This document shows positions 1-64,000 of a DNA stretch of 64,000 bases, piece after piece (the first letter of the stretch is position 1; the number at the start of each line of letters is the position of its first letter). The position numbers and the translations under genes are program-made. This DNA is from Takakia lepidozioides (Eukaryota; Plantae; Bryophyta), in contig CM060733.1 in the NCBI GenBank assembly GCA_030704615.1, positions 18,724,001 to 18,788,000 of the forward strand, in the 5' to 3' direction. The notes under the pieces were generated by a model that was not told the origin of the DNA, did no database searches, and saw only the letters and a list, made by a program, of their open reading frames with translations.

Positions 1-320
1 GTATCCTTTCAATACACTGGCTGATTCTTCTATAATATGGTGTTAATATCTATCATAGCTCTGAAATGCATGTGCTCAGCAGCTTTGGCTTTGGCTTGGT
101 AGTATCTGATGTGGTAGTCTTGTTTATCTAGTGCCGCACGAGGTGGTGTTAAACTTCTCTGGCTGTTGGAGCCAAAAGGACTTAGTCTCTACTTCCCACC
201 GACTCCCTGGCACGAAAGGTAAGCTGAAAATAAAGAAGAGACTGTAAAAGTATGATGGAGCCTGTTTCAGACAGCTGCTGTCATTAAAATTATTGGGTGA
301 TTTTGTATGAATCAGACATA

Positions 321-1139
321 TTATGTCTTGACATGACAACAGTAACGTCTCTCTCTGTGGACGCTTGTTGTTTCTCTTTGAACAATGTGTCCCGACTTTG
401 AGAGGGCATGTAACAAGAGAGACAATACCTTCTCAGAGGCAGGCGCATCTCGAAAGCTTCGGCACTCCGCAGATGGCCCGAGCGAATCCCTCACCATTTT
501 GCACACAAGTGAGGTGTAATCGACCCCCACAAAAGCTCCTGGCAAATCAGGCTCGACTTCAGCGTCCCTCCCTGCCACCTTCAACACTGCCTGGAAGAGT
601 CTGTGAATAAGTGTGAAAGGAAGGGCCCCAGCGTTCGGCAAGTCAGTATCATCTCCAATTGTCACCAACAGACAGACTGCATACGATTTTATGCTTGAAT
701 TCACTCCCTTCAGTCCCACTGTAGCTGGCTTGTGGAAAATTTTGGTCAGAGGAAGCTCAACTTCAGAAAAGAATTGTGGGTCACGCAGGCCAACGACCGA
801 GAGCCTTTCTCCCCATGATTGTGCCGAAAAGGCGGTTTTACTTAAAACAACAAGTGCCAAAACTACAAACATCAACAGTATGGTAGCCCGCGCCGGCGTG
901 AAGAAGGCCTTCCCGAACGTTCTGGCTATGGTGGAACCCCCTGTAACTTTCGCCCACACTGAATTCGAAAGATTGTTGGCCACGGTGGAAGCCGTCGTAA
1001 ATCTTGCCCACGCATCCTTCGCAAAGCTGGCGGTCATGGTGGAACCCTCTCTGTGTGGGTCTAAGGTTGCAGTCCATCTCAGTGGCACTGCTGGCCTGGG
1101 GTCATTCCGTCCCCCGCAAGTCTCCCTCTCTTCACCCAT
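321..1139 (-). other. Unassigned 272-aa ORF with one hydrophobic segment (possible host exon or TE remnant)
   Basis: Long ORF with a TM-like stretch (ATILLMFVVLALVVL); no recognisable domain; overlapped by a 195-aa + strand ORF. Confidence 0.25.
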
Positions 1140-1779
1140 AAAGAAAAATTCAAGAGAACCAGGGATTTGTTTTACTCACCCTTCCTCATGTCAATCTTGA
1201 AAAACCCACAAGTCTAAACTTCTCAGCCTCTTCTCAGTCAGACTGTTTGCAACCCCACAGCGCCATAGCTGATCATCCCTCGCTAAATGCGACTGCACTG
1301 AAAAATCTAAAAATTGAAACATCGAACTACATCAACTCAAATTCCACTCCAATGCAAAACTCACAGCATCGCAGTGAGCAACCACAGATTGAATCACCAC
1401 ATGGAGTCCGAGAAACGTAGCAAAGACCAGAATGAACTGGAAGATCTCCACACATTCAAGCTCTTGGGAACTTGAAACGAGTATTGCCAGATGGCCAGCT
1501 TGACTGCTAGGACGGGAAACAGTTTTCCACGCGTGCTGATTCTTCTTTCAACGAAAGCCCCGCTTTGAATATTGTACGCGCCCACCCATGCCCTGTCGGA
1601 TCCTCGGATAAATCTGGCCATGGCAGCTGTTCCCATGATTAGTGTTAGTGGCCATGAACACAATACATGCCGTAAGCAGGTCGAGAAGTCCAACGTTCGA
1701 CGTATTAACACGCTGATTCATACACATCATGCGAGTCAGCAAATCTGTTCTTTGTTGGAGGCAGGCGAGTCAATACCCA

Positions 1780-2110
1780 CTATCTATGAGACAACTAAGA
1801 TTCTGCATATTCTCGTAGGTGTATTCTCATATTCTCTTTGAAATTAAGATGGGCCTTAATTTTGGAGTTTCGATTCTTCAGCCGCTTCGTGCACTTACCC
1901 TTTGGCACATTTGGAAAGTAAGATGTGCATCATGGTTTGAAGGTAAGTTCCGGTAGGGAGTATGGCTGAAGGCTATAGATGAAGCCGCACTTGGTTTTTG
2001 CACAGAGTAGATTGCACAATTCAAGCACCCAGTATTGCCCATACTGGGCAATTGTTTCAACACACAAGCCACAGTGCAAATTGAGAAAGTGAATAGAGAT
2101 GTTGCCTGCA
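1780..2110 (+). pseudogene. Degenerate 3' remnant of an L1-like LINE ORF2
   Basis: Translates ...LRALTLWHIWKVRCASWFEG, resembling LRASTLWHIWKSWCAW at the end of the LINE at ~19220; stops and frameshifts present. Confidence 0.5.
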
Positions 2111-2940
2111 TTAACCGATCTCCGGGAAGCATAAAAGCTCTTGTTTGGGACCAAATGACCAAAGCAAAGTCTCCATGAACTCAATATCGCCTGAGTTACA
2201 TAGCTTGCATTCACGGGGAGGGTTAGAAATCACAGAGCCAAAGGGGAGAATCTTGTGCGTTAGTCTAAAGAGGAAGGCCAAAATCTTGGCAGGGCGGGAT
2301 TTTAGCCAAATATCTTTCCAAACCGGCGTCCAATTTGCTAGGAGTTGTTTGAAAAGTTCCCATTTGGAGTCCATTTGCAAAAACTGGTTGTGAGCGAATA
2401 GGCCAGTTTCGTGGTTAAAGCAAAAAAAAACTCTTTGTTTCTAGAGCTTGACATGCATATCCTGCGGTTATTTGCCGGTTATGCACATATGGAAAGTGCA
2501 GCCCTCATAGGAGCCTTTGGGGGGGCACTTCCAAATATTTCGAAACTACGTGCAAAAAAATTTTGCGATACAATATATTCGTTGTAGATAAAATTTAAAA
2601 AACAATTACAAATAAAAAAGGGTACCAATATATCATGGTTTTGGAATTTAAATGAATATAGGGTATGAATATAGACTATTTTTCTTTCTTACCAATAGGG
2701 TCTTGATAAATATTTGGGACACATGTCGTCTAGTTACTGGTTTATCAGGTGGGCTAGATTTGGATTTGGGGACTTTATGATGACACTTGGTTCATATGGG
2801 AGTTTGAGTTTAGGGTGGAGGATATTTCTGCGGCCAATAGATCTTTTCAATAAACCAACGACAACAACAGTAATGGTCCTCTTAAATTATTTCTTGAAAT
2901 CTAGAGGGCACCTTAAATTCAAGGATTATGTAACAGATAG

Positions 2941-4886
2941 CTCCTGACGACTTCCATCCCCTCTTACGCCACCCCACTGGTGTTCATCTACAAGCCACCA
3001 TTGAACCAGACCAACTCAAATACACACACACCCCCCCTCTCCCCAAATACCTCCAGCAAAAAAGAACCATCCTTAACCCTTATCCAACTCGCCCAACGCA
3101 CCCCTCCGATAAATACTCCCCCCTCCTTCCTAAAAAATCTCCACAAACTGCTCACACAAACCGATGACAGCCACCATCGTCTCCCCATACAGAACTAACT
3201 CACCCACACCCAACCATGAAAACACCCCCCTTCCTCTCCTCAATATCAAACCTAATAAGGCATGGCTAAAGCGATACCACGCCCACCACACACCACCCCT
3301 AACACGGCCCCACCCACTATCCCCCAGCAGTACCAACAAACCATCCCCCTTAGATTTCCCTCTTCCCACTCTCACCACACGGATGGATCTCTCATACAAT
3401 CCAATGCCGGATATGGCGTGTATCACGCAGCCACCCAATTACAAGGTGTCGCCCTCCGACTACCGGGCCCCACCACAATTTTACGTGCTGAGCTTATGAC
3501 GATCCATGAGGCCATATCAAGGATGGACGCCTTCCTTCCTCCCTACTATATTTTCACTGACAGTCTTACTTCACTCTTCCTTATCAAGAACCACATCGCC
3601 CGCCCGTCATCCCACCACCACCACCCTGACTGCAACCTTGTCACGGCCATTGTTCAACTATCTCTCTCCAAACCACACCCCATCCACTTCCGCAAAGTCC
3701 GCTCACACACCGGGAGCCCAGACCCACCCGCACCTAGACCTGTCCGCAACTTCCTAGCCACCTTCTCTCGGGAGGCTAACAAACAAGCAGCTGCATTAAT
3801 TAGCCATACTAAGGTCCACATTCAGAAGTGGACACAATCCACGGTGCTACACCATAAACTATCAAACCATTTTTGGATTACCAAAATCACTACAGATGCA
3901 CAAATCCGCCAAACCCTTAAATTCAAATATGCCCAGTATATGAGCCACCAACGCAAACACATTTTTTGGCCACGCCTCTTCCCATCCGCATTCTGCCCAT
4001 TCTGTTCACACACCCACCAGGAACATGACACCTGGTCGCACCTACTCAGCCAATGCACGCATCCCATTATACACGGCCTTCATATCACTCGCCATAACCA
4101 ATCAGTCTGACATATCCACAAACTACTTCGCAGCCGTGCCAAAACCAGATGGTTCACACTCCTTAACGCAGACACGTACCAAGGCCGCCCACCCGATCAC
4201 ACTGTCCCACCATGGCTGCTCCCATGCTCCTGTCTTTCCCGACCATGCACCTGTCCAGCTAGACTCTGCCCAGACATTCTAATGGTGCAGGGTCTACCCA
4301 TGAATGCCCCACATCCTATCACATCATCCCCATCACTCACTATTCACTTCATCGAATTCACATTCTGTCATGACCGCTACCCACATGACTCTATCTTGTA
4401 AAAACGACAAAAATATGCTCCACTCATCCTCGTTATTTGTGGACGAGGATGGCGCATCGGCCCTCTAATCGTCATCACGGCGGGTACTGGAGGCTGCATA
4501 CACAATGCCAGCATCAATGACCTACATAACAACTTTCAAATCCCTATCTCCTCTATCCACAAATGTTTCCAAGCCATCCACCTCACAACCCTTCGTTCTC
4601 TTACAACTATTATCACCAATAAACGAAAACTAGAATCCGACCCCACAACACTGTCATAGATACCCTGGGGGGGGTGCCCCTCGGGGGGGGTATCCCCCCC
4701 CCCCCAAGGTACCCTCTTATATCTGGCACCATAGCACACATACCCCAGGTTACTAGGTGTCCAACCGGACACCTATGTTTATTATAGGACCTACCCCCGA
4801 TAGGGGGTAGTAGCCACAAGGTGAAGTGGCTCTTAGTTACGCCGGCTTCGGTCGGAGTCTTCTCTCTCTCTCTCTCTCTCTCTCTC
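2941..4886 (+). mobile_element. 5'-truncated non-LTR retrotransposon, Dualen/RandI-like (RNase H, CCHC, restriction-like endonuclease)
   Basis: 10-bp TSD taacagatag at 2931-2940 and 4887-4896; (CT)n tail; RNase H (HTDGS..RAEL..IFTDS..KVRSHTG); CPFC..H...C finger; RLCPDIL..FIEF..KRQKY RLE motif. Confidence 0.85.
3262..4659 (+). pseudogene. C-terminal part of retrotransposon ORF: RNase H, zinc finger, PD-(D/E)xK RLE
   Basis: ORF 3262-4110 continues in the same frame past stops; the RNase H C-terminal GNExAD motif is missing. Confidence 0.8.
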
Positions 4887-5999
4887 TAACAGATAGTAAA
4901 TGAATAGACATAGATTCAATCATTAGTTCAATTACTATGATTTTGACCAAGTTCAGAATGCTTACAGCTTGAATACTACTGATGCCCAAGCTTTGGATGA
5001 GTTTGATTCGACCAAGTAATGGACTATTTTCTATTGTAAAAAAATTCTTTTATTGTATTGTTACTATATCGTGCCTGAAATTGGCTAACAACAGTAAAAT
5101 ATAATTAATATAGCCTGTCAAAAAATCCAGCATTTTATAAAATTATGTAAGTATAGGGTGGCCGATAAAGACCAAAATTAAAATAATACCCCATACAAAA
5201 TACCCTTTTTGGCACGTGATATATAAAAGATATAGGGAGTGCCCCCCCCCCCCCGAGGCAGGAACCAACTATGGAAAGGAACTGGCAAAAACCATCGAGC
5301 ATCCTAACCGGCTAGAGAACCGGCATTGTGATTGTAAGGCTGTTATACCGGAGCAAATGTGGATGGCCTAGAGGCGGGTCTAGATAACACAAGTGTAGGG
5401 GGTGGTGATGGTAGTTAAGAACATTACAAATGGACAGATCCTAAGTGGAATGTTATGTCTTACTAATAACAAAACGTTTATAATGGTTGGGAGATTAGGT
5501 ACACAACATTGAGAATGTCCAAGTAAATAGGAAATTAATTAGTTTGGGTATATGGCTAAAACATTAGTTGTAAACTTAGTGTATTACAGGGGCATAGCCC
5601 CCAGCCTGAAGGCAAAGAGATAGATGATAGGGGTTGAATGTTTGAACCCCAGACCCACAGGCCAAGTGGCTTACCACAAGGGCACAGCCCTCTTGTGTAG
5701 TTTTACACATATACACAAAAATGCTAAAAATAATAATAAATAATAAATAATAAAAATTGGATAAATCCCATAACCGGTACCATGGAATTGGCAATTTTTA
5801 AGATGGCATAACCGACAGATTGAGAACCGGCCAAAAATAAAATTCATGTGTTTAATGGAGATGTTTTTCAAACCTATTGGTATACCCTGCCCCGGCCATC
5901 CATTTTTTGCAAAGAGTACGCCATAATTGGGACTGGAAGAGGGCTCAAACATGGTACCCGGCCAACATTGGATTCAACCCCATTCCCCATGGTTGAATT

Positions 6000-8278
6000 G
6001 GACTTTTGAGAGAGGCGAGTTACCAAACCAAAGCAATTCCCTTCAGTCTGTAGTTCCCTTGACCCATATCAAACTTTATAGCATGAACCAAATGTGAATA
6101 TATCACAGCCTTCGGGATATCATCTTTACACAATTTGTAGTAACGCTCATCGTGGCCAGATCTTTCATAATTTCTACACAACAAATGTACATAGCTATAT
6201 ATCTTAATGGTATTAATCTCAAAAACTTGTCCTAGCATGCTAATAATTCATTGGAAGGGTTATAAGGTAGATTGACAGTTCTGATCTGTCAACGACCACC
6301 ACATCCCCAGCTTCAAATTTGTTTCTCTACCTATCGATAAAGTCAATATTGACCATGTACTTTCTTTCTCACATAAAACGATCCAAAAGCAATCCCCTTC
6401 TCTGTTCCCTTTAGCCACCTTAACAACAAAATAATCACCTACTTGTAAGTTGTAACAAATCTGATAATCTGTAATGATGACCCATATATTGGTCATTTGA
6501 ATCATCATTAGGACGACCTCATTGATGGTTTGACAGGGATGCCACAGTGCCTTCAAAGTGCACAATTTCCACCATCGTGCTTGGCTTATATTCTCGCATC
6601 GTCCCAATTACCATGAATACAAGAAGCACAAAAACATGCAAATGCTTTTACTCGCAATAATGTTGGATTCTACTCACAGAAACCCAAATTAGAATGGACA
6701 GACCTCACTACTTTTATTACATCACAATCAAAGGCATGGGAACGATCAATGTCACATTTCAGAACCTCCCAAAACACCTTGGTAATCTACTGACCCAACC
6801 CACCCCCACCCCCTTTCATATGAGGACATTCTCCATTCTGACCAATGTTGTCTTTAACCATGAGGTTGCATCTTTCGCATTTTGAAGCTTTGCCCTATTT
6901 GTTTTCAACTGCTCTCGACTTGGTGCATTTTTCCCTACAGCTCCTTGACCATCGTGTTCTCCTTTTCCATGCCCAAATCCAAAGAAACTCCAAAGCATTT
7001 GGACATGATATCGATGGATACCTTGTGGCTACAAAGTAGAAAGCTCATCTATTTTTGAATTGCAAAGCTGCACCATCTTACCACTGTACCCATTGTTGGG
7101 AAAACTTTATATCATTATCGGCTGAACATGCAAATGCATCCTACACCATACATTGTCATCCGATGAGCATGGACCACCCTCTAGTTGACAGCAAACCCGA
7201 AACCAATCACTAGAAAACTACCATCTCAACGATTATTATACCAATCATTGTACCAACTAACCATTGCGCACTACTCCAAGCACACATCTATTAATCTAAT
7301 CATGATTCTCTTCATGCATGTGAAAGCAAGTCTAGCAACAACACAAATTTACCTGAAAGCATGTTGAACAAACAAAATATTGACATGTTCATGACCATAA
7401 GAGAGGTAACGATGAATCACCTTCAATGATTCTCCTCCCCCCATCCTCTGTACCACTTCCCAATTCATGATAATAGATTATATGCACAAGGATTTGATCA
7501 TAATACCAATGCATGGATTGTATCTCATTTTGCTCTTTGAAGCTATAATTCTCAACGAAGTCAAGAACTAACAGGTCCACCATATCGACAAAAAAACCCC
7601 TCAAACATTTTCTGAATTACTTGTCTTGCCAATGTACAGTAAAATTGAGTTTCACAAACTCTTTCAGCTTATCTTTTAATAAAAGACAATAGTGAGGCAG
7701 GGCTTTGTACAAATTTCAAATTCACCCTTTTTGGCATCCCCCTTCTTAGCAAATCCAATGATTTCGCTTTCAAAGTGCTTCCATCTAACCATCCCAAAAT
7801 CTGGAATGTCGTCGTCCTCATGCTGCAAAGGTATCATCGGCAATTCTTCAAACGGACACAATGATAGTTTTTGAACTCCACATTCCCAACATCTCTCCAT
7901 CACATAATCAAGGTTATGTCATTCACCATCTGGCATCAACAGGCTTTGGGCATAAATTAAACTCGTAAAACTCTCTTATGGAATGGGTGCATGACATGAT
8001 CATGCAAAGACATTGCAGCCACCATTGACAAGTGGATCCCTTGACTTGCAAATCTCATGATAATCACACCCATATAATGGTCCATGGATGGTGGACGATT
8101 TATGTCCCATTGAGTTGATAACTTCCTTAATATCCATCATCTCTACATGATAAATACAAGATCACACAACTCTGTCCTTAAAATATCTCTCCACATAGAA
8201 GGGTTTTAGGTAGTAAAAAATCCTCTGCCCCACCTCAATGTTTAGATATTTTTCTTTGAATGTCATGTATAATTGAGT
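6000..8278 (-). pseudogene. Sola2-like DDD transposase, core and C-terminal exons, degenerate
   Basis: Motifs LDFVENYSFKEQNEIQSMHW, W*DGAALQFKN, WSFFGFGHGKGEHDGQGA; TQLYMTFKEKY..LKPFYV follows the acceptor ttgcag at 8280; many stops and frameshifts. Confidence 0.75.
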
Positions 8279-8417
8279 CTGCAAATAAACAATACAACAT
8301 CAATATGAGGGTAGAAGAAGATAAGATGATAGTAGTATACTGTTGCACTATTGCATATGTAGTAACCTTAAACCATATCCAACTGTAGTACTATGTTGCA
8401 TGTGCACTATATAATCT

Positions 8418-8672
8418 CGGGGAGACCACTTCCAAATATTCCGATACTACGTGCAAAAAAATATAGGGTACAATATATTCTTGGCATATATTAAGATTTA
8501 TAAAACAATTACAAATAAATATAGATACCAATAAATCGTGGTTTCAAAATTTAAATTAATATAGGATGTGAAATATAAAAGCTTTATATTTATTTATTAC
8601 AACTACCAATAGGGTCTTGATAAATACCTGGGACACGTATCGTCTAGTTACTGATTTATCAGGTGGGCTAGA
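8418..8672 (+). repeat. Second copy of the left end of the 2519-5254 element
   Basis: Direct similarity to 2519-2760 (cacttccaaatatt..actacgtgcaaaaaa..taccaatagggtcttgataaat..tttatcaggtgggctaga). Confidence 0.8.
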
Positions 8673-9530
8673 CTAGTCATATATGTACTAATTTCTGAGT
8701 TCTAGGATGAAAACTGCAAACAAATGATGTTCATCTAGTTTTTCCATGTGAGTAGGGTTACGTGAAGAGGTAGCATGTTGTGTGGTGTTGATGCTCTCAA
8801 TCTAACACTGAACATTTTGCTAGGCAAATCGCGTTCTATGGTATCGTGCTTGCTCAGTCCGGATCACAGAAATTCAAGTTTCCCATTTTGCAAGCCCACC
8901 ATCATCACCTCTTCATCCTGGATCTCTCTTAACTCTCCCACAAGTAAGCGGCGCACCAGTGGCCGAAACCAGCTACCCCAAACCCCCTCCACACTCTCAC
9001 TATCGCTTCTCACCTACTCTCTAAGTCATCCAGTCTCAGCTCTTATCTTTCTAAACTCTATTCACTGCCCCCACTGCGAACAGTCTTGTTTTCGTGTCTT
9101 CTTCTTAACTCTCCTTCCTAAGTTTCTCTTCTCTCCGATATGGGTCCTCTCAATGCCGCGCAGCGCCGTCGCAACTCCAACTCCTGGAAACGGTGCCATC
9201 CAGGCCCATCCAGAACCCCGCTGATCACCCGACCCCAGCCATCCTCAGGAACAGGATTCTTCCTGGCCCACCAGGCTCAGGCGATCCTTCCACATCAGCT
9301 CCAGGCCAGGAGGTCAGACCCCCTCATGCTCGCGTCACACCATCTACAGACCAGGTGGCCGGGAACCCCCGTATGCGAGATACAGCCCGCACATCAGCAA
9401 GTACAAGCTCGTCAGGGGGAAATCGCTCCAACCATAGACAACACATCCCTGGACGAACATGCCTTTCTGTTGAAAGAAGATTTGGAAGAACAGGAGGCGA
9501 TGGCATGCGAATGGGATCTTATCTCCATGA

Positions 9531-10421
9531 ATGTACCTCAGATGCGCAATAGTGGTATCTCTGGAAGAAAGAGGCATCCTGGCCCACTTTCCAGGGAGAA
9601 AAGTTGGCCGAGCATATGTCCGAGACTGGGCGACTCGCCACTTTGGGGGAGCAGGGGAGCTAAAGCAGCACTTCTGCCACTACAAGGGTAGGGGTTTTTT
9701 CTCAATTTCATTTGAAAACCAAGCAGCTGCAACACAAGCCCTCAATTTTAATCCTCACCTGTATGGGTTCAACGTCAATATCTTCCCTTGGTCATCCAAC
9801 ATGGGCAACCGGAATGGCAAACTGTGGGGACCAAGAATTGTATCAGTCCCATTCATTCTAGATCAATATCTACCCAACCTCCCTGATATAGCCAACCACT
9901 TTGGGTTTTATCTGGGCTGCATCTCAGTATTCGACCCCTTCATGTGTATGGACAATATCAGGAACGATCCGGCTTGGAGAGCCACCACCATTGCCTCAAG
10001 AGTGAATGACTCGGGTAGTGCAAAATTTGTTTTAATGATGCCCAATGAGGCTGTCCTTCTGCCCTATGTCAGGCTACCAATTGATGAGGAAGGTAACTAC
10101 TTCACCATCAAGCTTATTGAGGATACATCATCACAAGCGTGCTTCAATTGTGGAAAGTTGGGCCACATCAAAGCACAATGCAAAGCACAAAAAAGGAGAA
10201 GATCCGGTGTCAAAAACCATCATACAACCCCCCATTCGGCCAACAGGTATGATGCAAACACACCACCAAGGCAGTCTGCAAGCTTTGTAAGGAGGGAACA
10301 GCCAAAGGGCCTCACCCCAACTGATCTGCTACAGATGCATGGGCTTGCCGAGGAGGAAGCAACGCAGCCCAAAAGCACCAGCCCCTTACCCAGAGTAAAC
10401 AAAAAAGCTAAGACAACATGA
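9531..10421 (+). pseudogene. LINE ORF1 core (RRM/DUF4283-like region plus CCHC zinc knuckle)
   Basis: KGRGFFSISF..ALNFNP..IFPWS and CFNCGKLGHIKAQC; flanking low-complexity ORFs (9140-11830) are probably frameshifted parts of the same ORF1. Confidence 0.8.
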
Positions 10422-12587
10422 TGATCCTATGTGAGCGGAAGCATCACCAAAAAAGGCTTCTTGGAACTCCAAAGGGAAATGGATCCCAATGCAGAATGCA
10501 CTGCCTTCTCCAACTCCACCTCTGGCAGACACAGGAATTCTCCCCAACGTGCCTCCGCCAAAAACCACAATCCTCACTGGGATTGCCAGCCACTCCGCAA
10601 TTGCAAAAAAAATCAGAGGTATCAAATCCTTCCCACACCTCGCTCTTAAGTGCTCCTCTGCAATCAACACAGATGACATCCCCAAGGCCTCATGCATAAC
10701 CCCGTTAGTGTTCAGGAAAGGACCCCCACAGTCCCTTCTTGTCACAGAATCGGCATGGGAGGATTTTGCTTCCTTGTGGATTACTGTTCAGGACGTTCAC
10801 AACTTCATTGCCAATTGTCCACCCAGCACATGTCCAGAAAATATGCTCAAAAAGAAAATTCAGGACTTCTTGCTGGCTTTCCTACCGCACTATCACCTAG
10901 CAGGAACCACAAAAGTATTCTGGGACTCCTTTCTGGAAAACTTCCCTGGGCTCAGTTGCAACCCAGCAGTGCATATCCTCGCTTTGTTAGAGGAAGCTGA
11001 CATTTACCTCAACCCGCCATCCACGGGGGCAATCTGGGTCAAAAAGCATCTTGGCAGAGCCAAGAGGGGGTCACTAGACTCAAACCCAGATTCAGGGACA
11101 CACTCGCAAATGCATTCTCCATCCTTGAGGCCATCATGGAAGCGGATATTGATGAAGAAAACCACAGAGGAGACCTGCAGAGAACAAGAGACCACTTGTA
11201 TGGTGTACAAGTGCAGTCCACATCCTCCTCATCGAGTGTTTCGGGAAGTTCGGACTGCCCAAAGGAGGCCGCACAGGATCAGGAGCTATCTGCCAACGCA
11301 ATTCAGGGACTCACTACTCAGCCCCAGCTTTCTTCAAACAATTCTCCACAGGAAGGATCAACCCAGGGACAACACGCACCTCTATTTGGCCCATCTTCGG
11401 AAGAGCAATGCAACACACTAGGCCAGGTTTTCTTCCTCCCGCTCCCTGTTTTATCTTCTACCTAGACAGACTCAATTCCAAAAGATGTTGGTTGCTTTGT
11501 TGCAAGGGAGTTAAACAGGCTTGCAGGAAAATCCCGACAATTTCTTTGCCTCAAACGCTAGCTTTACCTTATACACATGTCTCTAGTCCTGAATCTCCCA
11601 CACCACCACTTCAGTTACATCCGCCCGCAGAATTCCTACAAAAAGCAGGCAGTCTTATTTCTATCTCAGCTCTCCAGCCACACCAAGGCCAATTTACTGC
11701 CACACTCCCGCCAAATCTTATTCACACTGTCATCATGGTGATGATAAAAAAACAAACCCCCAAGCCTCCCACTGGTTCAATGGGTAAACACCCTGCTCCC
11801 CACAGACAAAAGGGTCAAATTCTATTTTGATCACCCTGGTCCATCAAATGTGAGTAATACTCTAGCACTAGAAGTCCCTCTTCATGTTGATTAACGTGGA
11901 CTCTTGGAATATTCGGGGTCTGGGCCAGGGGCCAGACTCCCTTAAAAGAGTCAGGCTTCGATCTTGGCTCAGCCCTATGCTACAGCAAGACGCCATAGTA
12001 GCCATTCAAGAACATAAACTAAACACACCCAAAATCTTAGAACTCTCAGATCACTTGTGGCCCAAAACTCTATCTCTTCGGAAACCCACGTCGGTGGGCT
12101 CTAGGGGAGGTACTGCCATCCTCCTATCTCCCTCCATCCACGCTCTCTCACTACAACAGATTGCGGCTTTTACGACTCCCATGGGTGCGCAGTCATGATA
12201 GATTTGTGGCAGAAATGCCATTTGCAGTCGTAAAATGCTTTTGAAGTCATAATGCAGGTCTGGGGAAGGCGAATATGCGACTGCATGGCTCCGGACTCTG
12301 CGGAACACAGGTCAAACATGTTTGACCACGAATATTGGCATGGTAGATATGACTACCAGTCACGGTCATGGCTACACTAGAATGACGTGTGTATATTGCT
12401 AGAAAGACATGTGACTTCATGACTCTCACTCTAATGCATTCTGCCAGATCATCACATGGATGAATCACTACATGACTGCACATGTCAACACATGTTTTTC
12501 TGGTTACATATATAATATATGAGTATTTATATTTTGAAAAAACGGAGACTCTGACCACTAGAATCAATTTTTTTTTTTTAAAAACAC

Positions 12588-12793
12588 ATCGGCTGGTAAG
12601 TGCATAGTGTGTCGCCCTGGTGGTTTGGGGTTCAAACCCGCTGCCTTATCCCGTGTGTGGGATTGTTCGTGACAGTATGTCTGGGCGTTGATCGTCCTGT
12701 ACGTCTTATGGCCCATAAATGAAGGCGGGTGAATTTTCCCCCCTCCTCAAGGACCTGTGGTTTCCTTTAAGAAAAGAAAAAAAAGAAAAAAAA
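12588..12793 (+). mobile_element. Probable tRNA-derived SINE inside Pack-CACTA 1
   Basis: A-box-like ggctggtaag, B-box ggttcaaaccc, A-rich tail. Confidence 0.5.
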
Positions 12794-13039
12794 TCAAAGA
12801 GGGGCTTTTAGGGTTTACAAAAAGGTTAAAAAACTTAAAAAGTTGCCCATCACGGTAGCGTGAACAGACTTAGAGCGAGCGGGAGGGAGAGAGAGAGAGG
12901 GTTGGGACTTAGAGCGAGCGAGCGGGAGAGAGGGCAAACATGCATGGGAGGCCCGCAGTTGGATCAACCTTCGCATTTGGAGCAAGCAACCCTAGAAACG
13001 CTACGGTATGTGTGCGAGGAGGTTTCGGCTGGGAGCCCG

Positions 13040-13950
13040 CCGTTCTTGGGAGAGTCAGCTTCGTCTTAGCAGGCCGTGTTTCAATCTCTACCCGCTCGGC
13101 CCTGATTTTACAGCACGGAGCAGAGCTGGCATGAGTTTCTAAAAGATCCTTCACGATGGTGGGACAACCGCAATCGCAAGGTGTGGCTTTTTCTTAATGT
13201 ACGATGTGAAGAAGTTTGTCCATCCTGCAAATGTGGGTTGTTGGCTCCTGTTAGTACCATGATTTGGTATTCTTCCTGATGTTTACAAGGTTCTTGGGAG
13301 AGTTAGCTTGGTCTTAGCAGGCAGTGTTTCAATCTCTGCCCACTCAACTGCACCGTGGTGGTTCTCACTGACCAATCCGACATTACCTGACTACAGAAAC
13401 AAGCAGCACACTGAAGAGGTCCTCTTGGGTTCATGGTCAGTCAAATCCTCCATGGGCCATGACACAAGGTCGAGGACAATGTGGTGAGGGCACCTTCTTC
13501 TTCGACCTATTTCAGCCTGTTTTGCCCTCTCATCAGACTCGGCCCTTCATTTGCAGCACGAAGCAGAGTTGGCATGAGATTTTTAAAGATCCTTCACGAT
13601 GGTGTGACAACCGCAATGGCAAGGTGTGGCTTTTCCTTAATGTACGATGTGAAGAAGTTTGTCCATCCTGCAAATGTGGGCTGTTGGCTCCTGTTAGTAC
13701 CATGATTTGGTATTCTTCCTGATGTTTCAAGGTTCTTGGGAGAGTCAGCTTGGTCTTAGCAGGCCGTGTTTCAATCTCTGCCTGCTCATCTGCACCGTGC
13801 TGGTTCTCACAGACCAATCCGACATTACCTGACTACAAGACACAAGCAGCACACACAAGAGGTCCTTTTGGGTTGATGGTCGGTCAAATCCTCTATGGGT
13901 TCTTCTTCGACCTATTTCAGCCTGTTTTGCCTCTCATCAGACTCGGCCTT
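13040..13950 (+). repeat. Internal tandem duplications of Pack-CACTA cargo
   Basis: gttcttgggagag(t/c)agctt..gtcttagcaggc at ~13042, 13290, 13733; also at 46044. Confidence 0.8.
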
Positions 13951-14424
13951 GAGATGCATATTGAATTATGTAAGTTAGCTCGTTGCTCATTGATAAGTAG
14001 GGTTGGGGGTGTTTGCTGGAATGATTGTTGTATGCATGATTTTGTGCAGAGGCATAGATAGCTGAAGGAGCAGGGATAGAGTGTGGAAGAGGGTCAGATT
14101 TCAAGCTCCAGATTATCTATGATTCCCTGTGGAAGGATAGATACAAGAAACCTGCATGGGTAGATGGTCAATTGGAAGCCGCAGCAGCAACAGCACAATT
14201 GATACAATCAAGCACTGCTAATGAAGGCACCTTCTGAAACACATTTCACCCTATTTTCCCCTCTTATCAGAATCGGCCCTAAATTTTCATGTTCAATTCT
14301 GCAAGTTAGCTGGTTGAGTGAATCTAGTTGGAATGACTTTGACATGATACTGCCAATGTGACAAGAGTATGCTTTGAACCCATTGGTAGCGGGATATTGG
14401 GATATCTCTTGGCCATGTGCCATC

Positions 14425-15420
14425 GTCAAAGCTGAAACTGTACTAGTTGTCATTCTGACCACTGCCCTAGTGGACATGTATGCCAAATGTGGGTGCAGCA
14501 AGCCTGATGCAAAGGGAGAGTTCGACAACATGGCTAAATGAGATGTGGTGTTGTGGACTGCCATGATTGTAAGGTGTGTGTAGCATAGGTGTGGGAGTAA
14601 GGCTTTGGAAACCTAAGAACAAATGATGTGGGAAAGGATGAAGCCAAACCAGGTCATGTTCATTTGTGTTTGTTAATATGCATATGCGAGCCTAGCAGCC
14701 CTGGGAAGGGGCCAAGAGGTTCATGGTGACATCATCAAAGCTGGAATTGTACCTGATGTCATTCTGAACATTCCCCTGGTGTACATGTATGTCAAATGCG
14801 AGCCTGGTAGCCCTGGAAAGGACGCAAAGGTCCATTATCAAATCTGGAATTGTACCACTAGATGTCACTCTAAACACTGCCTTGGTGGATATGTATGTCA
14901 AATGCACGCCTGGCAGCCCTGAAAAAGGGTACACAGGTCCACGGTGATATTGTCAAAGCTGGTATTGTATTTGATGTGATTCTGAACGTTGCCGTAGTGG
15001 ACATGTATGCCAAGGTTGCAGGGTGCAACTACAAGGATACATGGTTGTTTTGATAATATGGCTAAATGAGATGTGGTACCAGCCTAGCCCATAATTGCAC
15101 TTACCTAGAGTAGGCAATGAGTGAAGACGGGGTTTGTGATGTTGATCGTCCAAGCTGGAATTAAACAAATGTTGTTCTGAACTATGCCCTTGTGGACTTG
15201 TATGCCAAATTGGGGTGCATGGAGGATGATGATCCCAGGATATGCACAACAGCGGCACGGGATGGAGGCCCTTTGCAGAGGTCTATGAGCAAGTGGTGTG
15301 GGAAGGGATACTGCAGCGCAACCACATCGCGTTTGTTACATTTGCAACATGTGTGCAAGCCTGGCAGCCCTGCAAAATAGCAAAGAGGTTCGTGGTGGAA
15401 TTGTACTAGATGTCGATCTG
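14425..15420 (+). pseudogene. Degenerate PLS-class PPR motifs captured in Pack-CACTA 1
   Basis: TALVDMYAKCG..DVVLWTAMI; repeated LEKG.EVHGDIIK.GI.PDV.LN units with stops. Confidence 0.85.
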
Positions 15421-18400
15421 AACTTTGACATGATGCCAATGTGACAACAGGAAAGTATCCAGAAACAGGTCACAGAGACGAGGAGAAGTTGTGGAATGGT
15501 GGGACAACCGAGGGAAAAAGGTTAATGCCTGTTAGATTATAGAGGGCAGACGCAATTCAGCATAGAAACTAGTGTGATAAGCTGAGTTGGGTGTTTCCTA
15601 GAACAAATGTAGGCTGTCATTATCAGCTGCAAGGCAAGGAAGTATGCATGATTTGTGCAGAAGCAGTGATAGCTGAAAGAGCAGGGATAGAGTATGGGTC
15701 CAGATTCATCCAAGAGGGCCACATTTCAAGCACATGATTACCTATGATTACCTGTGGATTTAGCTATAAGAAACCTGCATGGGTAGATGGTGAACTGGAA
15801 GTCGCAGGAGTAGCGGCACAATTGATAAAATCAAGCACTGCTAATAAATGCACCTTCTTCATTTCACCCTGTTTTTCCCTCTTATCACAACCGGCCCTAA
15901 ATTTCAATGTCTGCAAGTTAGCTAGTTGAGTGAATCTAGTTTGGAGTGACTTTGACATGATATTGCCAATGTGACAACAGGAAAGTATCGAAAAACAGTT
16001 AACGGAGATGAGGGGAAGCTGTGGAATGAATACTTTTCTAACCCCAGTCAATGGTGGGACAACCGAGGCAAAAAGGTAAATGTCTGTTGGATTACAGAGA
16101 GTAACAGATGCAATTGAGAATAGGAACTAGTGTGGTAAGTTGAGTTGGGTGTTTGCTGGAACAAATGTAGGCTGTCATTGTCAGTTGCTAACAGCAATGC
16201 AAGGATATATGCATGATCTATGCAGAGGCATGGATAGCTGAAGGAGCAGGGATAGAGTGTGGGTCCAGATCATCCAAGAAAGCCGGATTTCAAGCTCCAG
16301 ATTACCTATGATTCCCTGTGGAAGGATAGCTACAAGAAACCTGCATGGGTAGTTGGTAGATAGTTTGGAGTGACTTTGATATGATATTGCCAAAGTGACA
16401 ATAAAAAAGTATCCACAAACAGGTAACAGTAGCAGATGCAATTCAGCATAGGCACTAAGGCAAACTCTCCTTCCCCCTAAGGGTGTGTTTTGGTATCTGA
16501 GCGAATAAATATTTTATCTAAGAATATAATTTCAAAAATTCGTTATTTAATAATGTGCCACTGTCCCATGTTGGTCAGTAATAATAATTATAATAACAAA
16601 TAATTATAATAATTATTTTAGTAATTATAATAACAATAAAGTAAATCTACAACCCCCAACAGCGACGCGTGTCAATTGACATGAGGAACCACGTGTCAAA
16701 ATCACGATGCGACACATGCTGACGTCTGATTCCCTCCTCTGCAGTCGGATGGCGTCGCAGTCTGACACGTGGCGTGTTCTGTAGAGAGCACGTGTCTCTA
16801 TTACACAGCGGCTGACATGGACCCGTTCAGTCATTCAGTAATGCCAGCGTGTATGACTACCCCCACAGCTGCTCTGGCGCCACGTGACAGCCAGCCTGGA
16901 GAGTCATATCTGCCATGTCACAATTGACTAGGTCTTTACGTCTGTAGAGTCAGGAAGTCGTAAATGGCTTCCATGACTGCATTTGCAGTCATAACACAGA
17001 GACGTAAAAGCCGCAATTTGTTGTAGTGTCTGCATGGTCTCAGAAGATTTATGGATCCCAGGAAGAGCTCAATTTTGTGCTATCAACCTCCCAAACAATG
17101 CAGGCTCCATAAGAATAGTCAACATCTACGCCCCCAACTCAACTGTGGATAGGACTGATTTCTGGTCGGCTATAGACAATAAAATGAAAGACAAGCTGTA
17201 CCTAGATAGCTGGATCTTGATGGGAGATTTCAATATGGTCGAAACCCTTCAAGATCGCAGGGGACCTTCCTCATCCAACCCATCCCAGGCAGAGACAGCT
17301 TCGTGGAACTCCCTTCACCAAAACCATAACCTTACCGAAGCCATCACCTCCTCTCACCCCAACTCCAACCGCCCCGCATTTACCTGGACAAACAACAGAT
17401 CACTCAATCACTTACAAATGGCCAGGCTAGATAGATTCTACACATCTCTAAATCTAGCTCAATGGATCTCCAGAAACCCTTAGGCTCCGATTCAACTAGG
17501 TTTTGACCACGCCCTAGTTTCAGCATCCCTCAACATCCCTAACACTCAGGCTAGAGGAAGAGGCACTTTTAAACTGAACTCCTCCTTGCTTAAACTAACC
17601 TCCTTCAAACAAGGCCTTGTACAAGCATGGTCTCAAGCAGGCATGCTTGCCAGAGACCCAACCTCCAAATTCGAAGCCAAGCTCAAAGCCACATCCAACG
17701 CTGCTCAAGATATGAGCAAAGTACTGGCCCTGGCCCGCTCCCGGAAAATCAAAGCCTTGACAAAATGCCTTTCCGCTTGTCAAGCTAGAATAGAATCCCC
17801 CAGATGTGATCTGCATACACACATGACCTATCTAGAAGCCAAACAAAACCTCAAAAACCTGCAATCAACTTTAGACCAAAAACTTAAACTTCAAGCGGGC
17901 ATCAACTGGTCTACAAAGGGTGAGAAGATAACAAAATACTTCTTTGACAAAACAAAGCTTCGTAGATCATCCCAAAACATCACTAAACTGATCGACCAAA
18001 CCTCGGGTGAGGTAGCCTCTGATCCCAAACAACTAGCAAGAATGGCAGAAAGACACCTTCAGTCCCTTTTCTACAACGGTTCTGAAGGAGACACGACTCT
18101 ATCTCATCGTCAACTAGACTGCTTGTTAAAAACTCCCACTATCCTTTCCGGAGACCTGGCAGGTACTCTGGAAGGACCATTCACAGAAAAGGAGCTGGAG
18201 ATAGCCCTCTTCAAGATGCACAATGGAAAATCGCTAGGGCTGGACAAACTCCCTGTGGAGTTCTACAAAAGCCTTTGGAAAGAAATTGCCAAAGACTTTC
18301 TCTCCATGGCAGATCACATCTTTGAGATAGGTCTGATGCCCGCTTCCATGTCCCAGGGGATGGTGACTCTCCTCTTCAAGAAAGGGGACTGTACCAACTT

Positions 18401-20747
18401 ATCTAACTACCGCCCCATCACCCTTCTCAACGTGGCTTACAAGATCATAGCCAAAGCACTGGCGCTACATCTACAACCACTGCTGCCCAAACTAATTAGG
18501 CCAAACCAAACCGGTTTCATTAAGGGTCGCTACATCATGGACAACCTGCTCCTGGCTCAAGAGGCCCCACTCTTCGCTCAGAAAACTGACCAAACCATTG
18601 CTTTGTTGCTCCTAGATTTTGAGAAAGCCTTTGATAGGGTGGAATGGTCATACCTATTAGGGACCCTTACCAAGATAGGCATTCCAGACTCGTTCTGTCA
18701 GTGGGTACGCATTCTGTTGGCAAATTCCTCCAGCAGAGTCATTGTCAACGGGCAGCTATCCAAACCATTCTCTCTTTACACTGGGTTCTGGGAAGACCTC
18801 TGGCAGATCTACAATTCGACCCCAAGGAATGGAGCTGGTCATTTAAAGGATCCCCAACCCCCTTCTTTGCATACACCACAAGGAAGGCATACAAAGCCAT
18901 GGCAGCCCCGGAACCCTTGCAGGATAAATGGAACACCAAATGGCAATCCTACGGCTTCAACAATGAGAATTGGAAAGTTATCTGGGGCTCTGTTTGAGGG
19001 AGAACTAGGCCTGCAAAATTATCTGCATTCCTTTGGCAGATTGCAAACAGGGTGTTCAAGGTGGGAGAATGGCTGCAATTTCAGGAAGCCCTTCTATGCA
19101 AGTGTTGTACCTCAAGCTTGCTGGAAACGCTCGAGCATTGCCTTCTAGGCTGCCACGCTCCCAGAAAAACGCACACTCTAAGAGCACAGCAATACACTGT
19201 CCGGTCTTCGAGTCTCTTCGGGCATCCACTCTGTGGCACATTTGGAAATCATGGTGTGCCTGGTCACTGTTACATTCTACATGCTCTATGTCTGTGCTGC
19301 TCTCCAAAATTTTCTGGGACTTGCAAATTGAGGCAAGAAAGGCCTGGTTGAAACTGTGTGCAGATATTCGAAGAGCCCCCCGAAATGCAACAGGATTGCA
19401 TGCCTCATTCCGGGGTACTTGGGCAATCGGTGGCCACCTCTGCACTACCAGCGATCAATCTACATGCCACTGGTCAGCACTCCCCCCTGTCGCATGGAGG
19501 GATATCGGGACAGCAGTCCATGGGGGCATCCCCAGAGTTTGACAGGGATATTAACTGGAGGCACATCAAGACGGCTGCCAGACTCAAGTTTCTCTAGACA
19601 TTCTCATAAACTCCAATAGACCCAAGCTGTGTAGCCAATCTTGATCAGTTGAATCTTCGCATAGTAATGCTTACCTTGGAACGCAGCTACAATCCTAGTA
19701 CGCTGTCCGTAGAGCTCCTGCTCGTCCACCCCGACCCCCTAAGCGTCCAGCCCTTAGGGCTTGTCTAAACACTTCTATGCTTGTAAGCATTCCTACACAG
19801 AGAGAATGGTTTTCATCAGGATTGGATGAATGGCCAATCTGGCTAGCACTATTTCACAGAAACACTGTGGAGATGTTTAGCATCCACCTAGATTGATGCT
19901 AGTTGTTCTCACATTGATACACTCCTTTTAGAGGGGCACGTCCACCTTCACTGATTACGGTGTGTGTGCCTGTATGGCGTTCCAACGGGGTTTTAATTCT
20001 TTCCCCACAAATAATTATCATAATAAAGTTTCAGGGTCGAGGCCCTTTCTCAAAAGATTAAAAATATAAATAATAATAAATAATAATGATCAATACAGAA
20101 CTATTCAGTATATGTGAAAGCCTTTATATGAGCTCAAATGGTTTTGGAGTGTACTTACAATTGGTGACATATAGATCACGCGTAGAATCAAAGCATTTAG
20201 TATAAGTATAATCAGACAAATTATCACTATACTGTGAAAACCATCAACATAGATGTATTAGTGCCATAACAAGTAATCCAACACTGCCACATTATCAAAA
20301 GGTATTAGAATATAATACTTACTACCCAACAATCAGCTTACCAAACACCAAATATGCATATCAATATATGTAAAATCCTTCAATACTTACATGTACATAT
20401 ATAGTGCCATAAGAAATAATCCACGCTGTCAATTATCAATGGGTTATCCTAGTACAATACTAAAACAAGTATATATAGCCACAACATTTAGCCTAGAAAT
20501 ATCACATCTATAAAGGCACTTACCAACAAAATGATACCCTTGGAATGTAAATTGGGCATGTACAATCCCCCATTATTTCTAAGCATTCATTTGTTGTTCA
20601 AAGTGGGCTCCCCACCTTCCATACAAACTTTAGTCTAGTGCCAACAAAATGAATGACAATCAAACAACAAGCCTTAAGGATTTTCAATGTGACAAACTAC
20701 AATGAAGATGAGGAAACAGAAACCCTAACTCTAGTTTTGAAACTTAA

Positions 20748-20750
<3 letters not shown>

Positions 20751-20802
<52 letters not shown>
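20751..20802 (+). repeat. (GA)n microsatellite
   Basis: About 26 GA units seen directly. Confidence 0.95.
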
Positions 20803-20805
<3 letters not shown>

Positions 20806-20858
20806 AGAGATATTCAGAACAAATTGTCATAAGGATAAATGTCAATTCAAACCCATAC

Positions 20859-21400
20859 CTAAGTGACATCGAGAAAATGAGTGGAATGTTTCTCATAGAG
20901 TTTTCGTCCCAAATGCTTGCGATACATATATTTCTTCTTTTCCTACCACCAAGTGCCCATAAAGCTCCAACATCATCATTTTTGAGAATTCTCTTCTTTT
21001 ATTTTGCCTTGTACATGTTTCGAGGATGCATTCCAAGCACATTTGCTATGGATCTCCCACTATTCTCAGACACAATAGTCAAAAGAACCACATGTTTCCT
21101 ATCAAATGATCATTGGAATGCACATTTTTGTACATAGTTAAAGAGATAGCAATGTTGTTCAGAATTAATGTTGCTTGTTCTTCCAAATGTCTTGGTTCGA
21201 AAAGGTTTATAAACAAACCAAGTACAAGAGAATGATGTTGAATCTTTTTCCAAATCTCCTGTCTAGTTTCGATGTTTTGGTTTCCAATATAGTCATCCAT
21301 GTGTGCTACAATGGCCGTGATGAGCTGTTGTTTCCTGCATTCAGATCTATTTGCGACATCACTATGCTCCGCATCCGTCTCTGCATATAACCTCTCCTCA
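20859..21400 (-). pseudogene. Probable N-terminal exon of the Sola2-like transposase at 6000-8278
   Basis: Same strand; reads ..SIANVLGMHPRNMYKAK..LWALGGRKKR; ends at a donor ag|gtatgg at 20858. Confidence 0.5.
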
Positions 21401-21904
21401 CTTTACCTTGTCTTCACTCAACCCTATTTTAAGTAATTCCGGACTTTTGGCTTAAATCCGGACCAAACTTAATATATAACATAATTAAAATTAATTCAGA
21501 TATTAATAAAAATATCGTGGAATATTGAGTCATTTAACTTGTGAAGTTGCACAATCCCATTCATGTAACATCGAGTGGTAAGTCGAATGACGTACTTTAC
21601 ATCAGAAAATTATAAAGATAAGATCGATTGAATGAAGTTATTAATAAATTGATAGATGTATGACATAAACAGATGATTCAAGAAGATAATATACAAATGA
21701 AAAGTAAACATCCATACCATGCTTACATTATAGTAATACCATGAACCAATGTATTGCAAGTTTTCAATTGATGGATTAAAACGTTGAATAGAATAAGGTT
21801 GGATTTCAATGAAACATGTGAATTATGTTTCAAAAATATTTAGGGATCATTCCGATGTTCATATGACAACCAAATATTGTGGAAGAGTGTCATGTAGATT
21901 CAAC

Positions 21905-22125
21905 GACGCTACCGCGTGAGCGTGCGCTCACGCTATGCAGACATGGCGTGAGCGTAGGGGACCAGCAGCTCATGTGGCGTGAGCGTCGGCTCACGCTGAC
22001 GTGGCGTGAGCGTGAGGGTGATGTGGCGTGAGCGTGCTGACATGGCAGTGAACAACGTGATGTGGCAGTCATCATGCCTACGTGGAAGTCCACGTGGGAT
22101 TCAGTCAATGTGGCGGACGCCATGT
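21905..22125. repeat. Cluster of TGGCGTGAGCGT repeats, subterminal-repeat-like
   Basis: gcgtgagcgt five times plus inverted gctcacgc copies. Confidence 0.7.
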
Positions 22126-22161
22126 CAACATAAACATGTAGCGCCTATAGCCGAGGCACCT

Positions 22162-23757
22162 TTGTACCCAATGTCATTCTGAACACTGCCCTGGTGGACT
22201 GCATGTATGCCAAATGTGGGTGCATCGAGGATGCAAAGGAAGTGTTCGACAGTATGGCTGAACGAGATGTGGTGTCGTGGAGTGCGATGATTGCAGGATA
22301 TGCACAGCAAGGGCGCGGATGGAGGCTTTGGAGACCTATGAGCAATGATGCGGGAAGGGGTGATTCCCTGTGGAAAAATAGCTCCAAGAAACCTACATGG
22401 GTAGATGGTCAACTGGAAGCCGCAGCAGCAGTGGCACAATTGATAAAATCAGGCAATGCTAATCAAGGCACCTTCTTCAACACATTTCACTCTGTTTTCC
22501 CCTCTTATCAGAATCTCCCTAAATTTTCATGTTTTAAGAATTCTGCCACTATGCAACACGTGTCATATTTCACACCTTCGACAAGTCACTATGCAACACG
22601 TGTTCGTTCCTGTGTGGTGGTACGCATTAATTAATTATTAATTGATTTCCAATATTAAGTTTGAATATTAATGGATCTAATTTATTGTTATTATTATGAT
22701 GATTATTATTATTATTATAGGAAAAATGGACAATGGCCTTGATGAGAACATTATTAAATAACAAAATATTGAAATTATGTTTTTAGAAATTATATTTATT
22801 CGCTCAGATACCAAAACACACCCTTTGCAGGGAAGGAGAGTTTGCCTTAGTGTCTATGCTGAGTTGCGTCTCCTACTCTCTGTAATCTAATAGACATTCA
22901 CCTTTTTCCCTCGGTTGTCCCACCCTTGACTGGGATCAGAAAATCATTCATTCCACAACTTCTCCTCATCTCTGTTATATGTTTCTGGATACTTTCCTAT
23001 TGTCACTTTAGCAGTATCATGTCAAAATCACTCCAAACTATGTACCATCTACCCATGCAGGTTTCTTGTAGCTATCCTTCCACAGGGAATCATAAGTAAT
23101 CTAGAGCTTGAAATCTGGCCCACTTGGATGACACTCTATCCCTGCTCCTTCAACTATCCATGCCTCTGCACAGATCATGCATACATCCTTGCATTGTTGT
23201 TAGCAGCTGACAATGACAGCCTAGATTTGTTCCAACAAACACCCAACTCAACTTATGACACTAGTTCATATTCTCAATTGCATCTACCACTCTGTAATCC
23301 AAAGGCATTTACCTTCCAAGACGGTTGTCCCACCATTTACTGGGGTCAGAAAAGTATTCATTCCACAACTTCTCCTCTCTGTTACCTATTTCTGGATACT
23401 TTCCTATTGTCACTTTGGCAGTATTATGTCAAAGTCACTCCAACTATCAAAGGTTTACTCAACCAGTTCAAGGTGTGAAATCCGCCGTGAAACATGCCAC
23501 GCTAGCCTTTTTCACACTCTGCCATGTCAGCGGCCATGTCACCATGCACCCCGTGAAAAAAGCCACCCATGGAAAAAGCCTCCCGTGGAAAAAGCTACCC
23601 ATGGACTTTTCCACAGGGCCACCCGAGAGCCAGGCCGTCCACGGGGTGTCCGAAAGCACTAGTCGTTTCTTACACCCACGGCAGGTGTGGACTGCAGCTG
23701 ATTCCACAGCAAAAAGTGTGGAAAAAGCCGTGGAAAAAGCCGGTTTTTCTTCTAGTG
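22162..23757 (+). mobile_element. Right half of Pack-CACTA 2, ending in a right TIR
   Basis: PPR fragment 22162-22360; cargo shared with element 1 (22540-23460 inverted versus ~15900-16700); gtggaaaaagcc subterminal repeats; ends ..gccggtttttcttctagtg followed by AGG. Confidence 0.85.
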
Positions 23758-23789
23758 AGGGGAACACCTCTCCTTTTCTTCGCCTTCAT
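23758..23789 (-). pseudogene. Displaced 5' end (MKAKKRRGVP) of ParB-like gene B
   Basis: ATG at 23789 is in frame with EMDEDEE at 45021 downward when joined through one AGG. Confidence 0.8.
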
Positions 23790-23826
23790 TGAAATAGAAA
23801 AATTCTCCATGTAAAAGCAATGTCAC

Positions 23827-24525
23827 AAATTGAGTGCGTTGACGCACGCATTTCTGATGTCTCTACAGACTATGCATGTGCATTGTTTTTAGAAATGAGA
23901 GACCCATACGCAAGAGACCGTGCTTAAGTACTAACCCAAAGATTGCGTGCATCAACGCACATAATTTCGGTGGGTTCTCTGAAGTGTCTCTCGTGGATTT
24001 AAGACGATCTTCTTGTGCTCACACATTTGACCTTTCAGATCTGTTTAGAGCTCTGGATGTCCATAATAGCACCATCTGAAATTGAGTGCGTTGACGCACG
24101 CATTTCTGAAGCCTCTACAGACTGTACATCCTCTCTTCAACTTCAAGATACGCATGTGCATTGATCTCAAAAATGATAGACCGATACTCATGAGAATGTC
24201 CTTCAGAGAACCCATAGAAACTGCGTGCGTTAACGCACACAGTTTCGGAGGGTGCAATGAAGAGTTTCTCGTCAGATTTGTTTAGAGCTCTGCGTGTCCC
24301 TAAGAGCACCCTCCGAAATTGTGTGCGTTGACGCACGCAATTTCTGGGGTTTCTTTTAGGGACATTCAGAGATTTTTGTAGCTGATATCAGTAAACAAAT
24401 AATGCAGCCCATCTCCCTCTATTGATGGCTCCATTTAGAGATGCTAAGTGCAGAAAGTGGCTTTGAGAGCACCTCCAGAAACTGCGTGCGTTGACGCACG
24501 CAATTTTCAGGAGGTGCTCTCAAAG
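23827..24525. promoter_or_regulatory. Six ~26-bp quasi-palindromes (AATTGCGTGCGTTGACGCACGCAATT) between divergent gene B and the transposase
   Basis: Copies at ~23827, 23942, 24079, 24217, 24315, 24478; the last lies in a ~66-bp hairpin (24460-24525); a seventh copy at ~43245. Function is inferred. Confidence 0.7.
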
Positions 24526-24570
24526 GCCCTGCTATGTAGCCCACGTTGATGTCTGTCACTCCACTCTGAA

Positions 24571-27109
24571 GTGGAAAAAGACCTGGCAACGCGTTTTGAG
24601 TACCAGATTGGCACTGTTTTCCTCGAAAAAGAGGTCTACGATGTGCATGGGAAGTTGATCAAGTACTCATTTCAGAAACCGGATGATAATTCTCTTGTGA
24701 GTCAGTGGAGAGTGCCTCCAGGAAGATACAGGGTCGTCGGAGCTCCTCGGCGGCAGTCCAGTGGTTCGTATGCCCTGGGAACAGCTGGTTCTGTTGCTCA
24801 AGAGAAAAGGAATATCGTCGTGAAGACGGAGACCACTACTTCCACCCCAATAGTTGAGCTCTCGGACTCCTCCTCCGAGTACATTCCCAACATCCCAATT
24901 TATGTGCAAACACCGCCTGTCGTCAAACCGGAAGTGACACACCTCATCAGTGTCATTCCTAAACTGAAGTCAATGGGAGGAATGCCCGGTTTCCAGAGTG
25001 AATTGCGGGGGATTGACTGGGAGACAGTCCCTATTGAGTGTGTGGAGTTCCTGCCGAATGCTTATGATGGGGATGTCGTCTTCGAGCTACCTCCACCTGG
25101 GCAGGATGGACCCGTCACTAGCCTCATGCAGGGAATGGACAAGAGAGGAGATGGACACCCGTGGTGCAGAACGAAGACATCCAATATTCAAAATCATGAC
25201 AACCTCGTCTTCCGGAGAAGCCTGTGCAATGGGCACCTCATGTGCGAGAATTTGAATTGTAGGCATTTCCAACGGTTGAAGGTTCACAACCAGTGCAAGT
25301 GGGAGGGTGTCGCCAAAAATCCATTCAAACCCGGTGAGGCACCTCCAAGTTCCAACACTTTCGTTTGCAAGTTCTGCAAACAAACGTCTTCCTGTCTGGC
25401 AGTGTGTGCAGCACGCAAGTACTATGTTGTTCACCGTTTGAAAAACATGACTAGAGCCTGTGTACATTTCGGATTCCACAACCATCATGTGGTGAAGGGG
25501 GATTGCAGGGAGAGTGTTCAAACAGTGTCCAAGTTGATAAGACAGGAGTATGAGAGCAATCCAACAGCCACCACCTCCGCAATTGTGCTTGGAGCAAGCA
25601 AGAGTTTCTTGGAAAGCCATATTCTGAGTGTAGGGGACTCTGTGGGCAGGAAGCTGGACGGGCATGCCTTGGACAATGTTATGGATCACTTCTCAACCTT
25701 GAACTCACCGAACATTAGAAACCAGGTGAATGCATCGAGGATGGGCTATGCAAACAGAGGGTATATTGATAACATTTTGGAATTGAAATCTCGGAGCATG
25801 TACGACTATATTCAAGACAGCGTGTTCCCAGGTCAAGGATCCAACAAAGTGTACAATTTCAAAATGTCGACAACAGGGGAGGGCAGCGGAGTGAGCCTTG
25901 TCAAGCGCATCCAAAAAGATGGCGATCTGCAGAACTGTTTCCTTATGTTTGATCACGTCAAACGAATGAAAGACTGGACAACAATGGCGTGCCATGTTTA
26001 CGATCCTTTCTACCAGCGAGTCATGTCTATTGCAGTGTGTGACATGCAATCGGAGGATGCGGAGTCGCAGCAGCTTATGTGGAGATGTCTCATTCGCGTG
26101 ATGACATCCCATGGTGTCCCATCCCCAAATTTCACTGGTTTTATGGCCGATAGTGCTCAAGCAAATTTCAATGCTGTTCGCATTGTGTTCGGCTCAGGAG
26201 ATCCAAAAGTACCAATGCTAGGAAGCGAGCGAACATGTCTTTTCCATTGGACGCAATCCCTTGAGAAACATACCAAGGCAGACATCACACCAGACATGCG
26301 GGCGATTCATCTTAAACTATGCAAACAGTACAAAGATGCCAAAAGCATGGCGGAGGCGAATACTTTATTCCAGTCGATTCGTGCCTGGTGGTTCTCATCT
26401 GGGGCTGTATCAGAAGACAGTATGAGAGCGTTGGAAGACTGGCTAGCATTTTGGCACTTCCGGTACAGACAATGGGGAGCATGCATGACAACGGTACCTG
26501 AATTTCAGATCATGTATTCTCATTGGCTTTGTATGCATTTCCAATCATGCCTGCTGTCATGGGGTGTACCTGTCTGTCCTGATGTGTGTTTTCCCTTTTC
26601 TGCAGCACTTGTCAATTGAGGAGATGGCGGACATGCCCTCTTGCAATCTAGCGGAGACAGTGCACAATGCATGGTTGCAGTAGTCTGGAAAGCGGGGGCG
26701 GGATTTGTATCTGGCGACAGCAGATGATCTCATCCGAGCTCTGCAGCAACAAACGAGATATCGCGATTTCTTGAGGGGTGGCGTTGGTGGCAAAGGCCCT
26801 GACAAGTGTGAGTTGATGTTGCGAGCTGCAAAAAGATCGGGGGATCCAAACAAGATTGCCAGAGCTATCAGCATGTGTGCGGAGGGAACTCCTCTGGTGT
26901 CCAGAGTTCCCCATCTGGAGGGCGAGGAGAGATTCGGGTCCTGTAAACGGAAATTGAACACCTCTCCTGGGTCGGATGCAGACTCGCACAGGGCGGACAG
27001 GGACAACTTCTCCATTCCACGTGTTCCATTACATGAGAGGTTCGTCTCTAGTGGCACTCTAGAACTTCCTGAAGTGGAAGCACTTGCACGCACAGAGGCT
27101 TCTCGCTGA
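24571..27109 (+). pseudogene. GCM-domain / MULE-type DDE transposase with one intron and one nonsense codon
   Basis: DGHPW..C.GHLMC.N..C..C..C..H.GFHNH (GCM/WRKY-like); FDHVKR, FMADSAQAN, CLFHW (CxxH); phase-0 intron 26494-26605; then PSCNLAETVHN (catalytic E); TAG at 26681. Confidence 0.8.
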
Positions 27110-27580
27110 AGGGAGAACCCTGCCTCCTCCAACATTGCAATCTCTTGACTTGTGAGATGTGTCCCTACCTTGACTGGCCAAACGGTCGGTGGAGGAGGCT
27201 TCATGACCACTGATGGTCGCACGGTCCCACGCATGCACCTACCACAGTCGTCAGCGCGGAACCGGAATTTATGGTTTTTCGCCTCTGGCTGCCCATAAGG
27301 CTGGAACAAACCGTTGAAGGTCTGTGCTGGAGTGCAGGCACTGCCTCTGGATATGAAGGACTTGCACTTCTCACGATTGGTGGCTCTGATTGCGGAGCAC
27401 TTCATTCGAGACCCAGCTCTCGTGCGTTCTATATGCCACACTTCGTCGGAGCAGGTGGATTCCACCACAGGCGAGAGCAAGTTCGACTCATTGAGAGTGG
27501 GAGATGTTGGCGTACTTTGTGAGAAACGTTGCTCCGCACTGGAATCTGGACTAAAGTTTGGTCCAGAAATAAGGAGAAAT
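27060..27580 (-). pseudogene. Cys-containing domain (WHI.R..C..C..DDC.RC..WPVKVGT.LT..E...L..AGF) convergent with the transposase
   Basis: First ~140 aa of ORF 26557-27480 look like real coding sequence; the rest is antisense shadow of the transposase. Confidence 0.5.
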
Positions 27581-27795
27581 ATCTGAATATGTATTTTTTA
27601 AATCATTTAAATGAATTTAAATGGATCATTTTAAATATAAATATAAATATATAAATAATTGTTTGTCTATTAATATATAATATGAGCAATAAAGAAACAT
27701 TATGTATAAACTTCAGGAGAAAAAGCAGTTTATATTTGGCTCATAAAGCAAGTTCCATTGTTCACTCGACGTTTAGTAAGAGTTGAATGAGATAC

Positions 27796-28015
27796 CAACA
27801 GTCAGTAGCTCAGTTGGTGAAGTGCACTGAGTGCCACCAAGATGATGATGGGGTCAAATCTTGCTACTGACGAGTGTGGATGTTCCTGGGTGGTGTCCCA
27901 TTCCAACGCCACATGGCGGGGTTACTGTGAAAGAGGTTATACTATTAAGGGGGCCTGATTTGCGAGCTGTCGTTCCCAGGTGTTTCCATTACATTAAAAA
28001 AAAAAAAAAAAAAAA
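27796..28015 (+). mobile_element. tRNA-derived SINE, copy 1
   Basis: A box tagctcagttgg, B-box-like ggtcaaatc, 20-nt poly(A); homologous to 49981-50210. Confidence 0.85.
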
Positions 28016-28379
28016 CGGGTGTCGGGTGATAACTCGTCTCATGATCTGCGGCCTGATGGATGATTGGAGCACCAGTCATATTCGTAACCGCGACTGAGAT
28101 TACAAAGGCCGTTACTATGTAACGTACAAGACAAATCAATCAAATATGTAAGCAAAACATGGCACAATGACACAATACCATGAAATGAAATGAAAGACAA
28201 TGGGGAGACATTGATGATAAACAACCAGGTTTTATTTCAGAACCATGTCAATTTGAGTAAGTCTCGCCCCATGCGGCATAGACCAATACAAGTAACGTAA
28301 ACCATGTCAATGAGAGTATCAACTTCTAGAAGGAGGGTTGAACTCCGTTAGCACAAGACGATGTCGGCCGACGTACTTA

Positions 28380-29600
28380 TGATGAGAATATTTTGAGGAA
28401 AGTCATTTCCCAAAATCACGATATTTTGACAAGGTTGGAGGGACCATTTTCAAATCTGTATTCTTCCGTTGTTCCGAAGGTTGATGGAAGAAGTACATGA
28501 AATGTTGTCTCGAGAATCGTTGATATGGTGATGACCTCACAAAAAATATCCTCCAATATTACGCCAACCAACAATGTCTTGTGCGACTGAAGTTCAGCTG
28601 TACTTCTCGAAGAATTGGTGGTCTTGCAGACTTTCAGTGAATTGCGAAGATGATGAATTATTCGTATGCTCTTCAAAACATAATGTCCAAGTAACTGACC
28701 CTGGAGTAAGATGCTGAAAATATCCAATTGGGAAGTAAGTATGTTGCTTGTATGCTTCTAGAGAGTGGCTCGGTGGCGAATACGTTGATGGAGAGAGTGA
28801 CGTTTTCAGCAAAATCTTCAAGGAAATAGTGTCGGGTGACCAGTCGAGGTTCATCTGTGACGGGCTGTGGTACTTCTGACAATTTACTGTAAAGCACTCA
28901 TAAACTGATCACCAACTAAATAATCTCTAACTGACTAACCACCACATAACTTATTGGAGCTGTCACAAACAATGTCAAAAATCCTATTTACTGCTAGGTA
29001 TTTGATGCTATTGTTGTTCCTGTAGCTGAATTGTATAACAATCGTTTTGCTATTTCCATGCGACGGTATCAGATCCCCAGAGACTGTCATATTCAGACTC
29101 CCGTATCAGCCACGGCCCACCATCATTGACCAATATAAAACCATCAGCTGCATGTCAGCTGACAACCAGATCTTCGATTCATTGTATGCGACTCCAGAGA
29201 AACACCCTAGCCCACAAGTAGTTGGCCAGCAGCTTGAGATATTTCTCCGGGCTGTGATTGAATGAACTGGAGATTTCATTCTTAGCTGATGGTTTCATGT
29301 AGGTGGTGCCTGATTCCAATTTCGGAATATGGCAGTCTCAGTGGACCTGATATTGTTGGAATGGGAATAGCAAAAAGACTCCTATAGAAATCAGCTACAT
29401 GAACATACGTAATATCAAGCACCTTGAAGTACATATGATTGTTGAGATTGTTTGCACAGATTGTTAGCGACGGTGTTCCTCCTTTGGCGTCCAGTCCACA
29501 TGAAAATGACGAGAATGTTGCTGGAGATTGACGTTCAATTGCTGACATTCTGCCTCCTCGTAACACCATTTTGGTATGCAATGATGGACATCAGAACAGG
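28380..29600 (-). pseudogene. Degenerate multi-exon coding sequence of unknown family (gene C)
   Basis: Run of overlapping minus-strand ORF fragments with plausible splice sites; no recognised motif. Confidence 0.35.
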
Positions 29601-29616
29601 TCAGCTCTTAGAAAAG

Positions 29617-32600
29617 CACGCGTGATCGCGCGATGTTAATCGTTGCTGTTCCTCAAAAGAATAATGGATCTCCAAACGAAGGATATAGGAACCAAATAAA
29701 ACACAAAGAGGATGCTGTCAATTGTTGGAGATCGGATTATGCAAGCAGGGAGAAAGACTTCAAACAACTTAAAGACTAGGATTATAAGATACTTGAACAA
29801 TCCGCCAGGGAACAAGTGACACCATCAGCCTCGATGATTTGAGTGCGTGTTCTAAAACAAATCAATGAATCATCCAGGATGATGGTGTGAAATATTCCGG
29901 GACGGATTATCCGAATACCTTGAGTTCCCTCGTTGTAACTGACATGAAGTAACTCCCTATGCCTGCAGAATCATCACATCTTCAAATGACAACATTTTCG
30001 TTGTTGAATTCGTGAGCATAGAAAAAACATCACTCCGACCAATCACATGTGGCATTGTTGAGGTAATATAACACTTTGGCAGTCGGCTGGAGAACCATGA
30101 CGATGCTGAAGTCCGCTTTTCGAACCACGAGTGATCGCGCGACAGATCTCTGCCTCTACCACCATTGAGAACCATAACAAGCCGAGTGCATCCAGATTTC
30201 AATCAACCACAATGGTGCCATCAGTTGGACAGGGAAGGAATTTCGAAGCTGCCAAAATTACTTCAATCCATTTGAAGAGAGATTTTAACAAAGCTTCACA
30301 ATCCGGTCAGGAACAAATGAGACGACCATCGTGGGAGCTTGAATTACGAGATAGGAACCCGAATTCAGTCATAGACGATGATCATGTCACTTGTTCCCCT
30401 TCGTAATATGAAAACATCGGAAAATTTCTTCTCCTCCAACCTCCTCCAGCCTCCAGCCTCCAGCCTCCAGCCTGATCTGTTATTGCTTAAACTGACAATG
30501 AAGTCAACTTGTTTTGATACATATGATGGCACTGCTGATCCATGATAGCTCCACAAGAGGATATATGAAGGAACCACGCGCGATCACGCGTGATTTCTCT
30601 CAAACTTCGATGACTAACATTACAGCCGAAAGAATCTGGCATAACATTGACAGAGTTAAATAACGTATGTGTGTAATGAACAGGCCGGCCATAGTTTAAT
30701 TCATCAATAACACAGAGTTGCTTCCCAAACGGCTCACACTCAACACATATGTTCGAGATCGCCGTTGGTTACCACTGATGGCGGAATTCTGTGCACCCGA
30801 GGAGATGGATACAGTGGGAGATTGATGTAAGATATGACCAGACACCTCACCGGTAGCTGTACTTGATGACCTTGACAAATGTAAAGCCTCACAGTCCCTT
30901 CGCTCAGCCTTATGCTGCCGTTTCTCTTTCTTCTCCTGTCGAATTTGATTGTGAACTTGACACTGGAATATAACTGTGTGGAGGCAGCACAGAAGGGAAT
31001 TGTTAAAGAAAATACAAAGATCATTGAAATATCATTGATCTCACAAAAGTCATGTGAAGTCAACAAACGAAAAAGTACAAATGCAGGTTGAAGTAAAGCT
31101 GATGGACTACACACAAAATAGAGCAATAATAAACTACGTACCCAGATAATCGGGATCTTTTTGAGGGGGGTGCCAAACAGAAGCATCAATAAATCTTCCA
31201 AACCAGGACCAGTAGACGTGATTTCGACCTATCGGAGGGCAGGAAGATTTGCAGGAGTTCTTGCCGACGTAATCAACAACAGACTGGGCTCCAATCAAGC
31301 CCGAGAGAAAAGGCCACAAAGCTTTGGTGAGGTCAACCAAATCCTCCAAATTGCTTAATTCCTTGAATGTGATGGGGAAGACTGCAGTATTCACTGGGTT
31401 CCGGAGTGCCTTGGAAGGGTCATCGTCGACCAGTAGAATTTGCCCCTACCTAGCAAAGTCTTTCCCACTAAATTTTACGAGAATACTCTTAATACCTTTA
31501 ATAAGATATTTCATTCCAGGCTTAATATGTCCAACTGTATATGTGCAATGCTCGGCAGACCATATGAAACGAGATTGTTTCATAATTTCCGGAGAAACGA
31601 AACACCCCAACATCTTGAATACAGTATCCCTCTCAGAGCAAGACCAAATCGCTACATGAAAATGAGTCAATGCAAGTCGAAGAAACTCCAGCACTCCAGG
31701 TCTTGGAACTACAAACGGTCTTGCGGGCACCCGAATTGTTACTTTCCTCAAGTGGAACCTCTATTTAAACAACTCACCTCCGGTAGGAGGTGGCCTGTAG
31801 CAAAGAAGTCCATTGACACTCAGTACCAGCAACATGCGTTTGTGTTTCCGGACACCACACATTTCTTGAGTAACAACGTTCTGAACCATCCAAAAGAGCC
31901 CATTAGTTTCTGTTATCTGACCCAGAAATTAGGCATTTCCAATACATTTTGCAACTCAAAAAATGCCATGACATACTCGTTTTGTGGTTTACCTCGTTTC
32001 TATACCCTGATTTTCAAATGGAATATTTTGCTAAGGTAATATTTTCAGCATTACGACATTGAATTGAGACAAAAAATCACACTCGGGAGTCTCTAAGTTT
32101 CCTGCAACCACGCGCGATCGCGCGAGGTTACTTTGTGAAAGTTGTGTCGACAATGTAAATGATATATGTAATGATTACTAAGAAGCCATAACCAATAAGA
32201 CAGAGGACCAAGTGAAGGAGATACTTATTACCTTTGCTAGATTTACCATCCGATTCTGAGGCGGGTTACCACTGGAGGCAGGTGAATGTTGAAGGGATAA
32301 CAGAACGCCAGATGCTGTTTTTTCATCGTCGGACACGACCGACTGTTGTGATCTGCGACGTTTCCTTGACACAGGACCATCCGGAATTCGGGGGGGTTGG
32401 GGATGTGCAGAAATATTTGCCGGTCTTGTCGGTGTGCTGACCTCAGTCGGCGAATGAGTGAGTTCAATAACCTTCTCGCTGACGGTTGGCAATGGAATTC
32501 GGTTTCTTTCTTTATGCATATCCTGAACCGAATTCAAACGGAAAAAAAAATGATTACCTTGGAATACAACCCCACAGAAGTTGCCGCTTCATAGGAAGGT

Positions 32601-35600
32601 CATACGTTGCAGCTTTTCTGGCCTGGAGTAAAGTGAGAAAATCAGAGGATGAACAGAAACACGGTAACAATAAAACGCATGGATGAAATAGAAATAAATC
32701 ACCTGACTTCTCAGCAGCTGAGGTGTCCAGCCCTCGTGATCCGGTGACCCACTTGGAATTACGACATGATGAGGAGGCAGTTGAGCGATAGTTGCAACCA
32801 ATTGTTCAGTAGACTCATGTAGATCCCCCGTGAAGGCGTCTCGTGGAAAGTGTTGGGAGAAGGACAGTTCCAAGGAGGATTCCCCAAGATATTGAGAGTC
32901 GCTCTCCATTATGCAACCAACCCCAATTAAATCATCGACCCTGCTAACTGTGGATTCACCTTTTGACATTTTGAGCCTCGAAACACTCTCCATAACAGCA
33001 ATGGATGCCTGAGTAGACAACAAGTTGTCAGGTCCTTGGAAAGCTTCTGGCCTGATCATTGCTACATCGTCAACAATACCAGACGATGTTGTTTCGCCAA
33101 TTTGAGATGCATTTGTGGCATGGAGAACATTTTGATATGTGCATACCTGCAAATGAAATATATGTCAACAAAGTTGAGTTGGAAGAACGCGTGACCACGC
33201 GTGGGTTTGAAAAGAAATCGACGGACATAAAGTAACAACAAATCCATTGACCGTTACATATGGTTTGGCAATATAACAATTTCCATGCAAAGCAAAAGAA
33301 TATCAGAAGAAGACTGAAATTCCATGTTCTTCACAATCAATTTTAAATAGTAAACTACGTCCACAGTAGGACGCGAATATTTACTTATCATTTACTCGGA
33401 AATCACGATATTGTGAATTGTCAATATAGTCAAGAAGAGGCTTGAACTGTGGATCATTAACTTTCAAAGGTGGAAATCCTATTCTCCTTGCTTTCAAGAA
33501 GCTTGAGACTTTCTCAAATTTCAAGAAGCTAAACAAGAAATCTCTAAGTTTGAGAAGGAAGAAATTGTCGACGTCGATGTTCTCAAAAGACTTGAGAAGA
33601 AGACAAGATTCAGGAGGGTTCAGCAAACACTTCAAAACCGTATCATCAATCAGCAGAGTGTTACTCTGATTGTAAAAACCTTCAGAACTCTGTCATACTT
33701 TAAGGAGTGGTTTCAAGAACACAGGAGGTTGATCTTGTCCCGTTTGGTAATTTGGGTGCAGATTGCTTGGGCAAATGATACAATCCTCCTGCGACATGAT
33801 GAATGCTAGCCGTGGAAGACCACGTAGGAGCAAATCCGGAACGGTAGTTAAGTTTTTAAGCACCATGCAGCTCCAGATACCTAAAACGAAGTGCTTGTGC
33901 AACTCTTGCCAAACTTCCCGATACATCTTCCGTCTAAAGTTTTGCCAATACCCAACAATAGCAGGAATGTTGTAATCAAATTCCGAAAAGCGTGGAGCAG
34001 GTCCTGGGCTCTGGCGCTTCGTTATTTTGCATAACACTCCATTAATGTCAAAAATTATCAAGCGAGGTCCCTTCAAAGGTGGAGATCTAGGCTGTCGGAT
34101 CTGTAAAGGAGTGATAAAGACAATTAAGTAAATCAAGAAAAGAAGAATCCCAAGAACATATAAGGAACTCAATGACCTCAAAATCCCAATACATTTTCAA
34201 AACTAGTCATTTTAATATCCCATGTTCCACTTCCAGGGCCTCTAGGTACTTTAGATGTGCATCCCATTCCTCCTTGTTCTTAGGCCATGGAAAGTCCCAG
34301 CGATTAATGAATTTCACTCTAGCATCCTTAAAGTAGATATCCTTAGGTATTCCAAAAGGGTTCTGCTCATTGAAGGCCCAAGTGTCCATTTTTTAATGCT
34401 TCAACTTCTCCAGGTGGGGCTTCAGGTGAAAAATCATCCTTGTATGGATCTACAAGTGCTTCGTATTTAGGTAGGAAGATGACCAGGCTCAAAGGATTGA
34501 GGAAAGACTTGTACATGTTCCCAACGACGTCGATAAGCAGGGTGTTAGACCTCTAGGCTTTACAGTCGGGGTCTACGAACAAGTCGTAAAGTCGTTTGAA
34601 GTAGATTAGGGCCTTAGGTAGCGTAGGCCAATATGTGTTGAAAGTAAGTCTATGTTCCACACATTGGTCGGAACTGTAATGCATGACCTTGTGGGCGTTC
34701 CTCCCGAACAAGGCTGATTTGAAATCCACGACAGTCTCTTCTTTGCTAGTGTTCCATAAGATGACCCAAAACTTCTTGACGACCCATTTGAGGAAGTCTC
34801 CCACCTCATGTCGCATTGCTAACTTAAATCTTCCAGTGGAGATACAAGGCTGAGTTGCGGGAGGGGTTTTTGGCCCATTCTGGAGGTACACCTCACATAG
34901 GAACCCGACATCCAGAACCATGACATAATATCCGGGCTGACATCCATTTGGACCCATTGGAAGAGCAATTAAATCCGTGGGTTGGACAGTTTGGGAATAG
35001 TCGTGTGGTGGATAGATCATATCATCCTGCCCATTAGGAAATAATTATTAATTCATTGGAATTGTTTCGCAATGGAATGCATAAAGAAAAGCAGAAGGCA
35101 GAGTATGAAATACCAGCTTTGGCGGCACTTGCCTGGCACCTTGGGCGACGATATCCTCACTCTGAAGTCGTATTGTTTCTTCATTGTACGCTGTTGTGTG
35201 TCGTTTATTTTGGTATGAGTCACTTCCTCCGTATTGGACTCACGGATCTACAGAAAATGCGAATGATTAGACTTTCGTATAAATTTCGATTCATTTACGA
35301 GACTATCACTGTGCAATAGGTTAATAGTTCCATTGATAAAAGATTCTGATGTTATATCAAGTTTGTTATAAAATTGGGCTTTACAAGTGTCAGGACAGCT
35401 CATAATCTGCAATACTCACTTCAACAGAGTTTTGATCACCGACCAATGCCCTAGAAGCCTCCAAAAACGTTCACAGCCGCCATCCCTTCACCACAGAACA
35501 AGGACGCAATGTAGTCGCTCGACTCTGCCCGCAATTCGTGTTCATAAGCGGCGCAGTATTTCTCGTGTTCCGTGAGCTCAGTGTCCGGAGCCTTAATCAC

Positions 35601-38600
35601 TGGTTTAATGGGGGTTGAACATCAGCACTCCCTGCAGGTGCTCCTCATGGTTCTCAATCTGGGCAGCCGTAGCAGGAAATACGTAATCAAGGCACATGAG
35701 AGGCATTGAAAATGGCTTTGGCCGGTTCATGTAAGGATTGTCGAACTCTCCAGGAAGATACAACCCCTGAAGCAGAATATATTTGTCCCGCCCCTCGTCA
35801 AACCTTATGTTCGAGACGAGATTGGAAGAGGACCTCTACGTCGAGAAGAAAACAAATACATTGGGGCTCAGCTGCTGTTCGAAGAACGCATCAAAAATAT
35901 TCTTGTAATTTCTTTGCATGAAAATAGTCGAGTCAGCGTCACAGACTGTGTTGACGAACACCATTGCGATGTTATCGAAATCCCTCTTTCTCACAATTTT
36001 CAACTATGTTTTGGCATCCGTGAACCTCCGCTTCCCTCCAATGCACTAGTAATGTGACTTGAATGTATCCTTGAGGTTGCCCATTTCCTTCTCCATGTCT
36101 TCAACCCTTTTCTTGCATGAAAGCACGTATTTGATGAAAGCGTCACTCACTTTCTCGGTCTTCATGTTCATGTTCACTTTGTTTTTCATGTATTTGGCCC
36201 CCAGTTTCGATCGGAATGTCTCGAACTCCGACTTGTTGAACTTGTACCTTTTCTTCACTTCGAGCCATTCTGCTTTTGTGTACGGTTCTGGATGTTGCTT
36301 GCTCCTGGCATCATATCCCAATGCCACCATAACATCATCGATAATAAACCGCATGTCGGTTATTCGATCGATGTAATCGGACAGGCAGAGAATCTTGGGG
36401 TCCCCGGTCTTTTCCTTTGTAAGGACCACGAACGCAGATCTTCAAGTCCAAAATCTTTTGCGCAACCTTCTTCATTTGAAGGGGGTTCAATCCCTGGAGT
36501 TTGCAAACTGCAGATTTTGTTAGCTGCGATTGTACACCTTTATGCTTCTTTCCGTTAATGTCCAAGAGGTTCCCCTTCTCCCACTCTCTGAAAACCTCCT
36601 GCCACTTCTCCCAAACATCGTCATCGCAAAGGGCCAAGGTCATGGCCTCCTTAACGCTAAGCATCTCCAATATAAGTTGTGAGGCTTGCAAAAATTCCTG
36701 GTCAACAGGAACAACATGTCAGGCCAACACACAACAGGGACAAACAGTTCTACTGAATGAACAACAAAACATTAAACAATAAAGGAAGTCCGAATAATTA
36801 CCTTCCACTGAACGGTTTCAGATTTGGAAACGTTATCGTTGAATTTCCTGGGCTTCTCTTTCAACTCATAGTACATCCTTGCGTCGGGATGTTTCGTATC
36901 TAGAACCCACAACTGGTACAGACGGGCTTTGACTTCATCTTTGTGATTAATATTCAGCGGACGATATACCATGCTTCTTGGAGCAAGTTCCATCCTTGAG
37001 ATGTCAATTGAGATTATGTGGTTGAACCCAAAAGGGAACATGTCTTTGTAGTCATTCTGCAGACTTTGATTCATCGCCTCGCATTTCTTCTTGTCAAAAA
37101 TCTCGCCAGGTTTTGGCTTCTTGTTGTCATTCATAAATACAATATCGAACTCTTCTTTCTTTTTCTTTTTGCCGGCTGGCTGCTCCTCTTCATTCTCAAT
37201 CTGAGAGGATCCTGCCGTGGACTTCCGTTTCCCTTTACCCTTTGCCCCCTTTGCTGCCTCATCGTCTCGTTGTTTTCTGTTATGTTTCCCTGTGCATGGA
37301 GTACATCTTGGAAAATGCTCCAAGCTCGTACGAATCCCTGAGCAGTCAGGGCTGCACCACCTTCAGGGAAAGTGAATCCCATCTTTACAGCTGGTTTCCA
37401 TTGCCTTGCGAACGCGACGAGATTACAAAGAAAAGCCAAACGTCTTCTTCGCTCTACCATCCTCCAATATGAAAACCACCATCATTGGATTCTACACGTC
37501 GGACTCCATCTCAACATCTTTAACGTAGCCATAATTAAGCTCCTTCACCTCCGCTCCAATCTTGAAGGAAAACTTCAGTTGGTGGTTAGGAGGTACACCC
37601 ACATGATTTATTCCCCACTCGGATATCGCCTGGTTAAGAGTATACAAAGCTACGTGGTCTATGCTGAAGTTTGGCGATTTTGGTGAGATGAACTCCCCAC
37701 ATATCTCCTTGCATACGCCAACCAAGCAATCCGCCGGTATATTTGACTGACGACTGAACATGAAGCACAACATTATGTTATCTGGATTAGATATCTCATG
37801 GCATTATTTCAGGATTGAGAGTAAAGGCCGAAGATTGAGACAAATCATAATGTTACGGATGTCAGGCCAATATACAAATGGGAATCCCACTGGGAAGATA
37901 TGGAATTGAAAGAAACTAACATACAATTAAGCTGGAATAGGGGACATTCAATTGTGACTGCAATATGGAATAAATGGAATGGACTAAATCAATGTTACAA
38001 TTGAACTGGAAATCTGAAAAGCTGCAGATCATTATATTGGTTTCAAAAATCGTGAAGAATACTTTATCATTCAACAGTGAAGAACAAAAACGGAGACATC
38101 GTTGACGTTTAAATGTACAATCATATATGTCTGCCTAAAACTGAGATGAAGGACTATATCATGGTGATTCAGGACACCCCCAGAAAGTGATCCTACTGAT
38201 TATTGTGGGTATTCGATGGAACCACGTTGAAATTCTGAACTGGTTCAAGTACACTCCTGAGAGCCCGTGAAGAATCAATCTATTTTTGATGATGCCGAAT
38301 GGTCGGAACATATAGTTGACGTAGGTGTGTACTGTGCCAAAAATGAGGCCAATGCAGCCGACTTGGGTCTGAGGTGGCTAAAGTATCCTATTGGTGAGTA
38401 TTCTGGGGATCCCGGAGTATACCCTGGTGATGAGGGTGTATACTTTGGGGATGCCGGAGTGTACTCTGGGGTTGAGGGAGTGTACTCTGGGGTTGAGGGG
38501 TTGATTCCGCCGATACTTCAGCTACAGGATCTTCGGAAGACCCTCCACAATATTGTTCTAGAAAAGAACTTAAAGCTGCTGACCCGGGAGGAACGTCGCA

Positions 38601-41600
38601 AAAATATCCTATTGGTGAATAACTGTCATGATCGTCTGATTCAGGGGAGTAGGTGTCAGGCTCCTCTGTGGATGGAATTGTAGAAACTGGAGATGATATA
38701 ACATGATCTCCTTCGGAAGGTCCCGTCATAATAACCGCAGCTCCGCATTCACCTTGTGAGGAGGGTGAAAGCGTTGCCTTGTGTGCGGTATGTTCCATCT
38801 CCTTCTCCTCCTTCATCGAACACGAATCCACCACACTGGAAGAATCATCAAGAACTCGTGCTCAGATACAGAATGTACAGAAAGAGACACTCGAAGAACG
38901 CGCGATCGCGCGTATTTGGTCCACAATTTTCCCTCCATTAACGTAAAATCCGATTATAAGCAACAACGATGTTGCTAAGCATGGCGAACAAAATCCATAT
39001 ACATGACTTTGTTCTTTCAGTCATATAAGAGTATCCTGACATCTATTATCCCAAGAAAATTCTTCTGAGCTGTAGCAACATTAGAATCGCGCGCGATCGC
39101 GCGTTATTGAGTTGATGACACCACACAGATGAACTAATTTCATCCCACTGCGAGAAGTCTAGTGGAAGGACTATTAAAGTACATTGAGAACATTGAGGAT
39201 TATCTAGCTGGAAGTCGTTTTTATTATATTTAGAATAAGACTGAAACGAAGAAGTCAAATACGCACTGTTGCGCAAAGTTCAATAATTGCATAATCCTTA
39301 AAATTGCAAACTATGAGTTTACTGTCGTACTAATGAATGATTTCTTCGACCACTTACAGTTTTCTTAGACATCACATCTTCACTGTCCAATTCGAATGAG
39401 TGCTCGATATAATCGATGAACAACCTAAACGATGTTGACGACAAGTATTATGTCAAAGTGCCCTGGACTTTTGGATTGATATTTGGATACTATAGTATAC
39501 TATTGTGTCCACACTGCACACCTCCGCCCATCATAAATAAGAGTGACAAAGCCACCACATATAGGAATTATCATACTCTGTGTGCATGGCAAGACAGATA
39601 AACTGCGACGGAAGATTTTAGTTGACATTATATAATGTGAACTAATGTCTTCCGAAACACTTTACGATTTTGAGTATGCACTCAGACATATCCTCATATG
39701 TGTCATCTAATCATCTGGGTATCAATGGTGTTGTTGTGGTCGATAGAATATAAGTACCAACCAATTGAAGCACGCGCGATTGCGTGTGCTTCTTCAGGGC
39801 ATTCTTGGGCATCACATCTTCAATTTCTCAACGAATGCAGTTCACTACTGAGTCAAATTCGCGCGATTGCACAACGATCAATTATTGCATAATCCTTTTA
39901 ATTGAAAACAATGAGTTTATTGTCCTACTAATGAATGATTTCTTCGACCCAGTTGGGTATTACCTATTGTTGGTTAGTGCTCCTGTAGGTGACGACTTTT
40001 ACTGAATGAAGCACGGGCGATCGCGCGTGCTTCGTTCAGATCATTCCCTTGATGAAAGTGCTTATTGGCCTTGCTCCAAGTCCTAACTAAACCATGTTCC
40101 GCAATACTATAACTGAAATAAACACAGGCGATCGCGCGAGGTTTCTCTACGGCTTACAAAATCACTAGGAATCCCTACTTCGAGAGGCACGTAATGCAGA
40201 TCATGGAAATAATGTGCATAACTGAATCGAGCTAAAATCATAGTTTGGTATCCAGACCTGTACATCGTAAAATGATTTCACGCGCGATCGCGCGTGAATG
40301 GACTATGTCATGGTACCTATAATGAGGCCTACACCCTAGGATGCAAACCCTAAACAGTTGCCAGCTGTACCTACGAACCCTATGTAATCGGAATTTCTCA
40401 TGTCTCGAATCCGGAGTCGTTCCTCAAGGAAAGCATACATATCCCGAAATCTTCTACAATTCCCAATCCTTCTATCGACCATCCTACCTCTTTAACTCTG
40501 GAATCAATCCAAAAATCAAAACAGACAATCAAAACAATCAAAACAAGCAAACAATCAAGCATGCAATTTCTACCTTCCTGCAATTTCTGCAGCCCACAGA
40601 AGAATCCCTCACTGCATGCATATGTGGGTAACGAGAAAAACTTTACCTGCTTGATGCCATTTCAGGCAAGGATCCTCCCTGCAGGGTTGGGTGAGCTCTC
40701 TCGCTCGGGTGCGCACAACAGCTTCCGGGATAGCGTAGTCTGTTGTTTTGCCCTCCTTTCACTCTGTCACACTCCCCCACACACACTGAATTGCTCAAAC
40801 CCACACTCACTCCAACTCATGCTCCCTCGATCTCTCACTCTCTCGCTTACTTGATCTCCACCTCTCTGCCTCTCTCGCTCAGCCGCTCTCTCTCGCACCT
40901 CTTCCTTGAGTCCAAAATTGAACAGGGCTTCCGCGTGTATCAAATGAATGCAAAAGGAGACTCTTTGTGGTCACTCCTCCTTATATGCCTTACCACCTGT
41001 GATCTCAACCGTCGGCGTTATGTCACATCCTACGGTTTGTGGCCTCGATGCATGGATGAATGTAAGGCGGGATGTTTCCCAACAATTCGTTGACGACCCC
41101 TAAATTTATGATGGTACAATCAATGATGTGACATGACTGTCAGTAATGAATGGACTCCACTAGTTTGTCCAGAGCGTTACGGCGCGGCAATCCGACGTCT
41201 TCCATAAAGTGAACACCCTGGAATTATTGCGGGTTCCCGTGACGGCGCTCATCCATGAGGGGAGTTGAATCATCCACTAGGGCAGTCATCTCATCCAGTA
41301 TACGTCTGTTTCATCCGCGAAGACTCTTATTTCATCCAATGATAAAATATTATCATAGGTTCAATAATGAGGTGTCGGGACGTGCATCTGGGATTTGATC
41401 GGTCTCACGTTTTCTCTACCTACACTTCATCTACGGCCCCATGTTCATTGCGGCTACTTAATGTCACCTTGCCATAGATGGCCGCCGGCTCATCACAATG
41501 GCCTTAAGAGGCGGCCACTTTCGTCGCCGACTATTCCTTCTCTTGTATCATTAATTCAACATTGGGTTTGTTGCTTCTCTGGTGCTTTGGATGTCAGATT

Positions 41601-42523
41601 CCAGATCTCGAATCAGTTAGTTATTCGCATTGGCCGCAATAACTTATGGACCCATTAATGTTCGGAGGATTTCAGACTCCAACTTGAATTTATGCTCTGG
41701 AGGACACATAATAGCCACTAGATTACACGAAAGAGCATATCCAGTGCGACAATTTGTCGATCTATGACACTCCAAACGCACCTCTGTAATGTGAACATGT
41801 CGACCTCGTACTGTTTGACAATCCGTATAAGAGCCTGCCCTGTGCACGCATGCCATTTTTTCCCTCTCAGTTGCTCTGGCTCGTTGATCTTCAGGACTGT
41901 CTGTTTTACGTTCATTCTTCCCTTTGTACTCGTTTCAATATTGAGAGCCTCTCCACTTCAACTGGGTTTCTCTTCTGTCTCTCTGTTCCTTTGTTCCCAT
42001 CCACTATCTGCAAAGATCTTACATACACACCCGACCGTTTTATGTACTTCGAATGACCACTTGCACTACAGCTGTTTCGTTCATCCATGTTTCATCCATT
42101 TGCTGACTTGTCATCCAAAAGTCGTCTACCATTATTCATCCGTCCTTCATTTCATCCATATGAACCACGCACGACCGTCGATGTGGTTCTATTTCTGTTA
42201 TAGAGTCGTAGACAATATTGTGCATTCGAGTCGTAGCTTTAGCAGATCCTTTAAGTTTCTACAAATTTTTGTTTCGACCAATAGAGACCTACGTTCTACA
42301 TTCTAGTAGACAATCCGAGAGTCTGAGTTCTATTTTCAATATCCAAATCATTATAACCCTAAACGCGGGCGATCACGCGAGGTTCCTTTTCATCTTCATC
42401 CTCAGTTTTTCTAAACAAACTTCAGTAACTTATTGTTTCACTCTTTCTTAGTGTCCATCGATATAGTGCCGAATCATTAATCACCAGAATCTCTATTGTA
42501 GGATACACGCGCGATCATGCGAG
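29617..42523. repeat. About 14 dispersed copies of palindrome CACGCGCGATCGCGCGTG
   Basis: At ~29617, 30126, 30575, 32109, 33187, 38898, 39089, 39767, 39860, 40002, 40123, 40277 (perfect 22 bp), 42363, 42506. Confidence 0.9.
30730..38834 (-). pseudogene. Gene A: multi-exon gene with partial ParB-like region, methyltransferase-like remnant and three FCP1/NIF-like HAD domains
   Basis: IDISRMELAP..YRPLNINH; ELRAE..SLFCGEG.AAVNVFGG; HAD repeats VLDVGF..ILWNT..TLLID, IIFDINGVL..GIWSC..TLLIDD..NP, LVLSVNGLL..RPGVLEFL..VAIWSC..LLVDDDP.K...NP; linked by short GT-AG introns; several stops. Confidence 0.6.
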
Positions 42524-45025
42524 GTTCGTGGAAATGTCGTTGTTCCAAACTGGTCAACCATCATGGCAAGGAATGAGTCGTTTACAAGCTCGCATCTGCA
42601 TTCTTGGTTGATTCGGGATGGGTGTTCCACTGCGTCGTATGGCTCAAACTTCCCCTTGCGTTTGCGATCCTTGGTTGCAATTGGGGTCTGGGAACCAACA
42701 CCTACTACAACATCCCCTTGGGCGCTCTTCTCCTTCCCTTTGTCCTTTGTGCCCTTTCCCTTCCCCTTCCCTCTCGTCGGAGTGTGTGTGGCTGCAGGTT
42801 TCTTCTCAACGAGGTTTCGTAGGTTTCTGTCATGCAGTTCCCTGTCTGTTAGAGGAGCCAAGGACTCGGCATTGTCGTTCTGGTTCTGTGTCTGCAACTC
42901 ATACCATGGGCAATCTGATTTTGGTATGTCGAGCCAGCAGCAGTCTTTGAGGTGATATGTACCGTAATCCCTGAGGATTGCTGCAGTGTACATGGTGTGG
43001 CTGTTGGAGGAGTCAGCCCACAAGTCGATGAAGCCTGGGTACTTGCTTAGGTTGTTCCCAGGAATCAAAACGTTCTTGATATACCTACAAAACAATGTAG
43101 GCACAGTATCAGAAAGTGGATGAGAAACTACATGATTTGTGGCCAGAACTGATAATATGAAAAACCAGATAGGGAACGGGTCTCCAAGAAACGAACCTGC
43201 ATTCAATGAGACATAGGGAAAATAGTCTAGAGATCCAACCCTCCAAAATGTGTGCGTTGACGCACTCAATTGTGGAGGGCCATAAAGGAAGAATGTGATC
43301 CTGCTTAGTTCAAATGACCCACCTGTACAGGACCCTTTTCATGGCTCCCTCGGATCCAAACTGCTGCTTGAACTCTTTTGTCCGGGATATGCCCCCCTCC
43401 TTGGCGAACTCTCTGAGGAAACAGTTACTCCACGCTGTCGCCTTCCACTGTCTCAAGTAATCCTCCATAGTATCTTCGGGCAAGGTCATCGTTATCTTGT
43501 AAGCATGTAGCTGCTTCTCCAGCACCTGGTTTGCACGAGCTTCAATCTGTGAACAGACAGAATACAAACGTTAAAGTCCATACTAGGGAAGATTCTTTTG
43601 TAAATTCAACATATGGCAGTCCACAACATTACCTGGCTCCAGTACGTGGCTTTGTGCAGCCAGGTATCGAAAACTTGATCGCTGAATGGCCTGATGTGGC
43701 CAGTATTTTCGTCTCTTTCCCCCCTTGGGAAGCAATATGTGTCCTTCACTGTTGAGTCAGAATTCCAAATCTCCAACCATTTAACTTTCTGCTCGGAATC
43801 CACCACTGCAGTTGACAAACGATGCAGCTTTTCCTGTGTCATCTCTGGCTTCGTATTGTTGTTCTAGTGGTTCCTCACCTCATTCAAGAATTGAGGCCCA
43901 AAGGCAAGGTCTGCCATTCTCAGCTGTTTCACAAAGGCGCTCATGATCTTCTTCCGAGTCTCATTCATCTTTAACTTCATTGCTTCAGCCACTCCTTTCG
44001 ATGTTCTTATCCCCTCGAGGGTTTTGAAGTAGTACTCTATTTTGGCCCTCTCCCCAGCCTCCGCTATCTCTTGCTGCAAAAACCAATCCAAAATCAGATA
44101 GAAGAATAATTTGAATTGTACTAGAATATGGAAGTGCTAGGTGATGATATACTAACCGTGTATATGTATTCCATGAATGCTCCCCTTGTCAGCTTGTACC
44201 ATGTGTCCGAAGTTTTGGAGGTCCGGCATTTCGCGAAGGTTTCTGGACTGAGGATGCTCTTGAATGTGTTGAGGGGCATTTGGCCAATATTCTGGATCCT
44301 GAACAGGGTGTGTACCAGGTTTGTTGTAACATGGGCGGTTTCAGTTCCCCTACCACAAGCAGTGGTATGTCATGACATGTCCGATTTGACTCCCAAACAC
44401 ATGAGGGAAAGAACCGAGTTATTTCAGGAAAGACACTTACTTGTTCACGTCATGCATTGCTGTCAAGAGCGCAGTGATGTTTCCCTTGGGATCCAGCACC
44501 ATGGAGGCCACACAATAGTGCCACTCCTCCTCAGTGCTATGATACCTCGATATCATGTTCTGCCAGGCTAGCAATCGGTGGTTGTCATCCCAGACATGGA
44601 ACATCTTGCCTGAGAAAGCCTGTGTAACAAGCCTCTTGCAAATGCTTGATTCAAACTCCTCGTTGATACGTCGCCAAATTGGATCCCAGCCTCCAACAAT
44701 GGTCTCGTCTACTAAAACTTCCCTGCCATTGGCGTCGCCCAACGAGACGTAAAACACAGACTGACCCTCTATGTAGCCATGGCAAAAATCCTGTTCTAGC
44801 TTTGCAATGTCATTCGTGAGTGTTGGTCGGACGAACGGCATGGAGATCAACCTGCACAGTGGGATCATTAATTTACCCCCAGGAACGCCCATGGCCTTGA
44901 TGACTTGGGCAGAGTTCACTTTCGAGAACGACAACAGATCTTTTGCCCTGTCCTGGTATGGCCTGCCATCGTCTTCCTCCTCTACAACAACAAGTTCGTG
45001 CTCTTCGTCTTCATCCATCTCCAGG
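42493..45025 (-). pseudogene. Gene B body: ParB/sulfiredoxin-like N-terminal domain protein, multi-exon
   Basis: IPLCRL...VRPTL.NDIAKL...F..GY...FYVS...FHVWDDNHRLLAW (one transition from DGNHR); introns at ~44440-44353, 44157-44075, 43610-43550, 43320-43085. Confidence 0.65.
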
Positions 45026-47072
45026 CACTAGAAGAGAAACCGGCTTTTTCCACGGCTCTGCCATCTCACACCTGACACATTCCATGGCTTTTACCACAGG
45101 TCTGTAGAGTGAGCCAAGGTGTGGGTCAAAATATGCCCTAACTGTGGGGTGTCTCATATGTGATCCACACCCGAGGCAAGAACGGTGTGAAAACAGCCAT
45201 GAGTGTGGCGGGAGTTGGCTTAGTTTACATGGCATGTTACACACATGTGTGAAATGGGACCATAGAATTTCCACATTGTGGTGTATGGGGAGTTTGAGAA
45301 TGATGCCCTTGGAAAATGATTATGAACTTCATGTTCATGTTTAGAAATCTGCACGATGGGCTACTAGCAAGTGAAGAATCACCCCCTGCTACACCCCATT
45401 TTCAATCTCTACATTATGAAGTCTATAATGCCCTTGGTGAAATGAGCATGGGGATCGCATTCAAAGGTGGCCCCGTTCCGTTGCAACCTATGACACAACT
45501 AGGACAAATAGGCATAGGCATGATTTACACTTTTTGCCACAAAATCACTTGCATCATCCTTACGTTGAACTCCTTGTTTCTGTGACATGCTTGGACTTTG
45601 TCATCTCACACATCAAGGAAAAAACCAGAATATTTCGAAAAAATCCTAATCTAAATTTACTGACAAGTGTTCAAACCAGCCCAATGATAATCTATTTTAT
45701 TACCATTATCAAATGTTTGTCTACGTGGTGTTTTGGTTTTCTAGACAAGTCTGGTAGCAGGATTTTAGCCTCTGACCTAGAATGAATCAAAGTGCAAAAG
45801 GTTAAAAAGTCAAAAAGTTGCTAATAAGGTTGCCCATTAGGGTAATCGTGAACACAGAGGAGGGCTAGGACTTGGCGTTTTTTTTTGTCTCATGCGCCAC
45901 ACCATGTAGCCGAGGGATGGAACGCGATGATTGCAGGATATGCAGGGGCGTGGGATGGAGGCGTTGAGCAAATGATGTAGGAAGGATGAGATGAGGATGA
46001 GATAAGACGAGGAGAAGCTCGCAACATTCTTGCGAGCTCGCCGTTCTTGGGAGAGTTAGCTTGGTCTTAGCAGGCCGTGTTTCAATCTCTGCCTACTCAG
46101 CTGCACCGTGGTAGACCAATCCGACATTACCTGATTATAGACACAAGCAGCACACACAAGAGGTCCATTTGGGTTGATGCTCGGTCAAGTCATGACACAA
46201 GCTCAAGGACAATGTGGTGAGGGCACCTTCTTCTTTGACCTATTTCAGCCTGTTTTGCCCTCTCACATCATGTTTGTGTGCATTGCAATGCTTGTGCAAG
46301 CCTGGCAGCCCTTGAGAAGGGCAAAGAGGTGCATGGGGATATCATCAAAGCTGGAATTGTACCTAATGTCATTCTAAACACTGCCCTGGCAGCTCTAGAA
46401 AAGGGGAAGGAGGTCCGTGGTGACATCTTCAGAGCTGGAATCGTACCAAATGTCATTTTGAACAATACCCTAGTGGACATGTATGCAAAATGTGGGTGCA
46501 TCGAGGATGCAAAGGGAGTGTTCAACACTATGGTTGAACGAGATGTGGTGTCGTGGAGTGCGATGCTTGCGAGGTATGCACAACAGGGACGTGGGATGGA
46601 GGCTTTGGAGACCTATGAGCAAATGATGGGGGAAGGGGTTCAGCCTGGCCACATCATGTTTGTATGCATTGCAGGCCTGGCAGCCCTGGAGAAGGGTAAA
46701 GAGGTGCATGGGGATATCATCAAAGCTGGAATTGTATCTAATGTCATTCGAAACACTGCCCTGGCAGCTCTGGAAAAGGGGAAGGAGGTCCATGGTGACA
46801 CCTTCAGAGCTGGAATTGTACCAAATGTCATTTTGAACAATACCCTAGTGGACATGTATGCAAAATGTGGGTGCATCGAGGATGCAAAGGGAGTGTTCAA
46901 CACTATGGCTGAACGAGATGTGGTGTTGTGGTGTGCGATGCTTGCAGGGTATGCACAACAGGGACGTGGGATGGAGGCTTTGGAGACCTATGAGCAAATG
47001 ATGGGGGAAGGGGTTCAGCCCGGCCACATCATGTTTGTGTGCATTGCAGGCCTGGCAGCCCTGATTTAAATC
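45026..47072 (+). mobile_element. Left half of Pack-CACTA 2, starting at a left TIR
   Basis: AGG|cactagaagagaaaccggctttttccacggc matches the reverse complement of 23727-23757 with one mismatch; cargo 45790-47063 collinear with element 1. Confidence 0.85.
46278..47069 (+). CDS. PLS-class PPR fragment ORF (263 aa) built from a ~375-bp tandem duplication
   Basis: Two copies of [44 protein letters not shown]; no transit peptide or E/DYW domain. Confidence 0.75.
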   Translation: MHCNACASLAALEKGKEVHGDIIKAGIVPNVILNTALAALEKGKEVRGDIFRAGIVPNVILNNTLVDMYAKCGCIEDAKGVFNTMVERDVVSWSAMLARYAQQGRGMEALETYEQMMGEGVQPGHIMFVCIAGLAALEKGKEVHGDIIKAGIVSNVIRNTALAALEKGKEVHGDTFRAGIVPNVILNNTLVDMYAKCGCIEDAKGVFNTMAERDVVLWCAMLAGYAQQGRGMEALETYEQMMGEGVQPGHIMFVCIAGLAALI

Positions 47073-47199
47073 AGGCACCTCAACCATGACCACAGTTTCT
47101 AAAAGAGGATCAAGAGAGGGAGTCCATAATGCCTCTTCTGGCTCTTCTGGGCACGTGAAGATGCTTTGTGAGGCAGGCAGACTGAAAGAGGCTGTTGGA

Positions 47200-47640
47200 T
47201 ATTGGCAGTATTTCCCTTTGTACCGAATCATAACCTCATCAACCGTCACCATCTCCTTCATATAACAGCCGGGTAATTAACAAAAACTTTTATAGTACCC
47301 CAACCACCTCAATCCTATGGTCAACCCCTCTTAGTGGTGGCAGGCTGCTCGGTAAATCTTGCTCACAATTTACGGACATTATAAAGTGGCTTCTAGGCAA
47401 GCCCATGTCTAGGCCACCCTAGTCCGAGACTTCATTGTCTTTGGCGCTGTATACACATTGGTCTCTACATATTCGGACTAGCACGTGTGGCCTCCAAAAC
47501 AATATTTGAAAAAAAAAAGGTTGTGTAGCCAAACATTTGAGGTGAGTTACCCTAGACATAGGGCCATTGAATGCGTTTCGATTGCTGCAAAATGTGGTAT
47601 CCCCAAGTCCTAGGGCCAAACAATTTATCAAAAGATGGTG
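47200..47640 (-). pseudogene. piggyBac-like transposase remnant
   Basis: MVTVDEVMIRYKGKYC motif and upstream LFWRPHVLVRICRD..YSA segment. Confidence 0.6.
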
Positions 47641-48277
47641 AGACACAATTTTAACTAAATCTGAACTTTTGGCTTAAATCCGGATCAAACTTGATATACG
47701 ACAAAATTGAATTAATCAATAAATACTATTGAAAAATATCATCATTTAACTTAGAAACAAAGTCGAAGCTGTAAGGGCTTTGCCCACCAAAAATATATTG
47801 CAATAAAGTTAACCAGGGACCTCCCCTGTTAAAACCAAAAGAATAAAAAAGAATAAAAAATAAAAAAATCGAAGGGCTTAAAAAACTGTTGATTATTGAA
47901 ATTTTGTAGCAAGACTCTTAAGAAATTATCGTTATAGAAATTGGATGACATCTTAGTTGTAGTCAATTTAATTGTCAAGGGATTCATGATGCAATTGAGA
48001 TATCATTATATTTGTAACATGGTTGATGTTATAATTCGAGTCAAAACGTCAATATTGACAAGTTTGATCATTTGAATTGAAATTTCACCTAATTTGACAC
48101 TTAGCAATCAGGCTGCACATAATGATCATCACTTTATATTTCAGTTTAATAAAACGTTATCTCAATGTTGTTCTTGAAATTAATTATTAGCACCTGACTA
48201 TCTGTAACTCTTTTGTAGATAAAATTAATATTGTCAACACACAATTAGCAATGTTGTCGGACCTCTCCAGAGGGAAC

Positions 48278-49059
48278 ACACTAGACATAGGATGGGAGTT
48301 GAATGCGCGCGTGCTAGCCTCCCCGTACGGTCGCCGGAGCCGGCCCTTGGCGGGGCCCGCAGTCAAATCCCCACCCACGGCGCCCCTGAGTCGTGCCATT
48401 ATTGCCTGTCTAATAGTACAAAAGATTAGAAAACAAGTTTTGGTAAAGAAGCCTTGGGTAGCTTGGTGGCTGGGTGCTTTCATCAATATTGTGTGGGTGC
48501 TGAGTTTAAATTACACCCATGGTGTGATGGAAATTGTATGATTAAGAATTTGACGAACACATCAGTATTTTTTTGCATCTCCAAAAATTCTCCAAAAGTC
48601 CCTCAAGTGGATCTCCGCTCCCCTACTCCCAATTGCTGCTCCCCTGTGTGTCCGCTGCCCCTGTTGCCACTCCCCTGTTACCCCTGTGTTACTGCTCCCG
48701 GCTCCCTTGTGCTATTGCTCCCCTGTTTTACTGCTTCGCCGCTCCAATAACAGGGGAGCGGAGGAGAGGGGAGCAATAACAGGGGAGCGGGGAGCAATAG
48801 CAGGGGAGCGGAGAACAGAGGAGCAGAGGAGCGGGGAGCAATAACAGGGGAGCAGAGGAGTGGGGAACATGGGATCGGCGGAGCGGGAACAAGGGAGCGC
48901 CGTAGTGGGAACATGGAGTGCGGGACCCTTGGTGGGGCGTGAAGCATACACGAGGGAAGGGGGGGGTGGGGATTTGACCGCAGCCCACATGGGCCCGCCT
49001 GTTAGCTCCGGGGAGGCAAGCCTCGTACGTGCATTCAACTCCCATCCTATGTCTAGTGT
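48278..49059. mobile_element. MITE-like element with CACTAG-type TIRs and internal inverted GC-rich repeats
   Basis: 29-bp perfect TIR acactagacataggatgggagttgaatgc, imperfect to ~100 bp; ctcccctg / caggggag arrays at 48610-48900; no matching TSD. Confidence 0.85.
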
Positions 49060-49980
49060 AAATCTCTATAGACTGACCACTTAATGCCTAATAACATGAT
49101 AATATCTTGTTGTTCATATAATTAATTAACACACCCGCCCTACCAGCTGACAGATATCGTTTGATGCACATGGAAGACAGCCGCCACCCCATAGCATGAT
49201 CCATATCCTAGCACGCTACATTCAAAAGATTTCGCAACCCTAGGTACGAGGGCATGAAGACTAAAAATGAATAAGATCACATAGTAAAGCCTATAATCAT
49301 GCATTGCAAAGACTGCAAGCCTAAACTACACAAGTGTATACAGCTCCCACCAGGTCAAACTTAGGGCGCTAGGCTCAGCCCGTGGCACTGAAAATGAGGC
49401 TGCATTGCCCCAACGCAGATACGCGTAGGAGAAGCTGCAATGGACTCAGAGCTTCATGCAAAGCCATAGCAAGGTCTTTATGAGAGAAGAGAAATGGAAG
49501 GGAAGAAAGACCAAGGCATACGACCGCGGAAGTGGTTGTGGGTTCAATCCACTGATTGTGTCAAAAAGGTGTCCACCTTCCTGCCGGAAGGTAGTAGGCT
49601 TGGGGGTGAACTGACAACATAATTTCCGATTCCTTGGAAGGTGTCACATACATGTATGACCGCTGCAATAACACCACTTTGTATGCATAACTCGGACTCC
49701 AGAGGGTTTGTCCTTATCCCATAGATGTCCTACGACCTCAACAATTAGTTTCTGGCCAAATGCGGAACCGACAAACTGAGGGATTTTGTCAACAGAAGAG
49801 ACGTTTGATCAAAACAGGAAGACAACGGCAAATTGTTGGTTTTGTCGCTTTTTCCTTGTTCTTTCAGTGGACAAAATGTTGAATCTCCTCTATCCAATCA
49901 TCAATTACTTTATACATTGTTCACCTTTCAAACGGAAGGCAATAGTCCATATGGTGAAATTACGTTTGCTTCGGCAAGGC

Positions 49981-50210
49981 TTTTTTTTCCGAAAAGGGAA
50001 ACACACCTGGGAACGACAGCTCACAAATCAGGCCTCCCTTTTTTTTTTGGCCCCTTAATAGTGAGAGGATAAAATAACCTCTTTCGGAGTAACCGTGCCA
50101 TAGAGGCGTAGAAATTGGACAGCAACCAACACCCGTCAAGTAGCAGGATTTGACCCCAGAATCATTTGGGTGGCACTCAATGCACTAACCGACTGAGCTA
50201 CTGACCGTTG
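49981..50210 (-). mobile_element. tRNA-derived SINE, copy 2
   Basis: Reverse-complement homolog of 27796-28015 with a T-run tail. Confidence 0.85.
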
Positions 50211-52537
50211 GTCACATTTTGTCTTTTGGCTTGTCTCGGCAACAGCCTTCTCATCTCTATCCAATAGACTCTGAACAATAAAACAACAAGCCACAAACCG
50301 CGAGAGGCTCTGTCCATTGAAGCAACAATTTTGACAAGCTGCCACGTGGTATGTAATCAAAATCTTTCTTAGACCAATCATAATCTTGACACTGTGTAAG
50401 GTCCGTTGACCACAGTTTCTCCATTGACTTCAACATAATGCAAAGTCTCTGCCCTGAAGGGACACAGCCAATAAATATTACATCTCAAACAATCCAGCTA
50501 CCCAATATCAGTCTTAGACTCAGTATTAGATCATAACATTCTGTCAACTTTTAGGGACCATTCTTTAAAGCCCCCTTTCTCAGGTTCGAACCCAAGACCT
50601 GGGGCTTGCGGCCCCGGGTTCTCCCCACACCCTGTTTGTGGCCTTTACCCTAGACCTAAAAGTCCTCGTGGGGCCCTGGATGATAGTTATCAACGTCCAT
50701 AAGCCCAATCGTTTGTAGTTTGATCGCTGCTCAACCTGCCCTGCCTGTAGTTTGATCGCTGTACTTGTTAGTAGTTTCACTGTCCACTTCAACTCTCTAG
50801 ATTTCTCGTGTGGAGCTCCTCCACACTGAATCCAGGGACTCTCTCTTTTAAGTGTTTCTTGATTTTGTCTTCTAGATAGACGGGGGGATTCATTTTGTCT
50901 CCGAAATCCGAAGGGTTTTGCATTACATCAAACAAAGGCTGTACGCGCGCTTATGGAATTTTGATTCAGAATTGCATGAGGATGCGCTAGCTCCGGATTG
51001 CCATGCAGCTACCCATTCGTGGGTTCGACTAAAAAAGGGTAAGCTGTGCTGCTTTCTGTGAAGGACAGAGTCCAGGAAATCAAAGCTGAAGAAGCAGTGG
51101 TCAAGTGAACTAAAATCACTAAGATATGACAGGATGAGTGAAGACTGGTCATTGACTGTATAGTTAGCATCTGGAACTTTTCCACATTCTGAGAAGTTAT
51201 TGCTGAAGTCAGGTCTTTAGAATATCTAAGCGTTTTCAAATTATGTTTTGTAAGTCTAGCTGCGAACCGGTTGTGTTTGGAAGGAGATGATAGCAAGTTT
51301 GGCTACGTGCGTATACTACGGTCCTTTTTTAAGTTGAATGTCATTCTGTTGAGCCCTTCTACAAAATGGCACAATTGTAAACACGACTTTGGACCACAAC
51401 CCCATTTGACAATGGGAAAAGGGAAACATCTGCCGGACCAAAGTAGGGTGATTGTTTTGCAGGTGACAGAGCGCTTGATAAAGAGGGGAATAGTGACTGT
51501 AAACTATTCAACAGGCATTCCGGAACAGGGTCGCTGCAGGTGTGTAAAGGTTGATCTGATGATTTTTGCTGTGCGGGCGCTATGGTAAATCACGGGCTGT
51601 CATATATATAGCTGATCCTGTTTGTTCCGGCTGTCTGCAAGATTGTCTTTAGAAGCAACTCCTTCAAGGAGTTCTTTCCCATCTGTTATTTGGGTCCATT
51701 ATAATGAGTGGCATCCTCTCAAGTTAGCTTGTAGTCCCACCGATTAAGACAAGGCTAGATCTAGAATCGCTCGAGTTGTTGAAGCTGCGACGTAGAAAAT
51801 GTCAGAGTTCTAAATATTGTCGTTCGGTCATGTCGCACATAGAGATGAAATATTCTTCAACTGATTAGTCCAAACTGGCTGGGCTGGCCCGAATAGAACA
51901 AGACCTGCTAATCCACCGCTAAACACACGCCGACTTCGTGAGTGTCTTGAGTGCTCAAGTGATTTAATTCATGTAGATCAAAGATCATGACCGGCACTCA
52001 GATTTGTCTTGTCAAAATTGTGCCTAAGACTGCCAGTCTGTCTTTGAAACATGACTGACAGATGGAGTCCTTACCAACATTTTCAGGGTGCAGGTTGGAA
52101 TCGCTTGAATTGAAGCTCGGAGTTTGCATTTTCGTGGAAGGCCGCGTCGTGGAGCTTCTTTGCAACGTCGGCGATGTCCATAATGGAATGGTTTCGAAAG
52201 GTTGTTCTGAAATTTGTAAATGTTTCGTATTTAAAATTGTTGTTGACCCTGCTCGTCAGGAGCGGCTGCTACTCGCTACTAGGAGAACCTTTTTTGGTGC
52301 TCATTAGTAAATGTAACGACTGGTCAGTAGCTACTCCTTCAGCCCTGGCCTGCAGCTGCTGATCATCACTGAACCCAATCTGGAGATCAATTGCTTAAAT
52401 AACTATTGCGTTAGGTACCAAGCTTGCAGTAGGTATATCGGATTCGACTAAATACATATAATACTCGAAAGCCCATTTCTTTCCTGATTATATATGGAAG
52501 GCACTAACAGTGGATTGTTGTTTTACTGGTTGGCCTT

Positions 52538-55500
52538 ATGCAGCCTGAAGAAGAAAAATCTGTACGGGAACCGTCCAAAATATATAGAGAGAGTCCCTAT
52601 TACGGTGGGCATAATGTTACAGGTGTCCAACCACGCGTTATCGAGATTCCCACTGAGTACAGTTATGGAGTCGATGAGAGCAGCCGGGATGTGCATTTAA
52701 AGAAGACTCTCGATGATTCAGTATATGTCACACCAAAAACCTCCAAGAGGTTCAGCAGTGAACCTGCCAAAGCCATATCCAGATCTCAATCTTTCAGTGG
52801 GGAGCCGAATTCAAGGGTGATCAGGCGATCGAACAATGGCATTCTCATACCACAGAATCCCATAACCAAGATGCTGTTTGGATCCGCATCTGAAGGCCAT
52901 ATGACGGACGATGTGAATGTGGCAGATTTCATTCTAGATGGGGATGCGGGGCCCCAAGAGGACCTCTCTTTTTCTCACGGCAAAGGCTCAGTCCAGCCGA
53001 AATCTTCCAAGGCGCTTTCGAGGTCGCAATCTTTCAGGGGGGCTGATCCCAATTCGACGATGACAAGATCAAGCAATGCCACGATCATACCGGACAATCC
53101 CGGAAAAACCAGGATGTTACGTAGGACCAACTCTTCCAGGTGGACAGGGAGCCCACTAGATGGATCAGATACAGACCACCTGCAAGACCTTTCCTACTCT
53201 GCAACGGACGCGTCTATAAGCAACGGAGTACCGAAGAGGAACCATGATAGCCGGTCTGCGAGTATGCCAAGATCAAGCTTCCCTCTTGTAGACAATCCAG
53301 ACGTCAATACACTGGGTTCAGCTGCAAGTTTCTCTAAGTTTCTCAAACATCAAACCAAGGTAGCCTACGAGGAAGGCCGCATCCCCTCCAGTATTAGCAA
53401 TGGTGGTGCTCATAACTCCCTTCCTAACCAACTTGAACCTGACGGTCACCGAAACCACAGTTCATGGGCACCCACGTTTATACCTCCCGGTAAGTTTTCT
53501 CGCCTCATGTGTGCACTGATCACTTTTATAAAAGACACAATTTCACAACGCTACCTCTTCAGACTGTGAGGTTAACTGAGTTAATTATGTTGGATGCATA
53601 CTGGGACCATTGGCCAGGTGCAACTGAGACAGCCAGCGATGCAAACATCCGCATGCAGAGTGGCCGCTACAGCGATGGTGGTAACAAAAGCCAGCGCAAG
53701 TACAGTGGAGACATTTCATCCGGACTATCTCGTGGCAGCGCTAATGGCATTGCTTACCAGCAAAAGCACAATGGAGGTCTTGCCAAGCACTCTGGCCACA
53801 GCGATGGGTGCAACAGCGATCGGCCATATTCGCACAGCATGGGCTTGACTAGACGCGATGGCGACAGCTATCCCGATTCCAGTGTAACCAGCTCCACGCC
53901 ACATCTCTCACACCACAGCAACCACCACACCATGTCCGTGCCAGGTAAGAATAACATCGCGCATCTATCACATCTGGCGCATAAGACGGACAGTTTGAAG
54001 TTTCAACAGTTAATCATAGATCTTAAATTCGACCACGACATTTGCAGGGGTTGCCGCGGCGTACTTCAACGAAGGGTGTCTACCATCTTGGGCGATAACT
54101 GCATCCCCAGGAATCGCAAAGATCAACAATTTCGTTCAGGATTGTCGCAGCGAGGTGGACGCTGGCAGTGCAACCAGATCCACGCCACATCTCTCACACC
54201 ACAGAAACCACCACACTATGTCCGTGCCCGGTAAGAGTAACATCGCTGCTCAAGAAAATTCTATCACATCTGGTGCATAAGACGGACAGTTTGAAGTTTC
54301 AACAGTTAATCATAGATCTTAAATTCGACCACGACATTTGCAGGGGTTGCCGCGGCGTACTTCAACGAAGGGTGTCTACCATCTTGGGCGATGACAGCAT
54401 CCCCAAAAATCGCAAAGATCAACAATTTCCTTCAGGACTGTCGCAGCGAGGTGGACGCTGGCTGCCCCGGCAGATGGCTCACTGTTGTAATGGGGAGTGA
54501 GACAGCAGGTATCTTGACCGGGTGAACATTAGTTTTTCTAAATCATAAGGATTTTTCTGATGCATCATTCATGAATCCAGCGGTTAGGATGCTCATAAAT
54601 GGCTTGACTGTATTTGGTGGATGGAGTGCTTTGTAGACCTTGGTCAGACTTGAGCACCAACAAGTATATATATATACAACAACAATATTCTCTTCTACTG
54701 TCTCACTTGTCTGATATCAATTATGTACCCATCTGGAAGAGAATCACACCTGGTTCCATGGTTGCTTATGTACAGATCTGGATTCAGTGGTATCAGCCAT
54801 TGCATACGCATACTACCTCTACCTCACTTCAAAATCGGAAGAATACTTCTACTGCCCAGTCATAAATATGCGCAGGGAAGAGTGGAGAGTGCACACAGAT
54901 GCTGTGTGGCTCTTTGAGTGCTCGGGACTGGACGTTAAGGCCCTACTGTTTGTCGACGAGGTGTGGAACTGCCTCTCGTCCAAGCGTCAAAGGCTGTTAA
55001 GATTGTGTAGTACTATATAATTTGCAAACTTCGCATTCTAGATAGATTTACGTTCGTTCGACATACTCGTTGCAAGGAAATATTGTTAGGATATTGTGCT
55101 TCGCTGAATGGCATCGTCAATGGAGTAGTGTAGTAGATGCTGTCCAGTAGTCTGGATGCGAGCGTCGCAGATGGGTTGCCAAAACAAGACTTGTGTTTTC
55201 CGTTCGTAGCATGCATCTCTGCAAGTTTATATAATATATGCAGTGTGCAGGCTTCCAGAGTCAGGCTGCTGCAGGGGGAAGGGAATAACAGAGCTCCAGA
55301 TTGGGGGTTGAATAATCTTTTGGAGTGCAGGTAACGCTTTCCTACTATCATCGGTTTGGCACCCTGCGGCTGGTACTGGTCGACCACAGCGCACTAGCTC
55401 CTCACCAAGAGGTCCTCATTTCTCTCTCCCCTTGATCCTCCAGGCTGCGCATCAATTCTGGAACCTTAATTGCCAAGCTGCCTTGAGTTTTTATCTCATG

Positions 55501-57043
55501 AATGCAATTGCTTGCCCTGACGCAGAATCTACAAGACGCTGTTATTGAGATTATTGACCACCATCAGGTAACATAGACTAGCCTTATAACCCTGAGAGAC
55601 CATATCTAGCATGTAGCTCTCACCTGAATTGTAGGACTAAATACCCCTTGTCAAATGTTGGATTCACGGGTCTTGCCTGAGCCATGATGGGAGCCATGAT
55701 GAGGAAATCGCCCAAGTTTGGAATTGATGATCTGACCATGTTAAAAGTACGACTATAACTCACATACTGTAAGATAACTGCGTATTTCCCACTGCAATAG
55801 AGGGTAGATTGCCAGGCTTCAGCAGGTTGTCAGGTATATGAATTGTACATGCTGCAGCTGCTGCTGCATGGGTTCCGAAAGCTTGCCGCGTGAGCGAAGT
55901 AACATCGGTTGCGAGTCGGAAATCTAGATGATCAGGATTTGTTTTAAACTTATTTAGGAGTACACATGTGCAGTTTACACATGAACTCAATCTCCGGCAT
56001 TTGGCAATTGACTAGTTAGACTTCAGGAATGATCTCGACTAGATTCAAGTGCTAAAAGCTTCATAAGTACATCCTTGCCGAGTACATCTGCATTAGAACT
56101 TTCGTTGGAAGTAAGGGTAGGAAATTGAGAGCATGAAGATCTGGACAGGCCGTTAATTCGTGTGAATTCAGACTCAATTGCTAATCCTGAGACTACATTG
56201 TGCGTGTCTATGTGCAGCGGCCAGAAGATTTATACGAATGGGTCAAAAAAGTCGAGATTGAAGCGGTATATATTGCATTTCTCAACTGTGTGAGAGAGGG
56301 CCATCTGGAGGGAGTCTGGTTCCATGATATGATGACAAATATTTCCACATCATCTCACCTCTCCAGTTGACTAGAATGGGCAGCAGGTTGTGAAGATGTA
56401 TGATGTGGCTGGGAGCGAGCTTAGGACTGTTGACATGTGTTTGTAGAAGAATCGTATCGATCACATGAGTCACAACTTGTACCGTAATGCAAACTGGATC
56501 AATTGTTACATTCCTGGAATGTCTGTGCACCAAAAGAAACTGAACAGTTAGAGCATATTTCTTTCTAAGATTTTTGCTGGGCCCACTCTCACTAGCTCCA
56601 GAATTGTGAGCAAGATTGCTCATCCCCAACCCCCATGTATACATACATGTGTTTAACGTCGCACTCACCTGGCAGCCCGGTGTAATGTCCAATGAATTTT
56701 GGCAGGTTGGGTCGACTTGCACTATCATAGCAGAGAGATTTGCTTCGAAGTGGCCTGAAGAATTGCGAGGGCGATCCCTGAGTCGACTTTTGGTAAGCTT
56801 CCCTAGCACGGAATTGTTATGAGAGAAGATCCTAGCATTGTCCAGGCCGCTCCACCTCCCTGCTAGTTGACTCACAATGCGGGCCTGATAATATCTTTTG
56901 CAGCTGGGGGCAATCCTGTGCGCTACAGTAAACTTGGACGAAAATAATGGGCGGAGCACCACTCGGGATGAGTGCATGGCCACCCTCCTGCTCGATGGTG
57001 CCGGTCGCTATGGGCTCAATGGCTTCTTCCAACTACGTATGTG

Positions 57044-57128
<85 letters not shown>

Positions 57129-59448
57129 ACGTTGAGCAAATGAAATTTAGTCTATAGGTCATTTACAGGTTGCTGATGTTGTCCACATCATAATCGCCCC
57201 TCTTCGCGCTCAGAAGGTAAACATCCGTTTTAGAGCTGCATCTTGGTAAAGAGGCGAAAGTAGTTGATAGCATTTTTGCTAGTTGAGCAATTCGCTTTCG
57301 TGTTCTCAATTCGTGAGTGCGGATCCAACAGTAACATGGCGGCGAGAGACGAAACCACCATTTGTTCTCTGCTTAGGGAGGGTTTTATATTATATTGATT
57401 ATTAGCTTTCTCATGTCTTCTAAGATTTCCGTCAATAGGATTTTAGGGAATACAGTATCACTCAAGTACTCTTTTAGCTACAGTACAAGTCCTGCTCATG
57501 TTATAAAGCTACTCACTTGTGGTTGGTGCCAGTGAAGAAGAAGACGACTTTTGATGCACCCATTTTCTGTGCCGTCAGAGACCTCCTTCGGAAGGACTAC
57601 CAGCAGTGGACACTCGGTCCCGGTATAGTAGCCCATATCGCCAAAATCTGTCTTCTCCTATAATGGGTCATTGCACATGAATTCATGCTCTGGTCCCTGG
57701 GGACAGTGAAACTCTTCAGTCTTCTTTCTTTCGCTCTAAAACTCTCTCTTGAGCACTCTCATCCCGCTGTCACAAACTCCTGGCCAGCTCCGTCGGACCC
57801 TTCTGTTTCTAAGATCCTTCAAATTCTCCTCTTCCCACCACGCATGAATACGTGTCACATCTGTTTCAAAAGGACATGAAGTTGGTCAGAGTGATGTTCT
57901 TCCGGGATACACATGTTTTCAGGATGGCAAGTATGGTAAAGTTCTTGGATTCGTAATGTTCTAGGTAATGAAATTCTGCTTGGATTTGGGGGTTGCCAGC
58001 AAAGACGGATGCACATGGGGTGAGAGGGCAGTTCATGGCTGTGGGTATGAGCTCTATTGGTTTCCCCCTCAGCGTATTCATCAACAGGGACAGCGGGGTA
58101 ATTGAAGGTGTCACGAGATTCCGCAGTAAGCAGCCTCCAGCCTGCTCCAGGTTTCTCTGCCTTGTTAGGCGACTAATTTAAGGAAAACAGGTTCCATTCT
58201 TCTCATTGATATAGTCAGTCTGGAATGGAGTGTGTACACATTATGAGAATGGTGAAATCTGATGATCTGAAGTCCCACATTCTAACAGCAGGCTTTGTGC
58301 TTCCATCAGTGTCAATGAAACTAAAGCTGTTGATGGTCGTGACTGGCTACTACGATTCCACGAATAAGTACCAGGTATACTGCCAGACGGTCCAGCTCTT
58401 CACTTCTCTCAATCAAAACACTCGCCAAGTGCTCAATTTATCATTCCTATCTGTGCCCAGGTAGAGTATTAAGCTGAAACTCTGAAGAGCATGCCATATA
58501 TATCCGCAAGTGTAGAGTAATAGCCGTTATCTCAATTCCAATCTCAAATGGCAGAAGGAGCTACTGCTTGCATCCAACGATGAGGAGCTTGTGAGGAATC
58601 TTTCTAACTTCTTCAATGAACGGAAGCCTGGCTTGAAGCTTTCACCGTTTCATGTCTCGGGTAAGTAGGGAACCTCTTCGTAATCGCTCTTATAGTTTCA
58701 ACGAAGATGCTTGCGGGCAGATTCCTCTCATAGGTGATACTAGCGCATAATTGCAAGAACTGTAACTTACATATGCTTGTAGAAGGCCGAGGGAAGGGTA
58801 ACACTCCCAGAGTGGAGGAGTACTTTGTCGCGCTCGTTACTCTGTGCTCTCTCTCTCCACTCACTTGTTCCTGTCTTTCTTTTCTTGCTTCTTTGTCTCT
58901 ATAAACGCGCTTACTTGTTGTATATTCACATTATCATCACCGCCATTTCTGTCAATGCCGAGTCCATCTGCCAGTCTACAGGCTATCATTTTATCTTAAA
59001 CGCATCCCTCCGAGTATCAGTTACAGATTGAATGCAGACGTCTCTGATAGGTTTTTCCTTCACTCATCAACTGTTGGTGGGTTGTTCGGTTTTTTCGAGC
59101 AGGACTGCCAGCTGGGATGAGGGGATTCATACAAGGCAATGCGAATGTCTCCCGAAAGCTCATTCATTCCCTCATTCACGAATTCAGCGTCTGACTCTTA
59201 GGAGTGAGACAAGGCCAGATAGCGTGACAGGATTCGCGTCATCTCCTTCAAGCTTCAAACCCATTAGACCTTACATTTTTGAGGATTCACTTTGGGTTGC
59301 AGCTCTTGTTCTCCATGTTTACCGTGCGCGCGCACTTGCAGTTGCCAAACATCCCTTTTCATCTGCGCAGAAGTTCATTCCAACTGTAGAAGACATCGAG
59401 GAACCCACATGGGAAGAACTTCCGCAGACTAAGTGCTCGACATTGTGA
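52538..59448 (+). CDS. PRUNE/PPX1-like exopolyphosphatase (DHH + DHHA2) with a long Ser-rich N-terminal extension; multi-exon, start uncertain
   Basis: Spliced motifs VVMGSETA|DLDSVVSAIAYAYY, CPVINMRRE, LVLVDHS, IEIIDHHQ, VGSTCTIIAE, LGAILCATVNL, DLLRKDYQQW, VGMSSIG, KELLL, bounded by GT-AG. Confidence 0.85.
53880..54463 (+). repeat. Tandem ~290-bp exon-intron-exon duplication within the PRUNE-like gene
   Basis: 53880-54165 nearly identical to 54166-54463. Confidence 0.9.
57045..57125 (+). repeat. (CT)n microsatellite, intronic
   Basis: About 40 CT units just after a donor site. Confidence 0.95.
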
Positions 59449-60980
59449 AACATTCTGAACAACAGTTAGCGATCGCATCATTGGCAGGACCATTGATAGT
59501 TGAGCTCGCCTAGGACTCCAGGAGTCCATTCGGCACAGCTGATAGATAACCCAGAAGGGCTCTTGCATCTCGCATTGCGTTTCCCTGCCCATATCTGATA
59601 GACCTCAGGTGGGACTCTTTCCTTTCACCACCAAGGAGGTTAAACTTCCCACAGCAGTGAGCTACACTAACCCCAGCAGCTAGTGAATGAGTGTGACTCG
59701 CAGTGCTTGAAGCAGAAGCTGAGGATGTCGAGCCCACCAAACTAGGTTTAGCCGATTCATATCTACATGTCGGATTGCTAGACTGCTTGTGGTGAGAGCT
59801 TGCTGTTCGCCATCATGACCAACAAATGTCAGGCAACGAGAGTATGTTATTTTTACACATACTACAAGCTATGCACGCAGAACTTCACAGAATGAGCTGA
59901 GAGAGAGGAAGGAAGGTATTTCAGAGAAGATGTAGCAATCAAAGTTTGTGCATTGGTGTGAAGAAATGAGCTTCTGAAACATCCACTAAACCTACTCTAA
60001 CATCAGTAACTAACTCTAGAGAGTGACACTAGTTTTTGTGACCAGCGCAGAAGGGCTGAAGAAGATGTTGTCGACCTTCCTACTACTAGACTTGTACTTT
60101 GTTGGTGCTCCTCCGGTTTAGCACTTTCTGGTTATCAGGTATGAGAATTGTTTTTGGTTCATCGATCTGCCAGTAGGTGAAATCGTGAAATCCCTTGTGA
60201 TCCTCATGAAGGCCGCTATGGAATACAAAAAGACTGACAAGAAATTGGTGAGCAGCACCAGGAAATAAAAGCTTGCTGACTTCTGAGCTGTGGCAACATC
60301 CACCTGGTGTAGCAGTACAGTTATCCATATTGCAAACAGACCGTTCTTTCCTATAACAGGCCTCAACAGTCCCTACTGCGACTGTCACTTGACAAAGCCT
60401 CATATCCTATAGGCTCTATGAACACAATCTTACAATACATACTATAATCAACCAAACATCCCTGAAAATGACAATCAATCAACCAAACATCTCTATTCTG
60501 CGGTATCTGCTGCTCATCAGTGACCGACCAAGTTTCAAAGACCATTGTGTCCATTGTAAGCGCCCTTTCTTGAAAAGCGGGGTGCAAACAAAGTGACAAC
60601 AGTGTGGCCCAAATGCAGATTCATCAGAATGCTATGCCTCCACTGCCACTCTACAAAACCTCAAATATGACAGAAAAATATACTGAAAATTGAAATGTGG
60701 CTGGCTAAACAACCTCCAACCACTAACATGAATTGAAGATACACTGCAAAAAGATGTGGTAGTGCACACTGAACAATCTCTAGCATCAAATGGCAGTAGT
60801 TCCTGATTAGGGATGAAACGGCTCTAAACTAAATTGGTCTGGGAATATATACATTCTAATTACAGAGCTCCCCTTGAGAAGAACTATCACAATGTCAATG
60901 GGTTGAGAAATTATTTATTAAAATTTAGATCTGCACCACTAAATTTCGACCCCGAAGGAAAAATGTCAGAAACAGACATG

Positions 60981-62868
60981 TCATCTTTGCAACTGAAGCC
61001 TCTTGATCCTCTGGATTTGCATGCCAGGATTTAGCCCCTTGGGACAAGCTGCTGCACAGTTCATGATGGTATGGCAGCGGTACAGCTTGAACTTATCATC
61101 CAGTGCCTCGAGCCTCTCTGTGGTGTAATCATCTCGGCTGTCTGCTATCCATCTGCATACAGAAAGACAAATGAGAACACTGCTGACTGAAGCCAAGACC
61201 AAGGGACTTCAACAAGGAGTTCAATCAGATCATATTGCCATTGTCATCACAACATACACAGGGCAGATTACCAAAGCATGAGTTAAGTCTAACAAACCCC
61301 CAAAGATCATAAAGAGAAGGCTACACATCCTTGAACAACATAACTACAGGGTCTCAGGATCCTGAGACATTTCCAGGGGCCCAGGTTTAGGATCTGACTT
61401 GGAAGGATGAAAGCCCCCCATAGCCCCATCCATGGAAGAACTTTAAAGGCTATGCATCTCATAATTAGAGCTCATGTAGGAGTAGAATGACTTCCACAGG
61501 GGACAAGATAAGATCCTGAGCCACATTGAGGGCCCAGGTTTAGGATCTCACTTCAAAGGATGAGACTACTCCAACCATGTAAGGGCTCAAAAGCTGGCTA
61601 CCTTTTCAAAGAAAATGTTTCAGCTGTAGAGAGCCTTAGAAAGATCAATGAACTGAAACAGCCTTCTACCAAAGATGTGGACATCTCATTCTGATGCTTA
61701 CTTATCAACCAATTCTAGACTCCAGAAGGTGACATTTCATCACTCATCCGTTGCTAGGGTTCATATAACCCTGGGTGTACTATCAGTCCAACAACAAGGT
61801 CGAAGAACTAACTGTGCCCAGAGAGCTAGTATCATGTTGAGACTACAATAGAATTGCCAGGACTTCATGATCTCTCCTTAGTCTCGGTATAGATGTAGCG
61901 AGCTGACCAAGAAGGCAGGTGCCACAATTAGGGGACTCATGAAAGAGTGGCTTTACGAAGACCTTCCCCGTTACTCATATATACTCGACCTGTGGCTAGG
62001 GATCCCGGGGGTATGAAGTCTCCTAGTAGGGCAACACTCTCAACAGTGGAAGCTCTCCCAAAGCCCAGGACGTCACCCTATCGAGCTTGGCGGAATGACA
62101 ATACGTGAAAGGTAAAAATGAATGTTCGCTAGACAGACAAACCGGACACCTAAAATGGTGAGATCTCAAATGGGGACGATCAACCAACCTGTGGGCCTGA
62201 AGAAGTGCAGCAGGGCCAAGATACTTGTCGGGGTTCCACCAATAGCTTGGACAGGAGGTGGTGCAGCACGCACACAAAATACACTCGTACATGCCATCCA
62301 GCTTCTTCCTGTCCTCTCTAGATTGCAAATACTCTTTCCCACCAGGAGGGGGCTTCTTCGGCTTCAACCAGGGCTCGATGCTCTTGTACTGGCTGTAGAA
62401 CTGGGTCATGTCCACCACCAAATCTTTCACAACATACATATGCGGCAGGGGTGTAATATTGGTCTCGCTCGACGTATCTGTGTCTATTTTGGTCAAGCAT
62501 GCCAGGCCGTTGACGCCCTGGATGTTCATGGCACATGATCCACAGATGCCTTCCCTGCACGATCTCCGAAAAGCAAGACCCGTGTCAACTTCGTTCTTGA
62601 TCTTGATGAGTGCATCCAACACCATAGGCCCGCACTCGTTTGTGTTGATTGTGAAGGTCTGCAAATGGGGCTTGTCGCTGCGCTCAGGGTCCCATCTGTA
62701 GATCGAAAACTTCTTCAAATTGGGGGGATTGGGGCTGGTCGTGGAAGCTGACTCCGTTCCCTCTGGGGCTGAAGGTGCTAGCGTACTAGACACCGATCGG
62801 AGAGACAGAAGAGAGAAAGCACCCTTTGCCCTGCTCGCCAAAGGTGCCGCCCTGGTAAGAGCAGCCAT
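60981..62868 (-). CDS. SDH2: Succinate dehydrogenase iron-sulfur subunit, mitochondrial; exons 62868-62189 and 61152-60981
   Basis: [48 protein letters not shown]; Ala/Ser/Arg-rich transit peptide; GT-AG intron splits codon AG|A. Confidence 0.97.
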
Positions 62869-63327
62869 GGCTGCCAAACTCGAAATACTTCAACAACAAC
62901 AACCCAATCGAGATATATGTCTCGGAACGATCAAACACCCAACTCGGTGCACGATGAGTGCAACAATACCCACCGGGAAGAGAGCACAGAGACTAGCCGT
63001 GTGAACTACAACAGTAAACTCTGACCCCCGAAGAGTCTGTGGTATTTTTACTCATGCATTCTATATGTTTGATCCACCGCTGTAGATGCCCTCACATCTG
63101 GATCAACTCTTATTTCATCACACGTGGAGGAATCGAACAGCACCGAGTACAGAACTGGATGAATTGAAAATGTACACATCAGCAAGGATGTGGCATCTCC
63201 CCCACCTTTCACCTGCAGTTTGCAAGAGATAAAGATAAAGATTCTTTAACGTCCAGTGAATTTACAGAGCCTACTGCTCAACACACAGGCCATCGAGGGC
63301 CCAATGGACGGTCTGAAGGCACATGTT

Positions 63328-63386
63328 GAAGGATTGAACCCAGGATCACCTAGGTTATGCACAAACACCCAATTACTGGGCTACCT
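63328..63386 (-). other. tRNA-like or SINE head remnant
   Basis: Reverse complement ggtagcccagtaattgg...gggttcaatcc (A and B boxes); no full cloverleaf. Confidence 0.4.
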
Positions 63387-64000
63387 GCTCAAGTGCAGGT
63401 AGAGGGAAGCTTCGGCAGAGATCAGTGGAGGTAAGTAGGTGTACAGGAGAGGAGAGCTGATCACCCAATCCATCCAGTTTCCAGTTTCCAGTTTCCAAGG
63501 AGGCATTCACAAGGGATGAGGAAGTAGTAAGTACATCTCAAACAAGGGAGGAAGAGCCTTTCACAAACAATTCCCAGTTGGATGCCACTGGTAGGAGAGA
63601 GGGAGGTTCTAATGAGGTTGGCAAAGGAGGAGGTGCCCATCTGTAGGTGACCAATTTGGCTTGCAGTCACTAGATTACTGTGAGGCTTCAGTGGGTTTGG
63701 TGAGTACAAAATGGTTTGAAACCCTAGAATGTATGGTTTCAAGTTGTTGAAGTATTGCATTGAAGTATGAAATCAATGAGGCGCACTAGAAGATATATGG
63801 CAAGAGGTTGAAGTTCTTATCAGTGAAATAGAACGTTTCATTGCAAAGTAATGGTGTGAGTTTCACATATTCCTATGATTGCAAGTCTCCAGGGCATTCT
63901 GTCGTTGGAGATGCTACATGTAGTATTGATTTAGCAGCTAAAGGTTTCATAGAAACCAGCACTTGCCTTGAGGAATTGTCAGAGGCTCAAGGACTAGTGG

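Follow-up and report, generated by a model that had tools for sequence, protein, structure and literature searches.

A Mutator-like element between reversed CACTA ends: a candidate natural case of alternative transposition involving a DNA circle

The window analyzed here, by which we mean the whole 64-kb stretch of DNA from a non-seed land plant, contains a 21.27-kb segment (positions 23761 to 45022) that is bordered on both sides by a CACTA-type transposon terminus. To the left of the segment lies the right end of one CACTA-type element (23448 to 23757, + strand), which consists of a terminal inverted repeat (TIR; 23726 to 23757) ending in TTCTTCTAGTG together with a cluster of subterminal motifs at 23551 to 23742. 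To its right lies the left end of the other (45026 to 46030, + strand), with a TIR at 45026 to 45057 starting with CACTAGAAGAG and subterminal motifs at 45042 to 45099. The inner limits of these elements are approximate, as ~23448 is only the point where similarity to a neighboring repeat family stops and ~46030 is only the point where similarity to PPR-associated repeats begins. The outer limits are precise. The left element ends at base 23757, where the + strand reads ...CCGGTTTTTCTTCTAGTG followed by AGG (23758 to 23760) and then GGAACACC..., while the right element begins at base 45026, where the + strand reads ...CATCTCC followed by AGG (45023 to 45025) and then CACTAGAAGAGAAACCGG. The AGG adjoining each terminus is a copy of a 3-bp target-site duplication, which is a direct repeat lying outside of the inverted repeat and is present on the segment-facing side of both CACTA ends. 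Two random 3-mers of the window are equal with a probability of 0.017, which is the chance level for this match. The TIRs are inverted repeats of one another with 31 of 32 positions identical, and they are the only two copies of the CACTA terminal repeat in the window at ≤3 mismatches, compared with 0.06 expected by chance. Likewise, a 14-nt subterminal motif (CCGTGGAAAAAGCC) occurs five times at 23551 to 23742 on the + strand and twice at 45042 to 45099 on the - strand and is absent elsewhere in the window. With their CACTA...TAGTG TIRs, 3-bp duplication, and oppositely oriented subterminal repeats, the flanking ends are genuine CACTA-type ends that are mutually reversed and share the same flanking 3 bp. 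The inside-out ends and inward-facing AGG proposed in a preliminary description of this locus are therefore confirmed, as both elements extend away from the segment rather than into it.

The AGG duplication links the ends of two different or fractured CACTA elements, not both ends of one. No left TIR was found in positions 1 to 23757 and no right TIR in positions 45026 to 64000. The right flank contains an intact, two-exon SDHB gene encoding the iron-sulfur subunit of succinate dehydrogenase (60990 to 62877, - strand), which marks this flank as ordinary host DNA and, with no CACTA right end preceding the gene, the right CACTA element as truncated. Sequences of the segment are also not repeated anywhere in the flanks within the window. 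Together with the missing opposite TIRs and the intact SDHB gene, this indicates that the flanks do not belong to one element of ≥42.7 kb and argues against a simple tandem array in the window. A scan covering 12 of the 14 flank ORFs of ≥150 aa detected no domain of a CACTA-type transposase (TnpD-like; Pfam Transposase_21/24), which suggests that the CACTA ends derive from non-autonomous or truncated elements without barring their membership in the group. The CACTA terminal repeat also had no match among the metagenome contigs scanned. Repeats common to 13–16.5, 22–23.4, and 46–47 kb were considered as CACTA subterminal repeats and rejected, since they consist of PPR (35-aa) repeats from coding sequence together with a repeat family associated with them and thus reveal no hidden CACTA ends. 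The CACTA interior may hold PPR gene fragments in a Pack-CACTA-like manner. The possibility that 23448 to 46030 is a single insertion into a PPR gene was not confirmed, as the sequences of the two flanks do not lie side by side in the PPR region paralogous to them.

The segment itself carries one Mutator-like element. Near its left end is an intact ORF of 682 codons (24571 to 26619, + strand) encoding a putative DDE transposase of Mutator/IS256-like type, which begins with a zinc finger of the GCM/WRKY type and is 40–54% identical to homologues of ~700 aa. A Foldseek comparison of the transposase yielded ISCth4 of the IS256 family with a probability of 0.98–1.0, though with an E-value of only 3e-3 and a low TM score, and a GCM domain with a probability of 0.96. 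Pfam gave no significant match to MULE, Transposase_mut, or SWIM for the Mutator-like element; the Transposase_mut model reached only E=0.18, in 1 of 20 members, and SWIM produced a weak match (E=0.05) in the second ORF of one relative (L003). This second transposase ORF, which is ~460 aa long in relatives, is broken in the window (26609 to 27477) by a local inversion plus a deletion. Its residues 1–138 are encoded on the + strand at 26609 to 27025 with an in-frame stop, residues ~165–290 are encoded on the - strand from 27477 down to ~27106, and residues beyond ~305 are missing. The only visible internal breakpoints of the segment lie at ~27.03–27.6 kb. A tRNA-derived SINE with a poly-A tail (27794 to 28015, + strand) is a later insertion, and a related copy is located at 49981 to 50212 on the - strand. 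The Mutator-like element's own TIRs could not be recognized in the window, where the best inverted alignment was no better than those of shuffled sequences and the inverted repeats comprise just palindromes and a possible MITE at 28966 to 29454.

At the opposite end of the segment is the second gene of the element, referred to here as gene B (42798 to 45018, - strand). Its first exon (44437 to 45018) encodes 193 aa, and further exons lie at approximately 44145–44351, 43630–43875, and 42798–43083. An exact look-up of exon 1 returned no match, nor did a word-based homology search, and Pfam produced a faint DndB match alone. Sequence profiles of both gene B and the transposase had no matches in PDB or Pfam, and both proteins are classified by fold comparison only. 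The N-terminal domain of gene B was modeled with a pLDDT of 87.5, and its Foldseek matches include Noc, ParB, PadC, sulfiredoxin, and KorB with probabilities of up to 1.0, though at E≥0.012. In addition, a DGNHR sequence, which is a GxxR-type motif, is nearly invariant across the family, with the N and H invariant and the G and R conserved in ≥90%. The predicted structure places the N-terminal domain of gene B in the ParB/Srx fold.

Gene B and the transposase are each present once in the window, where they are convergent, 15 kb apart, and at opposite ends of the segment. This is not the order found in other genomes. In four related copies (L001, L002, L003 copy 1, and L006), gene B on the - strand is located upstream of, and divergent from, a + strand transposase gene, and a fifth copy (L003 copy 2) is co-linear with these up to a contig end that precedes the transposase. 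The family order of gene B, intergenic region, and transposase is restored at our locus simply by joining the two segment ends through a single AGG, which would place the gene B start codon ~0.8 kb from the transposase start with a repeat-rich intergenic region between them. Since the order is restored by the join, the positions of the two CACTA ends appear to complement each other within one element, without loss or duplication of sequence. The repeats of the region behave consistently with this arrangement. A palindrome core (TGCGTTGACGCA, ≤1 mismatch) has eight matches at seven sites in the window versus 0.14 expected, with six of these sites forming a cluster of ~40–50-bp palindromes upstream of the transposase (23835 to 24498) that is the equivalent of the intergenic regions made up of tandem repeats in related elements. 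The seventh is a single palindrome of the same intergenic type at 43253 to 43264, within a gene B intron, and L002 carries intergenic-type repeats in that same intron. Joining the ends does bring the two palindrome locations near one another (~1.85 kb), as had been suggested. Between the two genes, the mid-segment DNA (29619 to 42521) contains 12 copies of a second palindrome (CGCGCGATCGCGCG, ≤2 mismatches) that is unique to this part of the window, while its ORFs have no Pfam match, no homologues, and no counterpart in the related loci. The middle of the segment may be DNA carried along with the Mutator-like element or a lineage-specific part of that element. In L001 and L002, the second transposase ORF is followed by CACTACAAGA, which was considered as a conserved CACTA terminus and is taken as coincidence, given that the similarity of the two loci fades gradually over this sequence.

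One argument for joining the ends does not survive. The preliminary description had held that a join through AGG restores the start of gene B, and indeed the resulting translation (MKAKKRRGVPLEMDE) is arithmetically correct. However, the ORF at 44437 to 45018 opens with its own ATG at 45018, which is the M of 'LEMDE', and the gene B homologues P0014, P0091, P0106, and P0006 likewise begin with M and an acidic run. Furthermore, an upstream in-frame ATG was obtained in 32% of random joins, and consequently the restored frame carries no weight. The 74-bp stretch between the AGG duplication and the first palindrome (23761 to 23834, - strand) contains the 10-codon piece in question (MKAKKRRGVP, ATG at 23789) plus a further in-frame ATG at 23810, and in the joined arrangement it would form the 5' flank of gene B. 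We also considered whether this basic patch has a conserved equivalent in gene B homologues and rejected it as evidence, as the N-termini are not conserved and the random-join null stands at 32%. Thus, of the earlier proposal that this DNA had passed through a circular state, the support from reading frame falls away, whereas the anomalous gene order and its restoration upon joining, which that proposal did not draw on, favor permutation.

Judging from the sequence, we consider it an evenly balanced proposition that segment 23761 to 45022 is circularly permuted, with its permutation point made by CACTA transposase chemistry. Both junctions would then stem from one integration event at a single AGG located ~4 bp upstream of the gene B ATG, with a circle as the presumed target. 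The pair of ends at 23757 and 45026 combines reversed ends with one common target-site duplication, as do the products of reversed-ends transposition (RET). Two routes could lead to this outcome. In the first, a right end and a left end from two neighboring CACTA elements would be cut while still attached to the chromosome and would insert jointly into a circle, linearizing it between them; the circle could be the inter-transposon segment, circularized in the course of that reaction, or a different circle of extrachromosomal DNA. In the second, a small CACTA element would insert normally into the Mutator-like element, after which the region would circularize, open within the CACTA element, and rejoin the chromosome. 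Both routes predict that the opposite CACTA ends should be missing nearby and that the flanks should be ordinary host DNA, which agrees with the observations. The more specific scenario, in which a CACTA transposase acted on reversed ends from two neighboring fractured elements and thereby captured an inter-transposon or extrachromosomal circle holding the whole Mutator-like transposon, is put forward only tentatively, as we view it as rather less than probable. Several observations count against permutation. The intergenic distance would be 0.8 kb once joined, compared with a much longer 2.7–5.9 kb in the relatives, and one relative (L007) has no gene B within 10 kb. The failure to recognize TIRs belonging to the Mutator-like element weighs in the same direction. 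No excision footprint, circle junction, or old-flank junction was identified inside the segment, and the uninterrupted junction CATCTCC-AGG-GGAACACC is absent from the 64-kb window.

Among the alternatives, the two CACTA ends might belong to independent, separately truncated elements of the same family whose AGG match arose by chance, in which case the stretch between them would contain the right half of one Mutator-like copy plus the left half of another, or else one rearranged copy. We regard this as unlikely, even though a 3-bp match at p ~0.017 is not negligible and ORF continuity is uninformative, with gene B having its own ATG and its relatives beginning alike. Neighboring copies are indeed on record, as an unrelated contig (contig_242) contains two co-oriented Mutator-like copies that are 99% identical and 3.5 kb apart, and close co-oriented copies of this sort would also yield the order of transposase followed by gene B. 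The copy in the window is degenerate as well, and because its second ORF has suffered an inversion, a deletion, and a stop, unrelated rearrangements could have moved gene B. Nevertheless, such a coincidence would require that one and the same position in the Mutator-like structure (the boundary between the gene B start and the intergenic region) adjoin a CACTA end in each of two different copies, as well as two independent truncations that each removed exactly the outer CACTA end, in addition to the 3-bp match.

Another possibility, which we find quite unlikely, is tandem duplication. A CACTA element nested in the Mutator-like element would have been duplicated together with ~15 kb of neighboring DNA, so that the window shows the stretch between the CACTA copies, and later deletions would have taken the outer CACTA halves and the outer gene copies. 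A repeat of CACTA plus segment does yield identical local junctions and the same permuted order with no need for a circle, and both the many repeats and rearrangements of the region and the co-oriented pair in contig_242 are compatible with such a history. However, neither flank contains a repeat of any part of the segment, and gene B and the transposase each occur only once in the window. Without additional deletions, the CACTA element would need to exceed 42.7 kb and enclose the intact two-exon SDHB gene, while with them, two more events are required, both of which must have broken within a CACTA copy. Least probable is a misjoining of reads from the CACTA and Mutator-like families, which are both repeats, as one misjoin at a repeat would not create 21 kb of unique sequence with matching target duplications at its borders, the reads would have to contain the segment in tandem or circular form, and the junction sequences are clean.

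Permutation by CACTA transposase chemistry can also be compared with systems in which similar events have been described. Alternative transposition is a proven origin of deletions, inversions, duplications, and permutations, although to our knowledge it has been worked out almost entirely in hAT elements (Ac/Ds, Tam3), P elements, and recently VANDAL21. It is not known to have been described for CACTA elements, which also counts against permutation. In maize, products of RET by Ac/Ds include 'permutations', and Ac/fAc RET circularizes the inter-transposon segment (PMC3744419, PMC1592236). As in the Ac/fAc system, the ends at our locus face one another across an inter-transposon segment and one duplication is common to different or fractured elements (PMC1592236, PMC3744419). 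The intervening DNA would similarly have been in a circular state, and neither element needs its opposite end, fAc itself being a fractured element. Ac and fAc are hAT elements with 8-bp duplications, whereas this locus has CACTA-type ends and a 3-bp duplication, and the maize products arose from a known progenitor, whereas ours is an old, fixed structure whose history is read from one sequence. VANDAL21, a member of the Mutator superfamily, undergoes alternative transposition in the soma of Arabidopsis met1 plants, where circular forms of the excised spacer were detected (PMC12312487). Both VANDAL21 and P-element hybrid element insertion resemble our locus in that the termini of two neighboring elements act together, but they belong to other superfamilies, and theirs are somatic rearrangements in which the spacer circle is lost rather than re-captured in permuted form. 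The topology of the locus further matches that of bacterial cointegrates and the inverse (inside-out) transposition of IS elements, in which an end, a target duplication, an opened circular target, a second target duplication, and an end follow one another. Those bacterial cases involve replicative transposition or plasmid composite transposons, whereas eukaryotic CACTA elements transpose by cut-and-paste, and the segment is not flanked by two complete element copies. The flanking elements share the CACTA...TAGTG termini, the 3-bp flanking repeat, and the opposite orientation of subterminal repeats with En/Spm, and they differ from it in that each is seen as one end only and has no CACTA-type transposase gene nearby.

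The element inside the segment resembles MULEs such as MuDR, with its mudrA and mudrB genes, in having ISCth4 as its best structural match, a GCM/WRKY-type zinc finger, and a second, non-transposase gene. In contrast to MULEs, its accessory gene has a predicted ParB/Srx fold, a repeat-rich intergenic region separates its two genes, which point away from each other, and no TIRs of its own could be recognized in the window. If the reversed-ends scenario is correct, this locus would be the first natural evidence for reversed-ends alternative transposition within the CACTA superfamily, and a fixed example of this kind would add both a major plant superfamily and the non-seed plants to the range of the process. 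Such an example would further imply that re-capture is possible for a circle that is normally lost, and that a whole foreign transposon can thereby be moved at once, together with 15 kb of DNA. If tandem duplication or coincidence is responsible, the locus is an ordinary nested-transposon region. We present it as a natural candidate for alternative transposition that is of interest but unproven. A possible parallel is found in contig_242, where the Mutator-like TIRs are ~80 bp long and 77% identical and a 9–10-bp flanking sequence, TCTATGAAGA, is common to them in an unusual geometry. Neither long Mutator-type TIRs nor a 9–11-bp target-site duplication was found in the window. This relative may provide a further likeness to MULEs, and the inside-out target duplication between its two copies hints at a parallel circle capture, and hence that such events recur in non-seed plants.

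The junctions between the two CACTA ends and the 21.27-kb segment lying between them (23761-45022) were read directly on the + strand, where the left junction runs ...CCGGTTTTTCTTCTAGTG, AGG, GGAACACC at 23757/23758 and the right junction runs ...CATCTCC, AGG, CACTAGAAGAG at 45025/45026. Both agree with the preliminary description, which had placed an AGG between each CACTA end and the segment. The AGG at the outer faces of the two ends forms a direct repeat, and both CACTA elements are directed away from the segment. Their inverted-repeat termini match at 31 of 32 positions and are the only copies of the terminus in the 64-kb window (0.06 expected), while the subterminal motif CCGTGGAAAAAGCC clusters solely beside them in opposite orientations, with no cluster elsewhere in the window. 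These termini, their copy pattern, and the subterminal motif clusters are all hallmark CACTA features.

The segment itself contains a transposase ORF at 24571-26619 (ORF682), which belongs to a widespread family of ~700-aa proteins having no Pfam match. A structure model built from 20 homologues (pLDDT 71.8) had its best match to the ISCth4 transposase and also matched a GCM-type zinc finger. ISCth4 is a member of IS256, the bacterial family akin to Mutator. At the opposite end of the segment, exon 1 of the second gene (gene B, 44437-45018) has a confidently predicted ParB/sulfiredoxin fold (pLDDT 87.5) with matches to Noc, ParB, PadC, Srx, and KorB, and its DGNHR motif is nearly invariant; named relatives of gene B occur in the liverwort Riccia sorocarpa and the fern Adiantum nelumboides. 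Based upon these predicted folds, the segment appears to hold a Mutator-like element whose accessory gene is ParB-like. The family found in the window (24571-27477, 42798-45018) and in related loci from other genomes (L001-L007) is uncatalogued. It comprises transposase proteins of ~700 aa and ~460 aa, neither with a Pfam match, plus the ParB/Srx-fold accessory gene (DGNHR), and it turns up widely among ENA, JGI, and Logan contigs, with some relatives bearing methyltransferase annotations or domains. In relatives, the ~460-aa ORF comes after the ORF682 counterpart and has a weak SWIM match. The copy in the window is degenerate: its ~460-aa ORF (26609-27477) is broken by a local inversion and deletion, with residues 1-138 on the + strand (including an in-frame stop), residues ~165-290 on the - strand, and the C-terminal third absent. 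A search of the window for the element's own TIRs found none. At the breakpoint of this second ORF (27045-27065) lies a filler, TCTCTAGTG-G-CACTCTAGAAC, resembling a CACTA right terminus touching a left terminus, and it is the single occurrence of TCTAGTG.{0,3}CACT in the window, where 0.16 would be expected. Chance, a short palindrome arising from the inversion, and a remnant of earlier CACTA activity are possible explanations.

Six related loci were fetched to compare architecture. In four of these (L001, L002, L006, and the first element copy of ENA ERZ25039475 contig_242, L003), a minus-strand gene B lies upstream of a plus-strand transposase, with 2.7-5.9 kb of repeat-rich intergenic DNA between them. 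The second contig_242 copy is co-linear as far as the contig end, and L007 lacks gene B within 10 kb. The contig_242 element is ~11.6 kb with TIRs of ~80 bp. The window has a single transposase and a single gene B, which here converge from the two ends of the segment with 15 kb between them, and a palindrome-rich intergenic region (23835-24498) begins 74 bp from the CACTA right end. If the segment ends are joined through one AGG, the family gene order is regained, and therefore the two CACTA ends occupy complementary points of one Mutator-like element, with none of it missing or duplicated. The joined form would have an intergenic distance of 0.8 kb, which is short compared with the relatives. 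One further copy of the intergenic-type palindrome lies in a gene-B intron at 43253, similar to L002, in which a 193-bp tandem-repeat family fills both the intergenic region and the same gene-B intron (1261-2495, 5018-7612).

This family architecture argues for a permutation far more strongly than anything in the preliminary description, which had relied in part upon the join restoring the start of gene B. That proposal carries no support, because the extant ORF (44437-45018, - strand) has its own ATG, encoding the M of the proposed LEMDE and located 4 bp from the AGG beside the CACTA left end; because the N-termini of the 524 gene-B relatives from an exhaustive HMMER search are not conserved; and because, in a local script counting open codons, 32% of random joins had an upstream in-frame ATG with no intervening stop. 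Like the extant ORF, the homologues P0014, P0091, P0106, and P0006 begin with M and then an acidic run.

The flanks were also inspected for the remainder of each CACTA element. The left TIR is absent from 1-23757 and the right TIR from 45026-64000. We considered the flanks as the inside of one CACTA element, which is unlikely, as it would exceed 42.7 kb and enclose an intact SDHB gene (60990-62877, - strand; two exons, an intron of ~1 kb, and a mitochondrial presequence, with exon 1 ending ...LLQAHR at a CAG/GT donor). Thus, each CACTA element is represented by one end only, set in host DNA. The two flanks have only PPR-related repeats and the TIR in common. Degenerate PLS-class PPR gene fragments (105-nt period) occur at 13030-16556, 22162-23447, and 46031-47069, accompanied by an upstream repeat and a ~420-bp repeat; the ~420-bp repeat has opposite orientations at 15.4-16.6 kb and 22.7-23.4 kb, and 46295-47063 is a 375-bp tandem duplication (95% identical). 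These fragments may be pseudogenes of the host, or else pieces of genes that the CACTA family carries. The left flank additionally has a LINE with a reverse transcriptase, preceded by an ORF that is possibly an endonuclease, and LTR-retrotransposon pieces (RNase H and zinc-knuckle gag-like ORFs), at 17034-19148, 3262-4110, and 9140-11421. The window is land-plant nuclear DNA, not human, and most likely comes from a non-seed plant.

With its two ends, shared 3 bp, permuted gene order, and truncated CACTA partners, the locus has the topology of a target that was opened at its target site, with a duplication and then an element end on each side. Two chromosome-attached transposon ends integrating together into a circular target would yield this topology in a single event, as reversed Ac/fAc ends do in maize (PMC1592236, PMC3744419). 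Alternatively, a small CACTA element might have inserted normally into the Mutator-like element, after which a circle would have formed, broken inside the CACTA element, and re-joined; this route yields the same sequence. The ends, the shared 3 bp, the gene order, and the truncated partners are observed; the circle and a single integration event are inferred. Taken as one family, the circle-based explanations have about an even chance of being correct, and the permutation itself is read from a single locus in one assembly. Weighing against them, neither an uninterrupted junction nor an empty site was retrieved, the 64-kb window included. Coincidence, with the AGG shared by chance, seems unlikely. 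Tandem duplication followed by deletions is rather improbable; a simple tandem array of CACTA plus segment is a misfit unless extra deletions are invoked. Self-comparison of the window revealed no large duplication. Misassembly we regard as very improbable. Ac/Ds, Tam3, P elements, and VANDAL21 (PMC12312487) are documented cases of alternative transposition, and a literature search found no description of it for CACTA elements; if real, the present case would be a variant of this documented process rather than a new kind of system.

The inside-out duplication geometry of the CACTA ends is also present in contig_242 (L003 2290-13909 and 17426 onwards), which has two co-oriented Mutator-like copies, 99% identical and 3.5 kb apart. 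At the TIR boundaries, copy 1 has TCTATGAAGA in its right flank and copy 2 has it in its left flank, whereas copy 1 carries a different sequence (GATAAAAACA) on its left; a shared word of at least 9 nt occurred in 280 of 200,000 random pairs of 20-nt stretches from this contig. The 3.5-kb spacer holds an F-box/Kelch gene.

As for the 15-kb middle of the segment, no relatives were found for its ORFs. A second palindrome, CGCGCGATCGCGCG (≤2 mismatches; often aaCCACGCGCGATCGCGCGaGGTT), occurs there in 12 copies between 29619 and 42521 and nowhere else in the 64 kb (0 expected). The sole sequence common to the flanks and the segment is a tRNA-derived SINE (27794-28015) ending in a poly-A tail; a relative of it, inverted and 71-79% identical, lies in the right flank (49981-50212). 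Also inside the segment is an inverted repeat of 94 nt (28966-29059 / 29361-29454; 77% complementary, 301-nt spacer), which is possibly a MITE.
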